64,000 nt of DNA, from contig JAYTMA010000167.1 of NCBI GenBank assembly GCA_043728975.1, positions 4,939 to 68,938 on the forward strand. Direction: 5' to 3'. The DNA is from a bacterium. GTDB lineage: Bacteria; Patescibacteriota; Minisyncoccia; Phycocordibacterales; UBA918. Under the pieces are notes generated by a model. It was given only the letters and a program-made list of their open reading frames with translations, searched no databases and was not told the DNA's origin. Positions within the stretch are counted from its first letter, which is position 1, and every line of letters starts with the position of its first letter. The position numbers and the translations under genes are program-made. Shown in pieces: positions 1 through 64,000 of this stretch.

Positions 1-307
1 GAGGCATTAAACAGAGAAGAGGTGGAATAGTATAAGATTTACAAGTTTTTTGCATTATACTAATTTAGGCATTGCATCATACTAAAATATACTGTAAGAT
101 GTATGAGAGAGACAAAAACAAAGGGATGAAAATGAGAAAGCCAACAAAAAACGAAGTTCAGCAGTATATCGAAATTGCATTGAGAATATCCCCGCAAATG
201 ACTTTCAATGGCTTAATTCGAGTAACTGCAAAGTACTTTCATTGTAAGCAAAACGAAATTAAAGAGATCTTAAAATAATAAAGGCCGAAAGGCAAAAAAG
301 GAATATC

Positions 308-487
308 ATGAAAAACTCAATCAAGTCTCTATTGGCCCTTAGCGTTCCAGTTTTTATCCTAGTGGCCCTTTTCAACGTAACTGTACTAAGAGCATACGCT
401 AACGCTGAAAAGATGAGCATCGCCAAACTGGTACGTCAAGCGCATGAGCAAGTTATCAATCGTTCCCCGGCTGTAGTAAAAAACTAA
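308..487 (+). CDS. small membrane protein (59 aa, one TM helix)
   Basis: ATG at 308 preceded by aaaaagga RBS. Hydrophobic segment SLLALSVPVFILVALF. Below the ORF-track length cutoff. Translated by hand. Confidence 0.4.
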   Translation: MKNSIKSLLALSVPVFILVALFNVTVLRAYANAEKMSIAKLVRQAHEQVINRSPAVVKN

Positions 488-671
488 AAAAGGCTTAAGA
501 TATGCAATCTGAAAAAGAATGACACTTCTCAAATGAGAGCTTAATTATCGGATATTTAATGCGCATAAATCGAATTAAACAAGACCCTGATTTAAGCGAG
601 CGAATGAAAAACGCTCTTATAAAAGAACTTGAGAATCAAATTAACAGTATTAAAAACAGAGAGGAAACAAA

Positions 672-905
672 ATGAAAACAATTACAGTAAACGCTATTTT
701 TCTCCCGGCACTTTTAAGAAACTGTTTTGATGCTCTTGCAGAAAAGGGAGACGCTAGGCAAATTGGCCTAGTAAGAAGTCTCTTAAGCGAAATTGGAGAG
801 CGTAGCGTTTCAATCTTAGAAGAGAGCGAAGTCACTTTTGAGCAATGCGAACTTAGCGGATCATGGGCCGGATGTGTTGAGATTGCAATAACCGAAGCTG
901 CTTAA
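672..905 (+). CDS. hypothetical protein (77 aa)
   Basis: ORF with agaggaaac RBS 5 nt upstream. Same strand as neighbours. Confidence 0.5.
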   Translation: MKTITVNAIFLPALLRNCFDALAEKGDARQIGLVRSLLSEIGERSVSILEESEVTFEQCELSGSWAGCVEIAITEAA

Positions 906-968
906 GCTAAAAATGGAACGATAAACAAAGGCTAATGATTACGAATTCACTAGCGAAGGAAAGAGAGC

Positions 969-1142
969 ATGAAACAATTAGAGACCTTAAGACAATCCTG
1001 GGAAAACATTCAAAGACTTCAACAAAGTTTTTCCCACCCTAAAAAAGTTCATTTACCAAACAAACAAGAGCGGCAAAAAGATTTAGAGCAAATGCGATTG
1101 CTCCAGTTTGAAATGGCCCTTAAGCAATTGCTTAAGCTTTAA
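969..1142 (+). CDS. hypothetical small protein (57 aa)
   Basis: ATG preceded by aaggaaagagag RBS. Translated by hand. Not in the track because it is shorter than 60 aa. Confidence 0.35.
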   Translation: MKQLETLRQSWENIQRLQQSFSHPKKVHLPNKQERQKDLEQMRLLQFEMALKQLLKL

Positions 1143-1156
1143 GCAAAGGCAAAAAA

Positions 1157-1288
1157 ATGAAAAGCATAGGTATTGGTACAATTTTAGCAGTGGTGATCAG
1201 CTATAGCATAAACAAGTCGATTCTTTGGGCATTTGTTCACGGCTTTTTTGGCCTCTTCTACGTCGCTTACTGGGGGATATTTCTATGA
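1157..1288 (+). CDS. small membrane peptide (43 aa)
   Basis: Hydrophobic 43-aa ORF. Its TGA stop overlaps the ATG of the recombinase gene (ATGA at 1285-1288). Confidence 0.35.
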   Translation: MKSIGIGTILAVVISYSINKSILWAFVHGFFGLFYVAYWGIFL

Positions 1289-1839
1289 AACTTAGCGCCA
1301 GTAAATTCATTTCGCTTAAAGAAGAAAACAAGCTCTTCTCGACAATCGCAAAGAGCAAAGAGAAGAGCGCTATAGTAGACTTAATGCTTTTTCAGCTCTT
1401 AAGCTTAACCGGCCTGCGAATTTCAGAGGCCCTTAACCTGAAGTGGGCCAACATTGGCGAGGACTACTTAACGATTGTTGAGCAGAAGAATGGCACAAAA
1501 AATGGCACTGTAATCATCGGCAACAAGCTTTTGCAACTTCTGGCCCAGTTTAAAGAGCTTAATCCTTACTCTTACTCAAGTTACTTGTTTAATTCTCGAC
1601 GAGGCCAATATTCTCGAACAAATGCGCATGAGAACTTGAAAGAATGGCTTAGAATTTCTGGATTGCGCTCAGATATATCATGCCACAATTTTAGGCATAC
1701 TTATGCAACTAGATGCTTAGATTCTGGATTACCGTTAACAATTGTAAGAGATCAGCTAAGGCATTCGAGCATTTCGGTTACAAGCGTTTACTTACACTTC
1801 TCTAAAGAGAGCAAAGACAAGCTCAAAGAAAACTTTTAA
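1285..1839 (+). CDS. tyrosine recombinase, catalytic domain only (N-terminally truncated integrase-like, 184 aa)
   Basis: Box I TGLRISEALNLKW (Arg), HNFRHTYATR (HxxR), RHSSISVTSVYLH (catalytic Tyr). No N-terminal core-binding domain. The track ORF from 1225 overlaps the upstream peptide, so the start is placed at internal Met 1285, coupled by ATGA. Confidence 0.75.
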   Translation: MKLSASKFISLKEENKLFSTIAKSKEKSAIVDLMLFQLLSLTGLRISEALNLKWANIGEDYLTIVEQKNGTKNGTVIIGNKLLQLLAQFKELNPYSYSSYLFNSRRGQYSRTNAHENLKEWLRISGLRSDISCHNFRHTYATRCLDSGLPLTIVRDQLRHSSISVTSVYLHFSKESKDKLKENF

Positions 1840-1886
1840 TTCAATACTGGGCCGATTTCCCCCGGCCTTTGTTTCTCTCCTCTCAA

Positions 1887-1912
1887 GAAGGCCTCGAAAG
1901 GGGCCTTTTTTA
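1887..1912 (+). terminator. intrinsic terminator (stem aaggcctc/ggggcctt, GAAA loop, T6)
   Basis: Read directly from the sequence. A second GC hairpin GGCCG-N8-CGGCC lies at 1850-1867. Confidence 0.6.
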
Positions 1913-1949
1913 TTTCCCTGAATTATTTGCATAGGTGCAAAAATAAGTA

Positions 1950-1978
1950 TTGCACTGAGCAATGATGCACTGTATAAT
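1950..1978 (+). promoter_or_regulatory. sigma70-like promoter TTGCAC-N17-TATAAT
   Basis: TTGCAC at 1950-1955, 17-nt spacer, TATAAT at 1973-1978, upstream of the gene at 2021. Confidence 0.5.
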
Positions 1979-2020
1979 GAAAGAGAGAGAAGAGATGAAA
2001 AACAAAAACGAGGAGAAATT

Positions 2021-2647
2021 ATGAGCGCTGTTTTAAAAATGCCCCCGATGAAAGCTCATGCAATTAAAATCGAAGACTTGGAAATGGGCCGCTCTTATGC
2101 CGATGCAATTGTAGAAGAGCTTACTGATTTTGCCCTTGAACTTGGCTACTCGAAAGATCGTCTGGATGAGCTTGATTGTCGCTCTAGAGATGGATTTTCC
2201 CCTTACTCTCATAATAAGGGGGGCATTGGTGCAATTGCTTATGTAGATCAATACAATGCCGAATGCGAAGGCACTGGCTTTGATAATTGCGATGCTACTC
2301 TGAAAAAGTATGCCGATTATGATCTTGAGAGCTTTCTTGAAAAAGAAGGCGTTACTGAAATGGATTATGACAACGACGATATGAGAGAGCGTTTTGATGA
2401 ATATAGAAGAAGTGACGATGATGCTACGGTCCTCTTTGGCCTGGATATGATGCTCTTAAGTGATACTGAGCTTAACCTACGCTTTACAGTTTGCGCTAAA
2501 GATTCGCCTTATCACCGCAAGTTTGATGATTTGATCAGCATTGATATTAGCTTTAAGAGCATTGCGGGCCTTAAGCAGAAACTCGCAAGAGTACTTAAGA
2601 GACAAGACGTAAAGACTTTTTCATCTAACTTAAACGAAGCTTACTAA
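2021..2647 (+). CDS. acidic hypothetical protein (208 aa)
   Basis: Long ORF with gaggagaaatt RBS. D/E-rich. Confidence 0.6.
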   Translation: MSAVLKMPPMKAHAIKIEDLEMGRSYADAIVEELTDFALELGYSKDRLDELDCRSRDGFSPYSHNKGGIGAIAYVDQYNAECEGTGFDNCDATLKKYADYDLESFLEKEGVTEMDYDNDDMRERFDEYRRSDDDATVLFGLDMMLLSDTELNLRFTVCAKDSPYHRKFDDLISIDISFKSIAGLKQKLARVLKRQDVKTFSSNLNEAY

Positions 2648-2657
2648 GGAAAATAAT

Positions 2658-3053
2658 ATGAAAGTATTAAAATTTGAAGGTGCTGGATGGTCTAAGGCTG
2701 AAAGTAACGGAGTTGGTAACTGTAGAATCCGTACTACGTTTATAAATGATAGAGGGGTAACTATTTATCTAGAGCTAACCGGACATGCTAGTCATGCTCA
2801 TTCGGTCACTTCTATGAAACGTTTTGATTTTCCTTGGCATATTTCGCACCTTCATAAGGTAGACACTACTACAGGAAAACGTGACGAGTCTGAATTTGCT
2901 CCTACCTTTGGAGACACTTGGAAAATTACTAAAGAGTATACCCAAAAAAATATCTTAGAGCTCGTAAATAGAAACTTAGATAGCTCTTTCGATTCTATGG
3001 AAGTTATCAATGAAGGATGGAACGGTTTTGATGTTAACGGAAAGGGTAATTAA
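2658..3053 (+). CDS. hypothetical protein (131 aa)
   Basis: ORF with taaggaaaataat RBS. Confidence 0.55.
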   Translation: MKVLKFEGAGWSKAESNGVGNCRIRTTFINDRGVTIYLELTGHASHAHSVTSMKRFDFPWHISHLHKVDTTTGKRDESEFAPTFGDTWKITKEYTQKNILELVNRNLDSSFDSMEVINEGWNGFDVNGKGN

Positions 3054-3054
3054 T

Positions 3055-3471
3055 ATGAAAATTATAAAGCACGTTAACCGCTGGACTATCGAACTAGACA
3101 ACGGCAAACACTTAGGCCGCTTTAAAACTAAGCGCGAAGCTTTGGCCCAGTTAAATATTGAACTTGTCGAGTCTCTCTTAACTCCCGAGCAAAAAGAGAT
3201 TCGAGACTTGAAAGAAGAACTTGCAGAGGCCCTTAAGAGCATTTCAAAACTGGAACAAGACTTAGAAGAGAGCGAAATTGAAGTAAGAGCTTTGGAGGAT
3301 AAAGTTAGCGACCTAGAAGGCGAGCGCAATATTACAGACGAGGAAGAAGAGGTGATTTACTTAGTTGATGCTCTGAAAATTGCACAAGAGCGTTTTAACC
3401 TGGGCGTAGTTTCCGAAGCTGATACGATTCGAGAACTTCACGAAAAACTCGTTGAGCTAAAAGTGTCTTAA
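3055..3471 (+). CDS. coiled-coil hypothetical protein (138 aa)
   Basis: Start moved from the track's 3010 to ATG 3055 (TAATATG overlap with the upstream stop). Heptad-like E/K/L-rich sequence. Confidence 0.5.
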   Translation: MKIIKHVNRWTIELDNGKHLGRFKTKREALAQLNIELVESLLTPEQKEIRDLKEELAEALKSISKLEQDLEESEIEVRALEDKVSDLEGERNITDEEEEVIYLVDALKIAQERFNLGVVSEADTIRELHEKLVELKVS

Positions 3472-3503
3472 GAGCGAATTGGAACTTAAACAAAGGTAAT
3501 GAA

Positions 3504-3725
3504 ATGAATCTAAAAATCTTTTTAAATGGCGACGGCATGACTAATGTTCACCCTAGAAGAGATACCGTTAACAATGGAAAATATTACACTTGCGAAATGT
3601 CTCAAGATGATTTTGAAGCGTACTTAATCGAAAACGATCTAGAGGTAGTATCATTCGATGTAATAGCAGATAAAGAAGACGGCTATGTGTACGGCTACTT
3701 AAAAAACTCTCAAGAGGTAGCGTAA
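3504..3725 (+). CDS. hypothetical protein (73 aa)
   Basis: ORF with caaaggtaatgaa RBS. Confidence 0.5.
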   Translation: MNLKIFLNGDGMTNVHPRRDTVNNGKYYTCEMSQDDFEAYLIENDLEVVSFDVIADKEDGYVYGYLKNSQEVA

Positions 3726-4084
3726 TGAAATTCATACAAGAAACATTCACATTCCAGGGTATGCGCAAGCCTCAAAGCTTTGTGATTTACCCTTGCAAAG
3801 CTACTGACAACGAAGTGAAGCTCCAATCTGACAACCGCATAATGCGCGTAGATTTAAGCCTTGGAAAAGCTCTCTTAAGCGCAAATAAGAGCGGAGGAGC
3901 TTACTTTCATGATCTAAGCCTACATAGAGGGGCCAAGCTTATCGACATACCTGGCCCAGATTTAGAGCGTATTAAAAGCATGAGAGATCGAATGGCAGGA
4001 GTAGCTCCGAACAAAGATGGGACAATTACCATCCTGGACAAGACTGAAGAAGAAGCTACTGACGATTACAACGTGGGGGAATAG
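3725..4084 (+). CDS. hypothetical protein (119 aa)
   Basis: ATGA-coupled to the upstream gene. Confidence 0.5.
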   Translation: MKFIQETFTFQGMRKPQSFVIYPCKATDNEVKLQSDNRIMRVDLSLGKALLSANKSGGAYFHDLSLHRGAKLIDIPGPDLERIKSMRDRMAGVAPNKDGTITILDKTEEEATDDYNVGE

Positions 4085-4088
4085 GAAA

Positions 4089-4337
4089 ATGAATACATCT
4101 AAAGAAATTGATTACTCTAAAGACGACGATTTAGTTTTTAAAATGGCCGACGAAGTTCAGAGTATTTTAGATAATCACAAGTACCATATTGAGCTAATGA
4201 TTAACGAGGTACTTAAAGGGCTTAATATAGATAAAGACACAGAATTAAGAAGAGACTGGGACGGAGTATCCTCTGCCGAGTACATGGTTCAGAAAATGAT
4301 TGGCGAAGTTTTAGCCAATGGAAAACCAAAACGCTAA
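4089..4337 (+). CDS. hypothetical protein (82 aa)
   Basis: Start set at ATG 4089, preceded by gggggaatagga. The track's longer ORF overlaps the upstream gene. Confidence 0.45.
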   Translation: MNTSKEIDYSKDDDLVFKMADEVQSILDNHKYHIELMINEVLKGLNIDKDTELRRDWDGVSSAEYMVQKMIGEVLANGKPKR

Positions 4338-4460
4338 TAGGCCCTTAAGGCCAAAACCGAAATAAACACTTTGCTATGATGGCAATTTCAAAACAAGGAA
4401 GTTCTTATTTAAGAATTTCGTTGTACTATGTACAAAGAAGCAATTTAAAGGACTAAGTTA

Positions 4461-4712
4461 ATGCAAGAGTTTCCGAACCTGATTTACATAAACTCATATC
4501 AAACCGTGGCCAACGCCATTGAACAAGTTGAGAACTGCAAAACGCTGCTTAAGCTTAAAACGATAAGCTTAGGCATAAGTGAAGATAAAAAAGAAATGGG
4601 CCAAGCTGTAGTAGCTCATGCAAAGAGACTCGGATACAAGGTTTCTTTAGATATAAACAGAGCTGGAGCAAGATTTGTTAAGCTAGAGTTAACTTTAAAA
4701 AGAGGCCCTTAA
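4461..4712 (+). CDS. hypothetical protein (83 aa)
   Basis: ORF with aaaggactaagtta RBS. Confidence 0.5.
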   Translation: MQEFPNLIYINSYQTVANAIEQVENCKTLLKLKTISLGISEDKKEMGQAVVAHAKRLGYKVSLDINRAGARFVKLELTLKRGP

Positions 4713-4757
4713 GAGAATATTGAAATGCAATTCAAAGACTAATGAGGGGAGAATTAT

Positions 4758-5051
4758 ATGAGCAACACTGGAACACTTCACGGCTATACAATTTTCGAAG
4801 TTCTTAAGCTTGGCGGGCTAATTGTAGCTCACCACGAAGACTCTGGAATGATAGTTACTATCAATGAAGTGGTATTCAGCTATTGGATAAGCTTAGGTAA
4901 TGGTCGATTTGTAGGAGGCAACTCTTGCATACCATCAACAGTAGAGAAAGCAGGGGATTGTACGGATATTCGATTAGTAGTAGAAGTTGGGCAAGAATGG
5001 ATTGGCGAGTTGTTAGAAGAAGATGGTAGAGATGAGCCTACAAATGCTTAA
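4758..5051 (+). CDS. hypothetical protein (97 aa)
   Basis: ORF with tgaggggagaa RBS. Confidence 0.5.
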   Translation: MSNTGTLHGYTIFEVLKLGGLIVAHHEDSGMIVTINEVVFSYWISLGNGRFVGGNSCIPSTVEKAGDCTDIRLVVEVGQEWIGELLEEDGRDEPTNA

Positions 5052-5148
5052 GTTAGAAGCTATTGATTTGTATAAGAAATTTTACAATCTATAACGAATA
5101 ACATTTGTTTAACCTAAAGCTATTCATAAGGTGTTGAATTGTCTTTAT

Positions 5149-5177
5149 TTGTGCATCGAGTTAATGTATACTATAAT
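5149..5177 (+). promoter_or_regulatory. sigma70-like promoter TTGTGC-N17-TATAAT
   Basis: Sits in the 180-bp AT-rich intergenic region 5052-5230. Perfect -10 at 5172-5177. Confidence 0.5.
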
Positions 5178-5230
5178 AGACCTCTACGAAATATCAAGAT
5201 TACTTTAGACATAACAAAGGGAAAAAGATA

Positions 5231-5578
5231 ATGGCTAATGCAAAACGAGGAAAAAAAGGTTCAGTTGAAATTGACAGACTTATCGCTGAAGTTGATAAGC
5301 TTAATGCTGGGGGATTATCAATAAACAAGGCTTGTGCGAAGATTGGACTCCAACCCACAGTGTACTACTTCAGAAAGCGCAAAGACGAAGCTCTAGCTAA
5401 TGCTAAAGAGGTACTGCCTAGCAATTACAGTAGTAATAACGCCAAGAGCCTTAGCACTACTGAGCTGCACGATCACAAGGATTTTGACGCTCTTAAAAAA
5501 GAAGCTAGAGAGCTGGAAATGCGTTTGAACTCAATCAAACTAGCACTCGCTAACAAAATGCTATCTAAAGAACTATAG
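5231..5578 (+). CDS. hypothetical protein, possible HTH DNA-binding (115 aa)
   Basis: ORF with aaagggaaaaagataATG RBS. INKACAKIGLQPTVYYFRK is a helix-turn-helix-like stretch. Confidence 0.5.
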   Translation: MANAKRGKKGSVEIDRLIAEVDKLNAGGLSINKACAKIGLQPTVYYFRKRKDEALANAKEVLPSNYSSNNAKSLSTTELHDHKDFDALKKEARELEMRLNSIKLALANKMLSKEL

Positions 5579-5599
5579 TTTTTAACGCAAGACATAAAG

Positions 5600-5627
5600 A
5601 AGGCTCCTAGAAAGGGGCTTTTTTTAT
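5600..5627 (+). terminator. intrinsic terminator (9-bp stem with 2 GU pairs, AGAA loop, T6-7)
   Basis: aaggctcct-agaa-aggggctt followed by ttttttt. Confidence 0.5.
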
Positions 5628-5644
5628 GCCCAAAAAGGAACAAC

Positions 5645-5794
5645 ATGATCATCTTTATAGTTATGAACATAGATATTCCAGTGCGAGCTTTCACTCGTAA
5701 AGCTAATGCAGATGCTTTTTTAGCAGAGCTAAATGCTGATGATTCAATGAAAATGCACAAATATTCAATTCAAGAAGTAGATTTGCAGTTTTAG
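5645..5794 (+). CDS. hypothetical small protein (49 aa)
   Basis: Translated by hand. aaaaaggaacaac RBS. Confidence 0.3.
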   Translation: MIIFIVMNIDIPVRAFTRKANADAFLAELNADDSMKMHKYSIQEVDLQF

Positions 5795-5876
5795 GACTTG
5801 TATTAATACTACTGCAATGGTACACTAAGTCTAAGAACAGAAGGTCAATGAAGATCTTCTCCTCGAAGGCTTTAAG

Positions 5877-6071
5877 ATGAAGCTCCTCAATTTCCCTGAA
5901 GTAACCCCTTTATCTACAAACGACATTCTCCTAGGCCAAGCTCGAGCCTTTCTAATCCTTTCAAACTCCTTTGAGGCTCAAGGCAACTCTAGACTTGCTT
6001 ACTACTACCTTTGCCAAGCCAAAGATGTTTTAAACCTCGCTGGGAGCTTTGTAAATGAACAAGCCGCTTAA
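5877..6071 (+). CDS. hypothetical protein (64 aa)
   Basis: ORF with gaaggc RBS. Confidence 0.4.
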   Translation: MKLLNFPEVTPLSTNDILLGQARAFLILSNSFEAQGNSRLAYYYLCQAKDVLNLAGSFVNEQAA

Positions 6072-6345
6072 TGTCCAGGAAGCTCTTGAAAAGCTTACTC
6101 CAGTTATAAACGGACGGGGAGTAGATGTTGCGGACCCATACGGAAGTTATAAAGCTAATAGAGTGATTGATTGCAGCTTGCCCAAGGAACTAGAAGCTTT
6201 TCTCTACGGATGGCTTGATAAAAACATGGGCAATCAGCTTGTTGTTAACTACATGTGCGATAGGGAATTTACAGACGAACAAAAAAAGAAATGGGCCGAG
6301 CTGGTAGAGCTATACTATTCGCCCTTAATGGAAGCACTAGGTTAG
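6055..6345 (+). CDS. hypothetical protein (96 aa)
   Basis: ORF overlapping the upstream gene end by 17 nt. Confidence 0.45.
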   Translation: MNKPLNVQEALEKLTPVINGRGVDVADPYGSYKANRVIDCSLPKELEAFLYGWLDKNMGNQLVVNYMCDREFTDEQKKKWAELVELYYSPLMEALG

Positions 6346-6464
6346 CTATGCAAACTGAGTTGTGCAGAGTTATACACTTTAATATTGCGCTGCGCTACGG
6401 TTAGTGTTAAGATTGGAATAAGGAAGCAGCTTCAGGAAGAAGCAGCAACAAAAGGAACTTACGG

Positions 6465-6950
6465 ATGAGATTTGCACTACTTGGCGCTGAATTGCTCAAA
6501 CAGGACGTTTACAGCAACTACAGTCGCACTTGTAACTTAAGGAACGACTTAATCAAGGAAGGATTTGGGTTCGTTGGGGTGCAAAACGTAGCAGGGGCTA
6601 GAATTTCACAGATGTTCCTAGTGACTGGAATCACTGATGAAAACGAAGCCAAAGTCATTGCCATTGCCAAGAATTATGGGCAGAAGGCACTTTTGATCTC
6701 GAATATAGTGGGCAACATGGAAGTTGTGCTAACCGATGAAAATAAGTCCAAGGGACGGACTTTACTAGGAAAGCTAAAATCAGTCGATAAAGCCTCTGCA
6801 TCTTTGGCCCAGTTTTACATCATATTCGATGAGAATGGTCAACGTTACTACTACACAACGTCTTCTACTACTAACAGAAAGGAACAACGTGGAAAAGCAA
6901 ACAGCTCTAATGCAAGAATTCAAAGATCTGATCAAACTGGCACTCTCTGA
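6465..6950 (+). CDS. hypothetical protein (161 aa)
   Basis: ORF with aaaaggaactt RBS. The C-terminal 40 aa are low-complexity and overlap the next gene. Confidence 0.45.
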   Translation: MRFALLGAELLKQDVYSNYSRTCNLRNDLIKEGFGFVGVQNVAGARISQMFLVTGITDENEAKVIAIAKNYGQKALLISNIVGNMEVVLTDENKSKGRTLLGKLKSVDKASASLAQFYIIFDENGQRYYYTTSSTTNRKEQRGKANSSNARIQRSDQTGTL

Positions 6951-7062
6951 AGCCCAAGAAGCGTTTGCGAAGAACGACATGGAAACTGCACAGTTCTTCC
7001 ATGAAGAAGCTCTTGAGCTAATCTCCCTGTTCGAAGAGCAGGGGGGAATTTTCCTGCAATGA
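6889..7062 (+). CDS. hypothetical small protein (about 57 aa, GTG start)
   Basis: aaagga RBS 5 nt before GTG 6889. Alternative ATG at 6910. The track ORF starts at 6829. Confidence 0.3.
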   Translation: MEKQTALMQEFKDLIKLALSEAQEAFAKNDMETAQFFHEEALELISLFEEQGGIFLQ

Positions 7063-7122
7063 GTCCCTTAAAAAACTTACTACTAGCTGCAATCATGACG
7101 ATTGCACTGTTAACGCTTAAAC

Positions 7123-7644
7123 ATGGATGTTTTATTTATGGCTACACTTATTGATAAAATCAACACCTTCGAGAATCTTCCCCAGCAAACTGTAGAGAAC
7201 TTCAATTCTATTTTCCCCCAAACTCCTATCCTCTTCGGCAAAAACTCCGATGAAGTGGAGATTGGGAAAATCCTTGGCCCAGTTAATATGCGTGAGCTTC
7301 GAGTCGGGGAAGAAATTACCAAGCATTTGTTTAGTATTGTAACAACCACAACAGTCACAAGCGCCAATAAATCCGGCGAGTATGATGTTAACGGCACTCT
7401 AAGAAACAATGTAATGGAAGAAAAAGAAATGGAGCTGGACCCTTTTGAGTACAAGCTGTTGCAGTACTTTCGAGGAAGTCCTTCAACGTTCCACACTCAA
7501 AAAGAGATAGCCGAGAAGCTTAAGATCTCTCTGCGAAATGTCCAAAGCATTATTAAGCGCATGAAAGAGCGTGGATTAGTTTCTGCCGAACACTTAGTTA
7601 GCATTCACAAAATGGAAATCGTGGTTAACGAGGAATGGCTTTAA
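7123..7644 (+). CDS. winged-helix DNA-binding protein (173 aa)
   Basis: C-terminal EIAEKLKISLRNVQSIIKRMKERGLV is HTH-like. Confidence 0.5.
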   Translation: MDVLFMATLIDKINTFENLPQQTVENFNSIFPQTPILFGKNSDEVEIGKILGPVNMRELRVGEEITKHLFSIVTTTTVTSANKSGEYDVNGTLRNNVMEEKEMELDPFEYKLLQYFRGSPSTFHTQKEIAEKLKISLRNVQSIIKRMKERGLVSAEHLVSIHKMEIVVNEEWL

Positions 7645-7901
7645 TGAGCGAGCAAGAAATGAAACTGGGCCGAACACTAGGCTCTTCAGCGCTCTTCATT
7701 TACCAAGCGCTTAAATTTGCCCCAGAATCTACTCTGAGCGAGCTTGAGCTTGAGACTCGAATCAACATGAAAACAGTTCGTAAGCACCTAAAGAGCTTAA
7801 TGGAATGTAACGTGGTTATAAAGCGCGAAGTTCTTGGCACTTACAACGAGAGCTTTGCTTTTAGAAGTAACGATGATCATAATTCTTGGAAGCTGCATTA
7901 A
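7635..7901 (+). CDS. MarR-like winged-helix protein (88 aa)
   Basis: IYQALKFAPESTLSELELETRINMKTVRKHLKSLMECNVV has a wHTH pattern. Confidence 0.45.
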   Translation: MALMSEQEMKLGRTLGSSALFIYQALKFAPESTLSELELETRINMKTVRKHLKSLMECNVVIKREVLGTYNESFAFRSNDDHNSWKLH

Positions 7902-7917
7902 TTAATGCAAAAAGTTG

Positions 7918-7946
7918 TTGCACTGTATTAATATAGGTGCTAATAT
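7918..7946 (+). promoter_or_regulatory. conserved phage promoter element TTGCAC-N17-TAATAT
   Basis: TTGCAC at 7918-7923, TAATAT at 7941-7946, followed by GATCCAAGG. A near-identical 38-nt element recurs at 11591, 20836 and 43341. Confidence 0.55.
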
Positions 7947-7996
7947 GATCCAAGGGCAGAAAGATTCTTCCCGCAAAATTACAAGAGGTAATAAAA

Positions 7997-8221
7997 ATGG
8001 AACAAATCATCAAATACAAGAACCGCAAGTTCTACTCACGTTCACTCAATGCCACTGTTACCCTCACCGACATTCGCGATCTTATCAAAGAGGGCAAGTC
8101 TGTTCAAGTAACTGAACATGCAACTGGAACAGACATCACGGCTGAAACACTTGCGCTTGTACTTACGATCTCGGGGAATGTACCAGTTTCTACATTGCAA
8201 TCGCTAATTTTAAACGCATAA
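7997..8221 (+). CDS. hypothetical protein (74 aa)
   Basis: ORF with caagaggtaataaaa RBS, downstream of the promoter. Confidence 0.5.
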   Translation: MEQIIKYKNRKFYSRSLNATVTLTDIRDLIKEGKSVQVTEHATGTDITAETLALVLTISGNVPVSTLQSLILNA

Positions 8222-8264
8222 ACAATTTTACCCTTGAGCAAGATGCTCGAAAAGGAAGTTCAGG

Positions 8265-9461
8265 ATGAACATTAAGCAAACTTATCTCGCTCTCGACGCT
8301 TGTTTCGCAGCTAACCTCACTCCGCACTTGATTGGCCTTCACGGCATTGGTAAATCAGCAATCATTTATCAATATGCCGCTACTCGAGGTGCTGAAGTAA
8401 TTGAGGTGCGCGTTGGTCAAATGGCCGACGCTGGAGACTTGGTAGGACTTCAAGAGTTCGTTAAGTGTGAACTTACTGGCAAACCACATTCTACTCGCCA
8501 CATTCTACCTGATTGGATCATGAAACTCGTTGATGCGATCAAGCTCGGCAAGAAATTCATCCTCTTCTTTGATGAGCTTAACCGTGGACATAAGGATTTG
8601 CTCCAGGCTATTTTCGAAATCGTTTACGACATGTCTCTTAAAGGTGTGAAGTTCGCTAAAGACTTCGTAAACGTTGTAGCAGCTTCAAATCCTCCAACAG
8701 ATGATTACGCTGTTCTTGACTTCAGCGATAGCGCTTTTTCTGACCGCTTTGTTCATATCAAAATTGAGCCTTCAGTTCAAGAATGGCTTGACTACGGAAG
8801 AGCTGGGAACATTGAAAACAGTGTTACAGACTTCATCTCTGAATACGTGCCAATGCTTGAAAACTCTTCGCTCCAGTCTTTTGATCTTAAGTTTGTTAAA
8901 CCTTCACGCCGCTCTTGGGACCGAGTATCTAAGATTCTCAGAGTTAAAGCAGACAAGGAAATTGAGCTTGAGCTTATCATGGGAATAGTAGGACTTGAAC
9001 CAGCAATGGCATTTCAAAAGTTCCGCGACACTTATTTCAAGTCTCTTAAAGCTGATGAAGTTCTTAACAGCTATAAGAAAGTGAAGAAAGACATTATTAG
9101 CGCTGTCGAGAAAGGCCGCACAGATATGCTCGGGACTTTGAATGAAGAACTGGGCCAGATGTTCAAAGGCATGACCGGCTTAACCGCTGCTCAAGCTGAT
9201 AACCTCGCTGACTTAGTTCACGACTTGCCGATTGAACATGCTTATGCGCTTGCAATCATCATCAAGGAAAACCCGAACTGCACAATGTCTGTAACAGGAC
9301 TTACGAAAGCTAAGCTCGTTGAAGGCACTGACGGCAAACTCGGAATGTTCCAGCATAAGAAGTTCGTTGACAGAGTTCTCTCAGCCCAGATTAAGCGAGA
9401 AGAAATGAAGAAAGAAAATAATATTGAAGCTAAAGCATCTCCAACATCTGTTCCATTTTAA
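8265..9461 (+). CDS. AAA+ ATPase, MoxR/AAA_5-like (398 aa)
   Basis: Walker A GLHGIGKS. Walker B ILFFDELNR. Adjacent VWA-domain partner gene. Confidence 0.8.
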   Translation: MNIKQTYLALDACFAANLTPHLIGLHGIGKSAIIYQYAATRGAEVIEVRVGQMADAGDLVGLQEFVKCELTGKPHSTRHILPDWIMKLVDAIKLGKKFILFFDELNRGHKDLLQAIFEIVYDMSLKGVKFAKDFVNVVAASNPPTDDYAVLDFSDSAFSDRFVHIKIEPSVQEWLDYGRAGNIENSVTDFISEYVPMLENSSLQSFDLKFVKPSRRSWDRVSKILRVKADKEIELELIMGIVGLEPAMAFQKFRDTYFKSLKADEVLNSYKKVKKDIISAVEKGRTDMLGTLNEELGQMFKGMTGLTAAQADNLADLVHDLPIEHAYALAIIIKENPNCTMSVTGLTKAKLVEGTDGKLGMFQHKKFVDRVLSAQIKREEMKKENNIEAKASPTSVPF

Positions 9462-9569
9462 TAGCACGTTAGGCTCAGAGGCTCTTCATCCTCTCTGAGC
9501 TTAGCTTTTCAAGTCGCTGACAGGCCGATTGCTCAAGTCTGTCTCATTAAACACTCAAGGAAGCTTTTC

Positions 9570-10877
9570 ATGAACGATAACGCTATTGCTTTGCCCGAAA
9601 TCATCGAAGAAAAGAAAAATGGGCCACTTGCTCTTTGCCCGATTGCACTGAGAGAAGCTAAGGAAAGTTACGGAATTGTTCTGACAATGCTCCTTTCAAC
9701 AGGCGGCGGAAATAAATCTGCAAAGACTTTCTATGCGCATTTTCTCATGAACATGAATTTGCAATGGACGAACTGGCTCGGTGGAAGGCCAATGGAAACT
9801 GCGGGCGTATCAATCACTGATAAGCTTAACTTGTACATCAACCCTACATTCTGGAACAAGCAAACAGGAAAAGCTAAACAAGAGCTTCTTGAGCATGAAA
9901 TTGAGCACATCGTTTTCAAACACATTAGCAGATCAAAAGACTACATCGACTTGGGCAAGAACTCTGCCGGTCGATTAAAGTGCGCAAACATTTCAATGGA
10001 CGCTGGGATTAACGAGAACAAGCCGAACATCACTGCTGATGGCTTTGGCGTAACTTACGAGCGCTTAAATAAGCAGCTTGAAGAGATTAAGAGCAGATAC
10101 AGAGTTGGCCCAGATGAGCCTTGGGAGACGACTTACGAGAAGCTTATGCAAGCTGCGAAGGAAAATCCTAACAAGGGCGAAGGAGGAGAAGGCTTTGGCG
10201 ATCCGATTGATGATCACTCAACCTGGGCCGAATCAACCGAGAACAAAGAAGTTGCTGAAGGACTTGTTAGAGATGCTTCGAACAAAGCACAGAACGCTAC
10301 TGGGATCGCAAATATGCCCCAGCACATGTTGAAAGAGATTGCTGATATGAATAAAGCTTCTGTGAATTGGCAGCGAGAAATGCGCCAGTTTGCTACAAGT
10401 GCTCTTCGATATGATTTCACAAGAACTCGTAACAGGAGAAATCGCAGAGACATTTACGGCGAGGGCTTAAGACTTTCGGGAAGAAAGAAGAAGCCGCAGT
10501 TGAAGATAGCTGTATGCCTCGATAGTTCAGGATCTGTTGGGGATGATGCTTTTGCTCAATTCTTCGCCGAGGTAGCTGAGATTCATAAAATGGGAATTGA
10601 GATTGTGTGTATTGATGCTGATACAGGAGTTGCAGCAGTATACGACTTCGATCCGAAAAAACCACATAAGCGTTACGGCAACGGCGGTACAAGTTATCAG
10701 GCCGCAATTACAAAGGCAGTAGAGCTGAAGGTAGATGCCATAGCGTATATGGGCGATATGGATTCGTCAGATAGACCTAACAACCCTGGCATTCCTTTCA
10801 TGTGGGTTGTCGTTGGGAATCAAAATCCTCCTGGAGATTTTGGCAGAATAGTTCGAATCACGGAGAGAAAGAAATAA
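9570..10877 (+). CDS. VWA-domain protein with N-terminal HExxH metallopeptidase-like domain (DUF2201-type MoxR partner, 435 aa)
   Basis: HEIEH zinc motif near residue 113. C-terminal MIDAS-like KIAVCLDSSGSVGDD. Confidence 0.7.
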   Translation: MNDNAIALPEIIEEKKNGPLALCPIALREAKESYGIVLTMLLSTGGGNKSAKTFYAHFLMNMNLQWTNWLGGRPMETAGVSITDKLNLYINPTFWNKQTGKAKQELLEHEIEHIVFKHISRSKDYIDLGKNSAGRLKCANISMDAGINENKPNITADGFGVTYERLNKQLEEIKSRYRVGPDEPWETTYEKLMQAAKENPNKGEGGEGFGDPIDDHSTWAESTENKEVAEGLVRDASNKAQNATGIANMPQHMLKEIADMNKASVNWQREMRQFATSALRYDFTRTRNRRNRRDIYGEGLRLSGRKKKPQLKIAVCLDSSGSVGDDAFAQFFAEVAEIHKMGIEIVCIDADTGVAAVYDFDPKKPHKRYGNGGTSYQAAITKAVELKVDAIAYMGDMDSSDRPNNPGIPFMWVVVGNQNPPGDFGRIVRITERKK

Positions 10878-11398
10878 TGGAACAGTGGAAAAAAGTTGAT
10901 GGTTATGAAGGCTACTTAGAAGTTTCAAACTTTGGAAATGTTCGCACAGTCGCTAGAGAAGTTCCTCTGAATGGGGGAATAAGAAAATACGAAAGCGTAG
11001 TTTGTAGTTTAACTCTCAAACGAAACGGCTATTACCAAGCTTCAGTAAGACTCGGCGGAAAGGATAAGCGTAAGTGGTTTTTAGTTCACAGGCTTGTAGC
11101 TAAAGCATTCTTGGCAAATGATCTAAACCTTCCACAGGTTAATCACAAGGACGGCAACAAGGTTAATAACCATGCTGATAACTTAGAGTGGTGCGATAGT
11201 TCACATAATCAAAATCATGCAGTTAAAATGGGACTTTGCTCAAACGAAGAAGCTCATTACAAAGCAAAACTCACTGTTGAGCAAGTGAAAGAGATAAGAG
11301 CTTCTAATGATTTTCATAGAGTAATAGCAGAGAGGTATGGAGTAGGAAAAAGTACGATCACAAATATAAAACTATTCAAAACTTGGAAATATGTATGA
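10877..11398 (+). CDS. HNH homing endonuclease (NUMOD4 + HNH_3, 174 aa)
   Basis: WKKVDGYEGYLEVSNFGNVRTV and NHKDGNKVNNHADNLEW...SHNQNH. Start overlaps the VWA stop (TAATG). Confidence 0.85.
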   Translation: MEQWKKVDGYEGYLEVSNFGNVRTVAREVPLNGGIRKYESVVCSLTLKRNGYYQASVRLGGKDKRKWFLVHRLVAKAFLANDLNLPQVNHKDGNKVNNHADNLEWCDSSHNQNHAVKMGLCSNEEAHYKAKLTVEQVKEIRASNDFHRVIAERYGVGKSTITNIKLFKTWKYV

Positions 11399-11583
11399 AC
11401 TGGGACAAGCCATTACCACTGCAGCAGATAACCCCATTAGGGCTTAACGCTCATCATGGAGGCTCTTTCACATTTGAGCAGTGGAAAGGGTTGATTAAGA
11501 GAAGTAGCGTTACAGAGTCTTATGAAACGTACCTAACCTACTGCAAACTCATGTCTTCCTACCTTGGTCAAGCACTGTTGTAA
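11383..11583 (+). CDS. small protein with degenerate family tail (..SYLGQALL)
   Basis: C-terminus resembles the SPLYQALK family. Start could be ATG 11383 or 11395. Confidence 0.35.
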   Translation: MEICMNWDKPLPLQQITPLGLNAHHGGSFTFEQWKGLIKRSSVTESYETYLTYCKLMSSYLGQALL

Positions 11584-11590
11584 TAAGCTA

Positions 11591-11619
11591 TTGCACTATA
11601 TTAATACTTGTGCTAATAT
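11591..11619 (+). promoter_or_regulatory. conserved phage promoter element TTGCAC-N17-TAATAT
   Basis: TTGCACTATATTAATACTTGTGCTAATATGATTCAAG. Confidence 0.55.
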
Positions 11620-11669
11620 GATTCAAGTCCCCGCTAAGCAAGAAGCTTGGCCCAGCTCAGGAGGAGCGC

Positions 11670-12029
11670 ATGAATTCGATCTTATCCTGCATTTACTTCT
11701 ACTCAGCCCTTAACGGCATTAACCCTCAAATCACTCAAGCCGTGATTAAAGTCGAGAGCAACGGCAATGCAAGAGCTGTTGGCCAAGTTGGCGAGCTAGG
11801 ACTTATGCAAGTTCGCCCAGAGCATGTCCCAGTTTCACGGCTAATGCTCTTCGACCCTTGCACAAACATAAAATATGGAACAGCTATTCTAAAGCGAGCA
11901 ATGAACAAGTGCAAACATCAGCTCGATAACACTTGGATAAATTGCTTTAATTTAGGTGTCCGAGGCGGTTCTCGTCTGAAGCACCCAAAGAAATTTCTAT
12001 ACTACAAAAAGATTGTCGCCAATCTATAA
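11670..12029 (+). CDS. lytic transglycosylase, SLT domain (119 aa)
   Basis: E-x-G-LMQV catalytic motif (VESNGNARAVGQVGELGLMQV). ctcaggaggagcgc RBS. Confidence 0.8.
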   Translation: MNSILSCIYFYSALNGINPQITQAVIKVESNGNARAVGQVGELGLMQVRPEHVPVSRLMLFDPCTNIKYGTAILKRAMNKCKHQLDNTWINCFNLGVRGGSRLKHPKKFLYYKKIVANL

Positions 12030-12056
12030 CAGAGCATGATGCTCTAAAGGAAACAA

Positions 12057-12884
12057 ATGTTTAAGTTTATCAACCTCGTAGTACTAACGACAGTACTATC
12101 ACTCGCAGCAAGTTGTGGAGGCTCATCGAAAGGTAAGTCGTCTTCATCATCAAACAATGGTCCAGGTAATGGCCCAAACAACTTCAGAAATCCCGGACAA
12201 CTTCTCGGTCCAAACGCAATTAACCTCAGAAGCTCTGGGGATTATGTAATTCTTGCCAAAACAGCTATTACAACTGTTCCAAACTCTGCAATCACTGGCA
12301 ACTTGGGAATTAGTCCTGCCGCTCTTTCAGACTTAGAAGGCTTTGACGACGGCGGAGCTGATGCTTCTAACCAGTTCATCACTTCTCCTCAAGTTACAGG
12401 TAGAATTTACGGCGCAAATAGCGAAGTTCCTACTCCTAATAACTTAACAATAGCTGTCTTAGACATGCAAGCTGCTTATGAAGATGGAGCTGGTCGTGCA
12501 AATCCTGACGAACTGAACTTGATGGGAGGCGATATTAGCGGCTTAACTCTTGTCCCAGGTTTATACAAATGGACTAATACTGTTCTCATTAACGACACAG
12601 TTTATCTAAATGGTGGACCAAACGATGTATTCATTTTCCAAATTGCTGGCGGTCTCACAATGGCAGCAAACAAAAGCATCATTCTTCAAGGCGGAGTAAA
12701 TCCTAAAAACATCTTCTTTGTTGTAGCTGAGGCTGTAGAAATCGGAACAGGCTCTCATTTTGAAGGCATTATCCTTGGTCAAACAGCAGCAGCACTTCAA
12801 ACTGGCGCAAGTATGAACGGAAGACTTCTTATGCAAACAGCAGTAACTCTCGATCAAGCTACTGTAACTAAACCAGCTAACTAA
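12057..12884 (+). CDS. DUF3494 / ice-binding-like beta-helix lipoprotein (275 aa)
   Basis: Lipobox LSLAASCGG. Motifs VFIFQIAGGL, NIFFVVAEAVEIGTGSHFEGIILG and TNTVLINDTVYLNGG are typical of the IBP-1/DUF3494 fold. Confidence 0.6.
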   Translation: MFKFINLVVLTTVLSLAASCGGSSKGKSSSSSNNGPGNGPNNFRNPGQLLGPNAINLRSSGDYVILAKTAITTVPNSAITGNLGISPAALSDLEGFDDGGADASNQFITSPQVTGRIYGANSEVPTPNNLTIAVLDMQAAYEDGAGRANPDELNLMGGDISGLTLVPGLYKWTNTVLINDTVYLNGGPNDVFIFQIAGGLTMAANKSIILQGGVNPKNIFFVVAEAVEIGTGSHFEGIILGQTAAALQTGASMNGRLLMQTAVTLDQATVTKPAN

Positions 12885-12896
12885 ATACACTACTTA

Positions 12897-12922
12897 AGGA
12901 GCGCTATGATGCGCTCCTTTTT
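12897..12922 (+). terminator. intrinsic terminator (AGGAGCGC-tatgat-GCGCTCCT + TTTT)
   Basis: Perfect 8-bp stem followed by a T-run, immediately after the lipoprotein gene. Confidence 0.7.
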
Positions 12923-12934
12923 AGGACGCACATT

Positions 12935-13321
12935 ATGAATCTCTTAGTACAAATTATCACAGCTATTTTCTTCATCCTAACAGGCGTATTTCTTATATTC
13001 CTCGCCTTTTCTCTGTTCCAGCTTTATCGAATCGAGAAGCTTGACGACGAAGAGCTTGATGCGGGCTTTGAGGAGATCACCGAAGAAGAAAATGGACCAG
13101 AAGCTCCTGAAATCTTCAAGCACTCATACGATCTTCAGCTCTTGTATTTAGCGAGAGAAAGGGCATTGGGACAGTTTGTTGAGAATTGTAAGAAGCCTTT
13201 GCTTACTACTAAATCTCACGACTTGGAACATGCTTTCCTTTGGGTAGGTTCGAACGAGGGTTTTGAATACTGGAACGATCTATACGGCAGGTATTATGAT
13301 TTTCTAGAAGGCAAAGAATGA
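12935..13321 (+). CDS. membrane-anchored acidic protein (128 aa)
   Basis: N-terminal TM segment IITAIFFILTGVFLIFLAFSLF, then acidic. Confidence 0.5.
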   Translation: MNLLVQIITAIFFILTGVFLIFLAFSLFQLYRIEKLDDEELDAGFEEITEEENGPEAPEIFKHSYDLQLLYLARERALGQFVENCKKPLLTTKSHDLEHAFLWVGSNEGFEYWNDLYGRYYDFLEGKE

Positions 13322-13352
13322 AAAAGCTATTCAAGCATAGAGAGGAAGAATA

Positions 13353-13553
13353 ATGAAGCTTTACTATTACGAAGTTATTACCAAAGCATCTTCAGCCGGA
13401 TTCTTTAGCGGCTATATGCTCGAAACGAACTACGGATTTTTCGACTACTGGAACGAAGACAGTAGCGCTCTCATTTACAAAAGTAAAAACGAATTCCTGA
13501 AAGACATGGAAGCGAAAGAAGGGGCAGAGAACTTCAAAATGGTGCAAGTATGA
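13353..13553 (+). CDS. hypothetical protein (66 aa)
   Basis: ORF with gaggaagaataATG RBS. Confidence 0.45.
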   Translation: MKLYYYEVITKASSAGFFSGYMLETNYGFFDYWNEDSSALIYKSKNEFLKDMEAKEGAENFKMVQV

Positions 13554-13650
13554 GCGCTCCTTCAACTGTCGGAAGCTCTTGCATAAAGCTCGAGCTTGTT
13601 AACGATGATACCTACAAATGCGCGTGTCAGTTATGCGTGAAGGAAGAGAA

Positions 13651-14058
13651 ATGAATATTACAATGAAGTTCCCTAAACGAAAACTAAATCTAAAAAGAGT
13701 AGATAAAACTTCTGCCGAGTTAAAGCGACTGATTGAAACTCATGTCAAGGATACATTGAAGCATTTTAAAGATCCTGAAGGCGGCTGGAACTTGGATAAG
13801 GAGTTTTTAGTCTCAGAAATACTATATGAAGTTTTTGGATTTCATATAGGCGAAGAGATCAACCAGGCTTTCATGAACGCTGGGTTAAAAATTGTCTATA
13901 CAGATAACAAATCTTTTGTAGCTTTAGAAGAAGACTATAAGCCGATTTATATGAATAAAAAAACTGGGACAATTCATCTAGTGGAGAATACCTACGATAA
14001 TACCTATGTTTCAAAGTTTTCTGAGGCCAAAGGATATGTCCAAATCGGGAGACTCTAA
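13651..14058 (+). CDS. hypothetical protein (135 aa)
   Basis: Start set at ATG 13651 after gaaggaagagaa RBS. Confidence 0.5.
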   Translation: MNITMKFPKRKLNLKRVDKTSAELKRLIETHVKDTLKHFKDPEGGWNLDKEFLVSEILYEVFGFHIGEEINQAFMNAGLKIVYTDNKSFVALEEDYKPIYMNKKTGTIHLVENTYDNTYVSKFSEAKGYVQIGRL

Positions 14059-14681
14059 TGAACTACTGGGACAAATACTCGCGACTTCACGATAAGCCTG
14101 TAACAGAAGCTAATCCAATTCCTTGTAACAATAGCTGGATTTACACTGCCTATTACGTTCGCATTTACGGCCCAGTTGTGCCAATTATGCAAGAGGTATG
14201 CTTTGATCTTTGCAGTATGAACGGAAAGCTTATTAGAAGCCCAGGAAAAGCACTGCCGCCGATTTCGCACGACGAGATTCTTGGTATGGTAGCTTTAGGC
14301 TTACTCGAACCAGAGCACTTGAAAGGCTGGTCATTTAGTCCTTATGCAATTCCTAAATTCTCCCCCCTCAAGCTTGCTCAGCAGCTTTGGGATTTGCGCC
14401 CCAGCTTGAATAGGCATCGTAACTATTTCTGGGAGAATTCACTTGATCAAATTTATAGGTTTGCATTTAGCGTTCGATTAGTTGATCGCCACTTCCTTCT
14501 AAAAACCTGGGGGAAGTTCCAGTGGTTTAATCCTGCGCACTTGTTTTATGCATCAATTGCTAAGCTAGATTCAAAACTGGGACAAGCTTCTGGAATACGC
14601 TTTTTGAAGTATGGCGGAAAGAAGAATGAAGTGACTATGAGAACGGAATTCCCTGAAGGACATCCACTAGCTGCAAAGTGA
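14058..14681 (+). CDS. hypothetical protein (207 aa)
   Basis: ATGA-type overlap with the upstream gene. Confidence 0.5.
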   Translation: MNYWDKYSRLHDKPVTEANPIPCNNSWIYTAYYVRIYGPVVPIMQEVCFDLCSMNGKLIRSPGKALPPISHDEILGMVALGLLEPEHLKGWSFSPYAIPKFSPLKLAQQLWDLRPSLNRHRNYFWENSLDQIYRFAFSVRLVDRHFLLKTWGKFQWFNPAHLFYASIAKLDSKLGQASGIRFLKYGGKKNEVTMRTEFPEGHPLAAK

Positions 14682-14869
14682 GAGAGTATAAGGTAGATGA
14701 TAGAGTTATTGCCGCCGAAACAAAATGCTTTATCGTTTCATTGCCGGACTTCGAAGGAGATTGTTATGTTCTTTGCCCTGAAAACTCTACCGCACTAGGC
14801 GCTTTTATGGAAGATGAGTTCATATTAGATGAGATTTATCATTCCCCCCTTGGCCAAGCACTTAAGTAA
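14678..14869 (+). CDS. SPLYQALK-tail family small protein (63 aa)
   Basis: C-terminal HSPLGQALK. Coupled to the upstream gene. Confidence 0.55.
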   Translation: MREYKVDDRVIAAETKCFIVSLPDFEGDCYVLCPENSTALGAFMEDEFILDEIYHSPLGQALK

Positions 14870-14892
14870 AAAAACACGACAGGAGGTTGTGA

Positions 14893-15432
14893 ATGACTCT
14901 CGAAGAAATTTGGATGAGCGGTGATTTCACTGCCGAAACTGCGAACAAGCTTCGCCAAGATATTCTCAAACATGCAGAAGTTGGGGCAGATGTCCCAGTT
15001 GTTATCTACATTAACTCTTACGGAGGCTCTGTAGATGCTTTAAACAAGATCCTAGACACTCTCGATAGCTTGCCTAACGAAATCATTACAGTGTGCGCTG
15101 GAACTGCTATGAGCGCTGGAGCAGTGCTTTTGAGCTATGGCGATCAGCGATACATTGGCGCAAATTCAAGAGTGATGATTCATCAAGTAAGCTCAGGAAC
15201 TTTCGGCACAATTGCAGATATGGAAACGAGCGTGAAAGAAACTAAGAAGCTCAATAATCAGCTTTTGAAAGTGCTTGCGAAAAGATGCAAGAAAACTCCA
15301 ACGCAGATGAAGGCAATCTTCGATAAGAACGTGGACAAGTTCTTAAATCCTTCAGAAGCTAAGAAATTTGGGCTTGTCGATAAGATTGGAACGCCAAGAT
15401 TGAAACAGGTGATTAGCTATGAGCTTGAATAA
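14893..15432 (+). CDS. ClpP-like serine protease (179 aa)
   Basis: YINSYGGSVDA...GTAMSAG (Ser)...MIHQ (His) matches the ClpP/S14 core. Located in the early region, not beside capsid genes. Confidence 0.75.
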   Translation: MTLEEIWMSGDFTAETANKLRQDILKHAEVGADVPVVIYINSYGGSVDALNKILDTLDSLPNEIITVCAGTAMSAGAVLLSYGDQRYIGANSRVMIHQVSSGTFGTIADMETSVKETKKLNNQLLKVLAKRCKKTPTQMKAIFDKNVDKFLNPSEAKKFGLVDKIGTPRLKQVISYELE

Positions 15433-15445
15433 AACAGGAGAAAGT

Positions 15446-15676
15446 ATGCTTATTAGATTAATAGACCTCGAAGATGGAAGTTGTGTTCTAGTCAATACCT
15501 CAATCATCACAAGTGTTTATGATTGCATAAGTAGATCCAAAATATCTTTCACAGATTCAAGTTTTATCATCGTTCAAGAAACTGTGAATCAGATTTACCG
15601 GCTATCGAAAGGCTACTCTAAAGATCCTGAGCCATTGGAGAGAGTTCCCCCGAGTCAACAGAGATGTCGTAAATGA
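15446..15676 (+). CDS. hypothetical protein (76 aa)
   Basis: Start set at ATG 15446 after acaggagaaagt RBS. Confidence 0.45.
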   Translation: MLIRLIDLEDGSCVLVNTSIITSVYDCISRSKISFTDSSFIIVQETVNQIYRLSKGYSKDPEPLERVPPSQQRCRK

Positions 15677-15903
15677 GCAAGTTCAAAGTTGGCGATGTGG
15701 TTGTTGTTATATGCGATAAAAACACGCCTTCAATGAGAAAAGTGGGACAAAAATTCACAGTTGGATCAGTGCTTAACTACTTCAGAGGTCAAGACGATGT
15801 TATTTTTCCCGACAACCTCGAGCCTGACGGTCACGGCTTTCAAGAGTCTCAAGTTATTTTAGAAGCTATCTACGAGTCTCCGCTTTATAAGGCACTTCGA
15901 TAA
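15673..15903 (+). CDS. SPLYQALK-tail family small protein (76 aa)
   Basis: N-terminal MSKFKVGDVVVV. C-terminal ESPLYKALR. Confidence 0.65.
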   Translation: MSKFKVGDVVVVICDKNTPSMRKVGQKFTVGSVLNYFRGQDDVIFPDNLEPDGHGFQESQVILEAIYESPLYKALR

Positions 15904-15923
15904 ACATTTAGCAAACGAACAGG

Positions 15924-16961
15924 ATGTTCAACATGCGAATCAGCCACTCCGGCAAGAACACTCATAAAGAGTGCTCGGAAAAGTACCGCCTTCATTACAT
16001 TGAGAAGCTTAGGGGGCAGAAAATATTCTCCGCCCTTTTCTTCGGCTCAGCACTTGATGAAGCGTTTTCTAGACTACTACTTGATAAAAAGCCAATAAAA
16101 ACGCCAGAAGAATTGCTCCAGTTAGATGAAACTGCCGAGGGTATTTTCTATAAGCACATGAGCAACGTTCGGAGAGATGATGGAACGATTGTCGAAGCAT
16201 CAAAAAGCCCTTTTGCTGATTATTATGCCTCTGATTTTACCCCAGAGCTTCTTTCTGATCAAGCTGTTGCGCTCCTACAAGAATATGCGCCAGATGTTGC
16301 AGTTGGCGAATCTGTTGAAGAGGCGAAAGAAAGTGTTCTCGGTTTTATGGAGAGTTGCAAAGCTCATACTAAGGCGAAAAAGAAGCTCTCTCAGGACGAT
16401 GTTCCAGTTTTTAACTACATTACATGGCTTACGTTGGTCGAGAAAGGCTACCTCATGGTTGAAGCTTATCGTAATCAAATCATGCCCCAGATTTTCGAAG
16501 TGTATAGCATTCAAGAGAAAATTTCAGTCAAGAATGAAGCTGGTGATGAAATTACGGGGCTAATCGACTTCACAGCGAGTTTTGTTCAAGAACCTGGGAC
16601 AATGTACGTTTGCGACAACAAGACTTCATCAAAGCCTTACAAGCTCTCAGACACTGCTGAATCGGCCCAGTTAGCTACTTACTGCGAGTATAAGCAAACG
16701 AACAAAGCAGCTTATGTAGTTATCGAGAAGAAGGTTTATGCAAAAGCTCCTGTAATTCATACGCAAATTCTGAAGGACGTTATACCCGAAGCAATATTTG
16801 CTCAGACCTTCACAGAATTTGAAGAAGTAGTGTATAGTATTAATACTGGTGCATTTGAAAAGAACTTCAAGTCTTGCTTCAGTTTCGGGCGAATGTGCCA
16901 ATTTTACGCAATTTGCAAACACAACAACTATGAAGGCTTGATCAAAAAGAAAGAGGACTAA
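15924..16961 (+). CDS. PD-(D/E)xK exonuclease, Cas4/RecB-like with Cys cluster (345 aa)
   Basis: Motifs GLIDF, YVCDNKTS (D-x-K) and QLATYCEY. N-terminal Cys plus C-terminal C-x5-C-x6-C (CFSFGRMCQFYAICKH). Confidence 0.7.
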   Translation: MFNMRISHSGKNTHKECSEKYRLHYIEKLRGQKIFSALFFGSALDEAFSRLLLDKKPIKTPEELLQLDETAEGIFYKHMSNVRRDDGTIVEASKSPFADYYASDFTPELLSDQAVALLQEYAPDVAVGESVEEAKESVLGFMESCKAHTKAKKKLSQDDVPVFNYITWLTLVEKGYLMVEAYRNQIMPQIFEVYSIQEKISVKNEAGDEITGLIDFTASFVQEPGTMYVCDNKTSSKPYKLSDTAESAQLATYCEYKQTNKAAYVVIEKKVYAKAPVIHTQILKDVIPEAIFAQTFTEFEEVVYSINTGAFEKNFKSCFSFGRMCQFYAICKHNNYEGLIKKKED

Positions 16962-16965
16962 ATCC

Positions 16966-17295
16966 ATGGCACTCGAAGACAGAACCAAAAAAGAACTGGC
17001 ACAAATCATTCGCGACTTGCAAGAGAAGCTGAAAGAAATGAAGCCTGTTGAAGCTACGTTAACGGCCCAGTTAGAAGATCTCCATTCAGACGCTGTTGGC
17101 CTAATCAAGAATGAGAAAGGTCAATATCGCCTTGTGAAAATCAAGTACGACATTGGTAAAAATGCAGCAGCAATTGAAAGCTTAGATACGTTGAACGACA
17201 CGATTGATACGGCAATAGCCCTTTATAAATTAAACCAATTTACGCATGAAACGATCATGCGCAAAGCAAGAGGAAGTAAGTATGACCAAAAGTAG
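16966..17295 (+). CDS. coiled-coil hypothetical protein (109 aa)
   Basis: ORF with start AUG inside ccATGg, directly after the nuclease stop. Confidence 0.5.
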   Translation: MALEDRTKKELAQIIRDLQEKLKEMKPVEATLTAQLEDLHSDAVGLIKNEKGQYRLVKIKYDIGKNAAAIESLDTLNDTIDTAIALYKLNQFTHETIMRKARGSKYDQK

Positions 17296-17521
17296 TGCAA
17301 TTAAGAACTTGAACGCTAAACATGACCGTTACGATTTAGGAGTGGAGCAAGTTTCTGCCCCAACTGGAACGTTCGTTGCAAAAGCGGTTTTGCAAATCCT
17401 CGAAGCTACTGAGAAAGGTCCAGTTGTTGTTCGTAGAAGCTCAGCTTATGGCTTCGGAGATTCTTTGAAGAGTGCTCAAGACGATGCGATTGTATCAACG
17501 ATCTCAAACCTGGGGTTATAA
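17282..17521 (+). CDS. hypothetical protein (79 aa)
   Basis: Start set at ATG 17282 after aagaggaagtaagt RBS. Confidence 0.45.
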   Translation: MTKSSAIKNLNAKHDRYDLGVEQVSAPTGTFVAKAVLQILEATEKGPVVVRRSSAYGFGDSLKSAQDDAIVSTISNLGL

Positions 17522-17522
17522 A

Positions 17523-18107
17523 ATGTCCCAGTTAATTTACAAAAAAATGTCCGAAGTGATGAAGGAAATAGGTCACATCGGCAAAGATCAAAAAAACCAA
17601 GCACAAGGCTTTAAGTTTCGTGGAGTGGATCAGTTCGTAAATGCTCTTTATCCAGCTCTCACAAAGCATGGGGTTTTCATGGCCCCACGTTGTACAAGCA
17701 AGAACGTGGAAATCAAAGAAGTGGAACGTTCAAGCGGCAAGAAAGGGATTGATAAGCACGTTGAGCTAAACATGGAGTACGATTTCTTCGCCGAAGATGG
17801 CTCTAAAGTTACGATTGGCCCAATTCCCTCTGAAGGATTAGACAGCGGAGATAAAGCTACCAACAAAGCTCTTTCAGCAGCTTTAAAGTATGCGCTTATT
17901 CAAACTTTCTCAATTCCTACTGAAGATATGGCTGAAGCTGACTTAGAAACTCCTTCAATCAGATCTCAGGGAAGTACCTCAGTTGTTACTAAAGACACTC
18001 CGACAAATGGCGGACCACTCCTCTCTAAGCAAGTAGAAGCAGCTCCAAAACCTTCTGGAGATAAGTCTTTCCGCAAATCTAAACCAGCACCAAGCGAGGA
18101 TCTTTAA
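17523..18107 (+). CDS. Erf-family single-strand annealing protein (194 aa)
   Basis: GFKFRGVDQFVNALYPALTKHGV and KALSAALKYALIQTF resemble the Erf core. Adjacent to the Cas4-like exonuclease. Confidence 0.6.
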   Translation: MSQLIYKKMSEVMKEIGHIGKDQKNQAQGFKFRGVDQFVNALYPALTKHGVFMAPRCTSKNVEIKEVERSSGKKGIDKHVELNMEYDFFAEDGSKVTIGPIPSEGLDSGDKATNKALSAALKYALIQTFSIPTEDMAEADLETPSIRSQGSTSVVTKDTPTNGGPLLSKQVEAAPKPSGDKSFRKSKPAPSEDL

Positions 18108-18434
18108 ATGGACGCACCTAAAATTGTCCCACAAGCAGAAGTGAAGCACAGGCTTCAAGAAGACATCGACGTAGCTTTAAATTCAATCGAAGAGCAGTTA
18201 CCTTTGATTGGCCACTCAGAAGCTAAGCGCTTGTTTGTAGCAGCTACAAAGTACCCTCTTGAAACAGCAGACTTCAGCAAAGAGTCTGAAGCTATGATCA
18301 AAGCTTTCTCAGCTTCTAAGAACGTGAAAGATGCTCTTGTAGCTCTTGGAGTTGAGGTTGTGATTGAGCAAATGCTCAGACAACAGCAGAACGAGAATAA
18401 CAATGGAACAGAAACAGAAGAAACAAAGGAATAA
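18108..18434 (+). CDS. acidic hypothetical protein (108 aa)
   Basis: ORF with TAAATG overlap with the Erf gene. Confidence 0.5.
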   Translation: MDAPKIVPQAEVKHRLQEDIDVALNSIEEQLPLIGHSEAKRLFVAATKYPLETADFSKESEAMIKAFSASKNVKDALVALGVEVVIEQMLRQQQNENNNGTETEETKE

Positions 18435-18437
18435 ACA

Positions 18438-18731
18438 ATGGCTAAAAAATTCAACGCTATCGGTTCAATGAAAACTAAGAAAGAGAAAGATGCTAACGGC
18501 AATCCACAGTACTACATCGAGATTGACAAGAACTTTATTGATCGTCTCAAGCTTGATGGCAAGCCAATCGGCAAGTACATCAACGTTGAACGTCCCACTT
18601 CTAAATACGACCGCATGTTAAAGAGCGGGAAGATCGACGAAGCTGAGTACGATGAGAAGACGGCCCAGTTTGCTGCTGACGGAAAGCTTGCTTTCGTTAA
18701 GTTTGATTTGCAAATTGTGCAAGAAGATTAA
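18438..18731 (+). CDS. hypothetical protein (97 aa)
   Basis: ORF with aaggaataaacaATG RBS. Confidence 0.5.
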   Translation: MAKKFNAIGSMKTKKEKDANGNPQYYIEIDKNFIDRLKLDGKPIGKYINVERPTSKYDRMLKSGKIDEAEYDEKTAQFAADGKLAFVKFDLQIVQED

Positions 18732-18962
18732 GTGGTATTTAAAGTATCCGACTACAGACATGGAAAAGAAGACCTAATTCGTCACATCAGGCGCTTTAAT
18801 AACGACGTTACAAAGCTTAGTTATTATTGCGCCAGTTTTTCATTTCCTGTTGCAGCGGCAATTGTATTTTGCATCGAAGAATTTCCCGAACATCGAGAAG
18901 CACTGGAGATGAATCTTGAAAGCATCAAAACATTTTACGGCTATAAATCAATCGAAGAGTGA
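18732..18962 (+). CDS. hypothetical protein (76 aa, GTG start)
   Basis: Track ORF. Non-ATG start directly after the upstream stop. Confidence 0.35.
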   Translation: MVFKVSDYRHGKEDLIRHIRRFNNDVTKLSYYCASFSFPVAAAIVFCIEEFPEHREALEMNLESIKTFYGYKSIEE

Positions 18963-18988
18963 TGGTTTCATTCCAAACTTGCTGAAGT

Positions 18989-19207
18989 ATGAAGAATGGG
19001 AAAGGCTCTCAAATGAGTGATGTTCCAGTTTTGCTTCAGCGAGGAGATATTGAGTACATGCTTATATCTCAAATCGCTAAACACCACAACATTAAAGTGC
19101 TCGACTTCTGCAGTATCTGGATTGAGGGCGGCAAGAAGATGACTTATGAGAACTACTTGAACTGGTACTTGCAAACTTACACACCACTGGGGAAAGCGCT
19201 TAAATGA
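18989..19207 (+). CDS. SPLYQALK-tail family variant (72 aa, ..YTPLGKALK)
   Basis: C-terminal tail variant. ATGA overlap with the next family member. Confidence 0.5.
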   Translation: MKNGKGSQMSDVPVLLQRGDIEYMLISQIAKHHNIKVLDFCSIWIEGGKKMTYENYLNWYLQTYTPLGKALK

Positions 19208-19422
19208 AAACATTCAAAGTAGGCGATAGGGTAGTTGTAACTGGCCACATAAGACAAGATGACCATAGCTTCTATTTAAAAAATGGGACAGTTGATAACA
19301 TTACTGATTTACGCTTATACCCCGTTGAAGTTAATTTTGGCAATAGAACTTTTATATTCATGGAACATGAGCTGGAACTAGAAAGCATCTACTATTCGCC
19401 CCTTTACCAAGCACTTATATAA
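19204..19422 (+). CDS. SPLYQALK-tail family small protein (72 aa)
   Basis: MKTFKVGDRVVV ... YSPLYQALI. Confidence 0.65.
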   Translation: MKTFKVGDRVVVTGHIRQDDHSFYLKNGTVDNITDLRLYPVEVNFGNRTFIFMEHELELESIYYSPLYQALI

Positions 19423-19425
19423 AAA

Positions 19426-20442
19426 ATGGGACAAAAAATGAAATTTGATAAAACTCGCAAAGAGCAAACGGGTATTGCCTCGATTGCCGACTTAAAACGA
19501 AGCGGAAAAGTAACTGGAGCAATGAACCCAGCGCTTTTCGTAAATGGCCCAGATGAGTTTGATTGTTTAATCAACAAATGGAGCAGACAAGAACTCGGCG
19601 GCTTGATTGGAGACTCTGGCGTAGGTAAATCCGAGGTCGTGCTCCAGTTTTTTAAATCCATACTCATGAACAATCCCAAAAGCTCAGCAGTTTACGTTTC
19701 TCTTGAAATGACTGACGAGAAGATTGCACAGAGATGGTACAAAATCACTGAAGGACATCCAGAACTTGCCGAGCGCTTGTTCATCCTCTCTCGTTACGAC
19801 TCAAACGGAAAGTCTCGAGAAGTGAGTGTTCAGTGGATTAAGCGCGAACTTATGCGATATCGAGAAGTTGTTGGAGACATTGTTACATTTGCAATTGACC
19901 ACGTTCACTGTCTTGGCGAAAACGACGCTTCTACATTGAACTCGCTCTTCATTGTCTTGAAAGAGATGTGCGTGGAGCTTAATGCTTATGGAATAGCTAT
20001 GGCCCAGGTTAACAAGAGCAGCGGACAAAAGGGCGAAGTGCCTTTAGATGCTGATTCAGTTCTCGGTTGTAGCCAAATGAAATATATTTGCTCTGACATC
20101 ATTCAAATACACCGGCCCATTTTTAGATTAGAGGAAGATGCGAAAATGTCCGTTCTTTCCTGGGGCTATGTGAAAACTCGTGAAGCTCATAAAGACGACA
20201 AGGTGAAGAAGGGGCAAAACAAGCTTCTCTTCTACGATAACGAAACAAGAACGTTCAGAAAAATGAACAGCGCTGAATTGAGCGTGTTCAAGATGTATTA
20301 TAATTCTCTCCTAGAAATGAAATCGGCAGAAGAGAAGCAGAAAGCTTTTACTTACGACATTACGAAAGAGATTCAAACCAAAGACGGGAAGTTTGTAACA
20401 ATCACTGAAAAGTTCTGCGGGAGTGTAGGTGATGACCTTTAA
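19426..20442 (+). CDS. RecA-fold replicative helicase-like ATPase (DnaB C-terminal domain-like, 338 aa)
   Basis: Walker A GLIGDSGVGKSEV. Walker B-like FAIDHVHCL. Confidence 0.65.
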   Translation: MGQKMKFDKTRKEQTGIASIADLKRSGKVTGAMNPALFVNGPDEFDCLINKWSRQELGGLIGDSGVGKSEVVLQFFKSILMNNPKSSAVYVSLEMTDEKIAQRWYKITEGHPELAERLFILSRYDSNGKSREVSVQWIKRELMRYREVVGDIVTFAIDHVHCLGENDASTLNSLFIVLKEMCVELNAYGIAMAQVNKSSGQKGEVPLDADSVLGCSQMKYICSDIIQIHRPIFRLEEDAKMSVLSWGYVKTREAHKDDKVKKGQNKLLFYDNETRTFRKMNSAELSVFKMYYNSLLEMKSAEEKQKAFTYDITKEIQTKDGKFVTITEKFCGSVGDDL

Positions 20443-20617
20443 AATTGGAGATAGGGTTGTCAATCTACGCTATTGGAGTAATCCAATTTTTGTAGTCACA
20501 GGCTTCGATGGAGTTCAGTACTCTGTTACAAATGGAGTTGAGACTAGTTGGAGTCTTCCTAAAGAGCTTGTTCATGAGGTTATTTACAATTCCCCCCTTT
20601 ACAAGGCTCTCAAATGA
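20429..20617 (+). CDS. SPLYQALK-tail family small protein (62 aa)
   Basis: MMTFKIGDRVV ... NSPLYKALK. Confidence 0.65.
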   Translation: MMTFKIGDRVVNLRYWSNPIFVVTGFDGVQYSVTNGVETSWSLPKELVHEVIYNSPLYKALK

Positions 20618-20832
20618 GCCGCTTTAAAGTTGGCGATAAGGTCGTTCCAATCTGGAACAGCCATTACAACGACAAGCCTCAAACAGTCGTAGAAGTTTTT
20701 CCCAAGGGCGTGTGCTTAGAATCTGCATACGCTCAAACAGGATTGTATCCGCCAAGCTTAGCGGTGTTCTACGACGAGGAAATTGAATACTGGGACATTT
20801 GGAAATCCCCGCTATGGGAGGCGCTTAAATAG
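20614..20832 (+). CDS. SPLYQALK-tail family small protein (72 aa)
   Basis: MSRFKVGDKVV ... KSPLWEALK. ATGA overlap. Confidence 0.65.
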   Translation: MSRFKVGDKVVPIWNSHYNDKPQTVVEVFPKGVCLESAYAQTGLYPPSLAVFYDEEIEYWDIWKSPLWEALK

Positions 20833-20835
20833 CTA

Positions 20836-20864
20836 TTGCATTATATTAATACATGTGCTAGTAT
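20836..20864 (+). promoter_or_regulatory. conserved phage promoter element TTGCAT-N17-TAGTAT
   Basis: TTGCATTATATTAATACATGTGCTAGTATGGTCTAAG, upstream of the HNH gene (TTG start 20902 with aagcagggag RBS). Confidence 0.5.
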
Positions 20865-20901
20865 GGTCTAAGCCACAGGATGCGGCGACAAAAGCAGGGA
20901 G

Positions 20902-21609
20902 TTGCTTGTGATCTTAGTAGAAGAGATTGAAGTACTTATAAATCCAAGAAGGAAAAAGCATTTTGAAAGCCTTGGGTATGAAATTCCTAAGTACATAAAT
21001 AGAAACGGATTACCTACTGTGCTTACTGGAACTGCAATCACGGTTCAAGTTAAAGATCTATCACCTTATAGCGATGTAAAAGTACCTGTATGTTGTGAAG
21101 TTTGTAACCAAGCTCGTAAAATCCCTTATAAGCATTTAGCAAAACCTAATTCAAATAAATCTGGGTGGTTAGTAGATGGTACAACATTATGCAAAAAATG
21201 TAGCGCTATAAAATCTGGCATACATAGAAAAGGTATCAAGGTTCCTAAATTATCAGGAAAGCTCAATCCATTTTATAAACACGGCTCGACAGGGTACTCA
21301 AATTACTTAAGCCGAGCAAGTAAGCGTGGAATACCCTTTGATTTGACCGTCGAGCAGTTTAAGGAATTGACTAGTATGAAATGCCATTATTGCAATGGGA
21401 CTCATCCATCAATATCCGACAAGGAAATGCTATGTGGGATTGATAAGAAAGATCCTGTCAAAGGATATGTATACAGTAACTGTCTACCTTGCTGCATTTT
21501 ATGTAATCAAGCGAAGAATAGCATGAGTTACAAAGAATTCAAGTCATGGCTCATTCGAATTAGCGAAAACTTTCTTAAACCAACTTCCAAGGTCTTAAAT
21601 GAGACTTAG
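20902..21609 (+). CDS. HNH endonuclease with Cys-rich zinc fingers (235 aa)
   Basis: CHYCNGTHP...CLPCCILCNQAKN HNH core. Multiple CxxC pairs. Confidence 0.75.
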   Translation: MLVILVEEIEVLINPRRKKHFESLGYEIPKYINRNGLPTVLTGTAITVQVKDLSPYSDVKVPVCCEVCNQARKIPYKHLAKPNSNKSGWLVDGTTLCKKCSAIKSGIHRKGIKVPKLSGKLNPFYKHGSTGYSNYLSRASKRGIPFDLTVEQFKELTSMKCHYCNGTHPSISDKEMLCGIDKKDPVKGYVYSNCLPCCILCNQAKNSMSYKEFKSWLIRISENFLKPTSKVLNET

Positions 21610-22447
21610 TATTTGGCCAAAGGCCAATCCCCGCCCAAAGAACAAGGACGAGAAGATCATCGTCGGCTATCAAGTAAGCGGCGATAAAAACCTCCCTACA
21701 ACTGTCGAGTTCAACGACGACGAAGAGCTGCTCCATTTCGTTACAAACAACGCTTGGAGCCCTTTCACATTCTCCGGTAAGCGAGATGCTGCGAACTTCA
21801 TAAGCTGTGACTTGCTCGTTTATGACATCGACGATGGCCTAACCATTGACGAGGCAAAAGTGCTTGTTAAAAAACATAACTTAGCTTGTCTCTGTTTACC
21901 TTCCCCCTCTCACTCTGAAGAGCTTCACAAGTTCCGCATTATCTTGCCCTTGGCTTATCCGATCACTGTCCCAGATGTTTATATTGCCACTTGGCTTAGC
22001 GGGGCAGAAATATTCGGAGTAGTGGATGAGCAATGTAAAGACTTAGCTCGCTTCTACAATTCGAGTACAGACGAAGATGGCTTTTGGACTGAAGGAAAGC
22101 TGTTTGAGCCGAGGCGACCAGAAGAAAAGAAAATGGAACAAAACCAGGGGCCTAAGCAAGTTATGCTTCCGCTATCTGGGGACATTGCAGAAACTGTTCT
22201 AGCAATTTACGGCGAAAAGCGCTCGGTTGTTCCAGAAGCTGTTGATTTCTTTATTCGAAATGCACACTCAGGTTTGCAAGGCGAATGGACCAACGCTTTG
22301 AACAGGTTTTGCTTCAGTTTAGCATTGTCAGGAGTTGAAGATGATGCTATATTAATAGTATGCAAACAGCTTGCTCCTCAAGAGCTTGATAAGCGAGATT
22401 TGTATCAGATTAAACGAGCTATCCAGGATGGAAAAAATGCAGTTTAA
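21599..22447 (+). CDS. hypothetical replication-associated protein (282 aa)
   Basis: Long ORF between the HNH and polymerase genes. LLVYDIDDGLTIDEAK is reminiscent of primase-associated domains. No firm motif. Confidence 0.45.
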   Translation: MRLSIWPKANPRPKNKDEKIIVGYQVSGDKNLPTTVEFNDDEELLHFVTNNAWSPFTFSGKRDAANFISCDLLVYDIDDGLTIDEAKVLVKKHNLACLCLPSPSHSEELHKFRIILPLAYPITVPDVYIATWLSGAEIFGVVDEQCKDLARFYNSSTDEDGFWTEGKLFEPRRPEEKKMEQNQGPKQVMLPLSGDIAETVLAIYGEKRSVVPEAVDFFIRNAHSGLQGEWTNALNRFCFSLALSGVEDDAILIVCKQLAPQELDKRDLYQIKRAIQDGKNAV

Positions 22448-22649
22448 CGTTGGTGATATTGTAGTTACAACTTCCAAAGACCCTTTTGCCGGGGTTCCTA
22501 TTGGAACTCAAGCTGTTATAACTGGAATTCGTGAAAAGACTTGGAATAATCTCCACGTTTATGAACTAGACATAAAGCAAGTCTGCACATCAGACAGTAT
22601 TGCCCCTCATGGACTTACTCTTTCCCCCCTCTGGCAAGCTCTCAAATAA
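22437..22649 (+). CDS. SPLYQALK-tail family small protein (70 aa)
   Basis: MQFNVGDIVV ... LSPLWQALK. Start chosen at ATG 22437 rather than the track's TTG 22371. Confidence 0.6.
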   Translation: MQFNVGDIVVTTSKDPFAGVPIGTQAVITGIREKTWNNLHVYELDIKQVCTSDSIAPHGLTLSPLWQALK

Positions 22650-22676
22650 TAATTCCCTCACGAACAGGATGTTCCA

Positions 22677-22934
22677 GTGAATAAAGAAGCTCTTCACCAA
22701 CAGCACTTAAACCTCGTCATTTACGAGCTTGAGACAATCAAGAACTCGATTAAAGGCTTAAGCGACGCTGATTTGTACGACTACTGCATAATGGACATCG
22801 ACGCTTACAAACGCCACGACTTAGACGCTTTGTACGAGAATCTCGCTGCTGGGGGGAAATTGTCCCAGTCTGAGAGAGTATCTCTTGAGGCTTTTTACAT
22901 TCTCACGAGCATGGACTTGGTTGTTAATGAATAA
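22677..22934 (+). CDS. hypothetical protein (85 aa, GTG start)
   Basis: Track ORF. Its stop overlaps the polymerase start. Confidence 0.4.
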   Translation: MNKEALHQQHLNLVIYELETIKNSIKGLSDADLYDYCIMDIDAYKRHDLDALYENLAAGGKLSQSERVSLEAFYILTSMDLVVNE

Positions 22935-25221
22935 GAACTACATAATCGTGACAGATAACGAAAAATTAGAACTCCTCCGAAATCACATTTCAGAGTTTGA
23001 GTACTTCGCTTTCGATACTGAAACAACCGGCCTCAACGTTCGCAAGAACAAAGTAATCGGCCTCTCAGTGAGTGGGCAGATCGGAACTGCTTTCTATTTG
23101 CCGCTTTTAACCTGGGACAAATTAGCGCAACAGCTTGTTCCAGTTTGGGGTAGAGATAAGTTCGAGCATATCCTGAAAGCACTTTGTAAAAAAGACCTCA
23201 TAACCTGGAACGGCTCATTCGATGCTCGCATTGTGAAGAACGATTTCGGCATAGATATTGTCCCAGCTATTCTTGCTGATGGAATGCTCATGAAGCACAC
23301 CGTACAAGAAGATGGGACATTCGGACTTAAAGAGACAGCTATTGAGCTTGCTCATGAGATTGGTCTTGGAGATATAGAAGTTGCTGCTAATGAGGAGCAA
23401 ATAACCCTTAAAGCGAACGTAATTGCTAATGGTGGGACATGGCTTAAGTCCAATAAAGAGATGTTTAAAGCAGACCTCGAGGTAATGGGCCCGTATGCTT
23501 GCGCAGATGCTGACTTAACTCTTCGATTGGCCCAGTACTATAACGAAAAGCTCGCTGAAGAAGGCTTGGAAGAGTTCTTCTACGACACTGAAGTAATGCC
23601 CTTGTATAAGGAAGTTACAATTCCCATGGAAGATCATGGGGTGAAGCTTGATTTGCCCCTTATTGAGCAAGCTAAGATCGACATAGCTATTGATATGGCT
23701 GCTCTTGAAAAAGACATCCTCGCTGATTTAAACGCTATTCCGGAAGTTTTAGATTGGCAGAAGCAAAAGGCCGAGGAACTTTACCCCCCAAGCAACAAGG
23801 GCGCGTTTGCCCAAGAAGTTTGCGCATTGTTTGATTTACCATTGCCAAAGACGACGGCAGGAAAATACTCCCTAACTGCTAAAGGAATATCTTCTTTGCC
23901 AGAAAGTGCTGCAAAACATTTTTTACAGGGCGAAGCTACTTTAAATCCTGGAATGAACTTCAATATATCTTGGAAACTGTTCATCAAAAACGACGAGCAC
24001 TTGATAAACATTAACTCAAAACCACAAATGGGACATATTGCGTTTGAGTGCTTGGGCATAAAGCCTCTTGGAACAACACCTGGAGGAAAGCCCCAGTTTG
24101 ATGATGACATGATTCAAGCTCTTGCGGACAAGCACAAACTAAACTGGGCTGAGAAGCTCTCGAACTACAATAAGCTACTTAAACTCAGCTCCACTTACAT
24201 TGACCGCTTTCTCGACGCTCATGAAGATGGCTATTATTACTTCACGTATAAGCAGCATGGGACTGTTTCAGGAAGATACTCTGGCGATGCTCAGCAAATG
24301 CCAAGACCTAAAGAAGAAGAGGAGCTTGCTCCAGTTGTTTTAAAGTACGTGAACATTATTCGAAGCTTCTTCATTGCTGAAGAGGGTCGAGTGTTTATTG
24401 ATTGCGATTACGAGTCTCTTGAGCCACATGTATTTAGTCATGTTTCAAACGATGAAAGGCTTAGAGATATTTTCCGCAAAGGTCACGACTTTTATTCAAC
24501 TATCGCTATAGCGACTGAAAAGCTAGAGGGCGTAAGCGCTGACAAGAAAGCTCCTAACTACTTAGGCAAAGTGAACAAACAAGTTAGACAGAAGAGTAAG
24601 GCTTATTCATTGGGAATTCCTTACGGCCTCGGTGATTACGCTTTAGGGATGTCGTTGAATGTTTCAAAGAAAGAGGCTGCAACTCTCATCGAAGGTTATT
24701 TAAGTGGATTCCCTGATTTGGCTTGCTGGATGGAGGAGTCTGAGGAGTTCGTCAAACATCATGGCTTCATCAGAGTACAAACAGGACGAGTAAGACATTT
24801 GCCGAGGGTAAAAGAGATTTACAAAAAACATGGTGATCGTATTCTCGACTGGAGATACAAGAAGGACTTAACTTCCAAGCTATCGAGAACGATGTCATAC
24901 GATGAAGCTAAGGCTGAAGTTCAAACGCTCTATAGAGATTATAAGAATGGACTTAACAACGGAAAAAACGTCCAGATCCAGGGATTATCTGCAAGTATCA
25001 TCAACGTTGCAATGATTGAAATCAATAAACAATTCAAGGCTCAAAGAATCGACGGCTACGTTTGTGCAACTATCCATGATCAGGCTATTATGAATGTTCC
25101 AGAAAAAGACGTAGAGCTTGCAACGAAAATCATTGAGAAAGCGATGACTACAACAACTAAATTAAGTGTTGATTTGAAAGCCCCTCCAGCAGTGTCCCAC
25201 AATTGGAAAGATGGCCACTAG
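22927..25221 (+). CDS. DNA polymerase, family A (Pol I-like) with 3'-5' exonuclease domain (764 aa)
   Basis: Exo I FDTETTGL. Pol motif A DYESLEPH, motif B RQKSKAYSLGIPYG, motif C HDQAIM. Start set at ATG 22927. Confidence 0.9.
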   Translation: MNKNYIIVTDNEKLELLRNHISEFEYFAFDTETTGLNVRKNKVIGLSVSGQIGTAFYLPLLTWDKLAQQLVPVWGRDKFEHILKALCKKDLITWNGSFDARIVKNDFGIDIVPAILADGMLMKHTVQEDGTFGLKETAIELAHEIGLGDIEVAANEEQITLKANVIANGGTWLKSNKEMFKADLEVMGPYACADADLTLRLAQYYNEKLAEEGLEEFFYDTEVMPLYKEVTIPMEDHGVKLDLPLIEQAKIDIAIDMAALEKDILADLNAIPEVLDWQKQKAEELYPPSNKGAFAQEVCALFDLPLPKTTAGKYSLTAKGISSLPESAAKHFLQGEATLNPGMNFNISWKLFIKNDEHLININSKPQMGHIAFECLGIKPLGTTPGGKPQFDDDMIQALADKHKLNWAEKLSNYNKLLKLSSTYIDRFLDAHEDGYYYFTYKQHGTVSGRYSGDAQQMPRPKEEEELAPVVLKYVNIIRSFFIAEEGRVFIDCDYESLEPHVFSHVSNDERLRDIFRKGHDFYSTIAIATEKLEGVSADKKAPNYLGKVNKQVRQKSKAYSLGIPYGLGDYALGMSLNVSKKEAATLIEGYLSGFPDLACWMEESEEFVKHHGFIRVQTGRVRHLPRVKEIYKKHGDRILDWRYKKDLTSKLSRTMSYDEAKAEVQTLYRDYKNGLNNGKNVQIQGLSASIINVAMIEINKQFKAQRIDGYVCATIHDQAIMNVPEKDVELATKIIEKAMTTTTKLSVDLKAPPAVSHNWKDGH

Positions 25222-25287
25222 ACCTTAAGCACTATTTGCTCAAGTCTATACCAGTATTAGTATAAGTGCTAATATGGTATAGGAGCA

Positions 25288-25860
25288 ATGATGAAAACCT
25301 GTACTAGATGTAACGAAACTAAGCCTCTTATAAAATTTAGACACTATGTAACTAAATCTGGTCAAGATAGGTATGTTAGGAATTGCTTAAATTGCGCAAG
25401 CCTTGATTTGAAAATGGAGCAAAAAAGAAAGCGTCAGGAAAACCCTACCTGTATTCATTGTAGTTGTGTTCTTGTTCTGGGAACTAACTGGAACGCTTCA
25501 ATGCAAAGAGAGTGTTGCTACACTTGTAAGAATTGTCATAAAAGTCACGCAAGCCAAACTCCAGAAGCTAATAAAAACCATAAGCTCATGAGAGCATTCA
25601 ACATATCACTTGATGATTACCAGAAAATGTTTACAGCTCAAAATGGAGTTTGTGAAATCTGCAAAGAACCTGAAAAGTTCTCAAGTAAGGGCAATGAAAA
25701 AGCTATGTCTCTTGCTGTGGATCATGATCACGACACTGGAAAGATCAGATCCTTGTTGTGCCTCAAATGTAACAGAGGCTTGGGCCTCTTCGAGGAAGAT
25801 GCAAATAAGTTATCCGCTGCTATAAACTATATCAAAAAGCATAAGGCTCGCCATGACTAA
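25288..25860 (+). CDS. HNH endonuclease, endonuclease VII-like, with N-terminal zinc fingers (190 aa)
   Basis: LAVDHDHDTGKIRSLLCLKCNRGLG (Endonuclease_7 signature). Multiple CxxC pairs. Confidence 0.75.
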   Translation: MMKTCTRCNETKPLIKFRHYVTKSGQDRYVRNCLNCASLDLKMEQKRKRQENPTCIHCSCVLVLGTNWNASMQRECCYTCKNCHKSHASQTPEANKNHKLMRAFNISLDDYQKMFTAQNGVCEICKEPEKFSSKGNEKAMSLAVDHDHDTGKIRSLLCLKCNRGLGLFEEDANKLSAAINYIKKHKARHD

Positions 25861-26080
25861 AATCAAAAACACCCTCCTCGCCCTAACCGGCATCTCCGCT
25901 CTCATTTACTTCTACCGCCTCTTCACTCTACCAAGCTCTGAAATGTTCAAGCACGAGTTCCCCGAGAAAGCTGAAAAAGCTGCTGCTGTAAAAGAAGTGG
26001 CTCATCTTAAAGAAGAGATTAAAGAAGTAGCGGCAAAAGAATACAGCGATGAAGAGATCGAGAAAAAGTTCAACCACTAA
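25853..26080 (+). CDS. small membrane-anchored protein (75 aa)
   Basis: N-terminal TM segment LLALTGISALIYFYRLF. Confidence 0.45.
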   Translation: MTKIKNTLLALTGISALIYFYRLFTLPSSEMFKHEFPEKAEKAAAVKEVAHLKEEIKEVAAKEYSDEEIEKKFNH

Positions 26081-26295
26081 TGAGCAAGTTTAAAGTAGGC
26101 GATAGAGTAGTTGATAGCGGCTTTAGAGCTACTGGCGTAGTAGTCATATCCCCGTTATACGAAACAGATCACATTGTTGCCGTTAGATTCGATAATCACG
26201 ATTACGATGATGAAGATGGCTGGCACTCAATGTTCATTGCTAACTTAGAGCCGGACCTTACTTATGGATCACCACTTAGAGAGGCTCTTAAATGA
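26080..26295 (+). CDS. SPLYQALK-tail family small protein (71 aa)
   Basis: MSKFKVGDRVV ... GSPLREALK. Confidence 0.65.
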   Translation: MSKFKVGDRVVDSGFRATGVVVISPLYETDHIVAVRFDNHDYDDEDGWHSMFIANLEPDLTYGSPLREALK

Positions 26296-26522
26296 GCTTT
26301 TACGAGAACATGAAAGTGTTCGTGATCAACAGAAAGTACGACCACTCTCTGAAGTTGTGGAATGAAGAAAAAACTGGGCCATTTCCTGTGCTCATGGTTT
26401 CTGGCTATGGCACTCGAGATGATTACGGTCATGTGTTTCTCTTACAAGACGGCGTGAAAATGCTTTCGGTAGACGAGAGTAGGATTGAAATAGTTACGCC
26501 GCTAACTGAAGCGCTTAAATGA
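26292..26522 (+). CDS. family-tail small protein (76 aa, ..TPLTEALK)
   Basis: ATGA-coupled. Tail variant. Confidence 0.5.
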   Translation: MSFYENMKVFVINRKYDHSLKLWNEEKTGPFPVLMVSGYGTRDDYGHVFLLQDGVKMLSVDESRIEIVTPLTEALK

Positions 26523-26600
26523 TCACTGACGTTGTTTCATTTCTTGCGGGCCTGTTCATTGGCGTTGGAGTAACGCTGCTTTTTCTAATATGGGAGCTTT

Positions 26601-26804
26601 ATGAGTAAGCTTAAGCGTGGAGATGTTGTAGTGCTTGTTCATATTGTCCCACATTGGACATACGAAATCAGTGTAGTAGACTTCACGCGATACTTTGCAG
26701 ATTGTGACCGCTATTACCTCAAGCAGCTTGAGATGTGGGTGGATGCTTCTGAAGTAGAACTGGAGCAAGTCTTTCATTCCCCTCTTTATCAAGCTCTCAA
26801 GTAA
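26601..26804 (+). CDS. SPLYQALK-tail family small protein (67 aa)
   Basis: MSKLKRGDVVV ... HSPLYQALK. Confidence 0.65.
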   Translation: MSKLKRGDVVVLVHIVPHWTYEISVVDFTRYFADCDRYYLKQLEMWVDASEVELEQVFHSPLYQALK

Positions 26805-26893
26805 ACAAATTCCCGCCAACGTTAAATTTGCTTAAGCATTTTCTAAAATCTGCTCCAGTGTTAATATAGGCTCTCACGACAACCACAAGGAGT

Positions 26894-28819
26894 GTGTTAA
26901 TGTCCAATGACTCTGCTGCTAAAATTCCTGCTACACCATGGGGCCCACTCGGCTACGTTACTTTCAAAAGAACATACTCACGGCGAATAAAAGAAGACGA
27001 TGCTAATTCGGCTACTGAAGAATTCCTACAATCTATCGAGCGTGTACTTAAGGCTTGCGATAAACAGCTTAAGTGCGGATTCACTCCAGAAGAAGAAATT
27101 GAAGTTCGTGACATGATGCTTGGGCTTGAAGGTATTGTTGCAGGGAGATTTCTTTGGCAACTCGGAACTAAGACTGTTGATAGACTTGGATTACCTTCGC
27201 TTCAGAATTGTGCTGTAACGCTTGTAAACGAGCCTGTACGCCCTTTTACATGGGCTATGGACATGTTGATGCTTGGCTGTGGCGTAGGGTTTAACATCCA
27301 AAGAGAGCACGTTTATGAGTTACCTAAACCTAAGCGAGTTAAGGTTACAAGACTTGACACAAAAGACGCTGATTATATTGTTCCAGATTCAAGATCCGGT
27401 TGGGTTGAACTTCTTCAGAAAACTCTTGAGGCAATTTTCATTACTGGTAAAGGCTTCACTTACTCAACGATTTGCATTCGCAATAAAGGCACTCTCATTA
27501 AAGGCTTTGGTGGAGTAGCTGCTGGGCCAGAGGAACTATGCTGGGGCATTAACGAAATTCATAAAGTGCTTACTGCTAGATCGGGGAAGAAAGTTCGTCC
27601 CATTGATTGTTTAGATGTCATGAACATCATTGGCTTCATAGTAGTTTCTGGCAACGTTCGTAGAAGTGCGCAACTTGCAATTGGAGACTCTGATGATCTT
27701 CAGTTTCTAAATGCTAAGCGCTGGGATTTGGGGAACATTCCAAACTGGCGAGCAATGTCCAATAACTCAGTTGTATGCAATGACTTCTCTTTGCTACCAG
27801 AACAATTCTGGCAAGGCTACATGGGGAATGGAGAAGCTTACGGCTTAATCAATCTCAAACTGGCCCAGTCTATTGGTAGGGCTGGCGAAACTCAGTATCC
27901 TGACAAAGGTGTAATCGGTTTCAATCCTTGCGCCGAACAATCTCTTGAAGATAAGGAGACTTGCTGTTTGGCAGAATATTATTTGCCTAACATCAAAACT
28001 GAAGCGCGTCTTCATCAAGTACTCAAGTACATTTACAGAATTGCTAAGCATAGTTTGGCTCTTGACTGTCACCATCCTGAAACAGAAGCTATCGTTCATA
28101 AGAACATGAGAATGGGGATTGGAGTTACAGGCTATCTTCAAGCCTCTGATGAGCAGAGAAGTTGGTTAAGCGCTGCTTATAAAATGCTTAGAGAGTTTGA
28201 CGTTGAGTACTCAGATAAGCATGGTTTCCCGCCTTCAATCAAACTAACAACAGTGAAGCCATCTGGGACATTGAGTTTGTTGGCTGGTGTCACACCTGGA
28301 GCACATCCTGGATTTGCTCAATACCACATTCGCAGAATTCGAATTGCTTCGAATAATCCTTTAGTAGAAACCTGTCGCAAGAATGGCTACGACATTGAGT
28401 ATCAGCGTAACTTTGATGGAACAGATGATCGCAATACAGTAGTTGTATCTTTCCCTTGCAGCTTTCCTGAAGGCACTAAGCTCGCTAAAGACATGACCGC
28501 AATTGACCAACTTGAAACAGTCGTTAGATTGCAGAAAGAATGGTCCGACAATGCAGTGTCTGTAACTATTTACTATCGGCCAGAAGAGCTAGTGCTGATT
28601 AAAGAATGGCTTTTTAAAAACTACAACGAGAATTTGAAGACTGTATCATTCTTGCTCCACTCTGAACATGGCTTTCAACAAGCCCCGTTAGAAGAGATTA
28701 CTAAAGAGCAGTTTGAAGCGTACTCGGCTAGAGTTACTCCGATTTCTAATCTTGCGATTATTGATGGAGTTGAGGATTCTGCTGCTGAGTGTGCGAGTGG
28801 TGTATGTCCCATCAAATAA
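26894..28819 (+). CDS. ribonucleotide reductase, class II (B12-dependent, monomeric NrdJ-like, 641 aa)
   Basis: Active-site GFNPCAEQSL (NPC[GA]E), upstream Cys in LQNCAV, and a C-terminal redox pair ECASGVC. The assignment rests on motifs only. Confidence 0.6.
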   Translation: MLMSNDSAAKIPATPWGPLGYVTFKRTYSRRIKEDDANSATEEFLQSIERVLKACDKQLKCGFTPEEEIEVRDMMLGLEGIVAGRFLWQLGTKTVDRLGLPSLQNCAVTLVNEPVRPFTWAMDMLMLGCGVGFNIQREHVYELPKPKRVKVTRLDTKDADYIVPDSRSGWVELLQKTLEAIFITGKGFTYSTICIRNKGTLIKGFGGVAAGPEELCWGINEIHKVLTARSGKKVRPIDCLDVMNIIGFIVVSGNVRRSAQLAIGDSDDLQFLNAKRWDLGNIPNWRAMSNNSVVCNDFSLLPEQFWQGYMGNGEAYGLINLKLAQSIGRAGETQYPDKGVIGFNPCAEQSLEDKETCCLAEYYLPNIKTEARLHQVLKYIYRIAKHSLALDCHHPETEAIVHKNMRMGIGVTGYLQASDEQRSWLSAAYKMLREFDVEYSDKHGFPPSIKLTTVKPSGTLSLLAGVTPGAHPGFAQYHIRRIRIASNNPLVETCRKNGYDIEYQRNFDGTDDRNTVVVSFPCSFPEGTKLAKDMTAIDQLETVVRLQKEWSDNAVSVTIYYRPEELVLIKEWLFKNYNENLKTVSFLLHSEHGFQQAPLEEITKEQFEAYSARVTPISNLAIIDGVEDSAAECASGVCPIK

Positions 28820-28863
28820 TTAAATGCTCTAAAGGCGTAGACATAATCATCGACGAGGAGGAC

Positions 28864-29292
28864 ATGGAGAAAGTGTCCTCCTTTAGCTGGAACACTCATT
28901 CAGGGTATGCTCGAACTTTTAGTCGTAGGCTTGTTGATGGTGGAAAACTAAAGAGTCAATCAATGCACAGGTTGGTTTTAGACGTTACTGATCCTGATGT
29001 AATTGTGGATCACATCAACGGCAATAGGCTTGATAATAGAAAGTCCAATTTAAGATTTGCAACAGTTGCTCAGAATGCACAGAACAGAAAGAAGGTTTCT
29101 GGCGGCTCAAGTATTTATCTTGGAGTTACTTATCATAAGCGTGATGAGCGCTGGCAAGCTTCTGTAAGACACGATGGTAAACGCTATCATGCAGGAATTC
29201 ACAAGACTGAAGAAGAAGCCGCTAGAGCCTATGATGTAAAAGCAAAAGAACTTCACGGCGAATTCGCACGACTAAATTTCCCAAAGGATTAA
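28864..29292 (+). CDS. HNH endonuclease fused to AP2 DNA-binding domain (142 aa)
   Basis: VDHINGNRLDNRKSNLR (HNH_3), then YLGVTYHKRDERWQASVRHDGKRYHAGIHKTEEEAARAYD (AP2). Start at ATG 28864 with gaggagga RBS. Confidence 0.8.
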   Translation: MEKVSSFSWNTHSGYARTFSRRLVDGGKLKSQSMHRLVLDVTDPDVIVDHINGNRLDNRKSNLRFATVAQNAQNRKKVSGGSSIYLGVTYHKRDERWQASVRHDGKRYHAGIHKTEEEAARAYDVKAKELHGEFARLNFPKD

Positions 29293-29294
29293 CA

Positions 29295-29528
29295 TTGAAC
29301 TCCTTCATCCTGCTCATCGCAGCTCTCTGCTCACAAACTGGGCCAGGCCACGGCGATGATGCTGTGTCCACTGGCTACGTTCGCAAAGTGTCCCAGCTTA
29401 TACGAGAAGATGCTTTCACAGCTCAGAGCGCTTGTACAAAGCGACTATTCAAGGCTTGCACTACTAAGCACTTGGTTACAGGTGCTCCAGTTATTAAAGG
29501 CGCTGAGTGCCTCGTGGAAAATCTGTAA
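29295..29528 (+). CDS. hypothetical protein (77 aa)
   Basis: Track ORF. Weak start context. Confidence 0.3.
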   Translation: MNSFILLIAALCSQTGPGHGDDAVSTGYVRKVSQLIREDAFTAQSACTKRLFKACTTKHLVTGAPVIKGAECLVENL

Positions 29529-29644
29529 CTTACAGTAGCTTGTGCAAATCTTGCATATACTGCTTGTGTTAATATAGTGCAAATGTTATACTAAATTCAG
29601 AAACGGGAACAGGAAGTTCCTTGTACAAGCCACGGAGGGCTTTT

Positions 29645-29815
29645 ATGTCTGATCTTGGAGCATTCTTCGTTACGATCATTATCTTAGCGATTGTAGCAGT
29701 ATTGGCACAGACCTTTATCGCTCCATTTTCTCCTGCTCTGAGCTTAATCGTGTGCTTCTTTACAGGCTTGTTCGTTGGCCCAGTTATCTTCAGCGCTCTT
29801 TTGAAGAAGCGCTAA
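29645..29815 (+). CDS. small two-helix membrane peptide (56 aa)
   Basis: FFVTIIILAIVAVLAQTFIAPF and LSLIVCFFTGLFVGPVIFSALL. cacggaggg RBS. Stop overlaps the start of the CPBP gene (TAATG). Confidence 0.5.
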   Translation: MSDLGAFFVTIIILAIVAVLAQTFIAPFSPALSLIVCFFTGLFVGPVIFSALLKKR

Positions 29816-30318
29816 TGGAACTGCTACACGCTCTTTGGATTGTTGGCGCAATCATTCTGGCAATGACTTTTGTTTTTGATAGAAGTTCGCTCCAGTTTGA
29901 TATGAAGGCTTTCAAATGGTTTTTTAAAGTTATTGTTATAGGTTCGGGCATTTCTTTAGCTCTGAATTTACTGTTGCAGAGGTTTCCCCCACTTCTCCCA
30001 GTAGATGCAACTTCGCTCTTGTTCGTATGGTGGGAGGATCTCGTATTCTCCTACCTTCTAATTTACTGCTCAGAAAAGATTCTGCCACGATGGGCGTTCT
30101 ATATAGTAGCTGTCATTTCATCTGCTGTTTTTGGACTGGGCCATTTGTATCAAGGTTGGCTTGTTGTAGCTCTGCTGAGTTTCTACCCTTACTTCGTTAG
30201 TTATAAATGGGGCAAGAGAGTAGGGTTTGGGACAATCATGGCTTCTCACGTTTGCTATGACTTCATTGTATTTGGAAATCAAAAGCTCATTCATTACTTT
30301 GGTAACTTAATAAACTAA
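29815..30318 (+). CDS. CPBP/Abi-family intramembrane metalloprotease-like protein (167 aa)
   Basis: Multi-pass TM protein. WWEDLVF (degenerate EExxxR), FGLGH (FxxxH) and HVCYD (HxxxD) motifs. Confidence 0.5.
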   Translation: MELLHALWIVGAIILAMTFVFDRSSLQFDMKAFKWFFKVIVIGSGISLALNLLLQRFPPLLPVDATSLLFVWWEDLVFSYLLIYCSEKILPRWAFYIVAVISSAVFGLGHLYQGWLVVALLSFYPYFVSYKWGKRVGFGTIMASHVCYDFIVFGNQKLIHYFGNLIN

Positions 30319-30334
30319 TCGACGATAAGCAGCT

Positions 30335-30362
30335 TTATCATCATTCAGGTAACGGAGTAAGT
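30335..30362 (+). repeat. copy 1 of repeated 5' leader element TTATCATCATTCAGGTAACGGAGTAAGT
   Basis: Direct repeat immediately before an ATG. Three copies in tandem gene leaders. Confidence 0.6.
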
Positions 30363-30455
30363 ATGACAGACAAAGAACTTGAGAAACTTTTAGATGATGC
30401 CATTCAAAACATTGAAGCAGAGTGGATTGAGTATAGCAACGGTAGCAAGTCATAA
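30363..30455 (+). CDS. tiny ORF (30 aa)
   Basis: Follows leader copy 1. Translated by hand. Confidence 0.25.
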   Translation: MTDKELEKLLDDAIQNIEAEWIEYSNGSKS

Positions 30456-30521
30456 AAAGACTGTCAGGATATGCAGCGATTCATACTAAGAGAGCTTTTA
30501 GAAAAAGCACAATAAAGAAAA

Positions 30522-30545
30522 TTATCATCGAATAACGGAGAGAAT
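30522..30545 (+). repeat. copy 2 of leader element TTATCATCGAATAACGGAGAGAAT
   Basis: Directly before ATG 30546. Confidence 0.6.
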
Positions 30546-30734
30546 ATGGAAAAAACAATTGCGGTTGAAATTTATTGTGACGAAGTTGATTCATGGAATT
30601 GTGAGGAGAGAATTTATTGTAACAATTTAGCAGAGGCAAAAGCTTTTATTGAGGGATTTGATAAAGCCAAAGAATACCTCTCGCGCCCTGCTCACAATGT
30701 TTCATACAACGCAGAGTTGGTTAGATCACGATAA
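30546..30734 (+). CDS. hypothetical protein (62 aa, Cys-containing)
   Basis: Track ORF preceded by the repeated leader. Confidence 0.5.
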   Translation: MEKTIAVEIYCDEVDSWNCEERIYCNNLAEAKAFIEGFDKAKEYLSRPAHNVSYNAELVRSR

Positions 30735-30741
30735 GAAAACA

Positions 30742-30766
30742 TTATCATTCAGATAACGGAGTAGAT
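30742..30766 (+). repeat. copy 3 of leader element TTATCATTCAGATAACGGAGTAGAT
   Basis: Directly before ATG 30767. Confidence 0.6.
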
Positions 30767-31030
30767 ATGAATGTCTTAGGATTATTCACAGCATTTACTT
30801 TAGCAGTTTTAATCGCTGCAATATTCACAAACACTGGAACATCATCCTCAGAAGCTTTCGCTAAAGGCGATAGCGTAACTGCGTTTGGAAACAAGGGCAT
30901 TGTTAAGAGCATCTCAAGCAACGGCATGTTCCTCGAAGTAGCATTCGATGGAGCTTCTACAACAGTTGTATTTAACAGCGACGGCAAAATACATAACTGG
31001 AACAAGCGGCCCAGTTTAGAGAAGTGCTAG
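30767..31030 (+). CDS. small secreted/membrane protein (87 aa)
   Basis: N-terminal signal-like LGLFTAFTLAVLIAAIFTNTG. Confidence 0.5.
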   Translation: MNVLGLFTAFTLAVLIAAIFTNTGTSSSEAFAKGDSVTAFGNKGIVKSISSNGMFLEVAFDGASTTVVFNSDGKIHNWNKRPSLEKC

Positions 31031-31143
31031 TGAGGTTACGAACAATCTGGTGCAGGGCCAGCGTTTGGATTGTGTTTGAGTTTATGAACTACAGGAAGGT
31101 CGTGATTATAAACAACCTTCATGTCTACAGCATAAGGAAATAA

Positions 31144-31368
31144 ATGAACAACTTTAAACCTGGCGACATACTCGTTCGCATCAACTACGACTGGAACGAT
31201 CACAAAGTTGGAGGCATTTTCGAGCTTGAGTCTCTGGTCGAAGCTCCAAGCTCAACTCGCAAGTTACCCCCAACGCTCATATTCAAAAACGATACAACAG
31301 GCTACGACTCTAGACACTACGAGCTTCATCCAATCTCCGGCTCTCCGCTTTTCGAAGCACTGAAGTAA
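31144..31368 (+). CDS. SPLYQALK-tail family small protein (74 aa)
   Basis: MNNFKPGDILV ... GSPLFEALK. Confidence 0.6.
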   Translation: MNNFKPGDILVRINYDWNDHKVGGIFELESLVEAPSSTRKLPPTLIFKNDTTGYDSRHYELHPISGSPLFEALK

Positions 31369-31425
31369 TTAACAAGTTCTCAATTCAGCCAGGACGGCTG
31401 CAATTCAAATACAGGAAGTATATTC

Positions 31426-31950
31426 ATGTCACGTTCCGGAAATCTCAAAATCACAAACGACCACCTTATCTACGAAATGCTCAAAGATCCTGACATCGAC
31501 GTTAGAGAAGATGGGACAGTTTGGACCCTGACCACTAGAACAGGAAGGAGGAGCGCAAGTAATCAATGGAGATTAGCTGGGACTATTAACAGCCAGGGAT
31601 ACGTGATCATCAAGTACAAACGTAAAAATATAACTTCTCATAGATTAACATTCGCTAAATATGGAAATACTCCATTGGCCCCAGATTTAGTTATTAACCA
31701 CATTGATTCGAATAAATCAAACAACTCAATATCTAACCTAGAACTAGTAACCCAATCTCATAACAACTATCACGCATTCCAGACTGGCAAAAAACCAAAT
31801 TACGGAGCCGCTAAAATCACAAAAGCTATAGCAGATCAAATAAGAATGCTTCGACTTGAAGGGGCTAAATATGAATACCTGTGTAAAGAGTTCAACGTAT
31901 CAAAGGCACAGTTTCGGACATCGTTCATAACCGCACTTGGAAATGATTAG
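31426..31950 (+). CDS. HNH endonuclease (HNH_3, 174 aa)
   Basis: VINHIDSNKSNNSISNLELVTQSHN. Confidence 0.8.
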   Translation: MSRSGNLKITNDHLIYEMLKDPDIDVREDGTVWTLTTRTGRRSASNQWRLAGTINSQGYVIIKYKRKNITSHRLTFAKYGNTPLAPDLVINHIDSNKSNNSISNLELVTQSHNNYHAFQTGKKPNYGAAKITKAIADQIRMLRLEGAKYEYLCKEFNVSKAQFRTSFITALGND

Positions 31951-32138
31951 AGTATGTTGTAATTTTTACCACGTTCCGATTCCGCGAGCGGGCACCACTT
32001 TTAAACGTAAGTGGTTGTAATTAAAGAGGAAAGTGACTAGAAACATGGCAATTATTTCCACGGTTTCCACGGTGTTACTTTCCTCTCTAGTTCACAATTC
32101 ACTAACACTCAATCCAAATTTCTGTTAATAATCTCTAC
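31951..32138 (+). promoter_or_regulatory. candidate attP / integrase arm-site region
   Basis: Inverted repeat AGAGGAAAGT...ACTTTCCTCT flanking the direct repeats CCACGGTTTCCACGGT. tRNA 3'-end-like TTCCGATTCCGCGAGCGGGCACCA. Lies immediately upstream of the integrase. Confidence 0.3.
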
Positions 32139-33266
32139 ATGAGCTTTAAATTCAACATCAAAAAGCATGGCGAAGTTTATTATGTACGAATGCGATCTTA
32201 TGCTGAGGCTGATAAATTAGCTCTTGGTAAGCCAGATGCGGAATATGTCGAAAGAATGCTGCCTAAAAAAGAATGGGCCATTCATGGGTTTGACGAGGAC
32301 ATGTCTATTGACCAGGCTAGAAAACATGCCAAAAGTTTAAACTCTCAGACAAAGCTTAAAGACGGCAAAGAAAATCGAGCCAAGATTACTCATGCGAAAG
32401 CCTTAGAGCATAATGACTTGGTTAAGTGTGCTTACTTACCGGAACATATAGTTACAGAGTTTGAGAAGAAACTCGAGAACGACTCTTATTCTGAAGATTT
32501 CAGGACATCAAAAGTTTACTACCACTGGCGAACAGCGATGAGAAAAATTGCAGAGCTGGGAATTGCCCCCGATCAATGGGCAGAGAATAATCGACTAGTG
32601 CTTAAAAAACTTGAAGGTTTAGCGCCTTCAACAATTACAAGAGTTATTCATAATATGAATGCTTATGGAGTGTTCTATTCTAAGCGCATGGGCAAGTTCT
32701 TTGAAAAGGTAGCTAAGCCTAAAGGTAATGAGATTGGTAGAATCAGTGACAAGTACTTAGATAGAACTGGCGGCAACACTAAAGAGGCCACTGACATAAC
32801 GCTTAAGCTTATGACAAAGCTAGCCAACTCTGATGAGCTTACTCAAGAAGAAAAAGACTGGTGCGTAGTATGCTTGGGATTTGGACTTAGGCCTAGCGAA
32901 GTGAAGATGATTAACAACCGCGATGTAAAAACTCTCATCATTGGCAAAAACTCAGTTAAGATTTTCCAAGCTAAGTTAGTGTCACTTCCTCGACCTAAAA
33001 GATTTAAAGAAGTGGCAATCACACACCCGTTTCAAAAAGCTGCTTACACAATAATTAAGTCAGATGTTAATTTGTCTGCTCCATCTGTGTATAAGCTCAA
33101 AAAGATATTGGGCGAAGGATACAAGCAGTACTCTTTCAGAAAGGGCTATGTTGAGATTATGATAAACTTAGGTGAGCCAATTGAGCGAATTTCATTAGAC
33201 TTGGGCCACAGCTCGATTGAGAGAACTTGGAAGAGTTATAGGAAAAGAATCACGCAAGGGAGTTAA
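32139..33266 (+). CDS. int: tyrosine integrase (375 aa)
   Basis: CLGFGLRPSEV (box I Arg) and C-terminal LGHSSIERTWKSYRKR (HxxR...Y). Confidence 0.85.
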   Translation: MSFKFNIKKHGEVYYVRMRSYAEADKLALGKPDAEYVERMLPKKEWAIHGFDEDMSIDQARKHAKSLNSQTKLKDGKENRAKITHAKALEHNDLVKCAYLPEHIVTEFEKKLENDSYSEDFRTSKVYYHWRTAMRKIAELGIAPDQWAENNRLVLKKLEGLAPSTITRVIHNMNAYGVFYSKRMGKFFEKVAKPKGNEIGRISDKYLDRTGGNTKEATDITLKLMTKLANSDELTQEEKDWCVVCLGFGLRPSEVKMINNRDVKTLIIGKNSVKIFQAKLVSLPRPKRFKEVAITHPFQKAAYTIIKSDVNLSAPSVYKLKKILGEGYKQYSFRKGYVEIMINLGEPIERISLDLGHSSIERTWKSYRKRITQGS

Positions 33267-33268
33267 TA

Positions 33269-33430
33269 GTGGATATTGTAAATATTTCTGTAGAACTGGG
33301 CCAATTAAAAGCTCGCATCGAGCTTATGAAAGCAGCTCTTGAACAATTGCTCCAGCATGAAGATCCCAAAGTGCGTAAGATTGCAAAAGCAGCTTTGTTT
33401 CAAGCGGGATTTAGCGAAGACGTTACTTAA
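33269..33430 (+). CDS. small helical protein (53 aa, GTG start), possible recombination directionality factor
   Basis: Translated by hand: VDIVNISVELGQLKARIELMKAALEQLLQHEDPKVRKIAKAALFQAGFSEDVT. Lies directly after the integrase. Confidence 0.2.
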   Translation: MDIVNISVELGQLKARIELMKAALEQLLQHEDPKVRKIAKAALFQAGFSEDVT

Positions 33431-33504
33431 GAGCCTTGTAGAGGGGGGAGTTGTAAACTGTCCAGCAGCCATTGGCTTTGTGAACGTGAATGTATTGGCC
33501 CAGT

Positions 33505-34455
33505 TCATTTCAGCTTCCCGAAAATAAATATACGCTCACGATTCTGGGCAAGTCCGAAGTGCTTTGAGTTTACAAGTTCGAAGTCTACTTCATATCCAAG
33601 CTGGGACAGGCCTTTAAGAATCTCAACTATGGTTTTACCTCCATCATGATTCAACAGGCCCTTTACGTTCTCAGCGAGGAAGTACTTCGGCTTATGCTTC
33701 TGGAGAATATCGAAGCAGTGGTAAATCATTTGACCCCGGCCCTTCTCGTCTTCGAACCCCTGTCTAAGTCCAGCAATACTAAAAGACTGGCACGGGAATC
33801 CGAAAGTCAGGAGATCGAAATCTGGGACGTCAGTACGTTCAATGAACTTAGTTACGTCATTAAAGTTGGGAGTGTTCGGATGGTTGAAGCGAATTACATC
33901 TGAAGCGTACTTATCAAATTCGCATGTCCCAGTTAACTTGAAACGCTCTGGAAGATTTAGCTCAGTTCCGAGTATTCCCGAGAACAAAGACTGAACTCTA
34001 ACCTGTTCATCGCCAGGAATTAGTGACGTAAGTATTGTCGCGGCTACAGGAGAGCTGACTCCGTTACCACATTGTTTGTATCTTTGGGTGTTAGACATGT
34101 TGTAGATTGTCCCATCTTCTTTTCTTCCATACGCTGTATGATTGTCTGGGTAGCCTTGAAGTCTTTCACATTCTACTGGAGTGAGCTTACGAATTCTAAT
34201 CGTACCAGCTTCATCTAGAACCATGCGCTGACCATTACCTGGGGCGGGATTACCTACATTAGTGGTGAGAGTACAGGCAATTTCATCAGTCTTAACATTG
34301 TCATTATAAGCATCGTACACCGCTACGAAATTTTGAGAACTCATGTTTGCTCCTCCATCACCTGTACTTATTGTATTTGCTTCTCCATCCACTTTTCCCC
34401 TAACATCAATATGATTCTCACGAGTGCTTTTAGAATATGCTACTGTAGTTTTCAA
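33505..34455 (-). CDS. DNA (cytosine-5) methyltransferase, circularly permuted catalytic core (316 aa: TRD/motifs IX-X, then I, IV, VI, VIII)
   Basis: ECERLQGYPD, GNGVSSPVA (motif X), LFSGILG (I), FPCQSFS (IV), ENVKGL (VI), QNRERIFIFG (VIII). The protein ends 3 aa after motif VIII. TTG start. The frame stays open upstream to 34506. Confidence 0.8.
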   Translation of the reverse strand: MKTTVAYSKSTRENHIDVRGKVDGEANTISTGDGGANMSSQNFVAVYDAYNDNVKTDEIACTLTTNVGNPAPGNGQRMVLDEAGTIRIRKLTPVECERLQGYPDNHTAYGRKEDGTIYNMSNTQRYKQCGNGVSSPVAATILTSLIPGDEQVRVQSLFSGILGTELNLPERFKLTGTCEFDKYASDVIRFNHPNTPNFNDVTKFIERTDVPDFDLLTFGFPCQSFSIAGLRQGFEDEKGRGQMIYHCFDILQKHKPKYFLAENVKGLLNHDGGKTIVEILKGLSQLGYEVDFELVNSKHFGLAQNRERIFIFGKLK

Positions 34456-34457
34456 TT

Positions 34458-34466
34458 CCCCCCCCC
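34458..34466 (-). repeat. homopolymer tract (G9 on the coding strand)
   Basis: Nine C on the plus strand, at the junction between methyltransferase reading frames. Confidence 0.8.
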
Positions 34467-34668
34467 TTCTAATACGAGCTGACGTCGAGACTTCAGAGTA
34501 GTGTTAGTGCCTTTGGCGTAATTACTATCTAAACAATAGCTAACGTCTTTTCCTAATTTCATTAATCATCCTCATTAATATGGGCGTTCTTATCTGCTTC
34601 AGTTGTTAAAGCAGGAGAAATCCCATTGCTGTCGTAGACTCTGCCTTTTTGCTTGTAGAGACTTTGTC

Positions 34669-34678
34669 GCCCCCCCCC
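34669..34678 (-). repeat. homopolymer tract (about G10 on the coding strand)
   Basis: About 10 C on the plus strand, 30 nt downstream of the stop of the 81-aa methyltransferase fragment. Confidence 0.75.
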
Positions 34679-34704
34679 ATACGCTGGTTCGCCGTAGAGG
34701 AGTT

Positions 34705-34950
34705 TTATATCTTTCCCAGCTTCATGCTCACTAGGCGTTCTTGAAAATTCGCTTCTTTAACAATCCTCTCAACAACCTCATTTCTAAGGTAATACTTCTC
34801 ATCAACCTCTTCTTCGAGGATGTCCTTTAGCTTAGGAGTAGGAAGTTCGTTCGTAAGGGGGATGTTGAATTGGCCTAGTTGTATTTCTGGTAGTTCTTTC
34901 TTGATCAGGGCTTTAAGTCGAGTAATAGCTTTTGATTGTGTTATGCTCAT
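34705..34950 (-). CDS. methyltransferase N-terminal fragment (81 aa, the post-motif-VIII segment of a canonical C5-MTase)
   Basis: FNIPLTNELPTPKLKDILEEEVDEKYYL matches the F-x-F-P ... L-x-DIL ... VDEKYYLS segment that normally follows motif VIII. Ends at TAA before the G10 tract. Confidence 0.5.
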   Translation of the reverse strand: MSITQSKAITRLKALIKKELPEIQLGQFNIPLTNELPTPKLKDILEEEVDEKYYLRNEVVERIVKEANFQERLVSMKLGKI

Positions 34951-35008
34951 TGCACAACATTAACACTTGTACCAATTTCCCAAAAGACCTGTGCAAACCT
35001 TGCGTAGG

Positions 35009-35479
35009 CTAGTAACTTCCCACAATGCGTAATTGCTTCCAGCAGATTGTAGTGTGACCGTGAACTGTATAACCAGCTTCTCCGTATTCTCTCCAGCAAG
35101 TACTTCGATAGTCGTACTGAATGCTTATGTAATCTTTGATCTCTTTCATGAGCTGTGCTCTAGTTGTCCCAATCTTATACTTAACCTCTTTAACCTGGGA
35201 CAGACCAGAGGGAATTGAAACAGTAACTGCACAATAGTCTTCTGTCCGCCACTCTACTTCTAAAACTGGAACAGCGTTTTCGTACTCCCGGCTTATGAGA
35301 GCTTCAGCTTTGCGGAAGGCTTGATGGCAGGATTGCCCAAGCTGTCGGTAGAGAATGCGAGAGCCATTGTACACTCGAACGGATTGTTCGCCAGACAAGA
35401 GCCCTTGCACCCAAGATGGGCCAGGAGAAGCACAGGATGAAATGAACAGTAATAATGGTAGTATGGTTAATCTTTTCAT
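35009..35479 (-). CDS. lipoprotein (156 aa)
   Basis: Signal plus lipobox LLLFISSCAS. Confidence 0.55.
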   Translation of the reverse strand: MKRLTILPLLLFISSCASPGPSWVQGLLSGEQSVRVYNGSRILYRQLGQSCHQAFRKAEALISREYENAVPVLEVEWRTEDYCAVTVSIPSGLSQVKEVKYKIGTTRAQLMKEIKDYISIQYDYRSTCWREYGEAGYTVHGHTTICWKQLRIVGSY

Positions 35480-35550
35480 AAGAGCTATTACGGCAGTGCG
35501 TTATTTAAAGTTTAATGGTAGAATGCCGAAGAGAGTAAAAAAGGAGCTTT

Positions 35551-36189
35551 ATGAAATTCTTGTTACTTTTGGTTCTTGTAAGCTGTGCTTCTGTTCCTAG
35601 ACAGGATAAGAGCTTGGTTAAAGTAGGAATTACCTCAATAAAGGTTGTTGATAGTACCTCTAGAAATGTCTTTGTAAGCACTGGCATGAACGAGGTAGAG
35701 AACGATAACCAGCTCTTCAAAATCTACGCCAGCGTCGTTTATGAAGCTCTCAAGGGGCGAGGATATGTCCCAGTTAGTTCTAAGGATAAAGCTAATTTAA
35801 TCGTATATTTAAGCTATGAGGTTTCAGATCCTGAAAACTACACACATACTCAGAGTGTTCCAGTTTACGGCGGTAATTCCACCTCAACAGTTACAAACCA
35901 ATTTGGGCAACAGATCGGAACGATAAGAACTCAAAACTATGGGCCAACAGGTTATAGGGAAGTTAAAAGCTCTTATTCAATATACTCAAAGAAAATCACT
36001 CTCCACGCCTATGAAGGTGAGCAAATGGTGTGGGCAACTAGCTTAGCTCATCATAGCAGCTCAAGCACTGACTTGTTCAAGCTCTTCCCTTACATGGTGC
36101 AAGCTGGAGCGCCTTATTTTGATAAGCACTTAGACGATGCTCCAATTGTAGAGGTTGTTAAAATGAGAGCCCCAGCTTCAGTTCCATAG
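35551..36189 (+). CDS. lipoprotein (212 aa)
   Basis: Signal plus lipobox LVLVSCAS. gaagagagtaaaaaaggag RBS. Divergent from the upstream lipoprotein. Confidence 0.6.
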   Translation: MKFLLLLVLVSCASVPRQDKSLVKVGITSIKVVDSTSRNVFVSTGMNEVENDNQLFKIYASVVYEALKGRGYVPVSSKDKANLIVYLSYEVSDPENYTHTQSVPVYGGNSTSTVTNQFGQQIGTIRTQNYGPTGYREVKSSYSIYSKKITLHAYEGEQMVWATSLAHHSSSSTDLFKLFPYMVQAGAPYFDKHLDDAPIVEVVKMRAPASVP

Positions 36190-36435
36190 CTTAAGCAATC
36201 TTTGCTCAAGCCTATCTGACCAGTTGCACTTGTGTTAATATAGCTCCAAGAGGGGCTATAAACACTTGCATAAGCTTTCAACACATCTATATTTAGGCTT
36301 TTTCACAGGGTTCGTTTTAACGAGCATCTTCTTCACTTACCTCCTCGTCGAGCACTACACATCTAATCAATTCCTCAAACAAAACAACATATACTTAGAC
36401 GGCGCTTATTACAAGCTCTGTAAAAGGTCATGCAA

Positions 36436-36609
36436 ATGAAATGCCCCACTTTGGTTTACTATATTCCTAATATCGACAGAATCATGTCAGTTAAAGTTGG
36501 CTTGAAATTTACCACGATTACTGGAATTGCTAAAGCAGTTCGAATTCCTACTAATGAATTAGTTGGTTCGCTGGAATTCTTTCAAGCTGTTTTTATAGGA
36601 GTTGTATAA
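36436..36609 (+). CDS. hypothetical small protein (57 aa)
   Basis: Translated by hand. Abuts the next gene. Confidence 0.3.
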   Translation: MKCPTLVYYIPNIDRIMSVKVGLKFTTITGIAKAVRIPTNELVGSLEFFQAVFIGVV

Positions 36610-36792
36610 GTGAAACGATCTGAAGCTATTGCTTTAATCAATAAAGTGATTGAAGAAAAGTACTCGAACTACGGCGGAGAAATCCTGTTCCAATTAGAGA
36701 AAGCTGGAATGTTTCCGCCCCATTTTGATGATCCTTTAGTTCGCGATGCTTACGGTAGATATGAAACAAACTTTGCATGGGAGCAAGAATGA
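36610..36792 (+). CDS. hypothetical protein (60 aa, GTG start)
   Basis: Track ORF. Confidence 0.4.
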   Translation: MKRSEAIALINKVIEEKYSNYGGEILFQLEKAGMFPPHFDDPLVRDAYGRYETNFAWEQE

Positions 36793-37034
36793 AATACGAA
36801 ACTGCGCAATTACTCGGAGCTTTGCTGAAAGAACAGCGCTTTGAAGTGGAAATGAAAGACAAGAACTTGGAGTTTAGCCACGATTTCACTGACGAAGAAA
36901 TTGGTGCAATTGTAGAAGCTGAATACAGTTCAACAATTACTCAGCCGGTTGATGAGCTTTTCAAAGTGATTATTAAAGATATGTTAAAGATGGGCGTTGA
37001 TTACGCCAAGAAAGAAGCAGAAGGGCAGAAATGA
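36777..37034 (+). CDS. hypothetical protein (85 aa)
   Basis: Track ORF overlapping its neighbours. Confidence 0.45.
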   Translation: MGARMKYETAQLLGALLKEQRFEVEMKDKNLEFSHDFTDEEIGAIVEAEYSSTITQPVDELFKVIIKDMLKMGVDYAKKEAEGQK

Positions 37035-37399
37035 AAACCCTCTTCGCCCTTCTTCTCATCTATCCCATTTATGCTCAAGCCTGTCCGAAGAACGTACAGA
37101 CGATCAAAACTGGAGCAACTTCCATTTGCGATGGCTGGCTTGTTTCAGAGCCTAAAATGCAAGAGCTTGCAAAACAAGCTGACGAGCTAGAGCTTTCAAA
37201 GAAGCTTATCCTGGCGCAAGAGCATTTACGAACTCTCGATGTTAAAGAGATCGAGTTCTTTAAGAAGCGCTCTGAAGCGGGGGAGAAAGCATTGGCCCAG
37301 TCTAATGCTCAGAAGGTGCTGATTGGAATCGGTGCATTCGCTCTCGGTGTTGTTGTAACAGGTATTGCGGCCAAAGCTGCGATTGAGGCTACTCGATGA
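37031..37399 (+). CDS. secreted/membrane-anchored coiled-coil protein (122 aa)
   Basis: Signal peptide MKTLFALLLIYPIYAQA. C-terminal TM IGIGAFALGVVVTGIAA. Confidence 0.5.
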   Translation: MKTLFALLLIYPIYAQACPKNVQTIKTGATSICDGWLVSEPKMQELAKQADELELSKKLILAQEHLRTLDVKEIEFFKKRSEAGEKALAQSNAQKVLIGIGAFALGVVVTGIAAKAAIEATR

Positions 37400-37578
37400 G
37401 ATTCAGTCTCGGAGATGAGCTTATTGTAACTGAGACTGACTTGAGCTTTTGCGAAAAGGGTCAAGTGTTTATAGTAGAGCGCATGGATAAGTATCATTAC
37501 GAAGACAGAGATGGAACTATCATCGCATCAGACTATGAAGTTGAGCTTCTTTCAGGAAAGCAGTTTATTCTTAGTTGA
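37396..37578 (+). CDS. small protein with family-like N-terminus but no SPLYQALK tail (60 aa)
   Basis: MRFSLGDELIV. ATGA-coupled. Confidence 0.4.
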   Translation: MRFSLGDELIVTETDLSFCEKGQVFIVERMDKYHYEDRDGTIIASDYEVELLSGKQFILS

Positions 37579-37654
37579 AATTTGAAACATGACCTCACTT
37601 GATATTTAATGCTGGTTCCGACCAAGGAATCAAAACTAAAAACAAGGAGGCCAC

Positions 37655-37876
37655 ATGGCGAAGTTAGTAAACAAGGGGAAAAGAGTCAACAAGAAGGTAA
37701 ATAGGAAAGGAGAGGATGGCCAAACGGTGAAATTTGTTCGACACTCCGCTGGCAGTAAGTTCATCTACGTCGAGAATCAAATTAAACACATCGACAAAAG
37801 AGAGCTTGAAATAGTACAAGAACTTACAGATGTGCTTACGGAAGAAAAAATAAAAGAGCTAAAAAATGCGTCTTAA
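37655..37876 (+). CDS. basic hypothetical protein (73 aa)
   Basis: Strong RBS aacaaggaggccacATG. Confidence 0.55.
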   Translation: MAKLVNKGKRVNKKVNRKGEDGQTVKFVRHSAGSKFIYVENQIKHIDKRELEIVQELTDVLTEEKIKELKNAS

Positions 37877-38090
37877 AAATGAAGAAGCCTGTATTTCAAT
37901 CAACCCAAGCCTTTCTGGCCACATGTTAAAGGTGAAACAAGTTTTCGAAATTAGTAAACTCTATCCTCATCTTGACTTGCTCGACATTAGAGATGCCGTT
38001 TTCAACTTTCCTACTGATGCCCAATCAAACATTGAATCAATCTTTAGAAAGACAGGAAAATTTAAATCAAATAGCTCGTCACTTCAATAA
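37866..38090 (+). CDS. hypothetical protein (74 aa)
   Basis: Track ORF. 11-nt overlap with the upstream gene. Confidence 0.4.
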   Translation: MRLKNEEACISINPSLSGHMLKVKQVFEISKLYPHLDLLDIRDAVFNFPTDAQSNIESIFRKTGKFKSNSSSLQ

Positions 38091-38102
38091 TACGATAGCC
38101 AA

Positions 38103-39155
38103 TCAAATTTCATCATTAAAAAACTTTCTTACCAAAATATGATCCATTAGCAACTGATTACAATCCTTGTCGTGCATCTCTGTTGTCATGCTCAACAGCT
38201 CTGCATGTTGCACTATTGTCTCGGCCAATCGCATTTTTTTAAATTTATCAACCTCGGCATCAGTAAGCCCCTTACACGTAGAAATAATTTTAAGAGTCAG
38301 AAAGTCCTCCTGTAGACCTTTTAGACCTCCAAAAATTATATCGTTATTATCAGGATCAAATCCGTAGCCTAAAATGATGAGCCTCTCTGCATTCTGCAAA
38401 ATTGATCTCAGGACTTTATACTCATCCTTATGCTTCCTATCGATAAAATTAATTCCCTCAGAAGCTAAAATTAAATCATCAAATCCAGGAACTGTATCAT
38501 CTCGAAGAGCATTTAAAACGGCATTTACCCGTTCTAGATTTCCGTACACATGAAAGATAGGAAGATCATTTCTGACAATATGTTTTGCCCTGCTCGCTAA
38601 GTCTCGGTCAATTTCTTGATGTGAATAGTAATTAGTAAAACAATCTTCGAGATGAAGGTCGTAATTAAAGGTTATAAAGCAATCCGGTTCTTCTAAGTAT
38701 CCTGAATAATCAAGCCCAATTCGTTTATTTAAATAGTTTAAGATCCATGGCTTACAATCCACGGAAGGTTCAAAAATTCCGTCGACAGTATTCCCTGCCG
38801 TTCTGGCGCAATTAATTAAAACATAACTGACCAAGAATTTTGCGATATTTAGATAGCGTGGATTTTTTGCGACAAAAGAGTCGATTGACTGGGCACCTGA
38901 TTTCTTTAGCTTCTCAACGAACGATTTTAATTCAATTGAAAACTCACCTAGATGATGTTGCAAATCATCGTCTTTGCATTCATCAATATTTTTCCGGAGC
39001 TGATTGAAGATGTTATCAGTACCATTTTCTAAATTGATCAGATTAATTTTAAGCTGACTACCCGTCGGATAGCCATACGCAAGACTTGAGCCAGCTCCGA
39101 GGAGATAAACATCTTTAAACTTATGATTCTTCCATTTTTCAAGTTTCTCAATCAT
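38103..39155 (-). CDS. SIR2_2-family (Thoeris ThsA / DSR-like) putative NAD+-hydrolase protein (350 aa)
   Basis: N-terminal VYLLGAGSSLAYGYPTGSQL (GAGxS...G.P). CFITFNYDLHLED (TTNYD motif). LPIFHVYGNL (catalytic His). LIILGYGFDPDNNDI (GYSf-D). Lone minus-strand gene with aggaac RBS. Confidence 0.7.
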   Translation of the reverse strand: MIEKLEKWKNHKFKDVYLLGAGSSLAYGYPTGSQLKINLINLENGTDNIFNQLRKNIDECKDDDLQHHLGEFSIELKSFVEKLKKSGAQSIDSFVAKNPRYLNIAKFLVSYVLINCARTAGNTVDGIFEPSVDCKPWILNYLNKRIGLDYSGYLEEPDCFITFNYDLHLEDCFTNYYSHQEIDRDLASRAKHIVRNDLPIFHVYGNLERVNAVLNALRDDTVPGFDDLILASEGINFIDRKHKDEYKVLRSILQNAERLIILGYGFDPDNNDIIFGGLKGLQEDFLTLKIISTCKGLTDAEVDKFKKMRLAETIVQHAELLSMTTEMHDKDCNQLLMDHILVRKFFNDEI

Positions 39156-39249
39156 TATATAGTTCCTAAGTACGTATTACTTTCAATTCCATCTCTCTAC
39201 TGTTGTTAGTGGTAAAGAGAACTTTCTGGCCCCTTTATCAGGCGCTTCT

Positions 39250-39477
39250 ATGAAAGTTGGAGATCGCGTGATTGCATTGAGAGCTTTGTGGAGTGGAGAC
39301 ATCGGCCCTAAGGGCATTGTTCCATTTTCTAGAGGTATAATTGTTGAGCGTCTAAAGTTAGGTGTTTTTAAAGATGTTCAATTCGACGATGGAAAAAAAG
39401 CTAATGGCTGTACACCTGGAGCGCACATTGAACTAGAAGCTGTTTACGATTCCCCACTTTACCAAGCCTTACTCTAG
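39250..39477 (+). CDS. SPLYQALK-tail family small protein (75 aa)
   Basis: MKVGDRVIAL ... DSPLYQALL. Confidence 0.6.
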   Translation: MKVGDRVIALRALWSGDIGPKGIVPFSRGIIVERLKLGVFKDVQFDDGKKANGCTPGAHIELEAVYDSPLYQALL

Positions 39478-39588
39478 CAGCCCCCGCAGAATTTGCACAA
39501 GCATATACTAAAGTTCGTTTGCACTATACAATGACATTGATGTGACGCTGGTTAAGCAAGAAGCTTAGCTCCACAAACAAGGAAGTTC

Positions 39589-40389
39589 ATGAAACCAAAA
39601 ATCAATTCTAAGCCTCGAGGTAAAATCCTCATTCTAGATATTGAAACAGCACCTATGGAAGTCTACGCTTGGGGCTTGTTTGATCAAAACATCCCTTTGA
39701 ACATGATCATAAAAGACTGGAGCGTTCTCTCGTGGTCTGCAAAGTGGCTTGGTGAGAAGAAGATTATGTACGCCGACACTCGCATGGAGAAAGACGTTCG
39801 TAACGACAAGCGTATCGTTAAAGAGATGTGGGAGCTTGTGAATCAAGCGGATATAATAGTCACTCAAAATGGCCGCCGATTTGATATGAAGAAGCTCAAC
39901 TCTAGATTCCTATTCTATAAATTACCCCCGCCTTCTAGCTATCGCCAATTCGATACTCTCACAGTTGCTAAGAAGCATTTTGCGCATACGTCTAATAAAT
40001 TGGAATACATGACGAAGACTTTCTGTTCAGTGTTTGAAAAGTCTACGCATTCTGAGTTCCCTGGCTTTGAAATGTGGAAAGCTTGTTTGGCTAGAAATCA
40101 AAAAGCATTTAAAGCAATGGAAGCTTACAACAAGCTTGATGTGCTCTCACTTGAAGAGCTTTATTTAGAAGTCCGTGGCTGGGACAATACAATCAATCAC
40201 AACGTATTCAGTGAATCTTCTCACGGCGAAGAGTGTAATGCTTGCGGAAGCTCAAACCTCCAGAAGAACGGCTTTCGTTTTTCAAATACAGGTAAATTTC
40301 AAAGGTTCACTTGCAATAATTGTGGAGCTGAACATCGCGGTAATGTGAATCTCCTTACAAAAGAAAAGCGTAAAAGCTTAAAGGCGTAA
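39589..40389 (+). CDS. DEDD-type 3'-5' exonuclease (PolB-exo / RNase_H_2-like) with C-terminal zinc ribbon (266 aa)
   Basis: Exo I ILILDIETAP. Exo II-like VTQNGRRFDMKKL. C-terminal CNACGSS...CNNCGAEH. Confidence 0.5.
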   Translation: MKPKINSKPRGKILILDIETAPMEVYAWGLFDQNIPLNMIIKDWSVLSWSAKWLGEKKIMYADTRMEKDVRNDKRIVKEMWELVNQADIIVTQNGRRFDMKKLNSRFLFYKLPPPSSYRQFDTLTVAKKHFAHTSNKLEYMTKTFCSVFEKSTHSEFPGFEMWKACLARNQKAFKAMEAYNKLDVLSLEELYLEVRGWDNTINHNVFSESSHGEECNACGSSNLQKNGFRFSNTGKFQRFTCNNCGAEHRGNVNLLTKEKRKSLKA

Positions 40390-40392
40390 AAC

Positions 40393-40719
40393 GTGAAACG
40401 TAAACCATTCACCGCAAATGTAAAAGGCATTACTTGGGATTTTCATCTCCAGTCTGCTGCTGCTTACAGACGCTCTCACGGTAAAGACTCTGGAGCAATC
40501 TCCTACCTTGGCGATAAAGCTGTTTATTTCGACATGTCCCAGTTGTCTCCTGGAGTTGTTCGTCATGAAATGCTTCACGTATTTGTAGCAAGCTCTGGAA
40601 CAAACTCTGCAAGCTTGAACGTAGATCAAATGGAAGAGCTTTGCGCAGAGATATATGAAACACATGGGCCAGAAATGGACCTTCTCGTTGATAAAATACT
40701 TGAACACTTTCTGAGGTAA
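40393..40719 (+). CDS. small HExxH metallopeptidase-like protein (108 aa, GTG start)
   Basis: VVRHEMLHVFV contains HExxH. SprT/ImmA-like size. Confidence 0.4.
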   Translation: MKRKPFTANVKGITWDFHLQSAAAYRRSHGKDSGAISYLGDKAVYFDMSQLSPGVVRHEMLHVFVASSGTNSASLNVDQMEELCAEIYETHGPEMDLLVDKILEHFLR

Positions 40720-40721
40720 CT

Positions 40722-41159
40722 ATGGAAGACAAATGCTCTTGCGGCAATTCACAAATGTTCGGTAGCTGGATGTGCAAAACTTGCCACGCTTCTTACATGA
40801 AAACAGGCGTTGACCCTTCTGAGCTTCCTAAGTTTGAATCAGTTTTCAATAAGTCCACAACTGAGCATCTGAATGAGTTGCTCGGACTAGAAGTTGAAGA
40901 GCTTGAAACAACTGCTAAACCAAAACGTTATAACAACGGAAGTATCGAGGTTTGGGATGCTATCCATCAACTACAGTTCGATTACTTTCAAGGAGCAGTT
41001 ACTAAGTACATAGCACGTTACCATGACAAAAATGGGCCAGAAGATCTCGTGAAAGCAATCAACTACTGCATCAAGATGATCTCAATCGAAACAGGCATTG
41101 ACTATTACGAATTACATAAACTTACCCCCGAACAACTGGGACAAAGGATAAAAAAATGA
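40722..41159 (+). CDS. phage protein with N-terminal zinc ribbon (DUF3310-like C-terminal part, 145 aa)
   Basis: CSCGNSQMFGSWMCKTCH. C-terminal GSIEVWDAIHQLQFDYFQGAVTKYIARYHDKNG. Confidence 0.4.
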   Translation: MEDKCSCGNSQMFGSWMCKTCHASYMKTGVDPSELPKFESVFNKSTTEHLNELLGLEVEELETTAKPKRYNNGSIEVWDAIHQLQFDYFQGAVTKYIARYHDKNGPEDLVKAINYCIKMISIETGIDYYELHKLTPEQLGQRIKK

Positions 41160-41268
41160 TCGCAATGATTTTAATCGCTATCTTCACCGCAGCAGCTTTT
41201 ACAGATGCTCCAGTTTGTACAAGAGACTCTGCTCAGACAATTCAGAAAGAAGGCATCGGTGGCCGCTA

Positions 41269-41709
41269 ATGAAACCCGTTAAACTGAACTTCAAGAAGCT
41301 TTCCCCCGAAGCTGTCACTCCTAAATACTCTAAGAGCGGCGATTGTGGAGCAGACTTAACAGCAACTTCAATGCTCGAAACAGGAATGTACATTGAGTAT
41401 GGAACTTCATTAGCTGTTGAAATTCCCCCTGGCTACGTTGGCCTGATTTATCCTCGCTCCAGTTGTTCAAATTATGCCCTAATTCTTAGTAATTGCGTAG
41501 GTGTAGTTGACCCTGGATACACAGGAGAAATACGTTTTCGCTTTAAGAAATCCAATCCATACCCATTTGCAGATCATCGCGTATATGCAATTGGCGACCG
41601 CATAGGACAGCTTATCGTACAGCAAGTTCCGAGAATGCTCTTTAATGAAGTTGAAGAACTGGAGCAATCGGAAAGAGGCTCGCTTGGTTTCGGTAGTTCT
41701 GGCGTATGA
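41269..41709 (+). CDS. dut: dUTP diphosphatase (trimeric dUTPase, 146 aa)
   Basis: Motifs KSGDCGADL (1), GVVDPGYTGE (3), RGSLGFGSSG (5). Start set at ATG 41269. Confidence 0.8.
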   Translation: MKPVKLNFKKLSPEAVTPKYSKSGDCGADLTATSMLETGMYIEYGTSLAVEIPPGYVGLIYPRSSCSNYALILSNCVGVVDPGYTGEIRFRFKKSNPYPFADHRVYAIGDRIGQLIVQQVPRMLFNEVEELEQSERGSLGFGSSGV

Positions 41710-41773
41710 CTTGTCCCTTCTGTGGAGACAAGCCTTGTTATCACCCTCACTGCCCTTACACAAAGGTAAAATA

Positions 41774-41839
41774 ATGGAACACGCTCTTGTCCTTCTCCTT
41801 GCCTTTGCCCTTCTCGTCTTCTTCAAACTCAGGAACTAA
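41774..41839 (+). CDS. hydrophobic 21-aa peptide (MEHALVLLLAFALLVFFKLRN)
   Basis: caaaggtaaaataATG RBS. Single TM-like helix. Directly upstream of the membrane-anchored nuclease. Confidence 0.3.
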   Translation: MEHALVLLLAFALLVFFKLRN

Positions 41840-41842
41840 ATC

Positions 41843-42337
41843 ATGCTCCAGTTTTTTGTCATCCTTATTCTTGCCGCCCTATACTTCGCTTATCAAGCCA
41901 TGCAAAAGTACTGCACTAAGCACGATGAAGTGCCTCTTAAACTGGAGCAAGCTAACCAGGAAATCGGGCAACTCAAAGGAACACTTAAGCAAGAGCTTAC
42001 ATATTTAGAGAACGCTCGGAGAGATCTTTCAGAGCTTAAAGAGCAGTTCGAGAAGCTTCGTTTCAATAAGATCTCGGGGGATGTAAAACTGGGCCAGAAG
42101 TTCGAAGTCATCGCCCCTTTCCTCGATTCTTTCCCTTATCCTGACGACGAAATCAAAGCAATGTATCAGCCAATAGACTTGATCATCTTTAGAGAAGACG
42201 AAGTAGTCTTTCTTGAAATAAAGACAGGAGTGTCCCAGTTGTCGGACAAGCAGAGAAGAATTAAAAAGAACATTAAGGAAGGTCGAGTTCGCTTTGAAGA
42301 AATTAGAATGACTGAGAAAGGTGTGACGATCAAATGA
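41843..42337 (+). CDS. membrane-anchored PD-(D/E)xK nuclease-like protein (NERD/VRR-NUC-like, 164 aa)
   Basis: N-terminal TM FFVILILAALYFAY, then coiled coil. C-terminal PIDLIIFREDEVVFLEIKTG (D...E-x-K). Confidence 0.4.
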   Translation: MLQFFVILILAALYFAYQAMQKYCTKHDEVPLKLEQANQEIGQLKGTLKQELTYLENARRDLSELKEQFEKLRFNKISGDVKLGQKFEVIAPFLDSFPYPDDEIKAMYQPIDLIIFREDEVVFLEIKTGVSQLSDKQRRIKKNIKEGRVRFEEIRMTEKGVTIK

Positions 42338-42606
42338 GCACTAAAACACTTAACTCAATACTTCAGAAAGCTGCTGCATATTCCGTCACGAAGGACATTA
42401 CGTTTGATGTAATTATGGAAGAGTTGTATGGCAGCTATCAAATCAGAGCTTATCGCAGAAGCGACGATACGATTATGCGCACTAGAATTTCGCACTATCA
42501 ACTAATGGATAAAGAGAAGCTCATTGAAAAAGTCTGCAAGTTCGTTGCTGATGTTGATGAGAAGTTCGAATTATTCGATTCCCCCCTCATGAAGGCGCTA
42601 AGATGA
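42334..42606 (+). CDS. family-tail small protein (90 aa, ..DSPLMKALR)
   Basis: ATGA-coupled tandem array of three. Confidence 0.55.
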   Translation: MSTKTLNSILQKAAAYSVTKDITFDVIMEELYGSYQIRAYRRSDDTIMRTRISHYQLMDKEKLIEKVCKFVADVDEKFELFDSPLMKALR

Positions 42607-42815
42607 ATGTTCCAGTTTCCAAAGAAGAGCTTGCGACTCTTACTTACATAGGCTCTTTCAATGATGTTCACGGCACGAACCTAACCTGGACCAAGTACTT
42701 CGAAGAGATTGGCATGACTTGCGAACAAGCTAGAGATGATAGAGTTCTCGAATACGAATCGTACCTACGTTGGGTTGCACTCAGAAATTCCCCCCTCATG
42801 AAGGCCCTTAAATGA
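42603..42815 (+). CDS. family-tail small protein (70 aa, ..NSPLMKALK)
   Basis: ATGA-coupled. Confidence 0.55.
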   Translation: MNVPVSKEELATLTYIGSFNDVHGTNLTWTKYFEEIGMTCEQARDDRVLEYESYLRWVALRNSPLMKALK

Positions 42816-43018
42816 AACGCTATGATAAGGTTGTCGTTATAAAATCACGAGACGAATGGGATTACCCTGTTGGAACAGAGCTTATTATTAAAAGCTTCTA
42901 TACTTCAGCCAACGGTTACAAATGCTTTATGAGTTTAGGCGAAACCATGGGCTGTGTTTTGGATTACGTTATACCAAAAGAACTATACGATTCCCCTCTA
43001 TACCAGGCACTTAAATAA
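42812..43018 (+). CDS. SPLYQALK-tail family small protein (68 aa)
   Basis: MKRYDKVVVI ... DSPLYQALK. Confidence 0.6.
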   Translation: MKRYDKVVVIKSRDEWDYPVGTELIIKSFYTSANGYKCFMSLGETMGCVLDYVIPKELYDSPLYQALK

Positions 43019-43032
43019 CTACCGGAGGCTCA

Positions 43033-43305
43033 TTGTCCAAGAAGTTTGTAGCTAATGATAAAGATCAACACCGCCTCAAAGCTCAACGGGAGACAATTTT
43101 AAAACTGGAACGTGAAATCAAGCTACTCAAACAGCAAATTCGCACTCTCGAGAAAGCACTTAATCGCCCCCCTAAAGAAGACATGCCCGAGAAGCTCGTA
43201 GAAGAAAAGCCTAAGAAGCAAACTCCAGCAGAGCTTAAAGAAGCTACTCGAAAGAAGTTTGCTGAATGGCGGGCAAAGAACATTTCACCCCCTGAAGACT
43301 CGTAG
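43033..43305 (+). CDS. coiled-coil basic protein (90 aa)
   Basis: Track ORF. K/E-rich. Confidence 0.5.
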   Translation: MSKKFVANDKDQHRLKAQRETILKLEREIKLLKQQIRTLEKALNRPPKEDMPEKLVEEKPKKQTPAELKEATRKKFAEWRAKNISPPEDS

Positions 43306-43340
43306 CCTAAGCGTTTTTTGCTTAAGCATTGGCTTAGTTC

Positions 43341-43369
43341 TTGCATAGTGTTAATATAGTGCTAATGAT
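43341..43369 (+). promoter_or_regulatory. conserved phage promoter element TTGCAT-N16-TAATGA
   Basis: TTGCATAGTGTTAATATAGTGCTAATGATGACTGG, near-identical to the element at 7918. Confidence 0.45.
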
Positions 43370-43757
43370 GACTGGTAAAATCCGCAACATGATTAAAGGC
43401 TACGCAAGACGACTCTCTCAGAGTTGGCCTCCTAAAGTTGCGGCTAAAGATGCTGCTAAAGTTGCTCCAGCTCTTCACAAATGCGCTAAGTGCGGCTCTC
43501 TAAACTACGAAGGCGATTCTCAAAAGAACTTCGACAAGTACGTTCAGCAATTCCCAAATGACACTGTTAACTTCACAGGTATTGAAATGGATCATATTTC
43601 TCCCGTGATTGAACTATCAGGCTGGACAAACTGGGACAACTACTTCGACAGCTTATTCTGCCCACAAGAAAACTTCAGAGCACTTTGCAATAAATGCCAT
43701 GCTCATAAATCTTCGACCGAGAACACAATTAGATTCTCAAACAAAAGGAAAAAATGA
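43365..43757 (+). CDS. HNH endonuclease (130 aa)
   Basis: CAKCGS...IEMDHISPV...NFRALCNKCHAHKS. The start overlaps the promoter -10, so the true start may be the downstream Met at 43389. Confidence 0.65.
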   Translation: MMTGKIRNMIKGYARRLSQSWPPKVAAKDAAKVAPALHKCAKCGSLNYEGDSQKNFDKYVQQFPNDTVNFTGIEMDHISPVIELSGWTNWDNYFDSLFCPQENFRALCNKCHAHKSSTENTIRFSNKRKK

Positions 43758-44578
43758 AAACCACTATCTTCTTATTCATCATGGGAATACTCTTGTGCTC
43801 GCCACTTGCAGTTTCAACCAACAATGAAACAATCACACTCACTCCAGATAATCACATTCTATTCAGCGGCGTTGTAACAGATGCTTCTGTAACTGTTAAC
43901 CAACTAAAACTGGGCCAGCTCTCAGCAAGACTTCCACGTAATGCTACAATATACCTCGTTCTTGATACTCCGGGCGGATCTGTTCCAGCCGGTAACTTAT
44001 TCATTGACTTCGCAAAGTCATTGCCCCAGAAGATCAAGCCTATTTCAATCTTTGCAGCTTCTATGGGCTATCACATGTTCCAGTCTTTTGACGAAAGAAT
44101 CATGCAAAGCTCTTCAACGATCATGTCTCACAGAGTTTCATTGAGCGGCTTGAGCGGACAAGTTCCTGGTGAGCTAGTTACGCGCTTGAATTCAATCATC
44201 TCAATTTCAAATCAAATGGACGATGTAGCTTCTAAGAGAGTTGGACTCTCACGTAAGGATTATCAAGATCTTATTCATGACGAGCTTTGGTTAAGTGGTT
44301 CAGACGCTGTTGCAACTGGACACGCTGATAAACTTGCTAAGATTAGCTGCTCTGAAGAACTTATTAATGGAACTCGCATTGAGCAAGTCGATACTTTGTT
44401 TGGCCCACTTGATGTTAAGTTCTCTGCTTGCCCTTTAATTAGCGGATACATTTCATTCGAGATTTCAAAAGTAGCTAATACGTCAGGAGTTGTTTATCAA
44501 ACTCCGAAAGACAATGGCGAAGTTGCCAAGGCGATTAAGTTTGCTAAACGCAAAGTTGTAATGGGAGTGGTTTGGTAA
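43754..44578 (+). CDS. secreted ClpP/S49-fold serine peptidase-like protein (274 aa)
   Basis: Signal peptide IFLFIMGILLCSPLAVS. YLVLDTPGGSVPAGN and AASMGYHMF (Ser nucleophile context). Confidence 0.5.
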   Translation: MKTTIFLFIMGILLCSPLAVSTNNETITLTPDNHILFSGVVTDASVTVNQLKLGQLSARLPRNATIYLVLDTPGGSVPAGNLFIDFAKSLPQKIKPISIFAASMGYHMFQSFDERIMQSSSTIMSHRVSLSGLSGQVPGELVTRLNSIISISNQMDDVASKRVGLSRKDYQDLIHDELWLSGSDAVATGHADKLAKISCSEELINGTRIEQVDTLFGPLDVKFSACPLISGYISFEISKVANTSGVVYQTPKDNGEVAKAIKFAKRKVVMGVVW

Positions 44579-44964
44579 TGGAAACAAAACCTTCAATTGA
44601 GGAGCTACTCGCAAGGGTAGCTGATTCTTCCAAAAAGCGACGACGAATTGAGAACAATACAAACACTCTCAGATTCATCGAGGAAACAAAACTCGAACCT
44701 GGGACAGTAGCTTATCCGACATACGTTATCTTCTGGCACTATCGCAACAACTGGCCAGGAGATCGTCACCACAAGGCGAATAAGACAGTGTTCTTCCGCA
44801 CATTCAATAGGAAGTTCCCCCAGTATCGAGTAGGCAAGCAACGCTACTACTTACTGAAAGAGGGAGTGATTGAATTGAACGATGAGATTAAGAAAGAGGC
44901 AAAGAGTTATGACAAACAACATTGGGCCAAAAAAGCGCCGAAAAAAGTACAATCCTTTGAATAA
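44578..44964 (+). CDS. hypothetical protein (128 aa)
   Basis: TAATG overlap with the upstream gene. Confidence 0.45.
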   Translation: METKPSIEELLARVADSSKKRRRIENNTNTLRFIEETKLEPGTVAYPTYVIFWHYRNNWPGDRHHKANKTVFFRTFNRKFPQYRVGKQRYYLLKEGVIELNDEIKKEAKSYDKQHWAKKAPKKVQSFE

Positions 44965-45517
44965 GTACGGCGCTCCTGCAACTCGCAAAGACTTTATTGA
45001 AACAGACTATGTTAATGGCGTAGAGAATGATCGGGGCGAGCAAGTGATTCGCCCCCTCAATCAATACGAAGTTGAATGGTTGGCCCAGTTTTACTCTGAA
45101 ACAGAGCACGAGAGCTTCGTTAAGACTGAAGAAATGGAATTGGTTGAGGATTTATATAACGTGATTTGCCGCGAACTAAGACAGGCAAAAAAAACTGGAG
45201 CAACTACGGAAACTATTCTCGAGCTTAAAGAGAAATCAGAAGCTCAATACAAAAAACTAGTACAGCTTAGAACTGAAACGAATACTTTCTACCCTGAAGA
45301 TTCAGATAGAAGAGAAATCTATAAGAAGGGGAATCATAGAAGAGACGACATCTTTAACGTTGCCAAAGCTTCGGGCAAGTTAGTTTCTTACGATGTTACA
45401 GAGTTTGATAAGTTTACAACTAAGGCCGAGAAGTCTGTGAATGCTGAACATTTAGTGCTTGATTATCTTACGAAGAAGCCAGTGAAGAGAAAAATGGTAC
45501 GGAAAAAGAAGGGCTAG
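44909..45517 (+). CDS. basic hypothetical protein (202 aa)
   Basis: K/R-rich N-terminus. Last plus-strand gene. Its stop overlaps the convergent minus-strand gene. Confidence 0.45.
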   Translation: MTNNIGPKKRRKKYNPLNKYGAPATRKDFIETDYVNGVENDRGEQVIRPLNQYEVEWLAQFYSETEHESFVKTEEMELVEDLYNVICRELRQAKKTGATTETILELKEKSEAQYKKLVQLRTETNTFYPEDSDRREIYKKGNHRRDDIFNVAKASGKLVSYDVTEFDKFTTKAEKSVNAEHLVLDYLTKKPVKRKMVRKKKG

Positions 45518-45789
45518 AACAGAAACTCTAGAACTTTAACAATTCCTGCCACTACTGTAACAATTCCTGCCACAGCGCCGAACATTCCTAGAATTCCTTT
45601 GAACTTTGTGTGGAACTCTGTAAGAGGCTTAACATCTGCTCTGAGCATTTCAATATTTTCCTCATTAAGATCGGACCTATATATATGGTGCTTTAACTGA
45701 ACAGCTTGTTCACCGAGAGTTTTATCCACACTTTGAAGCTTATCGTCCATCGCTTCAAGCTTTACGTATATCCTGTCTAATTCTTTCAT
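45514..45789 (-). CDS. tail-anchored coiled-coil membrane protein, holin/spanin-like (91 aa)
   Basis: C-terminal TM ILGMFGAVAGIVTVVAGIVKVL. Confidence 0.45.
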   Translation of the reverse strand: MKELDRIYVKLEAMDDKLQSVDKTLGEQAVQLKHHIYRSDLNEENIEMLRADVKPLTEFHTKFKGILGMFGAVAGIVTVVAGIVKVLEFLF

Positions 45790-48395
45790 TACATTCCCTT
45801 CTTACCTTTCTGCATAGCTTGGCGAAATGCCGGTTGTTGGTATAATCCGAAGAGCACTGCTGATCGAGTTCTGTCATCTGCTTGAGCTGCTTTTTCAAGT
45901 GGAGCTACAAACGATGCAGTTTTTTCATCACCGCTAAATAACTGGGCCAATTCTTGTATTTGTTCAGGACGCTGTTCAACGAAGCTCTTGAACTCTTCAT
46001 GAGGCTTTTCCGCTTTAGGAGCGCGAGCATTCATGTTCTGTTCCATTCTAGCACGAGCATCATTAGAACGCTCTGTACCGAACTTATCAAGGCTTTCAAC
46101 TGCTGGGGCAGTGTAACCCTTGGCTCCTGCTGCAACAGCGGCTAGAGCTGGTTTAACGCTGTTTATATCACCCGGAGCGTCCCAGTATTCTTGAGAGAGC
46201 TTAATCTCATCAGTAACATCGTCATAGGCTTTATTAGCTTCTACAGCGCCTTGTACAGCGTCTGTGAGTGGAAGAGGGTTCAGAGTCTCAGCTCCTCCAG
46301 CGAGGATGGCTTGAGAAGGGCTAAGCTCGCCAGAGTCGGCAGCGTTTGCAGCAGCCATACCGCCAGCTAATCCGCCAACGAGAGGAAGTCCATATTTGCC
46401 AAGCGCTTTAATCCCATTTCCAAGCTTTGAGCTTTTATAAAGAGCTAGAGCTTCTTGCATCTTAGTTCCGCCCATTTTCCCGATAATACCAGGAGCGCGT
46501 GACATTTCACCTTTAGCGATTGAGTTAACGTCAAAAGCATTCAGGGCTTTGCCTTCTTTTAAGCGCCCCACTTCGCCTTTAAGAGCTGATACATCTGCTT
46601 TCTTGAGCAAGTCGTCTACAGTTGAACCTTGGGGCAAATGACCTTGTTTCATTGCATTTTGTAGAGCTTCTTCTAAATAGGCTCTGCTTGCAACGTTCTT
46701 GTCAGGGTTGAGAAGAGTGGCGTTGATTTTGCTTCTGCCAGAATCATCGAGAGTAACTCTAGCAAGCTCTTTATTGTGGCGAATGCCAAGCTTATCGAAT
46801 AGCTCTTCGGATTTGAAAGACTCCGCAGCTTTGTCCATTCCAGTAGCATATTCTGGAGAAACATCGCGAAGCTTTGAACGAAGCTCTTTAGCTATTTCAG
46901 CATTGAACTTACCAACAGTGTTTGCTTTACCGTCTGGGACGTTATCTCTGATTTCCTGGAGTTTTTGGTCCAGTCTTATAGGAGATACTTCAGCAGAGTG
47001 CTCAACATCGCTTATAGCGTCTTGTAAGGAGTTAGCATAGTCTTGCCCGAGAACTCGGTTGTTGAGTTCTGGAGCAACGTCTCTGATTTTCTTTGGAGTG
47101 TTCTTAATCGAATCAAACTCTTCAGCAGCGGCAGTTTTAACAGTTTCAACGCGCTTCTTCATCTTCTCTTCAAGCTTCTGCTTTTGGGCAAGTAAACTTT
47201 CCATTTTCTCTTTCTGCTTCAGATTCTTCATCTGGGCCGATTTTTCATCAGAGAGTATTTTGTTAAAGATGAGCTGATCTTTGCGAACATCAAGCTTAGC
47301 TTTAGCGTTTGAGCTGTTCACGTTCTCGAGGGCAAGAGATTTCTCTTTGCTATTAGCTAAGCTTTCTTGAAACTTGAGCTTCTTCTCTTCAATCTTCTGA
47401 ATTTCTGTTTGAATTTTCTCTTGAGCTTCAGCAGCTTTCTCGTCCAAACGTTCCAGTTTTTTGTTATCGCGCTTAATGTCGTGATCATTTATAATAGCTT
47501 GTCTTTCATAATCAGGCTGTTGACCGCGAACTTCTGATAGTTCATTGAGCTTGTTGTTCTTATCAGCTCTATTATCAATGTTGAATGTAAGATCTTCTTT
47601 AGTGTTAAGTACTGGCTGGTTAGTTTTGCCCGAAGCTTGAGCAAGTTTAGCTTCAAGTTCCTGAAGCTTTTGCGCTTGTTGTTTAGCTGCAAAGTCGGCA
47701 ACAATTGGCTTCTTTAAATCTGGAGCAGCGGGGGTATTTAATTGGCCCAGTTTGTTTTTATACTGAGCGTCTTTAATGCTTTGGTTAATTGCTAAACGCT
47801 CGTCCTGGAACGGCTGGTTCATTTGTTCGTCAATGCTCATCATCTGCTTAGCATCTTCTGCTTGAGCAGGGGCAATCTCGTCGAGCTTAGAGCCGAAGAT
47901 TTGAGCTTGTTTAGAAGGGTCGATTGGGGAGCTTAGTTTAGGGTCAAGTGCAGGCTTAGAAATGGTTTGATAGTATCCTTCGATTGGCATGTTTGGAAGC
48001 TTCTCGAGGGATTTTCTCGCAGAAGCAGCAGCGTCCATTCCACCTTGACGGTTCTTTTCCCCGAGAGTTCTGAATTGCTCCAGTATGTTCTCAAGAGGGG
48101 AAACAGTTTTATAAACATCGCGGTTTTGGTCTATCATCTTGATTTGAGTAGCGTCCAAATCTCCGAGGTTATTGTGAACTAAGTTACCAACTTTCTCGAG
48201 GCCCTTGTTCAAAAGCACACCAGTACCAGCACCAGCAGTGCCTCCAATTACTCCACGAGTAGCATCTCCAATAGCATCTTCCTCAACTGGAGCATGATCA
48301 GGATGCGGGACATCCTCAAACAGCGAGTCGTCAGCTTCTGGAGCTGCTTGGTATGGGACATCTTCGAATAGAGAGTCGTCGAGTTCTTTAGACAT
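45789..48395 (-). CDS. large coiled-coil virion protein, tape-measure-like (868 aa)
   Basis: Long K/E/Q-rich heptad regions. G/A-rich C-terminal part. Confidence 0.5.
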   Translation of the reverse strand: MSKELDDSLFEDVPYQAAPEADDSLFEDVPHPDHAPVEEDAIGDATRGVIGGTAGAGTGVLLNKGLEKVGNLVHNNLGDLDATQIKMIDQNRDVYKTVSPLENILEQFRTLGEKNRQGGMDAAASARKSLEKLPNMPIEGYYQTISKPALDPKLSSPIDPSKQAQIFGSKLDEIAPAQAEDAKQMMSIDEQMNQPFQDERLAINQSIKDAQYKNKLGQLNTPAAPDLKKPIVADFAAKQQAQKLQELEAKLAQASGKTNQPVLNTKEDLTFNIDNRADKNNKLNELSEVRGQQPDYERQAIINDHDIKRDNKKLERLDEKAAEAQEKIQTEIQKIEEKKLKFQESLANSKEKSLALENVNSSNAKAKLDVRKDQLIFNKILSDEKSAQMKNLKQKEKMESLLAQKQKLEEKMKKRVETVKTAAAEEFDSIKNTPKKIRDVAPELNNRVLGQDYANSLQDAISDVEHSAEVSPIRLDQKLQEIRDNVPDGKANTVGKFNAEIAKELRSKLRDVSPEYATGMDKAAESFKSEELFDKLGIRHNKELARVTLDDSGRSKINATLLNPDKNVASRAYLEEALQNAMKQGHLPQGSTVDDLLKKADVSALKGEVGRLKEGKALNAFDVNSIAKGEMSRAPGIIGKMGGTKMQEALALYKSSKLGNGIKALGKYGLPLVGGLAGGMAAANAADSGELSPSQAILAGGAETLNPLPLTDAVQGAVEANKAYDDVTDEIKLSQEYWDAPGDINSVKPALAAVAAGAKGYTAPAVESLDKFGTERSNDARARMEQNMNARAPKAEKPHEEFKSFVEQRPEQIQELAQLFSGDEKTASFVAPLEKAAQADDRTRSAVLFGLYQQPAFRQAMQKGKKGM

Positions 48396-49630
48396 TATTG
48401 CGCCAATTGGTATTTACCGACTGAAGGATTCCATTTATATGTTTTGCCGTTTCTTTCAACCACTTCTTGTCCATTCGGGGCAGAAGAAGTTTCTCCCTTG
48501 AGCTGTTCGATAGTTGCTCTGTTTTCATAGTTCTTAACATTTCTACCAGAACGCTTAATTGAGTCTAGAACTCGAACTCGAGAGTTTCTAAGCTCGTCTT
48601 GGAAGTTTGCAAGTTTAGCGGCAAACATTTCATCAGAATCTGTTTCTTTAGGAAGCTGAGCTTTAATTCGTTCCATCTCTGCATCAGCAATTGTAGCACC
48701 TGAAATTGCTTGTCCATACTTGGAAGTGAGCATTTCTAACTGGGCCGTCATAGCAGTTCTATTTCCAGAAGATTGCCCCAAGTATCTCTTAACCTTTTCA
48801 ACTCGTCCTGAGATTGGCCCAGTTGAAAAATCTTTCATTCCATCAAGTTTGCTTAAGCTATCGAGCGTAGATTCAATGCCCTCAATTTGCGACTGTTGTT
48901 TAGTTGTAATCTCGTCTTGCTCTTCGGCTTTGTTTATCAAAGTTGCACCACGAGCAACAGCGCCTTTGTTTGTTCTATCAACGGAATCGTTAGTGCGTTT
49001 TTCGCCCATTTTTGCGTATAAGTTAACTTTGTCAATTTCGAGTAAGTCTCTTTGAGAAAGCTGACCGTCTTGAAGGTCTTTGTATTGCTTAAGGAGGTTT
49101 GAGTAATTGTCTTTGAAGTTCCTGTCAACGCCGCCTACCATGTCCTTAACATCAATTTTATGAAACTGGGCCGGAGTAACAGAAGCTTTTGTGTTCATAG
49201 CTTGAGCACCTGCTACCACTGTGCCAATGTTATTTCCAAGAGCAGCCATCATTTCAGCTTTCATTTGGCGAGAACGGGCATCTTCTTGAGCTGCTTTATA
49301 ATCATCTCTTAGCGCTTGTAGACTAGACTTGAATTCACCTTCTCGTACTTCATTAGACTCGTCGTTAGTATATTTCGAAGGATCGAGTTGAGGAGCTGTC
49401 CAGTTGGTGTCTCTCTGTTCCATGGTAGGAGTAATCGCAGACTGTACATCATAGCCCTCATAAATTGGAGGAGCTTCAGGAACTGGAGCAGGGGTAGTAG
49501 CAGTGGCAGGAGGAGGCGTAAGTATAACTGGAGCAGCTTCTTTAACTTGCTCTTCTTCGAGGGGGGAGAATTTTTTGAATATGTCCATGAAGCTCATATT
49601 ATGTCCTTCTTGGTCCAGTATATAGATCAT
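48395..49630 (-). CDS. virion structural protein (411 aa)
   Basis: Proline-rich N-terminus followed by coiled coil. Coupled to flanking genes. Confidence 0.5.
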   Translation of the reverse strand: MIYILDQEGHNMSFMDIFKKFSPLEEEQVKEAAPVILTPPPATATTPAPVPEAPPIYEGYDVQSAITPTMEQRDTNWTAPQLDPSKYTNDESNEVREGEFKSSLQALRDDYKAAQEDARSRQMKAEMMAALGNNIGTVVAGAQAMNTKASVTPAQFHKIDVKDMVGGVDRNFKDNYSNLLKQYKDLQDGQLSQRDLLEIDKVNLYAKMGEKRTNDSVDRTNKGAVARGATLINKAEEQDEITTKQQSQIEGIESTLDSLSKLDGMKDFSTGPISGRVEKVKRYLGQSSGNRTAMTAQLEMLTSKYGQAISGATIADAEMERIKAQLPKETDSDEMFAAKLANFQDELRNSRVRVLDSIKRSGRNVKNYENRATIEQLKGETSSAPNGQEVVERNGKTYKWNPSVGKYQLAQ

Positions 49631-50582
49631 TAGATGCGTTTGTATTAGCGTACTTCTTATTCACTTGATCCTCGGCTGTCATTTTAGCCGCACCTTGAGC
49701 AGCATTGCTCATTCCCGCAGTTGCCATTCCCATACCAGCATTCAAAATAGCTCCATTCATTGCAGCTTGTCCTTGAGCAGCAGCTTGTCCTTGTTGAGCA
49801 TGGTTATTAGCTAAATTAGTTGTAGCTCCCGACACTCCGCCAGCTTTTGCAAACTCGTTCTGGAACTTCTGTTGAACTAAACCTTTGTTGTACATTTCTT
49901 CTTGATTTCTATTTGCTGTTCCAGCGTTTGCAATTGTCTGTCTACTCGCTAAGTTCTGAGCATTAACGTCTTGTCTGTTTTGAGCGTTGAATCTGTTAAT
50001 AGCATCTCCAGCATTTGCAACTTGAGCTTTCTGAGCAAAGTCATTTTGTCCCATTGTTGTTGCAAGGTTTGCTTTTTGTGAAAGCGCTTCTCTACGAGCG
50101 GCAGAAGCTTGAGCTGCAATTTGCATAGCTTGCTCTTGTCCGCGATTAGCTTGATTCTGACCAGCGTTTAACGAAGCTATGAGCGCATTACCACTGTTGA
50201 GTGTACCACGAGCTGCTGCATCTTGTAAGACTGAAGCATTCTGTGCTTGGGCTGCTCCAGAGTTTTGTCTCATCAGAGAGTTCATTGCTGCTTTATCTTC
50301 AGCTCCAAGGCCTTGCTCAGAAAGTCCTGTGATTTCTTCCAGAGCTTTCACTTGCGCTTGCTTCATGCGCGGATCAACGCTCACTCCAGCAAGTTGAGAT
50401 TCTTGTAACTGCTCAGCTTGTAACAGGCCTTGAAGTTCTGGATCTTGAAGAGCTATTCTTTGAGCTTCAACAGTAGGGACTCCAACAGCTTCGAGCCTTG
50501 CAACAGCATCTTTCATTAGCTGGTTAGATTTCTTCATGTCCGCTTTACCAGCGTTTCCGCCGAGGAGATCTGAAAGAGCCAT
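49599..50582 (-). CDS. Q/N/A-rich low-complexity virion protein (327 aa)
   Basis: Strong compositional bias (about 45% Q+A+N). Continuous with the structural operon. Confidence 0.5.
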   Translation of the reverse strand: MALSDLLGGNAGKADMKKSNQLMKDAVARLEAVGVPTVEAQRIALQDPELQGLLQAEQLQESQLAGVSVDPRMKQAQVKALEEITGLSEQGLGAEDKAAMNSLMRQNSGAAQAQNASVLQDAAARGTLNSGNALIASLNAGQNQANRGQEQAMQIAAQASAARREALSQKANLATTMGQNDFAQKAQVANAGDAINRFNAQNRQDVNAQNLASRQTIANAGTANRNQEEMYNKGLVQQKFQNEFAKAGGVSGATTNLANNHAQQGQAAAQGQAAMNGAILNAGMGMATAGMSNAAQGAAKMTAEDQVNKKYANTNASNDLYTGPRRT

Positions 50583-52519
50583 TATGTTTTTCCTTGATTA
50601 GACTTGTCTAAATTTTCGAGTAGATTTTGAAGTGCTGACATTCTCGATGTCGTTTGGGCATTGTCTTGGACTTGAAAGCGATTGTTGAAACCTGACTGGT
50701 CGAGTGCTCCAGTAATTTTATCTTCGAGGTCTTTGTAAGCTTGTTTCTTAGCTACATCTTTTGACTGGGCGGAGTTAGCGCCTCCGCCAAACCACTTACT
50801 TGTGTCAGCAAAATCAGTGTTGATACCAAGAGCTCTCATACCTGGGAGAACTCCTCCAGAAGAGTAATCAAGCAATGCTTGAGATCCTGTTTGAGCAGCA
50901 TTACGATTATCAGAATACGGAGCCATGTAGCCGTTATCTAGGCCAGTGAACTTATCTTCGTCTCCAGTTCTCTGAGTGGCAGATGCTAAGTTTTTCAAAA
51001 TGTCTTGATTGCCAATGCTGTTTGCAGCAGCCGATTTATCGAAGTTATAGCCAGCGTTTTTAAGAACATCAGCTACGTTTGCATTTGCATCAGCGTAGTA
51101 TCTCTTGCCGCTTGTCTTATTCTTCTTAGATCCTGATCCGGTTAGATCAGCGCTTTTTGCGTAATCCTGGAAGCCTTGCTCGGCTTGATTTAACCCAGCT
51201 CTAGTGCCAGCTAAGTCCAAAGCATCAAGAGATGTTTGTGTTCCAGCTTTAGAAGCGTCGTTGTATTTGAGGTTTGTATCAAGCATTTTAGAGTCATCTA
51301 ATCCAGCCAACTGGGCCAAAGCAGACTGACGAGCTTGTTCGTCACGAGTGATGAGTTTTTGCTTATCAGCAACTCCAGACTTAATTACGTCTGCTCCAGT
51401 GTTATATAGGCCTTCACCATTTTGAATGCCTAGAATTCCTGCTTCAGCAGAGTTTAAGCCAACTCCGCCTTTAGATTGTTCGCGGAGAACATTTCTAAAG
51501 TATTCTGGGAGCTTGTCCCAGTCTTTTACTTGAGTTGCTAATCTGTCGTCGGTAGCCTTTTCTTCTTGTTGTTTATTTTGGCTAAATACATCTCGAGCTT
51601 GATTACGAATTCCTTGGATTTCTTGTCCACGGTTTTGCGCCATTGCGCCTGATGCAAGTTGAGCTTTATCCAAATTGCCTTGTAAGTTGCCTTGAGCTTT
51701 AGCAGTATCCTGAAGATTCTGAACTCCAGACTGGGATGAATTGAGAACGGCAGAATCTAGCTTATTTAAGCCGCGAGTATAATCTCCACGCTTAACATAC
51801 ATATCCTGGAGCATTTGCTCTCTGCCTGAAGCTGTTTTAGTTTGATTGAGAGTTGTTTGAGCTGCATTAGCTTTTGCAGCAGCGTCTTGATAGAGGCCTG
51901 ATTGGCGAAGTGATTCTGGACCTTGATATTTAGCGTTGATGACTTCTTTGAAGCGATCAGCACCGGCTACGTTCTTAGTGTAGTCAGGAGCTGGAGCTGC
52001 TGTAGGAGCTATGGGAGCAGGAGAAGCAGCATTAGCAGTAGAAACTGGAGCAGCAGCTTGTGGGGCAGGAGCTGAAAGAGTTCTTGCGCTGTTGAGAGTG
52101 TTTGAAACATCCTGAAGAGCTTGGTAGCGATTTGCCAAAGAGCCAGCGTCTACTTTCTTTCCAAACTGGTCTGTAGCCTGATTAATGCCTGTTTGAGCAG
52201 CTTGTCCTTGAGCAGCTACGTTTCTATTAGCAGCATCTGCCAAACGATTTGTAGCGGTTCCTTGATTGGCTTTCTGATAGCTTTGAAAGCCTCCAGACAT
52301 ACCAGAAGCATTAGCTTTAGGAGCAGCGTTTTGAGCTATAGGAGCGCCAGTGTACGGACCTTGGGCAGCATTCGCACCATTAGCAGAAGCTGTTGTAAGG
52401 GCTACAGGCGCAGCCGAGACTGGAGCTGTTCCTAGAGCTGCTTGATCCTCTTCCTTCTTTTGGTTCATACCAAGAGAGGAGTTTTGAGGAGCGCCTGAAT
52501 TTGAGTTGTAATAAGCCAT
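50582..52519 (-). CDS. Q/N/A/G-rich low-complexity virion protein (645 aa)
   Basis: Strong compositional bias. ATGA-coupled. Confidence 0.5.
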   Translation of the reverse strand: MAYYNSNSGAPQNSSLGMNQKKEEDQAALGTAPVSAAPVALTTASANGANAAQGPYTGAPIAQNAAPKANASGMSGGFQSYQKANQGTATNRLADAANRNVAAQGQAAQTGINQATDQFGKKVDAGSLANRYQALQDVSNTLNSARTLSAPAPQAAAPVSTANAASPAPIAPTAAPAPDYTKNVAGADRFKEVINAKYQGPESLRQSGLYQDAAAKANAAQTTLNQTKTASGREQMLQDMYVKRGDYTRGLNKLDSAVLNSSQSGVQNLQDTAKAQGNLQGNLDKAQLASGAMAQNRGQEIQGIRNQARDVFSQNKQQEEKATDDRLATQVKDWDKLPEYFRNVLREQSKGGVGLNSAEAGILGIQNGEGLYNTGADVIKSGVADKQKLITRDEQARQSALAQLAGLDDSKMLDTNLKYNDASKAGTQTSLDALDLAGTRAGLNQAEQGFQDYAKSADLTGSGSKKNKTSGKRYYADANANVADVLKNAGYNFDKSAAANSIGNQDILKNLASATQRTGDEDKFTGLDNGYMAPYSDNRNAAQTGSQALLDYSSGGVLPGMRALGINTDFADTSKWFGGGANSAQSKDVAKKQAYKDLEDKITGALDQSGFNNRFQVQDNAQTTSRMSALQNLLENLDKSNQGKT

Positions 52520-52553
52520 GATTTTTAGGAACCTCTAAAGAGTAATGGTGTTT

Positions 52554-52958
52554 TTAGGCTATAAATTCGATACTAATTCGCACTTTTTTATTCACGGGAA
52601 GGCCAAATATACGGTTTATTTTAACCACTCCGTTACCTACGTAACTACAATCTAGGTAAGGGGCTGAAACTACGTTATCCCCACCTGAGAGTGACTGAAC
52701 GTTGATGATGGTTTTGCCTGAGTAACTGGATAGGCCGGTGTTGATTTGCCCCACTCCTTTAGGAATTCCGGCAGCATCTACGGTTAAATCAAGGACGATC
52801 AGAGAGCGGGCCAGGTTATCGTAATTGATCTTTTTGCGGCTTAGTTCGATGATTTCGTCAGCGAATGAGTTGAAGACAGTGGCAATTTTACCAACTGTTT
52901 CCCGATCTTCTTCTGGAAAGTCTTCTACAATAATTCTGCGAGCGTTAGAGAGTTGCAT
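52554..52958 (-). CDS. virion structural protein (134 aa)
   Basis: Track ORF within the structural operon. Confidence 0.5.
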   Translation of the reverse strand: MQLSNARRIIVEDFPEEDRETVGKIATVFNSFADEIIELSRKKINYDNLARSLIVLDLTVDAAGIPKGVGQINTGLSSYSGKTIINVQSLSGGDNVVSAPYLDCSYVGNGVVKINRIFGLPVNKKVRISIEFIA

Positions 52959-52997
52959 GGTTTTTTTATCCTTACGAATAGCTTTTTAAAAATAAGC

Positions 52998-55900
52998 TTA
53001 TCTGTACCCACGTTTAGATACTTCTCTAGGCTCTAATGAAATTCCCAAAAGCTTGTACTGTTCTCGGGCATTAATATGCTTGAAGCGAACGATTAAGAAT
53101 CTGCAACGAGACTTGTCTCTGGGAATTAAAGTAATAACTGGAACAGAGTTTCCTCCGCCTCCAAAGACTGAATCAAGCCATGGAAAGCTTGCCCAAAAAC
53201 CTGGGCCAGATAATGTGAAAGCTATTTCTTCGAAGTTTGCACTTCTGTCAGAAGAGTAGGCCACAGTTCCGCCGTAGATTGTCCCATGATCGAAAATGAG
53301 AGTGCCCTTATCAACTTGCTTAGTTGTTTCAGGAGCGCCGAAATGTTGTGGGGCCCATTCTACTTCTGTGGGAATGCCTTTGTAGATCTCAATGTCGCCT
53401 TGGTTTAACCATGGAACAAAGTTAACTGTTACAAGGTTTGAAGTGCTAGATACTTCTTTCACAAGTACTTCGTAAGTTAAAAGGCTTGTAACCTTCTTAT
53501 AAGTTTTGAGATTTGTCCCAGATGTTAATCCGTTAAGCTCGTCAATGAGTAGGTTGTAATCTGTTTTAAGACTTTCGATGTCGTTAGAACCAGAAGGAGT
53601 TGTGAAAGTTCCTAAGTTCGCATCGGCATTTAGCTTAGCTACTAGGTTCAAAATAGCATTTGCGAAGATTGTCCCAACTCCCACTTCAAGTGAAGCGCGG
53701 TAATTTGAATCTGCTGGGCCAGAGTCCTTATCGAGTTTAGATAAGAGCCTGTTGAATTTAGGAACTGTTACGTATTGAGTTTGTACAATTACATCCCCAA
53801 CTTCAACATCTAGGACAGAGCTTATTCTGAAGCTATTACCTTCAAAAGAGCCATCTTCAATTGTGCGAGTGAAGTTTCTATCAGCGTAGTCTTGTCTCTC
53901 TCCGTCTTTTCTTTCTTGTTCAACGTAAAGACGGTTTGTCCCACTTCCTAAATACAGTCTATCATCGCCTTGGTTTACAATTCCACAAGTGTTGGTTTTT
54001 AGCCATCTTGTCCAGGTGTTTGTAATAGTGTTGTATCGAAAGCATTGAGTGGCAGAGGTTGTGTCTGATTTTAATGTTGGAAGCCAAAGAAGGTAAGATC
54101 TATCAGACTCGTAAGCAACTCCGAAAGCGAGGGTAGAGAAAGCATATGAGAACGTACTAACTTTCTTAATCTGGTCTTCGATGTTACGAGATACAATAGA
54201 TACGCCAGTCTCAGAGATTGAAACAACTCCTTGAGTGGTTAAACAGTATATGAGGTTGTTTAAAACAACCGCTGAGTCAGGAGCTGTGAGAGTTGCGGAG
54301 TTATCAAGAAGCCTTACAGAGAAATCTGGAGCAGTTGCCCCAGTTACAATATATACCCCGTCTTGCTTGAGAACGAATAAGTTATCGCGAAGTGGGAGTA
54401 TTCTCAGAATTTGCTTATCTTTTGAGCCAACATCAATGTAGTTAACTGAGGGAACAGCTTCTGGTTGAGAAACCTTTGAGAAATAGATTCTATTAGGAGC
54501 CTCGTTGTTATCTGAAGCATTTGTAATTGGAAAAACACCAGTTCCGTTCCAATATGGAACTTCTGGCGTGAACTCAGCAACAAGAGATAAATCAGAAATA
54601 GCAACGTAGAAATCAACGTCTTGTAAGCTCTTTGCTTCGAGTACAATTTTTCCCGGCAAGTCATCAGTACCTGAAATATATTGAGCAAAAACCGGGGAAG
54701 AAGAGTCTTTGTTGATAACTCTTACAAGTGATCGAACTGTTAAATCAATACTTGTTGCAAGTGAAGAGCTTACTGAAAGTAGTGCTTTTCTAGTAGCAGC
54801 GTCTTCTCCAGAACCTTCTGCAAAAACTGATACTGCCCAAGCTCCTCCTGGCGAAACTCCAAAAGAAGGGTTTGTTACATTTCCAGAATCTGTGCAAGTT
54901 ATGCGAACTTTGTTTGTAGATTGGTTTACAGCTATGAAGTCTGTATTTAGTGCAAGAGCTTCTGTAATCGCAAGTCTTGTACCGTCAATAGTATTAGGGT
55001 ATAGATGGAGCGGGACTTTTATCCCATATTTACCGGCCATAACAGGGTCTGCATTTGTCCCAGTTTTATCAAACCATAAATAATAAGCTCTTTCATTATT
55101 GGCCGAGTTTAAGTAAATGGTGGAGCTTGCTACAGTATTAGTTGTTGTATCGACTGTAATATCGGTGATCTCTACATCTCCTACAAAAGTATAGGTATGG
55201 CTTGTTGAGCCTTGTTTGACGTAGAACTTTGTTGAGCCTGAAACGAAGTTATCAACCGAAAGCACTGAAAGGCTTAGTCGATGTACTTCTTTAGTATTTG
55301 AGTAGAATGTGGAGTTTCTGAAAAGGGCAATGTCTGTGCAAATTGGCGGAGTTTCATTTGCCTGAGAAATACCTTGGCCCGAGAATTGGTTAGTGCTTAA
55401 GTATGCTCCAGATTGTCTGAAAGTTTCTGGAGTATTGTCTTCTACTGTAATCTCTTTAGCGAGTATATCAGCAGCAGTGATAGGAGCTTCATAAACAAAT
55501 TGCTGCTCGTCTCCTGGATCAATGTCTGATAGAGTTTGCCCAATATCTTCTACTGTAATTGTCCCAGTTCTATAAATTTGGTAGAAGTAGTCTGTTGTAA
55601 GCGATGCTGGTAATGTGAATATAAGCTTAGCGAGAGAAGGTGTTCCAGTTGTTTTTGAGCCGTCGATAACTTTGGTTATGCGAACTTTAGTTGAGGCCAG
55701 AGAACCTTGAGAAGCATCTACGCATTCCCCAGTTACTGTGATTGTAACTTCGACTTCTGTAGTAGAGAGCTTAGTTGTAACTTCAGTAGGCAGTGCATTT
55801 TGAAGAGCATTTGCAAATAGTATTGCCGCCGTATCGTTGCTGGTAGCTGTTTTAATGTTAACTTCAATAGCAGTTCTATCGAGAGTGTTGGCATTAATTG

Positions 55901-56615
55901 GAACGGTTCCTGTGCCAGATTTGTTAAACCAAGCAAAGTAGCCTTCAGTAGGAGTGTCGAAAAGGAAGTAATCTCCGTCAACGATTGTGCTGTAGGTGAG
56001 AAAGTTAACCGTGAATATTTCAGACTGGACCGAGTCAGAAGCGGAGTTAGTGAGAACAGTGCGAGGAGAAGGGTAGCCGAGGATAAGATTTGAGTTAGCG
56101 TCTTTAGTGCCGTAAACAATTCTATAAGCTACCTTAGACTGGGCCGGAAGAAATCCAGCAGCGTCTGGTAAAAGCTTACCTTGTAAATCGAAAGCTTTAA
56201 TACCGCCAGCGTTTGTAATAAGAGCGGTAGCTAGAGAAGCTGCATCTTTAACCGAGATCTTCTTCACGCCGTCAGTAGTTGTGAAGTAGAAATTACCGTT
56301 AGCTTCAACAGCTTTAATTCTTAACCCAGCTTTTAACTCGTAATAACTTCCAGCAAAAGGTGTAAACACGCCAGCGCCATTGGAATCAAAAGCCATAGTC
56401 GAAGCATAATGTTCCAGTATTCTGTTTTTGTACGTGAATAGTTGTTTTGCCGCTGAAGTTGAAGCTGCTGTAGAGTACTCTTTAAAGCCTCTGCGAGATT
56501 GAATTAAGTTATCAAAGTCTATTATACAGTTGTCAGCAACAGTTAATGCACCGTCAGGGCGATTAATCTCTGATGAGCTTGTGACTAGACCTTTACTTAC
56601 GTTAAGAGTGGCCAT
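52998..56615 (-). CDS. large tail fibre / baseplate-like structural protein (1205 aa)
   Basis: T/S/V/N-rich, beta-rich composition. Largest ORF in the window. Confidence 0.55.
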   Translation of the reverse strand: MATLNVSKGLVTSSSEINRPDGALTVADNCIIDFDNLIQSRRGFKEYSTAASTSAAKQLFTYKNRILEHYASTMAFDSNGAGVFTPFAGSYYELKAGLRIKAVEANGNFYFTTTDGVKKISVKDAASLATALITNAGGIKAFDLQGKLLPDAAGFLPAQSKVAYRIVYGTKDANSNLILGYPSPRTVLTNSASDSVQSEIFTVNFLTYSTIVDGDYFLFDTPTEGYFAWFNKSGTGTVPINANTLDRTAIEVNIKTATSNDTAAILFANALQNALPTEVTTKLSTTEVEVTITVTGECVDASQGSLASTKVRITKVIDGSKTTGTPSLAKLIFTLPASLTTDYFYQIYRTGTITVEDIGQTLSDIDPGDEQQFVYEAPITAADILAKEITVEDNTPETFRQSGAYLSTNQFSGQGISQANETPPICTDIALFRNSTFYSNTKEVHRLSLSVLSVDNFVSGSTKFYVKQGSTSHTYTFVGDVEITDITVDTTTNTVASSTIYLNSANNERAYYLWFDKTGTNADPVMAGKYGIKVPLHLYPNTIDGTRLAITEALALNTDFIAVNQSTNKVRITCTDSGNVTNPSFGVSPGGAWAVSVFAEGSGEDAATRKALLSVSSSLATSIDLTVRSLVRVINKDSSSPVFAQYISGTDDLPGKIVLEAKSLQDVDFYVAISDLSLVAEFTPEVPYWNGTGVFPITNASDNNEAPNRIYFSKVSQPEAVPSVNYIDVGSKDKQILRILPLRDNLFVLKQDGVYIVTGATAPDFSVRLLDNSATLTAPDSAVVLNNLIYCLTTQGVVSISETGVSIVSRNIEDQIKKVSTFSYAFSTLAFGVAYESDRSYLLWLPTLKSDTTSATQCFRYNTITNTWTRWLKTNTCGIVNQGDDRLYLGSGTNRLYVEQERKDGERQDYADRNFTRTIEDGSFEGNSFRISSVLDVEVGDVIVQTQYVTVPKFNRLLSKLDKDSGPADSNYRASLEVGVGTIFANAILNLVAKLNADANLGTFTTPSGSNDIESLKTDYNLLIDELNGLTSGTNLKTYKKVTSLLTYEVLVKEVSSTSNLVTVNFVPWLNQGDIEIYKGIPTEVEWAPQHFGAPETTKQVDKGTLIFDHGTIYGGTVAYSSDRSANFEEIAFTLSGPGFWASFPWLDSVFGGGGNSVPVITLIPRDKSRCRFLIVRFKHINAREQYKLLGISLEPREVSKRGYR

Positions 56616-56621
56616 GTATTA

Positions 56622-57587
56622 TTACCAAATCTTTTTGCCAGAGTTTAATGTTCCGAATCTGTTCTTTATCTTCTTTGGAGAGCCTTCAATGCGGTTTGAA
56701 ATGATACTAATTGCACTTTTTTCCATTTGTGCCAGTTTTCTTTCTGCGCTTTGTTTGTTCTGCTCATCGCCCATTGCCTCAAGGCAAGCAATTGCAACTT
56801 TTTGGGCAATAATTGGATGAAGTTCTGTGGGAATGTTTGGGACAATTGATTCTTCAGCTTTGGTTATGTAATCGCCAACTTTAAGATTTTTAGCTAAAGC
56901 TTTCGGGAATGAAATGGTTTTAAGAGTGGTGTTGGTTATGTTTGGTGTAAGGTTAAAATGACTTAGCTTATTAGGAGATTCTGATAGAATTGAATCATAC
57001 ATAATCGCCGAGCTAAAATGGGCCGGCATTGTTGAAACAGTTGCTACAACTACTTCGATTGTTTCACCAAGAGAATTTAGCTCTGTATTAGTTGAAATTT
57101 GAGTAACAACGCCAGCTCTTGCGTTTTGGACCAGTTTGTTTGGACGCATGTAAAACCACATACGAAGTGAGTATTCTGGCTTGATAATGTCTTCATGGAG
57201 AACAATGCAATCGTTTTCCATGTAGAAGTTCGTTCGTTTTTGATAAGAAGAGTAGTTATTAAGCTCAATTCTCTCTTCAAGTGATATTTGAGATAGTTCA
57301 TAAATAGATTGCCCATCTTTATCTACAATATGAGCATCTCTAAGTTTATTGCCGTGAGCGCGGCTAGGAATTGAATATAAGAGAGTATCTTCAACTAATG
57401 GGACATCCTGGAAATACACAAGGTAATCTCCACGAGCATTAATGAGCTTTTCCATTATGCCAAGGTTAATCTCCTCAGTAGCCATTTCTAGAAAGTCATC
57501 ATTCGAGAACGTCTCTTGGGAGCGAGGTATAAATCCTCTTCTCTTGATCGAAGCTATAAGTTTGTCCGAAGTTAGTATGCTGCTCAT
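56622..57587 (-). CDS. virion structural protein (321 aa)
   Basis: Track ORF. Confidence 0.5.
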   Translation of the reverse strand: MSSILTSDKLIASIKRRGFIPRSQETFSNDDFLEMATEEINLGIMEKLINARGDYLVYFQDVPLVEDTLLYSIPSRAHGNKLRDAHIVDKDGQSIYELSQISLEERIELNNYSSYQKRTNFYMENDCIVLHEDIIKPEYSLRMWFYMRPNKLVQNARAGVVTQISTNTELNSLGETIEVVVATVSTMPAHFSSAIMYDSILSESPNKLSHFNLTPNITNTTLKTISFPKALAKNLKVGDYITKAEESIVPNIPTELHPIIAQKVAIACLEAMGDEQNKQSAERKLAQMEKSAISIISNRIEGSPKKIKNRFGTLNSGKKIW

Positions 57588-57602
57588 TTAGGATTGCCCT
57601 TT

Positions 57603-57917
57603 TTATTCTTCGTCAGACTCTTCTTCACAAGCTTCACAGCCCTCGTCTTCACAAGCGGGGCAAGAATACTCTTCATCTTCTTCTTCGCCCTCTTCTTCCT
57701 CTTCAGCGTCTAAGCCGAACTTTTCGCCTAGCTTGAGCTTTAGAAGTTCTTGAGCTTTAGAAAGCTTCTTTGGAGCTTCTTCTTCTTTAGAGGGGAGTTT
57801 CGAGAGCTTCTTTTTCTTTAATGCTTCCCCTATAGTCGGTTCGTGCATTTCAGAGCTTTTACCTTTCGATAATTTCTTGAGCATCTCTAGTCTTGCTTCT
57901 TTCATTTTTGAGTTCAT
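57603..57917 (-). CDS. highly acidic CxxC-motif protein (104 aa)
   Basis: C-terminal EEEEEGEEEDEEYSCPACEDEGCEACEEESDEE. Confidence 0.5.
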   Translation of the reverse strand: MNSKMKEARLEMLKKLSKGKSSEMHEPTIGEALKKKKLSKLPSKEEEAPKKLSKAQELLKLKLGEKFGLDAEEEEEGEEEDEEYSCPACEDEGCEACEEESDEE

Positions 57918-58007
57918 GTGATTGTTTCTCCTGATACTAATGGTGATTTGAGGGGGTAAAACAGGTGCTGAAAGGGTAAAATACTTGTATTAATCTAAGT
58001 GCTTGAT

Positions 58008-58409
58008 TTAAGGCTTGAACACTCTATTGCCTGAAGCTGGCTTAGCATATTGCAAATGGGCCCAGCCCTTCGTATAAGCAGGGTCTTCCATGTATAGACC
58101 ATGTTGCTCGAGTAAATCCAAATGGGCCAAACACCATTCAGCGAACTTCCCGTCAGTGTCCTTGAAATCAACAGCTAAGCACATGAGGTGATTGGACTTC
58201 TTAGCGCCTCTGGCTGCGGCGTTATCCGCAGGACTTCTATACCCGCTAGTGATGATCAAGCCTTTACCATAAGCCTCTCTAATAGGGTTTATGGCCTTCA
58301 GGAGCTTGATTAAGTTAGCCTCCATCTCTTCTGTAAGGGGGTAGTAAACTTCCCTGCCTTTTAAGTACTCAGCTCGGGAGAAATATCGGTGAATGTCGTT
58401 ATTATTCAT
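58008..58409 (-). CDS. peptidase M15 (VanY / L-Ala-D-Glu peptidase-type) endolysin (133 aa)
   Basis: SGYRSPADNAAARGAKKSNHLMCLAVDF, plus a downstream His in WAHLQY (H-D-H zinc triad). Confidence 0.75.
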   Translation of the reverse strand: MNNNDIHRYFSRAEYLKGREVYYPLTEEMEANLIKLLKAINPIREAYGKGLIITSGYRSPADNAAARGAKKSNHLMCLAVDFKDTDGKFAEWCLAHLDLLEQHGLYMEDPAYTKGWAHLQYAKPASGNRVFKP

Positions 58410-58900
58410 AAGCTTTGGCCCAGTATTATATCAATGTCTTTGGGAGTGAGATTGTTTAAGTCTTTGTCTATTTTGTAGCCATTTCTAACAAGAATTTTCC
58501 CAATCAGCTCAGAGCAGTTAACACCTGTATTAAAAGGGTTAGTTTTAAGCTTGAGTACGTCTGCTATAAGAACTCCCGCGTTCTGCCAAAAGCCGTAAGA
58601 GTCGGAAGCGTTATCCACACAAAACTGGAGCATTTCTATGTAGCTCGCTTCGCTTATTTGAATTGTATAGGCCTTGATTTCCCGAGCATGACTTTGCCAT
58701 CGTTTTTCGCCAATGAACCTCACACCGCTTCCAACAGATTCGTATTTGATATTTCGATCAATTGTAGCTGAGCGGAAGCCGAGATAAGTGTGGCTATAAG
58801 GAGTTTTCATATAGGCTCTTAATAGCCAGCTACCTATTGCAAACTTCTTTTTGGATTTTGAAAAGCCTATGGTGATTGTTTTCATTGAATGTAAGGTCAT
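58406..58900 (-). CDS. hypothetical protein, possible cell-wall hydrolase accessory domain (164 aa)
   Basis: ATGA-coupled to the endolysin. Confidence 0.45.
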   Translation of the reverse strand: MTLHSMKTITIGFSKSKKKFAIGSWLLRAYMKTPYSHTYLGFRSATIDRNIKYESVGSGVRFIGEKRWQSHAREIKAYTIQISEASYIEMLQFCVDNASDSYGFWQNAGVLIADVLKLKTNPFNTGVNCSELIGKILVRNGYKIDKDLNNLTPKDIDIILGQSL

Positions 58901-58904
58901 AAAT

Positions 58905-59651
58905 TTATGCCTTGTAATACTCTAAGAGGAATAGGATTTTATGTTGTGTGCCTGGGCTGTGTCGTATAATAAGCTGTATTTGATTGGCATTATAAGGACA
59001 CCCATCGATAGTTTTTCGCATGTACTTTGCTGTTCTGCCGTCGGTCTTTAATTCTTCGTCCGCTCCAATAAATTTTAGATTTATACCTCCTACAAATTCC
59101 CTAGTGTATAATTCTCCGAGTTCAAGAACTCCTCCAATTACCCATAAATTAATATCCGAAAGAGGGGTTTCTATTTGTCTAACCGACCCAGCTACTAACT
59201 CATAGTCATATGATGGTTTGAATGTCATTACAGTCTTAACAATGTAAATTTCGTTTGCTTCGTTTGTAATTTCAGTATTGTTAGCATCGTAAAATTTAAC
59301 AGTGGCATTGTTACGATCAATGTTTTGATGGTTTTTATTTATTAATGAATTTAGTTTTGAGGTTTGAATCTCAAAAGGATGGGCAAGATAAGACCATCCA
59401 GATCTAGCTGTTGCGTTTCTGTAAATTTGTCTACCTTGATCGTCAATGTCAGCAGGAATTGTGACGGCCTTATTTGCAGAGGATTTATAGTTTGCTTCGA
59501 AATCAATTTGGTCAGCTTCGCCATCTTTAGCAATTGTAGTCTCGAAAAAGTCGTAACTTAACCTGTAATAGTAATCATACTCAGAACACCTGATCATTGT
59601 TTTTGAAGATGCTTTCAGTTTAAAGTCTGTCCATTTCAAATGTATGTTCAT
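58905..59651 (-). CDS. virion structural protein (248 aa)
   Basis: Track ORF. Confidence 0.5.
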   Translation of the reverse strand: MNIHLKWTDFKLKASSKTMIRCSEYDYYYRLSYDFFETTIAKDGEADQIDFEANYKSSANKAVTIPADIDDQGRQIYRNATARSGWSYLAHPFEIQTSKLNSLINKNHQNIDRNNATVKFYDANNTEITNEANEIYIVKTVMTFKPSYDYELVAGSVRQIETPLSDINLWVIGGVLELGELYTREFVGGINLKFIGADEELKTDGRTAKYMRKTIDGCPYNANQIQLIIRHSPGTQHKILFLLEYYKA

Positions 59652-59657
59652 AAAGTC

Positions 59658-60269
59658 CTATGATATAATTGTAGAGAATGTAGCTATACCAGAGGTAGTT
59701 GCTTTTATGTACACAGCAAACCTTTGAGCAACTAGCACTCCTGACAGATTTATAGAGCTTGAACCTGCTAGAGTATTGACATAAATATCTGGACTAGTAG
59801 GAATAGAAAAAGAAACAGGAGGTGCAGCATAGGTAACATCAAAAGTAAGTGTAGTAGTTTCTCCAATGAATACTTCCGACCCTGGTTTGGTTGAGGCATA
59901 AACTCTGTATGCAACAGCATCAATTATTGCTACCCAAGAAACAGCTATTTTACTTGTAGAACTTGAACCAGTTTTTTTTGATTGGACGGAAGTTGGAGCA
60001 GACTCCACGCCATTTACATCTACAGTGGTAACACGTACATATATTACTGTATCTCTAGGAATAGTCCCTCCACTAGACACAGCAGAAAGGGAGATACTAG
60101 CTAATCTCGTAAGACTATTTATCTCTTTATCAAGGTATATTTCCCATTCAATAACTTCGCTTGATGACAATATTAAGCTTGCTAATGTGCCGGAAAATGC
60201 TATGACTGAATTTAATACTTCGTTATATCCTGAAATAATAGGTACTTTAACACTTAAACTGTTAGCCAT
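59658..60269 (-). CDS. FN3/Ig-like domain structural protein (203 aa)
   Basis: KIAVSWVAIIDAVAYRVYAST is an FN3-like strand pattern. Confidence 0.45.
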   Translation of the reverse strand: MANSLSVKVPIISGYNEVLNSVIAFSGTLASLILSSSEVIEWEIYLDKEINSLTRLASISLSAVSSGGTIPRDTVIYVRVTTVDVNGVESAPTSVQSKKTGSSSTSKIAVSWVAIIDAVAYRVYASTKPGSEVFIGETTTLTFDVTYAAPPVSFSIPTSPDIYVNTLAGSSSINLSGVLVAQRFAVYIKATTSGIATFSTIIS

Positions 60270-60276
60270 AATTCTT

Positions 60277-61446
60277 TTACTCCAAACTTGTGATTAATGT
60301 AATATCCACTCTTGCCCCAGTAGTTACTGCTGTGTTAGCACTTGTTCCTATAACTATCTCTTCCCCTGCCGAAAAAATGAAAGGATCACGAAAAAATTCG
60401 GTTTCAAATTTATTCACAACAGATGAGGAACAAGTGAATAAGTGAATGTTTCCAACTATATTAAATGCCCCTGTGACAGGAGTGTTACTGACGCTTGTAA
60501 TGTCTTGCAAACCGACATCAATGTTGGTTATTTCTACATTGTCTGGTTTTGTAATTCGATTATCTGCTATTGTGTTTCCACTACCTGAAAGAGCCAGTTC
60601 TACCTGCCCCCCTAAAGCTACGGCTGGAGTTACGGTTACATACTTTGTTTCTCCATAAATGTTTTTATAAATAACATCTAAAGGAGTGGCAGCAGTAATT
60701 GCGCTTAGAGTGTCTACCATAATTGCAGAGGGTGCTAGATTGGCAGCATAAGCATCTCCATTAACACTACCGCTAGTGGTGTTTCCTGCAGGAGCAGTTA
60801 TAGGGTTTAAGTTAGCATCTGCTTTAATATCAACGAAGCTTGTTAGTTCTGTTTCACCTGCAAGGGTTTGTGTATTAGAAGCTCCGTTAGCTGTGGTCCT
60901 GAAGATGCGATAGTATAAAGCCCCTGTAACAGCGGTCCAACTGAGAGATACGGAGTTCAAAGTTCCTGTTAGCGTCACGGAAGCTTCTGTTCCGGTAACT
61001 GCGCCAATTGCGTTGTAGGCTGCTATTTTATATCTATAAATGGAAAGCGGAGTTAATCCTGACGTTGCAATAGTTTTAGCAGTTAAAGTAGGAGCTACAG
61101 GAATTGCCAAAGCCGTAGCAGAAAATTTCCAAAGCACAGTCCTTTTATAAAGATGTAGGTAAGTAGACGATGCTGATGTTTTGCATATTACACCTCGTAC
61201 TTTAAGTGTTTTACCTACTGGGACAATATAATTTAAAAGAGGCTTAATCGCAGGATAGGCAGGTGCTGTGGAAATAGCTCCAAAATCAATGTTGAAAAGC
61301 TGTGATGTACCGATAGTTTGAACAGTGGAAACTGTATTAAAACTGCCGTCAGCATTAACTTTTGCCCTGCTTTGTGAAATAGGATCAACTATAACTACAG
61401 TCGTGTTGTCGTTTTCGTCAGTCCTGTTTGAATCATTTAGAGGCAT
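60277..61446 (-). CDS. structural protein with two FN3-like domains (389 aa)
   Basis: LSIYRYKIAAYNAIGAVTG and SVSLSWTAVTGALYYRIFRT. Confidence 0.5.
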   Translation of the reverse strand: MPLNDSNRTDENDNTTVVIVDPISQSRAKVNADGSFNTVSTVQTIGTSQLFNIDFGAISTAPAYPAIKPLLNYIVPVGKTLKVRGVICKTSASSTYLHLYKRTVLWKFSATALAIPVAPTLTAKTIATSGLTPLSIYRYKIAAYNAIGAVTGTEASVTLTGTLNSVSLSWTAVTGALYYRIFRTTANGASNTQTLAGETELTSFVDIKADANLNPITAPAGNTTSGSVNGDAYAANLAPSAIMVDTLSAITAATPLDVIYKNIYGETKYVTVTPAVALGGQVELALSGSGNTIADNRITKPDNVEITNIDVGLQDITSVSNTPVTGAFNIVGNIHLFTCSSSVVNKFETEFFRDPFIFSAGEEIVIGTSANTAVTTGARVDITLITSLE

Positions 61447-61642
61447 TTTTCTTCGCCTTTGGTGTAACAGGGGCTGGCGTTTCTTCCAGCTCCCGCTTAA
61501 TCTTTTCTTCTAAGCTTTTAAGTAAAATGAAAGCGGTATGAATTTCGATGATTGCATTACCATCAAGTCCGTCCCACTTTGCTTTGGAAAGCGCGGCGAA
61601 TATCTTTTCGACTGTTGTTAAATCTCTATTATCAAAGCTCAT
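61433..61642 (-). CDS. small coiled-coil protein (69 aa)
   Basis: Track ORF overlapping its neighbours. Confidence 0.4.
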   Translation of the reverse strand: MSFDNRDLTTVEKIFAALSKAKWDGLDGNAIIEIHTAFILLKSLEEKIKRELEETPAPVTPKAKKNASK

Positions 61643-61659
61643 ATATTCCCATTCTGTTG

Positions 61660-62484
61660 TTAAGCTATTTCAACAATTCGTACATCTTGTGTACCAGATT
61701 CTGAAATTGCAAATATTGGTAAGTCTTTTCCGAAAGGCATTTCTAAAAAAGCACCTACCGAAACTCTTAATCCGTTAGCTACAGTTACCGAACCTGAAAA
61801 CCCAATGAAGATGGATTTTGTACCTAAGTTCTGGATCATTATGTTAACTCGACCTGCGAGAGGAGTTGCTACAAGTTGCGAGGCAGTGGCGGTTACAGAG
61901 GCTGCAGTTACCTTAGAGCCAACGTTAGGCGCAGTATTTACATAAACTCTTCTGTACATGTCTGAGATAACATTTGCTTTGTTACCAGAAGCAGAAACTG
62001 CTGAAAGAGCACCATCAAGAGCCCGAGAGCCCATTTTTAAAGGGTTCTCTGAGTCAACAGCATTGTCGGCAATGTCTGATTCAAGTCTAATGTCTGCTAC
62101 AACTTCCAATCTTCCTGCATTGAATGTAAACTGATCTGTCTTAGTTTTAATTCCTGCTAGAGTTGCTTGAGTTGCGTAATCTTTTCCATCCAATGATGTC
62201 AAAAGCGTAATTTGAGAAGCTTGATTGGCCGCAGTTGCAACTTTTCCATCAATTGAAGTTAGCTTAGTGATCTGAGTATCAAGCTTTGTGTTTGTTGAAA
62301 CAATATCGGCATCAATAGTCGCTAAAGCTGCAATAGTTGCGGCATCTTTTACATCTAACTCTTGCTTAGCACCGTTCGTAGTTGAAGTGATCTTAACGCC
62401 GCTTGAGCCTAAGATGTGTGCCCCAACTTGATCGCTACCCGCAATGTCAGTTTCTGAAAAAACTAATTTGTCTTTACTTAACAT
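61660..62484 (-). CDS. structural protein with internal repeats and beta-rich C-terminus (274 aa)
   Basis: Repeats KLTSIDGKVATAANQASQI and LLTSLDGKDYATQATLAGI. Confidence 0.5.
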   Translation of the reverse strand: MLSKDKLVFSETDIAGSDQVGAHILGSSGVKITSTTNGAKQELDVKDAATIAALATIDADIVSTNTKLDTQITKLTSIDGKVATAANQASQITLLTSLDGKDYATQATLAGIKTKTDQFTFNAGRLEVVADIRLESDIADNAVDSENPLKMGSRALDGALSAVSASGNKANVISDMYRRVYVNTAPNVGSKVTAASVTATASQLVATPLAGRVNIMIQNLGTKSIFIGFSGSVTVANGLRVSVGAFLEMPFGKDLPIFAISESGTQDVRIVEIA

Positions 62485-62498
62485 TTACCATCCCCCTG

Positions 62499-63464
62499 TT
62501 ATGACCAAGACATTAACTCTATTGTTAAGTCTGGTGTGCTTGAACTAACGTATATGATTCTTGATGTTCCATTTCTTTCTAACGAGTCTTCCGAGTATGT
62601 AACTCCCATTCCTACGGTTAAGTAGTTCGTGGAAGTTTCGCCAGCATTCCAAGACAACTGGAGCTTGCCTTTTGAATCTCTTACTCGAAGTGTGAACTTG
62701 AGCGTGTTTATTGGAAGAGTTATCGAGTATTCCTGATTAGCTATTGCCATTGGAATGTTCTGAATGCTTGCTACGTTTGCAGCAGCTTCTGATACAGTTA
62801 TTTCAGCGTTACTTCTTTCGAACTTGCCAGAGAAAATGTTGAAGTACATTCCCTTGAGAACTTGCCCTTGGTATAAAGGACTTCCGTTGTCGTACTCGAT
62901 TGCAATTGAATTAGTTTCAACTTGAGTACCTGGAGTGTTGGCGATTACAAATCCAGTGTTTGTCGTAGAAGCGTCAACTAAGCCAAATCCAACAGTGTTA
63001 ATTTGAACAACGGCTGAAGCTCTTTGTGAGAAGAACTTACTGGCCCAGTTTTGTTTTATGAGCTGGTGGATTACTAGAGCAACTACCGAAGCCGCATCGT
63101 TCTCTTGAATGTCGGCAGCAAGTCCAATAGCGTTTGGTAAAGCTGGGTCTGTGCCAATTCCGTCAACTCTGAACCAAATGTAATGCTTCTTATTATCTGG
63201 AGCAGAACTGAAGGCAATATACTTGCCCGCGAGAGAAAAGTTAACGTCTGGCTTAACTCCAATTTCTGTTTTCTGAGGAGATACTCCGCGAAAGTAAGTT
63301 ACGCTAAGAGGGTTATTTAACCCGTCGTAAGTCGCTCTAAAATGCGTGAAGTACTTATCCGCAACTGAATTAGTATCAGTTGTTCTGATGCTCTGACCGT
63401 GGAAGTCGTGAACTTCTTTTACGATTAGACCTGGATCGTACTGGCTGTTTTTGTTGTTAGACAT
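62499..63464 (-). CDS. virion structural protein (321 aa)
   Basis: Track ORF. Confidence 0.5.
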   Translation of the reverse strand: MSNNKNSQYDPGLIVKEVHDFHGQSIRTTDTNSVADKYFTHFRATYDGLNNPLSVTYFRGVSPQKTEIGVKPDVNFSLAGKYIAFSSAPDNKKHYIWFRVDGIGTDPALPNAIGLAADIQENDAASVVALVIHQLIKQNWASKFFSQRASAVVQINTVGFGLVDASTTNTGFVIANTPGTQVETNSIAIEYDNGSPLYQGQVLKGMYFNIFSGKFERSNAEITVSEAAANVASIQNIPMAIANQEYSITLPINTLKFTLRVRDSKGKLQLSWNAGETSTNYLTVGMGVTYSEDSLERNGTSRIIYVSSSTPDLTIELMSWS

Positions 63465-63476
63465 GAGGTCTTTTTA

Positions 63477-63959
63477 TTATTTGCCAAAACCTTGAAGGGC
63501 TTTTAATCGGGCAAGGTGAGCTGGTGAATTATCGTAATTAACTCTAGCGTTGTGCTCATTCAGCATGAAGCGCTCTTCGTCTCTGTTTCCGGCAGTTTCT
63601 GGTTTGATAGCTTCATAAGCCTGTCCCAAAACTGGAATATCACCTGCAAGTTCTTCCGCAGCCATTGCGCTATCACCTTGAAGAGCTGCATAACTAGCTC
63701 CTGCGAAAGGAACTACGCCCATGACTTTCTTACTTATATTTCTTAAGGCTTGAGACTTTGCTAGTTTTTCAGCAATGTTCTTTTGAAATTCATTTCCGGA
63801 GAGCTGCGGTACAACTTCTTTTGTTTTTATGTGCTCAGAAACATTTCTCATTGGGATTTCAAAGCCTTCAGAGAGCTTCTTGTCCTTAACATTGCTCTGG
63901 CTAGAGTTGGTCAGCTTGCTTAGCTCGAATTGTCGAGGGGATTCTTTTTTAGGTTTCAT
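63477..63959 (-). CDS. virion-associated protein (160 aa)
   Basis: Track ORF. Confidence 0.45.
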   Translation of the reverse strand: MKPKKESPRQFELSKLTNSSQSNVKDKKLSEGFEIPMRNVSEHIKTKEVVPQLSGNEFQKNIAEKLAKSQALRNISKKVMGVVPFAGASYAALQGDSAMAAEELAGDIPVLGQAYEAIKPETAGNRDEERFMLNEHNARVNYDNSPAHLARLKALQGFGK

Positions 63960-64000
63960 CTTTTTGTTTCTCTTTCGACATCTCGTCGATAGTTAGGGAT

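What the first reader, a model, noticed from the sequence alone, without database searches (positions are those of the whole stretch)
1..64000. Strongly over-represented decamer YGGCCCAGTT / AACTGGGCCR, about 30 copies in both orientations and in all coding frames
Copies reading GGCCCAGT on the plus strand lie near 1543, 3153, 6806, 7277, 14172, 16667, 17067, 18663, 23530, 27860, 29776, 33500, 37297, 45083, 47745, 48822, 58413 and 63043. Copies in the reverse orientation lie near 1848, 7665, 9153, 26377, 29338, 30140, 33297, 42093, 43908, 45945, 48745, 49168, 51313 and 56143. Relaxed variants (G/T)TCCCAGTT add roughly ten more. An arbitrary 8-mer is expected about twice in 128 kb of double-stranded sequence at 42% GC. 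This GC-rich one should be rarer still, so the enrichment is at least 15-fold. Copies fall in different reading frames: A-Q-L/F from GCC-CAG-TTx, G-P-V from GGC-CCA-GTT, and L-G-Q from CTG-GGC-CAx. At least one is non-coding, in the terminator hairpin at 1848. The signal is therefore selected at the DNA level. That pattern is typical of uptake signal sequences, Chi-like recombination hotspots, packaging or architectural signals, or motifs tied to a restriction/modification or DNA-hypermodification system. The site contains GGCC, the classic HaeIII-type C5-MTase target, and the window encodes a C5-MTase.
Basis: seen in the sequence. Interest (0 to 1): 0.8.

Follow-up and report, generated by a model that had tools for sequence, protein, structure and literature searches.

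The report
Hyper-abundant evolving DNA word in phage
An uncultured ~89-kb phage carries hundreds of copies of a short asymmetric DNA word (AAAAC-TGG-R-V-C-A) in either orientation and every reading frame; its relatives carry shifted "dialects" of it, and it fits none of the known classes of abundant genomic words, so its reader and function remain unknown.

Summary
In detail: GGCCCAGT occurs 33 times against about 0.55 expected from dinucleotide shuffles. It is only one quarter of a wider family, 5'-(A-tract)-C-TGG-[GC|AG|GA|AA]-C-R. That family has 108 strict copies in 64 kb, against 28 expected from synonymous-codon shuffles and 12 from codon-order shuffles. The kernel TGG..C-R has 246 copies.

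Sites fall in all six frames, show no orientation bias (51:57) and no polarity, and continue outside the window. They are absent from two low-GC genes that look recently acquired.

Relatives of this uncultured SU10-like phage family (major capsid protein (MCP) 61-86% identical) carry shifted dialects such as CTGGGGCA, GTGGRACA, GATGGAACA and ACTGGAGC. A more distant subclade over-represents a different word, TAAGGGTGTT.

The GGCC/C5-MTase link is permissive, not causal. Three relatives have zero GGCC yet keep the kernel, and the MTase appears only in relatives that tolerate GGCC.

Chi, uptake sequences, HIP1, stoperators and R-M targets each fail at least one defining feature.

Best guess (about 0.4): docking sites for a sequence-specific duplex-DNA-binding factor, kept under selection for genome coverage. 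The main rival is biased repair, because sites are not positionally conserved.

The parts
1846..1853 (+). site ACTGGGCC; overlaps terminator-like hairpin
3144..3151 (-). site ACTGGGCC
6806..6813 (-). site ACTGGGCC
7276..7283 (-). site ACTGGGCC
7664..7671 (+). site ACTGGGCC
9149..9156 (+). site ACTGGGCC
14169..14176 (-). site ACTGGGCC
16664..16671 (-). site ACTGGGCC
17064..17071 (-). site ACTGGGCC
18662..18669 (-). site ACTGGGCC (intergenic)
23529..23536 (-). site ACTGGGCC
26373..26380 (+). site ACTGGGCC
27862..27869 (-). site ACTGGGCC
29337..29344 (+). site ACTGGGCC
29777..29784 (-). site ACTGGGCC
30135..30142 (+). site ACTGGGCC
33295..33302 (+). site ACTGGGCC (intergenic)
33497..33504 (-). 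site ACTGGGCC
37294..37301 (-). site ACTGGGCC
42088..42095 (+). site ACTGGGCC
43909..43916 (+). site ACTGGGCC
45082..45089 (-). site ACTGGGCC
45941..45948 (+). site ACTGGGCC
47744..47751 (-). site ACTGGGCC
48739..48746 (+). site ACTGGGCC
48816..48823 (-). site ACTGGGCC
49165..49172 (+). site ACTGGGCC
51310..51317 (+). site ACTGGGCC
56138..56145 (+). site ACTGGGCC
58417..58424 (-). site ACTGGGCC
63042..63049 (-). site ACTGGGCC
1100..1107 (-). site ACTGGAGC
8870..8877 (-). site ACTGGAGC
16115..16122 (-). site ACTGGAGC
19513..19520 (+). site ACTGGAGC
19641..19648 (-). site ACTGGAGC
24328..24335 (-). site ACTGGAGC
26759..26766 (+). site ACTGGAGC
26852..26859 (-). site ACTGGAGC (intergenic, abuts promoter-like TTAATATAG)
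29484..29491 (-). site ACTGGAGC
29889..29896 (-). site ACTGGAGC
37109..37116 (+). site ACTGGAGC
39716..39723 (+). site ACTGGAGC
41207..41214 (-). site ACTGGAGC (intergenic)
41456..41463 (-). site ACTGGAGC
41658..41665 (+). site ACTGGAGC
41845..41852 (-). site ACTGGAGC
41941..41948 (+). site ACTGGAGC
45194..45201 (+). site ACTGGAGC
48077..48084 (-). site ACTGGAGC
48286..48293 (+). site ACTGGAGC
49482..49489 (+). site ACTGGAGC
49527..49534 (+). site ACTGGAGC
50706..50713 (-). site ACTGGAGC
51393..51400 (-). site ACTGGAGC
52044..52051 (+). site ACTGGAGC
52419..52426 (+). site ACTGGAGC
58624..58631 (+). site ACTGGAGC
62657..62664 (+). site ACTGGAGC
4255..4262 (+). site ACTGGGAC (intergenic)
11399..11406 (+). 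site ACTGGGAC
11826..11833 (-). site ACTGGGAC
13963..13970 (+). site ACTGGGAC
14065..14072 (+). site ACTGGGAC
14576..14583 (+). site ACTGGGAC
14992..14999 (-). site ACTGGGAC
17525..17532 (-). site ACTGGGAC
20789..20796 (+). site ACTGGGAC
22862..22869 (-). site ACTGGGAC
33926..33933 (-). site ACTGGGAC
35767..35774 (-). site ACTGGGAC
40536..40543 (-). site ACTGGGAC
41135..41142 (+). site ACTGGGAC
42232..42239 (-). site ACTGGGAC
43630..43637 (+). site ACTGGGAC
46179..46186 (-). site ACTGGGAC
51515..51522 (-). site ACTGGGAC
55057..55064 (-). site ACTGGGAC
55561..55568 (-). site ACTGGGAC
61217..61224 (+). site ACTGGGAC
344..351 (-). site ACTGGAAC
3249..3256 (+). site ACTGGAAC
4767..4774 (+). site ACTGGAAC
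8123..8130 (+). site ACTGGAAC
13269..13276 (+). site ACTGGAAC
13447..13454 (+). site ACTGGAAC
14516..14523 (-). site ACTGGAAC
16401..16408 (-). site ACTGGAAC
17363..17370 (+). site ACTGGAAC
19022..19029 (-). site ACTGGAAC
21025..21032 (+). site ACTGGAAC
22671..22678 (-). site ACTGGAAC (intergenic)
23137..23144 (-). site ACTGGAAC
25487..25494 (+). site ACTGGAAC
30833..30840 (+). site ACTGGAAC
30996..31003 (+). site ACTGGAAC
31190..31197 (+). site ACTGGAAC
35265..35272 (+). site ACTGGAAC
35857..35864 (-). site ACTGGAAC
42609..42616 (-). site ACTGGAAC
43104..43111 (+). site ACTGGAAC
44077..44084 (-). site ACTGGAAC
47450..47457 (-). site ACTGGAAC
53137..53144 (+). site ACTGGAAC
55642..55649 (-). 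site ACTGGAAC
56411..56418 (-). site ACTGGAAC
1..64000 (.). A further 138 kernel sites, TGG[GC|AG|GA|AA]C[AG], that lack the exact AC prefix. The window holds 246 kernel sites in all (3.84 per kb). They can be regenerated with the regex TGG(GC|AG|GA|AA)C[AG] applied to both strands.
33505..34562 (-). Circularly permuted C5-cytosine methyltransferase (motifs IX-X ahead of I-VIII). The reading frame breaks at the G9 tract at 34458-34466; a G10 or G7 tract gives a 352-aa protein. It probably licenses GGCC-containing sites and is not the reader of the motif.
38103..39155 (-). SIR2-like gene in a low-GC island (36% GC) with no kernel sites (4.0 expected). It serves as a contrast for the amelioration argument.
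20902..21609 (+). EndoVII/HNH-type endonuclease gene (36% GC) with no kernel sites (2.7 expected). A second contrast gene.

Best explanation

The word is kept at very high density across the whole ~89-kb genome of an uncultured SU10-like podovirus. The strict form occurs about once per 590 bp, and the TGG..C-R kernel about once per 260 bp.

I infer that it is the docking site of a sequence-specific factor that reads duplex DNA. The factor is most likely encoded by the phage lineage and drifts in specificity with it. Selection would then act on coverage of the genome, meaning how many sites there are and how they are spread, and not on any individual site. The purpose could be to mark, organise or shield the phage's own, otherwise unmodified, DNA.

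Shown here:
- DNA-level enrichment over strict backgrounds
- independence from orientation and reading frame
- presence across the whole genome
- absence from two genes that look recently acquired
- short-range exclusion between neighbouring sites (this genome only)
- different dialects in relatives
- no dependence on the C5-MTase

Inferred only: that a protein reader exists, that it is phage-encoded, and what binding achieves.
For: Enrichment:
- The four-word family has 108 copies, against 27.8 +/- 3.8 in synonymous shuffles and 12.3 +/- 2.5 in codon-order shuffles. The other twelve ACTGGNNC words are at expectation.
- Observed over expected rises steadily as the word is lengthened: TGG..CA 5.6, CTGG..CA 15, ACTGG..CA 40, AACTGG..CA 77.

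Shape of the element:
- Information is confined to positions -6 to +7, with an A-tract on one side only. There is no second half-site within +/-80 bp. This is the layout of a single asymmetric protein-binding site.

Placement:
- All six phases are used: 49 sites on the sense strand, 53 antisense, 6 intergenic.
- There is no strand bias (51:57), and the runs test gives z = 0.03.
- There is no polarity around the scaffold junction.
- The flanks outside the window carry the word at 1.0-1.6 per kb.
- The SIR2-like gene and one HNH gene have 0 sites against 6.7 expected in total.
- Gaps of 40 bp or less are depleted (16 observed against 39 expected; 0 of 2000 simulations reached this). Gaps of 60-80 bp are in excess (28 against 16). 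This fits a footprint, or diminishing returns from a second nearby site.

Against a mutational sink:
- Single-substitution neighbours of the core are at observed/expected about 1.

Relatives:
- Six of eight relatives exceed their own synonymous shuffles (z = 3.7-8.9), with balanced orientation.
- They use shifted word sets.
- At orthologous positions, 11 of 72 changed sites have become another family member.

Controls show no signal: PolA relatives, 80 bacterial loci and a Silvanigrella phage.
Against: - No reader protein has been identified. The candidates are only generic HTH-type proteins: MarR-like at 7123-7644, a winged HTH at 7635-7901, and a PhaR-like N-terminal domain at 7997-8221.
- Sites are not positionally conserved: 6 of 78 are identical in relatives, against 14% for control 7-mers. 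In the HIP1 study, positional conservation was the argument that separated selection from replenishment by biased repair. Here that argument is not available.
- The short-range exclusion does not replicate in the relatives, which are less dense (29 observed against 33.5 expected).
- The host is unknown, so a host-encoded reader cannot be ruled out.
- I know of no phage precedent for about four specific binding sites per kb inside coding sequence.
Confidence: 0.4

Rival explanations
1. Neutral by-product of biased repair. A mismatch-repair or gene-conversion activity that depends on sequence context (VSP-like: a site-specific nuclease plus patch repair) keeps converting near-cognate words into the motif. 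The word then accumulates without being read by anything.
For: - Sites are not positionally conserved (6 of 78 identical, against 14% for controls) and turn over quickly.
- CTGG/CCAG is the most over-represented tetranucleotide, while CTAG-containing pentamers are depleted. From my own knowledge, this resembles the signature that VSP repair leaves in E. coli.
- The genome encodes a C5-MTase and a DUF559 PD-(D/E)XK nuclease (28 bits against a cutoff of 20.6).
- Recently acquired genes lack the word, as expected for a slow genome-wide drive.
Against: - Transition precursors of the core are not depleted: observed/expected is 1.0-1.4, no lower than for transversion neighbours.
- The specificity spans about 14 bp, including a one-sided A-tract. 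It admits exactly four of the sixteen centre dinucleotides, with 16-77-fold enrichment. That is far beyond the modest biases I recall for VSP repair.
- Close pairs of sites are depleted, which a mutational drive does not predict.
- Relatives without the MTase still carry the kernel.
Confidence: 0.2
2. Chi-like attenuator. The word is recognised, as a single strand, by a host RecBCD/AddAB-type helicase-nuclease. It switches that enzyme from degradation to repair. It would be needed in both orientations because breaks, for example from restriction cuts, can occur anywhere.
For: - Presence of a motif being protective is the defining logic of Chi, and some phages accumulate Chi.
- The word is G-rich on one strand and shares CTGG with GCTGGTGG.
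- From memory, Haemophilus Chi is a degenerate family.
- The genome is under heavy restriction pressure, shown by palindrome avoidance, so double-strand breaks followed by exonuclease attack are plausible.
- Dialects could track different hosts.
Against: - There is no polarity anywhere (51:57; 81:71 and 51:43 around the junction). Chi-rich phages show 20:3 and 32:0 with clustering toward one end, and polarity is a detection criterion for Chi.
- Density is 3-7 times that of Chi-rich phages.
- The phage has its own ERF plus PD-(D/E)XK module, whereas Chi-rich lambdoid phages typically lack a Rec module.
- Canonical Chi words are absent or at background.
- GC skew suggests the + strand is G-rich over most of the window, yet the motif shows no matching strand preference.
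Confidence: 0.12
3. Target of a sequence-specific DNA-modifying enzyme. An enzyme other than the C5-MTase (phage- or host-encoded) modifies DNA at this word. A high site density would spread protective marks along the genome.
For: - Selection for coverage, indifference to orientation, and an asymmetric site of enzyme-like length.
- Specificity that drifts between relatives, as happens with MTase and type IIG specificities (from my own knowledge).
- Many ORFs have no assigned function.
Against: - No modification gene other than the C5-MTase was found in the 82 kb examined.
- Near-elimination of many palindromes shows the DNA is still exposed to type II restriction.
- A mark placed every 260-590 bp would protect little against enzymes that cut elsewhere (inference).
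Confidence: 0.1
4. Priming or replisome-loading sites. The word is read on single-stranded template by the phage's primase-like protein (21599-22447) or its DnaB-like helicase (19426-20442). A long recognition sequence would force the genome to carry many copies on both strands.
For: - Sites are needed at sub-kb spacing on both strands.
- The lineage encodes its own replication proteins.
- Sequence-specific primases are known; from memory, T7 uses GTC-based pentamers.
Against: - GC skew indicates one predominant replication direction over most of the window, which predicts strand bias, yet none is seen.
- Known primase sites are 3-5 nt long and need no enrichment (from my own knowledge).
- Nothing links the motif to these proteins.
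Confidence: 0.08
5. The word is selected because it contains GGCC, the target of the phage C5-MTase or of a HaeIII-type R-M system. Alternatively, it is a host DNA-uptake sequence carried by the phage.
For: - 77 of 197 GGCC sites lie inside the motif, and this phage tolerates GGCC (observed/expected 1.3) while encoding a C5-MTase.
- Uptake sequences share the statistical behaviour seen here: either orientation, all frames, and dialects between lineages (dialects as described in PMC3630211).
Against: - Three of the four variants lack GGCC.
- The kernel persists in relatives with zero GGCC that have no MTase homolog among the listed hits.
- MTase-bearing relatives L034 and L121 do not enrich the GGC centre.
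- From memory, no known uptake sequence (ATGCCGTCTGAA, AAGTGCGGT) resembles the word.
- A lytic-type phage is not obviously subject to the drive from uptake followed by recombination (inference).
Confidence: 0.05

Closest known systems
DNA uptake sequences (Neisseriaceae DUS, Pasteurellaceae USS) and their dialects
   Same: - A short asymmetric word at about one per kb or denser.
- It occurs in either orientation and in all reading frames, with occasional copies in terminator hairpins.
- Sequence preference extends into the flanks.
- Related lineages carry dialects that differ by one or two bases (PMC3630211).
   Different: - This word sits in a virus, not in a competent bacterium.
- It bears no sequence resemblance to known uptake sequences.
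- It is denser: 1.7-3.8 per kb.
- Neither host competence nor a receptor can be assessed.
- There is no obvious cycle of uptake and recombination that could drive it in a phage.
HIP1 (GCGATCGC) of cyanobacteria
   Same: A hyper-abundant octamer, 15-300-fold over-represented, present in all frames, with non-random spacing and a function that has stayed unknown despite decades of study.
   Different: - HIP1 is palindromic and embeds the targets of orphan MTases. It is positionally conserved between genomes.
- This word is asymmetric and not positionally conserved.
- It is not tied to the MTase.
Chi sites, including Chi-rich lambdoid phages (LLS, MD8)
   Same: A G-rich asymmetric word whose presence could be protective. 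Phages can accumulate such words well above chance.
   Different: - Chi-rich phages show strong polarity (20:3 and 32:0), clustering toward one end, about one site per 1.9 kb, and no Rec module.
- This phage shows none of these features.
Stoperators of Cluster A mycobacteriophages
   Same: - Many copies of an asymmetric site of about 13 bp spread across a phage genome.
- The site is read by a phage protein.
- Its consensus drifts between related phages together with that protein.
   Different: - Stoperators number 20-30 per genome and are oriented with transcription.
- This word has at least 108 copies in 64 kb. About 94% are inside coding sequence, and orientation relative to transcription is random (49:53).

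Membership tests
Chi (RecBCD/AddAB hotspot), as accumulated in phages | Statistical over-representation against oligonucleotide backgrounds | tested here: met
   The criterion is the one listed.
Chi (RecBCD/AddAB hotspot), as accumulated in phages | Strand polarity relative to replication or to the DNA end where the enzyme enters | tested here: not met
   51:57 overall, with runs z = 0.03. 81:71 and 51:43 either side of the scaffold junction. For comparison, Chi-rich phages show 20:3 and 32:0.
Chi (RecBCD/AddAB hotspot), as accumulated in phages | Sequence related to known Chi words | tested here: not met
   Only CTGG is shared with the five proteobacterial candidates. Those words occur 0-7 times in 82 kb.
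Chi (RecBCD/AddAB hotspot), as accumulated in phages | The Chi-rich phage lacks its own recombination module | tested here: not met
   The window encodes an ERF annealase and a PD-(D/E)XK nuclease. The rule is described.
Chi (RecBCD/AddAB hotspot), as accumulated in phages | Recognised by the host helicase-nuclease, and enriched and polarised in the host core genome | not testable with these tools
   The host is unknown. There is no cultured relative, and the scan with the ice-binding gene gave no host call.
DNA uptake sequence (DUS/USS) | Dispersed, in either orientation, in all frames, at about one per kb or more | tested here: met
DNA uptake sequence (DUS/USS) | Lineage-specific dialects | tested here: met
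   This is an analogy only.
DNA uptake sequence (DUS/USS) | Resides in, and is enriched in, a naturally competent host that has a cognate receptor | not testable with these tools
   The host is unknown.
DNA uptake sequence (DUS/USS) | Frequent inverted pairs that form terminators | tested here: inconclusive
   One site overlaps a terminator-like hairpin, and there is one convergent pair at 30996/31008. Close pairs are otherwise depleted.
HIP1-type hyper-abundant word | Large over-representation in all reading frames | tested here: met
HIP1-type hyper-abundant word | Palindromic, embedding the targets of orphan MTases | tested here: not met
   The element is asymmetric. Only one variant contains GGCC, and the MTase is sporadic in the lineage.
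HIP1-type hyper-abundant word | Sites positionally conserved between related genomes | tested here: not met
   6 of 78 sites are identical, against 14.1% for control 7-mers.
Stoperator-type repressor sites | Many copies of an asymmetric site of about 13 bp across the phage genome | tested here: met
   The feature is described.
Stoperator-type repressor sites | One predominant orientation relative to transcription | tested here: not met
   49 sense against 53 antisense.
Stoperator-type repressor sites | Consensus co-varies with a cognate repressor | not tested
   Only about 20 kb around the capsid gene is held for each relative, and no reader has been identified.
   GGCC occurs in only one of the four variants. 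The MTase's specificity itself was not determined.
   The kernel is present in relatives with zero GGCC, and no MTase homolog appears on their contigs. MTase homologs occur on the contigs of GGCC-tolerant relatives.
VSP-type biased-repair product | A C5-MTase plus a Vsr-like nuclease are present | tested here: inconclusive
   The MTase is present but frameshifted at a G9 tract. A DUF559 nuclease is present, but its activity is unknown.
VSP-type biased-repair product | Precursor words one transition away are depleted | tested here: not met
   Transition neighbours have observed/expected of 1.0-1.4.
Polar architecture signals (KOPS/AIMS type) | Extreme strand skew that switches at the origin or terminus | tested here: not met

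The most novel reading that the evidence does not exclude
An uncultured family of ~90-kb SU10-like phages tags its own chemically unmodified DNA with a dense sequence word that works in either orientation and evolves quickly. A lineage-encoded protein reads this tag. It would be a viral counterpart of uptake-sequence or Chi-style self-recognition, with dialects that could also isolate related phages from one another. Possible uses are discrimination of self from host DNA, shielding from nucleases, and genome organisation.
Probability: 0.3. Interest if true: 0.85.

Novelty: new variant of a known kind. Interest (0 to 1): 0.62.

Why it matters
Selected, hyper-abundant genomic words (uptake sequences, Chi, HIP1) are rare and have each revealed a DNA-handling mechanism.

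This one is virus-borne, asymmetric, free of orientation bias, and three to seven times denser than Chi in Chi-rich phages. It also comes with a natural series of dialects across relatives.

If a reader exists, it would show how a phage with ordinary, restriction-exposed DNA marks or protects its own genome.

If instead the word is a by-product of repair, it would be an unusually strong and specific case of biased gene conversion shaping a viral genome.

Either way, it warns that a single enriched k-mer can be the visible tip of a degenerate family. It also shows that a methyltransferase near a GGCC-containing word can be permissive rather than causal.

Tried and rejected
1. Relatives found through PolA (the immuto phage plus 27 IMG/VR loci) are not genome-level relatives. 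They show no motif and served only as negative controls.

2. Scans of IMG/VR with two single structural proteins found nothing.

3. Host identification through the ice-binding-like gene failed. Homologs are 46-59% identical across many phyla. The 80 loci were kept as a bacterial negative control.

4. There are no cultured relatives. The best capsid match is a Silvanigrella phage at 24.6% identity, and it shows no signal.

About 7 kb of the genome therefore remains unseen.

6. A metagenome scan for closely spaced triples of the motif, intended to find a host, was designed and then dropped. Such triples occur only 0-1 times per 82 kb even in this phage.

7. My first tally of site retention compared 8 columns for a 7-mer and was wrong. 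It was redone.

8. A promoter interpretation was rejected: there is no partner element at any fixed distance.

9. A bipartite, type-I-like site was rejected for the same reason.

10. Origin in a protein motif or codon pair was rejected, because all six phases are used.

11. An origin in repeats or paralogs was rejected, because the flanks carry no information beyond positions -6 to +7.

12. An assembly artefact was rejected: two assemblies from different samples are identical.

13. The excess of C/G runs was traced largely to the S-P-L codons of a paralog family.

14. Literature searches for the sample name found nothing.

Full report

Yes. GGCCCAGT occurs 33 times in the 64-kb window, 19 on the + strand and 14 on the - strand. 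Dinucleotide-preserving shuffles give 0.55 +/- 0.64.

- shuffling synonymous codons within genes gives 4.1 +/- 1.4
- shuffling codon order gives 2.8 +/- 0.9

Copies lie in all six phases relative to the genes. One copy overlaps a terminator-like hairpin at 1849-1868.

**2. The decamer is the tip of a larger element.**

The k-mer tables show that ACTGGAGC (28 copies), ACTGGAAC (26) and ACTGGGAC (21) are as abundant as ACTGGGCC (33). Together they make 108 copies, against 27.8 +/- 3.8 in synonymous shuffles and 12.3 +/- 2.5 in codon-order shuffles. The other twelve ACTGGNNC words sit at expectation, 27 observed against 23 expected.

A substitution scan shows which positions matter:
- T, G, G and the downstream C are essentially invariant.
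- The base after that C is a purine (A more often than G).
- The two bases before TGG prefer A then C, but only in a graded way.

Against a second-order Markov model, observed over expected climbs as the word is lengthened: TGG..CA 5.6, CTGG..CA 15, ACTGG..CA 40 and AACTGG..CA 77.

Aligning all kernel sites shows information only from -6 to +7. The element is an A-tract, then C, TGG, R, V, C, R and often A. There is no second half-site within +/-80 bp. So the element is a single asymmetric site of about 14 bp. The kernel TGG[GC|AG|GA|AA]C[AG] occurs 246 times in the window, or 3.8 per kb.

**3. What genome is this?**

The window encodes the following:
- PolA, a class II ribonucleotide reductase and a DnaB-like helicase
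- a primase-like protein
- an ERF annealase and a PD-(D/E)XK nuclease
- two ClpP-like proteins
- several HNH/EndoVII endonucleases
- dUTPase
- a C5-MTase
- a SIR2-like protein
- an ice-binding-like protein
- a block of novel structural genes on the - strand

The window is identical to part of a 90,721-bp metagenomic scaffold whose ends repeat 1,450 bp (window 37565-39014). The genome is therefore about 89.3 kb. The motif continues in the flanks outside the window at 1.0-1.6 per kb.

Shine-Dalgarno-like sequences precede 37 of 59 genes. The host therefore uses SD sequences and is not a member of the Bacteroidota.

The major capsid protein lies just outside the window. It has 1,225 homologs, many on uncultured contigs of 80-130 kb, and some carry SU10-type capsid, adaptor and P22-type portal domains. 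There is no cultured relative: the best match is a Silvanigrella phage at 24.6% identity.

**4. How the sites are arranged.**

- There is no strand bias (51:57) and no run structure (z = 0.03).
- There is no bias relative to transcription (49:53).
- There is no polarity on either side of the scaffold junction (81:71 and 51:43).
- Density is even across resident genes, at 3-7 kernel sites per kb.
- The low-GC SIR2-like gene has 0 sites against 4.0 expected, and one EndoVII/HNH gene has 0 against 2.7. This is what I would expect if foreign DNA arrives without the word and resident DNA acquires it over time.
- Neighbouring sites avoid each other at short range. Gaps of 40 bp or less number 16 against 39 expected, a value reached in 0 of 2000 simulations. 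Gaps of 60-80 bp are in excess, 28 against 16. Beyond about 100 bp the spacing looks Poisson.
- This exclusion did not replicate in the relatives, which are less dense (29 against 33.5). I treat it as suggestive only.

**5. Comparative evidence.**

I held about 20 kb around the capsid gene for each relative. Six of eight relatives with 61-86% capsid identity exceed their own synonymous shuffles for the kernel (z = 3.7-8.9), and their orientation is balanced.

The words differ between relatives:

| Locus | Capsid identity | Main enriched words |
|---|---|---|
| L034 | 86% | CTGGGGCA, TGGGACAA |
| L121 | 78% | CTGGGACA |
| L035 | 76% | GTGGRACA |
| L122 | 67% | GATGGAACA |
| L039 | 61% | CTGGAACA, ATGGGACA, TGGGGCA |
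| L036 | 71% | ACTGGAGC |

A scan of metagenome contigs added 53 more family members. Among them the kernel is enriched only patchily. Another subclade instead over-represents TAAGGGTGTT.

At orthologous positions, individual sites are not conserved: 6 of 78 are identical, against 14.1% for control 7-mers. Of the 72 sites that changed, 11 became another family member. I estimate the neutral expectation for that at roughly 5%, so this result is suggestive rather than strong.

Negative controls show nothing comparable: PolA relatives, 80 bacterial loci and the Silvanigrella phage.

**6. The GGCC/methyltransferase idea.**

GGCC is not avoided here (197 sites, observed/expected 1.3), and 77 of those sites lie inside the motif. 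By contrast, L035, L039 and L122 have no GGCC at all in about 20 kb each, and several other relatives are strongly depleted.

Full-length homologs of the MTase occur on contigs whose lengths match relatives that tolerate GGCC: L034's contig, the P0006/L121 phage and the P0012 phage. None of the listed hits matches the contigs of the zero-GGCC relatives. This match rests on contig length only.

The kernel is present with or without the MTase. MTase-bearing relatives do not enrich the GGC centre. So the MTase is not the reader of the motif. My inference is that it lets this phage afford a GGCC-containing variant that its relatives must avoid.

**7. Comparison with known kinds.**

- *Chi.* Chi-rich phages show 20:3 and 32:0 orientation, clustering toward one end, about one site per 1.9 kb, and no recombination module. 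Polarity is also a detection criterion for Chi. This phage fails on all of these counts, and canonical Chi words are absent.
- *Uptake sequences.* They share the statistical behaviour, including dialects. Membership depends on a competent host, which cannot be tested here.
- *HIP1.* It shares the hyper-abundance in all frames, but it is palindromic, linked to MTases and positionally conserved.
- *Stoperators.* They share the logic of an asymmetric site read by a phage protein, with drifting consensus. However, there are only 20-30 per genome and they are oriented with transcription.
- *Restriction targets.* These should be avoided, and this genome does nearly eliminate many 6-bp palindromes and GGTTGC. 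That also argues against blanket hypermodification of the DNA (inference).

**8. Mechanism.**

The pattern has these features:
- one asymmetric site of about 14 bp with a one-sided A-tract
- no orientation or frame preference
- selection on density rather than position
- local exclusion between neighbours
- absence from recently acquired genes
- specificity that drifts between relatives

This is best explained by docking of a sequence-specific factor on duplex DNA that needs to cover the whole genome. I put this at about 0.4. The reader protein and the purpose of binding are inferred, not shown.

The strongest rival, at about 0.2, is a by-product of context-specific biased repair.
- In its favour: sites are not positionally conserved, CTAG is depleted while CCAG is in excess, and a DUF559 nuclease sits alongside a C5-MTase.
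- Against it: precursor words are not depleted, the specificity is very wide and the enrichment very large, and close pairs are excluded.

**9. Verdict.**

It is a hyper-abundant, evolving family of DNA words that characterises an uncultured phage lineage. It belongs to no known class of such words, and its function is unresolved.

Noticed in passing
window 33505-34950 (- strand); G9 tracts at 34458-34466 and 34670-34678: The C5-MTase is circularly permuted: motifs IX-X (residues 87-134) come before motifs I-VIII (residues 153-311). Its true start is at 34562 (MKLGKDV...). The frame breaks after residue 35 at a G9 tract. A G10 or G7 tract gives a 352-aa protein that is colinear with homolog P0122 (76% identity). 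A second G9 tract upstream also needs one extra G to open a TRD-like ORF (RVYDSNGISPALT). An assembly from another sample has both tracts at the same length. This is either a slippage-prone on/off switch or a systematic homopolymer under-call.
   Followed up: partly
window 6055, 14678, 15673, 19204, 20429, 20614, 26080, 26292, 31144, 39250, 42334, 42603, 42812 (ORF starts, + strand): At least 13 paralogous small proteins (62-96 aa). Many begin (M)xKFKVGDRVV and nearly all end ...SPL(Y/M)(K/Q/E)AL(K/R). No Pfam or PHROG family matches them. Their conserved S-P-L codons (TCC-CCC-CTx) explain several of the C6 runs.
   Followed up: partly
window ~4222, 5801, 7928, 11599-11604, 20844, 26861, 29569, 36235, 43351: A promoter-like element, TTGCAY-N5-(G)TG-TTAATATAG or TATTAATAC. 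It has about 10 copies against 0.6 expected, and they are mostly intergenic. It may be a phage-specific promoter and is distinct from the motif under study.
   Followed up: partly
whole genome (window plus flanks, 82 kb): Many 6-bp palindromes are almost eliminated: GCATGC 0 observed against 34 expected, CAGCTG 2/64, GCTAGC 2/43, ATGCAT 2/42, GAGCTC 8/76, ATCGAT 4/34 and GATATC 2/28. The asymmetric word GGTTGC is also nearly absent (1/27). TTGACA and sigma-70-like promoter matches are depleted as well (22 matches against 35.5 in shuffles).
   Followed up: partly
relatives L035, L039, L122 (also L124, L132, L135, L150, L151, L153, L159): GGCC is completely absent over 7-21 kb in many family members. 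This implies strong HaeIII-type restriction pressure on the lineage.
   Followed up: partly
L135, L136, L126, L129, L141, L037, L120: A different over-represented word, TAAGGGTGTT (with GGGGTGTTT in L120), marks another subclade of the same phage family. Counts are 5-9 copies against 0.2-0.5 expected per roughly 20 kb.
   Followed up: no
window 37565-39014: The source scaffold (90,721 bp) repeats these 1,450 bp at both ends. The repeat covers part of the SIR2-like gene in a low-GC island that has no motif copies. It coincides with the region where GC skew turns. Whether this is a true terminal repeat or a product of circular assembly is unresolved.
   Followed up: partly
window 12057-12884: An ice-binding-like (DUF3494) gene with a signal-peptide-like N-terminus, carried by a phage. 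Its nearest bacterial homologs are 46-59% identical and spread over many phyla, including psychrophilic Clostridium species.
   Followed up: partly
window 38103-39155 (- strand): A SIR2_2-domain gene carried by a phage, in a 36%-GC island. It could have a defence or counter-defence role.
   Followed up: no
L033 616-1158 (upstream of the window in the same genome): A DUF559 PD-(D/E)XK nuclease (28 bits against a cutoff of 20.6). From memory, this family is related to Vsr-type nucleases. It is relevant to the biased-repair rival. Its activity is unknown.
   Followed up: partly
whole genome and all lineage members: AGCT is 2-2.8 times more frequent than expected from base composition. It is at expectation once trinucleotide frequencies are accounted for. 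AAGCTC/GAGCTT is enriched while GAGCTC and CAGCTG are nearly absent.
   Followed up: partly
L001 (Flavobacterium phage immuto, MW353175) 18607-37015: The PolA-nearest cultured phage carries a complete 7-deazaguanine DNA-modification cluster (FolE, QueC/D/E/F, DpdA). It has no over-represented word of this kind. It is not a genome-level relative of the window phage.
   Followed up: no

What the first reader, a model, noticed from the sequence alone, without database searches (positions are those of the whole stretch)
14678..43018. About 15-member family of tiny proteins with a near-invariant C-terminal SPL[YWFM][QKE]AL[KR] tail
Fifteen ORFs of 60-90 aa are scattered through the early region: starts at 14678, 15673, 18989, 19204, 20429, 20614, 22437, 26080, 26292, 26601, 31144, 39250, 42334, 42603 and 42812. 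Degenerate relatives start at 11383 and 37396. Nearly all end ...SPLYQALK, with variants SPLWQALK, SPLMKALK, SPLFEALK and PLGQALK. Ten of them start with M(S)KFKVGDRVV, resembling an SH3/KOW/Tudor-like beta motif. Their middle regions diverge strongly. The tail is conserved at the protein level, since Ala and Leu codons vary synonymously. Many sit in ATGA-coupled tandem arrays, at 19204/19426, 20429/20614, 26080/26292 and 42334/42603/42812. An invariant C-terminal octapeptide on otherwise divergent paralogs points to a shared recognition tag. It could be a degron for the phage's own ClpP-like protease at 14893. It could also be a docking peptide for one host target, such as a clamp, RNAP or chaperone.
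Basis: seen in the sequence. Interest (0 to 1): 0.85.

Follow-up and report, generated by a model that had tools for sequence, protein, structure and literature searches.

The report
Shared tail on phage mini-proteins
An uncultured ~91-kb phage and its relatives encode dozens of tiny early proteins, mostly SH3-like barrels but also unrelated folds, that all end in the same short peptide ([ST]-P-L-x-x-A-L-x), an undescribed protein-level tag whose binding partner is still unknown.

Summary
The window has 18 exact PLxxALx-stop sites, against a mean of 1.3 in shuffles. They comprise the 15 listed ORFs, a new ORF at 6055-6345, and two orphan tail remnants at 39227-39253(+) and 33423-33452(-).

Conservation is at the peptide level. 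All synonymous codons are used at the invariant Pro, Leu and Ala positions.

Eleven window ORFs share an SH3/Tudor/KOW-like barrel. At least five others share only the tail, and one of these models as all-helical.

Related ~84-93 kb metagenomic phages carry 15-23 tail ORFs per 20 kb. One is a conserved ~215-aa Gad2-like nucleotidyltransferase. Homologous SH3 repeats in large proteins lack the tail, so it is an add-on and not part of the fold.

No Pfam, PHROG, NCBIfam, PDB or literature match exists, and no member occurs in 185,579 reference genomes.

The most likely function is a common docking helix that links diverse small effectors to one hub.

The last residue varies, a whole lineage adds an acidic extension after the motif, and the ClpP gene at 14893 is missing from the syntenic slot in three relatives. 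A protease link is not excluded.

The parts
6055..6345 (+). 96-aa ORF with a non-SH3 body, tail ...YYSPLMEALG.
   Evidence: Matches the family profile only through the tail.
11383..11583 (+). 66-aa 'NWDKP'-type ORF with a degenerate tail SYLGQALL.
   Evidence: Orthologue-like ORFs L019 6364-6570 and 17075-17308 end SSPLMEALE and SSPLGKALA.
14678..14869 (+). SH3-type member, tail SPLGQALK.
   Evidence: Profile E = 2e-6 without the tail.
15673..15903 (+). SH3-type member, tail SPLYKALR.
   Evidence: Identical protein P0003 occurs on 8 contigs.
18989..19207 (+). Helical 'Y..Y..W' type member, tail TPLGKALK. Gene callers start it at 19013. Its stop ATGA-overlaps the start of 19204.
19204..19422 (+). 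SH3-type member, tail SPLYQALI.
20429..20617 (+). SH3-type member, tail SPLYKALK. ATGA-coupled to 20614.
20614..20832 (+). SH3-type member, tail SPLWEALK.
22437..22649 (+). SH3-type member, tail SPLWQALK.
   Evidence: Corresponds to P0002.
26080..26295 (+). SH3-type member, tail SPLREALK. ATGA-coupled to 26292.
26292..26522 (+). 76-aa member with an unclassified body, tail TPLTEALK.
   Evidence: No SH3-profile match without the tail.
26601..26804 (+). SH3-type member, tail SPLYQALK. This is the protein modelled with AF2.
31144..31368 (+). SH3-type member, tail SPLFEALK.
33423..33452 (-). Orphan tail NSPLYKALK* without an ORF, immediately downstream of the minus-strand C5-methyltransferase. Most likely a remnant of a decayed member.
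   Evidence: In L016 the homologous methyltransferase is followed by intact tail genes.
37396..37578 (+). Weak SH3-type relative lacking the tail.
   Evidence: E = 3e-4 among 18 sequences.
39227..39253 (+). Orphan tail WPLYQALL* without an ORF. It ATGA-overlaps the start of 39250 and abuts the minus-strand SIR2_2 gene 38103-39155. Most likely a remnant of a member displaced by an insertion.
39250..39477 (+). SH3-type member, tail SPLYQALL.
42334..42606 (+). 90-aa member with a non-SH3 body, tail SPLMKALR. ATGA-coupled to 42603.
42603..42815 (+). 70-aa helical 'Y..Y..W' type member, tail SPLMKALK. Modelled as all-alpha. ATGA-coupled to 42812.
42812..43018 (+). SH3-type member, tail SPLYQALK.
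14893..15432 (+). Not shown to be linked to the tail.
   Evidence: Pfam CLP_protease E = 2e-36. Present in c44 but absent from the syntenic slot in L019, L020 and L042.
8265..10877 (+). Context only: MoxR-type AAA+ ATPase (8265-9461) and a vWA protein with a putative metallopeptidase domain (9570-10877). The pair is conserved directly upstream of tail-gene clusters in relatives. It is an untested candidate hub.
   Evidence: Pfam AAA_5, DUF2201_N and DUF2201. Orthologues in c44 and L019; the vWA/metallopeptidase gene also in L042.
43754..44578 (+). Context only: second, divergent ClpP-family ORF (ClpP-2) with a hydrophobic N-terminus. Orthologue in c44 (E = 1.6e-94); similar-sized ClpP-family genes in L041 and L043.
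   Evidence: Pfam CLP_protease E = 1e-11.

Best explanation
The tail is a separable, protein-level C-terminal module of about 15 residues: h-E-h-E-x-[IV]-Y-N-[ST]-P-L-Y-[KQ]-A-L-x. Its last part forms a short amphipathic helix whose invariant face is Leu, Ala, Leu.

It has been kept on a greatly expanded repertoire of small, soluble, mildly acidic early or accessory proteins in one clade of uncultured ~84-93 kb phages. Most bodies are single SH3/Tudor/KOW-like barrels with hypervariable loops. Others are unrelated: helical mini-proteins, a zinc-ribbon protein, a membrane protein and a Gad2-like nucleotidyltransferase.

The most likely role (inferred, not shown) is a common docking peptide. The variable body would engage different targets, while the invariant tail would plug every family member into one shared partner. 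That partner could be a host hub or a conserved phage machine, such as the MoxR AAA+ / vWA-metallopeptidase pair or a ClpP-family protease.

Shown: the motif is real, is selected as a peptide, is modular, is strongly retained, and is specific to this phage clade. Inferred: that it binds a partner, and which partner.
For: - Excess over chance: 18 sites in the window against a mean of 1.3 in shuffles.
- Peptide-level selection: free synonymous variation at the invariant residues, with codon use like the gene bodies.
- Same tail on unrelated bodies: 11 SH3-type and at least 5 other window ORFs. Across five sources there are 52 SH3-type ORFs and 22 others in about 19 sequence clusters. AF2 gives a beta-domain for 26601 and an all-alpha model for 42603, each ending in a short terminal helix.
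- The barrel does not need the tail. Of the 150 best hits among 4,258 profile matches, the multi-repeat SH3-like proteins match profile positions ~3-60 and lack the tail, whereas 28 of 30 new single-domain hits carry it.
- Strong retention: 89 of 93 SH3-type ORFs in tail-phage loci have the tail, and two of the four exceptions are one-residue variants.
- Density: 15-23 tail ORFs per 14-20 kb in relatives.
- A ~215-235-aa Gad2-like protein keeps the tail or a close variant of it in four phages spanning both polymerase lineages.
- Not a host mimic and not in prophages: no true member in 185,579 reference genomes.
Against: - No partner was identified, and no binding was or could be tested here.
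- In the SH3 model the tail is the best-predicted segment (pLDDT ~90). That is compatible with the helix packing in cis on the barrel, i.e. a structural cap.
- Tail subtypes track body types: TPLGKAL on helical bodies, SPLY[KQ]AL on SH3 bodies. This suggests the third motif position contacts the body.
- The related loci were found through the family itself, so the densities are ascertainment-biased.
- ORF lists are mechanical, and a few counted ORFs may be spurious.
- The second AF2 model rests on 7 sequences, and only one of its five models is confident.
Confidence: 0.45

Rival explanations
1. Turnover tag. The tail marks early proteins for timed degradation by a ClpP-family protease encoded by the phage, working with a host unfoldase, or by a host AAA+ protease.
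For: Two ClpP-family genes lie in the window. ClpP-1 sits among tail genes in the window and in c44. ClpP-family genes were also seen in L041 and L043. It is established knowledge, from lambda O, N and CII, that early phage regulators are commonly short-lived and that C-terminal peptides can act as degrons.
Against: The last residue is variable, and 17% of members carry 2-12 extra residues. An entire lineage has acidic extensions after every tail, and an internal tail is tolerated in the tandem fusion P0122. This is unlike ssrA-type tags, which are read at the free C-terminus. ClpP-1 is missing from the syntenic slot in L019, L020 and L042 despite equal tail density. ClpP-2 has a hydrophobic, signal-like N-terminus, so it may not be cytoplasmic.
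Confidence: 0.15
2. Intramolecular cap. The module is a self-contained strand- or helix-turn-helix clasp that stabilises very small proteins or protects their C-termini. It spread to new bodies because new genes arise by insertion into, or fusion with, the 3' ends of existing members.
For: The tail has high pLDDT in the SH3 model. Conserved hydrophobic positions at -8, -6, -3 and -2 precede the motif on all body types. Tail subtypes correlate with body type. Orphan tails next to inserted genes, and the L043 polymerase carrying a 19-aa tail add-on, show that 3'-end capture does happen.
Against: Homologous SH3 repeats fold without the tail. Invariance of four residues across about 19 unrelated body clusters and across divergent lineages is far more than generic capping would need. 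Retention of 89 in 93 implies specific selection.
Confidence: 0.2
3. Self-association. The SH3-like barrels bind the proline-containing tail of other members in trans, assembling the tagged proteins, including non-SH3 'clients', into chains or a condensate.
For: SH3-like and Tudor domains are peptide-binding modules (established knowledge). The family combines a barrel with a Pro-containing peptide, and non-SH3 proteins carry only the peptide.
Against: The motif is predicted to be helical, not a PxxP polyproline-II ligand. There is no direct evidence. The barrels' loops are hypervariable, which is unexpected for a site that binds an invariant ligand.
Confidence: 0.1
4. Capsid-targeting or ejection signal. 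The tail would load many small proteins into the virion for co-injection, as with encapsulin cargo peptides, the HK97 protease tail or the T4 capsid-targeting sequence.
For: C-terminal targeting peptides exist in HK97-fold systems (established knowledge). One tail-bearing family (Gad2-like) has an anti-defence relative that would benefit from early delivery.
Against: The tail genes lie in the replication / early module on the + strand, opposite to the block of large minus-strand ORFs at 45.8-64 kb. The motif has no resemblance to known cargo peptides. No tail occurs on any large minus-strand ORF.
Confidence: 0.05
5. Nucleotide- or translation-level signal (RBS, coupling element, terminator or recombination site) that merely happens to be read as a peptide.
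For: Six of the 17 + strand tails overlap the next start codon as ATGA.
Against: Third codon positions vary freely with body-like codon usage, including both Ser codon classes. Eleven of 17 tails are followed by gaps of 3-119 nt. There are no Rfam hits.
Confidence: 0.02

Closest known systems
SH3-like / Tudor / KOW small beta-barrels (Pfam SH3_12, SH3_15 'Mind bomb SH3 repeat', Tudor_5; ribosomal uL24; Spt5 KOW)
   Same: The N-terminal 'KFKVGDRVV' strand and the small beta-domain model resemble these folds. Profile hits reach multi-repeat proteins annotated SH3_15 and SH3_12. The nearest folds are PHF19/PHF1 Tudor, uL24 and PWWP.
   Different: No window member reaches any Pfam curated threshold. 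Fold matches are non-significant (E > 0.1). None of these families has the [ST]PLxxAL tail.
Poxvirus ankyrin/PRANC (F-box-like) multigene families (analogy from general knowledge)
   Same: A viral multigene family in which variable target-binding bodies share a short conserved C-terminal motif that docks all members onto one host machine.
   Different: No sequence or fold relationship. Bacteria lack the SCF ubiquitin system. Docking is only inferred here.
C-terminal AAA+ protease signals: the ssrA tag (…LAA-COOH) and the SspB 'XB' ClpX-docking tail (…LRVVK-COOH) (general knowledge)
   Same: A short hydrophobic/basic peptide at or near the C-terminus shared by different proteins. ClpP-family genes are present in the phage.
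   Different: The consensus differs. The last residue is variable, and acidic extensions of 2-12 residues are common and lineage-wide. ClpP-1 is not conserved with the tails.
Replisome-hub tails: bacterial clamp-binding motif QL[SD]LF; T4/RB69 gp43, gp33 and gp55 C-terminal clamp-binding tails; T7 gp2.5/gp4 acidic tails (general knowledge)
   Same: Several different proteins carry one C-terminal peptide that binds one hub. One relative's family-B polymerase ends in a tail-like TPLGDALDE.
   Different: The sequence does not fit known clamp motifs. Polymerases of L016, L042 and all family-A relatives lack the tail. The carriers are mostly tiny accessory proteins, not replisome enzymes.
Gad2 (anti-Gabija phage protein with a predicted nucleotidyltransferase fold; bioRxiv 10.1101/2023.05.01.538930)
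   Same: A conserved ~215-235-aa tail-bearing protein in relatives has a precomputed Pfam Gad2 hit and a weak PolyA_pol head-domain hit.
   Different: It is about half the length of the 400-aa Gad2. My own hmmscan did not return Gad2. The gene is absent from this window. Published Gad2 is not reported to carry such a tail.

Membership tests
Pfam SH3-like families (SH3_12, SH3_15, Tudor_5, KOW-type) | Score at or above the family's curated gathering threshold | tested here: not met
   The best scores were Tudor_5 at 18.5 bits (cut-off 31) and SH3_12 at 15.1 bits (cut-off 26.2), both for ORF 39250. Most members had no hit.
Pfam SH3-like families (SH3_12, SH3_15, Tudor_5, KOW-type) | Small five-stranded beta-barrel fold | tested here: inconclusive
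   The AF2 model of 26601 (pLDDT 78) has five short strands plus a terminal helix. Foldseek top hits are Tudor, uL24 and PWWP with TM 0.5-0.6 but E > 0.1.
Pfam SH3-like families (SH3_12, SH3_15, Tudor_5, KOW-type) | Sequence homology to recognised SH3-like repeats | tested here: met
   The family profile hits multi-repeat proteins at E down to 3e-54, and these themselves score SH3_15 at E = 7e-71 or SH3_12 at E = 1e-13.
ssrA-like C-terminal degron (ClpXP/ClpAP) | Defined non-polar residues at the free C-terminus, with the motif abutting the carboxylate | tested here: not met
   The last residue is K, L, S, R or E. 45 of 261 members have 2-12 extra residues, and all 33 tails in L042 and L043 are extended.
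ssrA-like C-terminal degron (ClpXP/ClpAP) | Tail-dependent proteolysis | not testable with these tools
   This needs half-life measurements of tagged and untagged proteins.
SspB-type XB docking tail | C-terminal hydrophobic-basic peptide that binds the ClpX N-domain | tested here: inconclusive
   There is only a loose resemblance (…AL[KR] versus …VVK), judged from the logo. Binding is not testable here.
Sliding-clamp binding motif | Consensus QL[SD]LF or QLxLxL, or T4-type hydrophobic C-terminus, on replisome proteins | tested here: not met
   The logo lacks the Gln and the spacing. Only one polymerase (L043) carries a tail-like end, while those of L016, L042, the window, c44, L019, L039 and L040 do not.
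Capsid/encapsulin cargo-targeting peptide | Carried by proteins encoded with the shell or late module | tested here: not met
   The tail genes sit among replication genes on the + strand. None of the large minus-strand ORFs at 45.8-64 kb has the tail.
Gad2 anti-defence family (applies only to the ~215-aa tail-bearing protein of relatives) | Significant match to Pfam PF26128 / nucleotidyltransferase fold | tested here: inconclusive
   Precomputed Pfam Gad2 hits appear. My own hmmscan gave only PolyA_pol head domain at E = 1.6e-4, just below its cut-off. The gene is not present in the window.

The most novel reading that the evidence does not exclude
These phages use a virus-specific universal 'address tag'. 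Tens of otherwise unrelated early effectors per genome, including likely anti-defence proteins, are wired through one invariant C-terminal helix to a single hub. The hub could be the conserved phage MoxR AAA+ / vWA-metallopeptidase pair, a ClpP-family protease or a host machine. This would make the SH3-like paralogues a diversifying adaptor library that recruits many host targets to one remodelling or degradation engine. It would be a bacterial-virus counterpart of the poxvirus PRANC/F-box adaptor families.
Probability: 0.25. Interest if true: 0.9.

Novelty: new variant of a known kind. Interest (0 to 1): 0.72.

Why it matters
If the tail is a docking or targeting tag, it gives a single experimental handle on up to half of the uncharacterised early genes of a whole phage clade. 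One peptide could pull down the hub. The variable SH3-like bodies could then be read as a natural library of binders against host targets. That would make part of the 'dark matter' of phage early genes directly testable, and might reveal a new host-takeover or anti-defence strategy. Even if the tail proves to be only a stabilising cap, an 8-15-residue portable module that works on beta, alpha and enzyme bodies would interest mini-protein engineers.

Tried and rejected
- A DNA repeat or regulatory element was rejected. Third codon positions vary freely and codon usage matches the gene bodies, and there are no Rfam or tRNA features.
- Known families: Pfam, PHROGs and NCBIfam give no significant hit. 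PDB sequence searches with the family profile and with a tail-only profile give only generic SH3 barrels or chance hits. Foldseek against PDB and BFVD gives nothing significant.
- Literature: motif strings and concept searches returned nothing relevant.
- Cultured phages: megablast and tblastn of a consensus member found nothing. The nearest cultured phage by polymerase (Flavobacterium phage immuto, 48% identity) has no tails in its first 50 kb.
- Cellular genomes: two degenerate-pattern scans of 185,579 reference genomes gave 0 and then 11 hits. All 11 were chance, since none has a tail-ending ORF. No host could be assigned.
- The metagenome and IMG/VR pattern scans returned few true contigs, essentially one 44-kb contig plus a 17-kb one.
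- The idea that the tail is a replisome or clamp tail, prompted by the L043 polymerase, was rejected as a general rule. Other polymerases lack the tail, and L043's is a 19-aa add-on.
- The methyltransferase-adjacent orphan tail is not DNA-homologous to the tail genes downstream of the L016 methyltransferase. Homology stops at the methyltransferase stop codon.

Full report
**Observation.**
A six-frame scan for PLxxALx followed by a stop finds 18 sites: 17 on the + strand and one on the - strand. Two hundred mononucleotide shuffles, scored with a slightly looser pattern, gave a mean of 1.3 and a maximum of 4.

- A 96-aa ORF at 6055-6345 ending YYSPLMEALG.
- An orphan tail at 39227-39253(+), WPLYQALL*. 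It lies in no ORF of 20 aa or more, ATGA-overlaps the start of the 39250 member, and abuts a minus-strand SIR2_2 gene.
- An orphan tail at 33423-33452(-), NSPLYKALK*. It also lies in no ORF, just downstream of the minus-strand C5 methyltransferase.

Minor corrections follow. Only P, L, A, L are invariant, and exact SPLYQALK occurs twice. The ATGA overlap is at 18989/19204, whereas 19204/19426 has a 3-nt gap.

**Peptide or nucleotide signal?**
In the window, Pro uses four codons, Ala four and Leu five. Across 134 tail genes from the window and relatives, all synonymous codons are used at the invariant residues. Their proportions are close to those in the gene bodies (p = 0.05-0.1; Ala p = 0.003), and Ser uses both TCN and AGY. 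Eleven of the 17 + strand tails are followed by gaps of 3-119 nt, not by overlapping starts. There are no Rfam families or tRNAs in the window. Selection therefore acts on the peptide.

**What carries the tail.**
A profile of 117 family members still recognises 11 window ORFs after their last 10 residues are removed (E = 1e-6 to 1e-14 among 18 sequences). These are 14678, 15673, 19204, 20429, 20614, 22437, 26080, 26601, 31144, 39250 and 42812. ORF 37396 is a weak tail-less relative. ORFs 6055, 11383, 18989, 26292, 42334 and 42603 match only through the tail.

AF2 with the deep alignment models ORF 26601 as a small beta-domain followed by a short C-terminal helix. Mean pLDDT is 78, and the tail is the best-predicted part at about 90. 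The nearest PDB folds are PHF19/PHF1 Tudor, uL24 KOW, PWWP and Spt5 KOW, with TM 0.5-0.6, but none is significant. BFVD gives only uncharacterised small phage proteins.

ORF 42603 models as six helices, with the tail again forming a short terminal helix after a break at N-S-P. The best model has pLDDT 78, but the alignment has only 7 sequences and the other four models are poor. It has no PDB fold match. So the same tail sits on at least two fold classes.

**Wider distribution.**
The word-indexed search found 119 homologues. Their consensus is MSKFKVGDxVV…LELExxYNSPLYKALx. The exhaustive profile search found 4,258 cluster representatives at E ≤ 1e-3. Its top hits are long proteins with up to 25 tandem SH3-like repeats, with Pfam SH3_15 or SH3_12 hits. 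These match only profile positions ~3-60 and have no tail. In contrast, 28 of 30 new single-domain hits carry it. The exception among long proteins is P0122, a head-to-tail fusion of two SH3+tail units. The barrel therefore does not need the tail, which is an add-on defining a subfamily.

**Related genomes.**
The window belongs to a ~91-kb metagenomic contig. Syntenic relatives share a gene order of MoxR AAA+, vWA/metallopeptidase, SLT, PD-(D/E)XK nuclease, ERF, DnaB-like helicase, polymerase and RNR. They use either a family-A or a family-B polymerase.

All of them are packed with tail-bearing ORFs:
- L019 and L020: 15-16 per 20 kb.
- L016: 18 per 20 kb.
- L040: 23 per 20 kb.
- L039: about 20 per 14 kb.
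- L033: 9 per 6.9 kb.
- The 44-kb contig c44: 29 in 36 kb.
- L042 and L043: 15 and 18 per 20 kb.

In five sources, 52 tail ORFs are SH3-type and 22 have other bodies, falling into about 19 sequence clusters. These include a CxxC…CxxC protein and a protein with an N-terminal transmembrane segment. They also include a ~215-235-aa nucleotidyltransferase-like protein that keeps the tail, or a close variant of it, in c44, L019, L042 and L043. That protein has a precomputed Pfam Gad2 hit and a PolyA_pol head-domain hit at E = 1.6e-4. Gad2 is a published anti-Gabija protein with a predicted nucleotidyltransferase fold (10.1101/2023.05.01.538930).

Among all ORFs in these loci that match the tail-less SH3 profile, 89 have the tail and 4 do not. 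Two of those four are one-residue variants.

**Motif anatomy.**
From 261 distinct proteins the logo is: -8 L/I/F, -7 E, -6 L/F/H, -5 E, -3 I/V, -2 Y, -1 N, then S(92%)/T, P, L, Y(72%), K/Q/E, A, L(98%)/M, x. Exactly one residue follows AL in 83% of proteins, 2-12 mostly acidic residues follow in 17%, and never zero.

In the low-GC family-B-polymerase lineage (L042, L043), every tail is followed by an acidic extension such as …ALKEEE. Members are soluble, mildly acidic (median pI 5.4) and lack signal peptides.

**Absence elsewhere.**
- No Pfam, PHROG or NCBIfam family matches.
- No PDB chain resembles the tail.
- No paper contains the motif or describes such a family.
- No deposited phage matches.
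- The nearest cultured phage by polymerase, Flavobacterium phage immuto at 48% identity, has no tails in its first 50 kb.
- Two pattern scans of 185,579 reference genomes gave only chance hits. The tail is therefore neither a copy of a host C-terminus nor found in sequenced prophages.

**Mechanism.**
The data show a portable, strongly selected peptide module on heterologous bodies. The simplest reading is a common protein-protein docking helix, with Leu/Ala/Leu forming one face. Variable bodies, especially the SH3-like barrels with hypervariable loops, would provide diverse specificities. I rate this at about 0.45. It is an inference, because no partner was identified.

- The terminal residue is variable and acidic extensions are lineage-wide.
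- An internal tail is tolerated in the P0122 fusion.
- ClpP-1 (14893) is absent from the syntenic slot in L019, L020 and L042 although it is present in c44.

A second ClpP-family gene (43754) has an orthologue in c44, and ClpP-family genes were also seen in L041 and L043. A protease link therefore stays open, at about 0.15.

The conserved MoxR AAA+ / vWA-metallopeptidase pair lies directly upstream of tail-gene clusters in the family-A-polymerase relatives, and the vWA/metallopeptidase gene also does so in the family-B-polymerase L042. It is an equally plausible, untested phage-encoded hub.

A purely structural cap is the main rival, at about 0.2. It fits the high pLDDT of the tail and the correlation between tail subtype and body type. 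It does not explain the invariance across unrelated bodies, nor tail-less SH3 repeats that fold without it.

**Gene flux.**
The two orphan tails in the window sit next to genes on the opposite strand or of foreign appearance, namely SIR2_2 and the C5 methyltransferase. The methyltransferase is 74% identical in DNA to the L016 methyltransferase, and that homology ends exactly at its stop codon. L043's family-B polymerase has the normal …DYSKPKN ending plus 19 extra residues containing TPLGDALDE, whereas the L016 and L042 polymerases lack this. Both observations indicate birth-and-death turnover and 3'-end capture. This is one way the tail could reach new bodies.

**Limits.**
- ORF calls are mechanical.
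- The related loci were found through the family itself, so densities are biased.
- Both AF2 models have moderate confidence.
- The host is unknown.

**Verdict.**
This is a real, highly non-random and apparently undescribed protein-level C-terminal module. It is shared by an expanded, heterogeneous set of small early proteins in one clade of uncultured phages. I classify it as a new variant of a known kind (shared C-terminal peptide motifs on modular proteins), with function unresolved. Interest is 0.72.

Noticed in passing
window 39227-39253 (+) and 33423-33452 (-): Two orphan tail remnants lie outside any ORF of 20 aa or more. One abuts the minus-strand SIR2_2 gene (38103-39155). The other follows the minus-strand C5 methyltransferase (33505-34455). 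They suggest that members were destroyed by insertion or replacement, with only the last ~9 codons surviving.
   Followed up: partly
L043 6817-9306: The family-B DNA polymerase of one relative ends …FLDYSKPKNVSAGLMLGTPLGDALDE. That is the normal polymerase C-terminus (as in L016 and L042) plus 19 residues containing a tail-like motif. It is probably a fusion with a tail remnant, though it could hint at a replisome link.
   Followed up: partly
window 8265-9461 and 9570-10877: A MoxR-type AAA+ ATPase (AAA_5) sits next to a protein with a putative metallopeptidase domain (HExxH, DUF2201_N) and a vWA-like domain (DUF2201). The pair is highly conserved in c44 and L019, and the vWA/metallopeptidase gene is also present in L042. 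It always lies just upstream of tail-gene clusters.
   Followed up: partly
window 43754-44578: A second, divergent ClpP-family ORF (Pfam E = 1e-11) has a hydrophobic, signal-like N-terminus. It has an orthologue in c44 (E = 1.6e-94), and similar-sized ClpP-family genes lie near the minus-strand large-ORF block in L041 and at the end of L043.
   Followed up: partly
window 38103-39155 (-): A 350-aa SIR2_2-domain gene lies on the opposite strand inside the + strand early region. It looks like an inserted defence- or counter-defence-type cassette.
   Followed up: no
window 12057-12884: A secreted ice-binding-like protein (Pfam Ice_binding, E = 1e-64) is encoded by the phage. This is a possible hint of a cold-environment host.
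   Followed up: no
window 10874-11398, 25288-25860, 28789-29292, 31426-31950 (also 20902-21609 and 43341-43757, unconfirmed): Several free-standing nuclease genes are interspersed among the replication genes: NUMOD4/HNH_3, Endonuclease VII, AP2+HNH_3 and HNH_3. The NUMOD4/HNH ORF occupies the position where relatives encode the tail-bearing Gad2-like protein.
   Followed up: partly
window 15915-15929 and 22660-22674: The 15-mer ACGAACAGGATGTTC occurs exactly twice, each time just downstream of a tail gene and at or before the next gene start. With up to 3 mismatches there are 5 matches, against 1.5 expected. It may be a shared translation-initiation or regulatory context.
   Followed up: partly
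L041 1367-1744: A relative encodes a 125-aa protein with an RF-1 (peptide release factor / peptidyl-tRNA hydrolase) domain, next to dGTP-diphosphohydrolase-like and dUTPase genes.
   Followed up: no
P0122 (163 aa, metagenomic): This protein is a head-to-tail fusion of two complete SH3+tail units: …NSPLYNALKQPQ…MSKFKLGDRVV…NSPLYKALK. It shows that an internal copy of the tail is tolerated.
   Followed up: no
window 45789-63959 (-): All ten large minus-strand ORFs tested (up to 1,205 aa), presumably the structural module, have no Pfam hit at E ≤ 1e-3. This points to a very divergent virion module.
   Followed up: no
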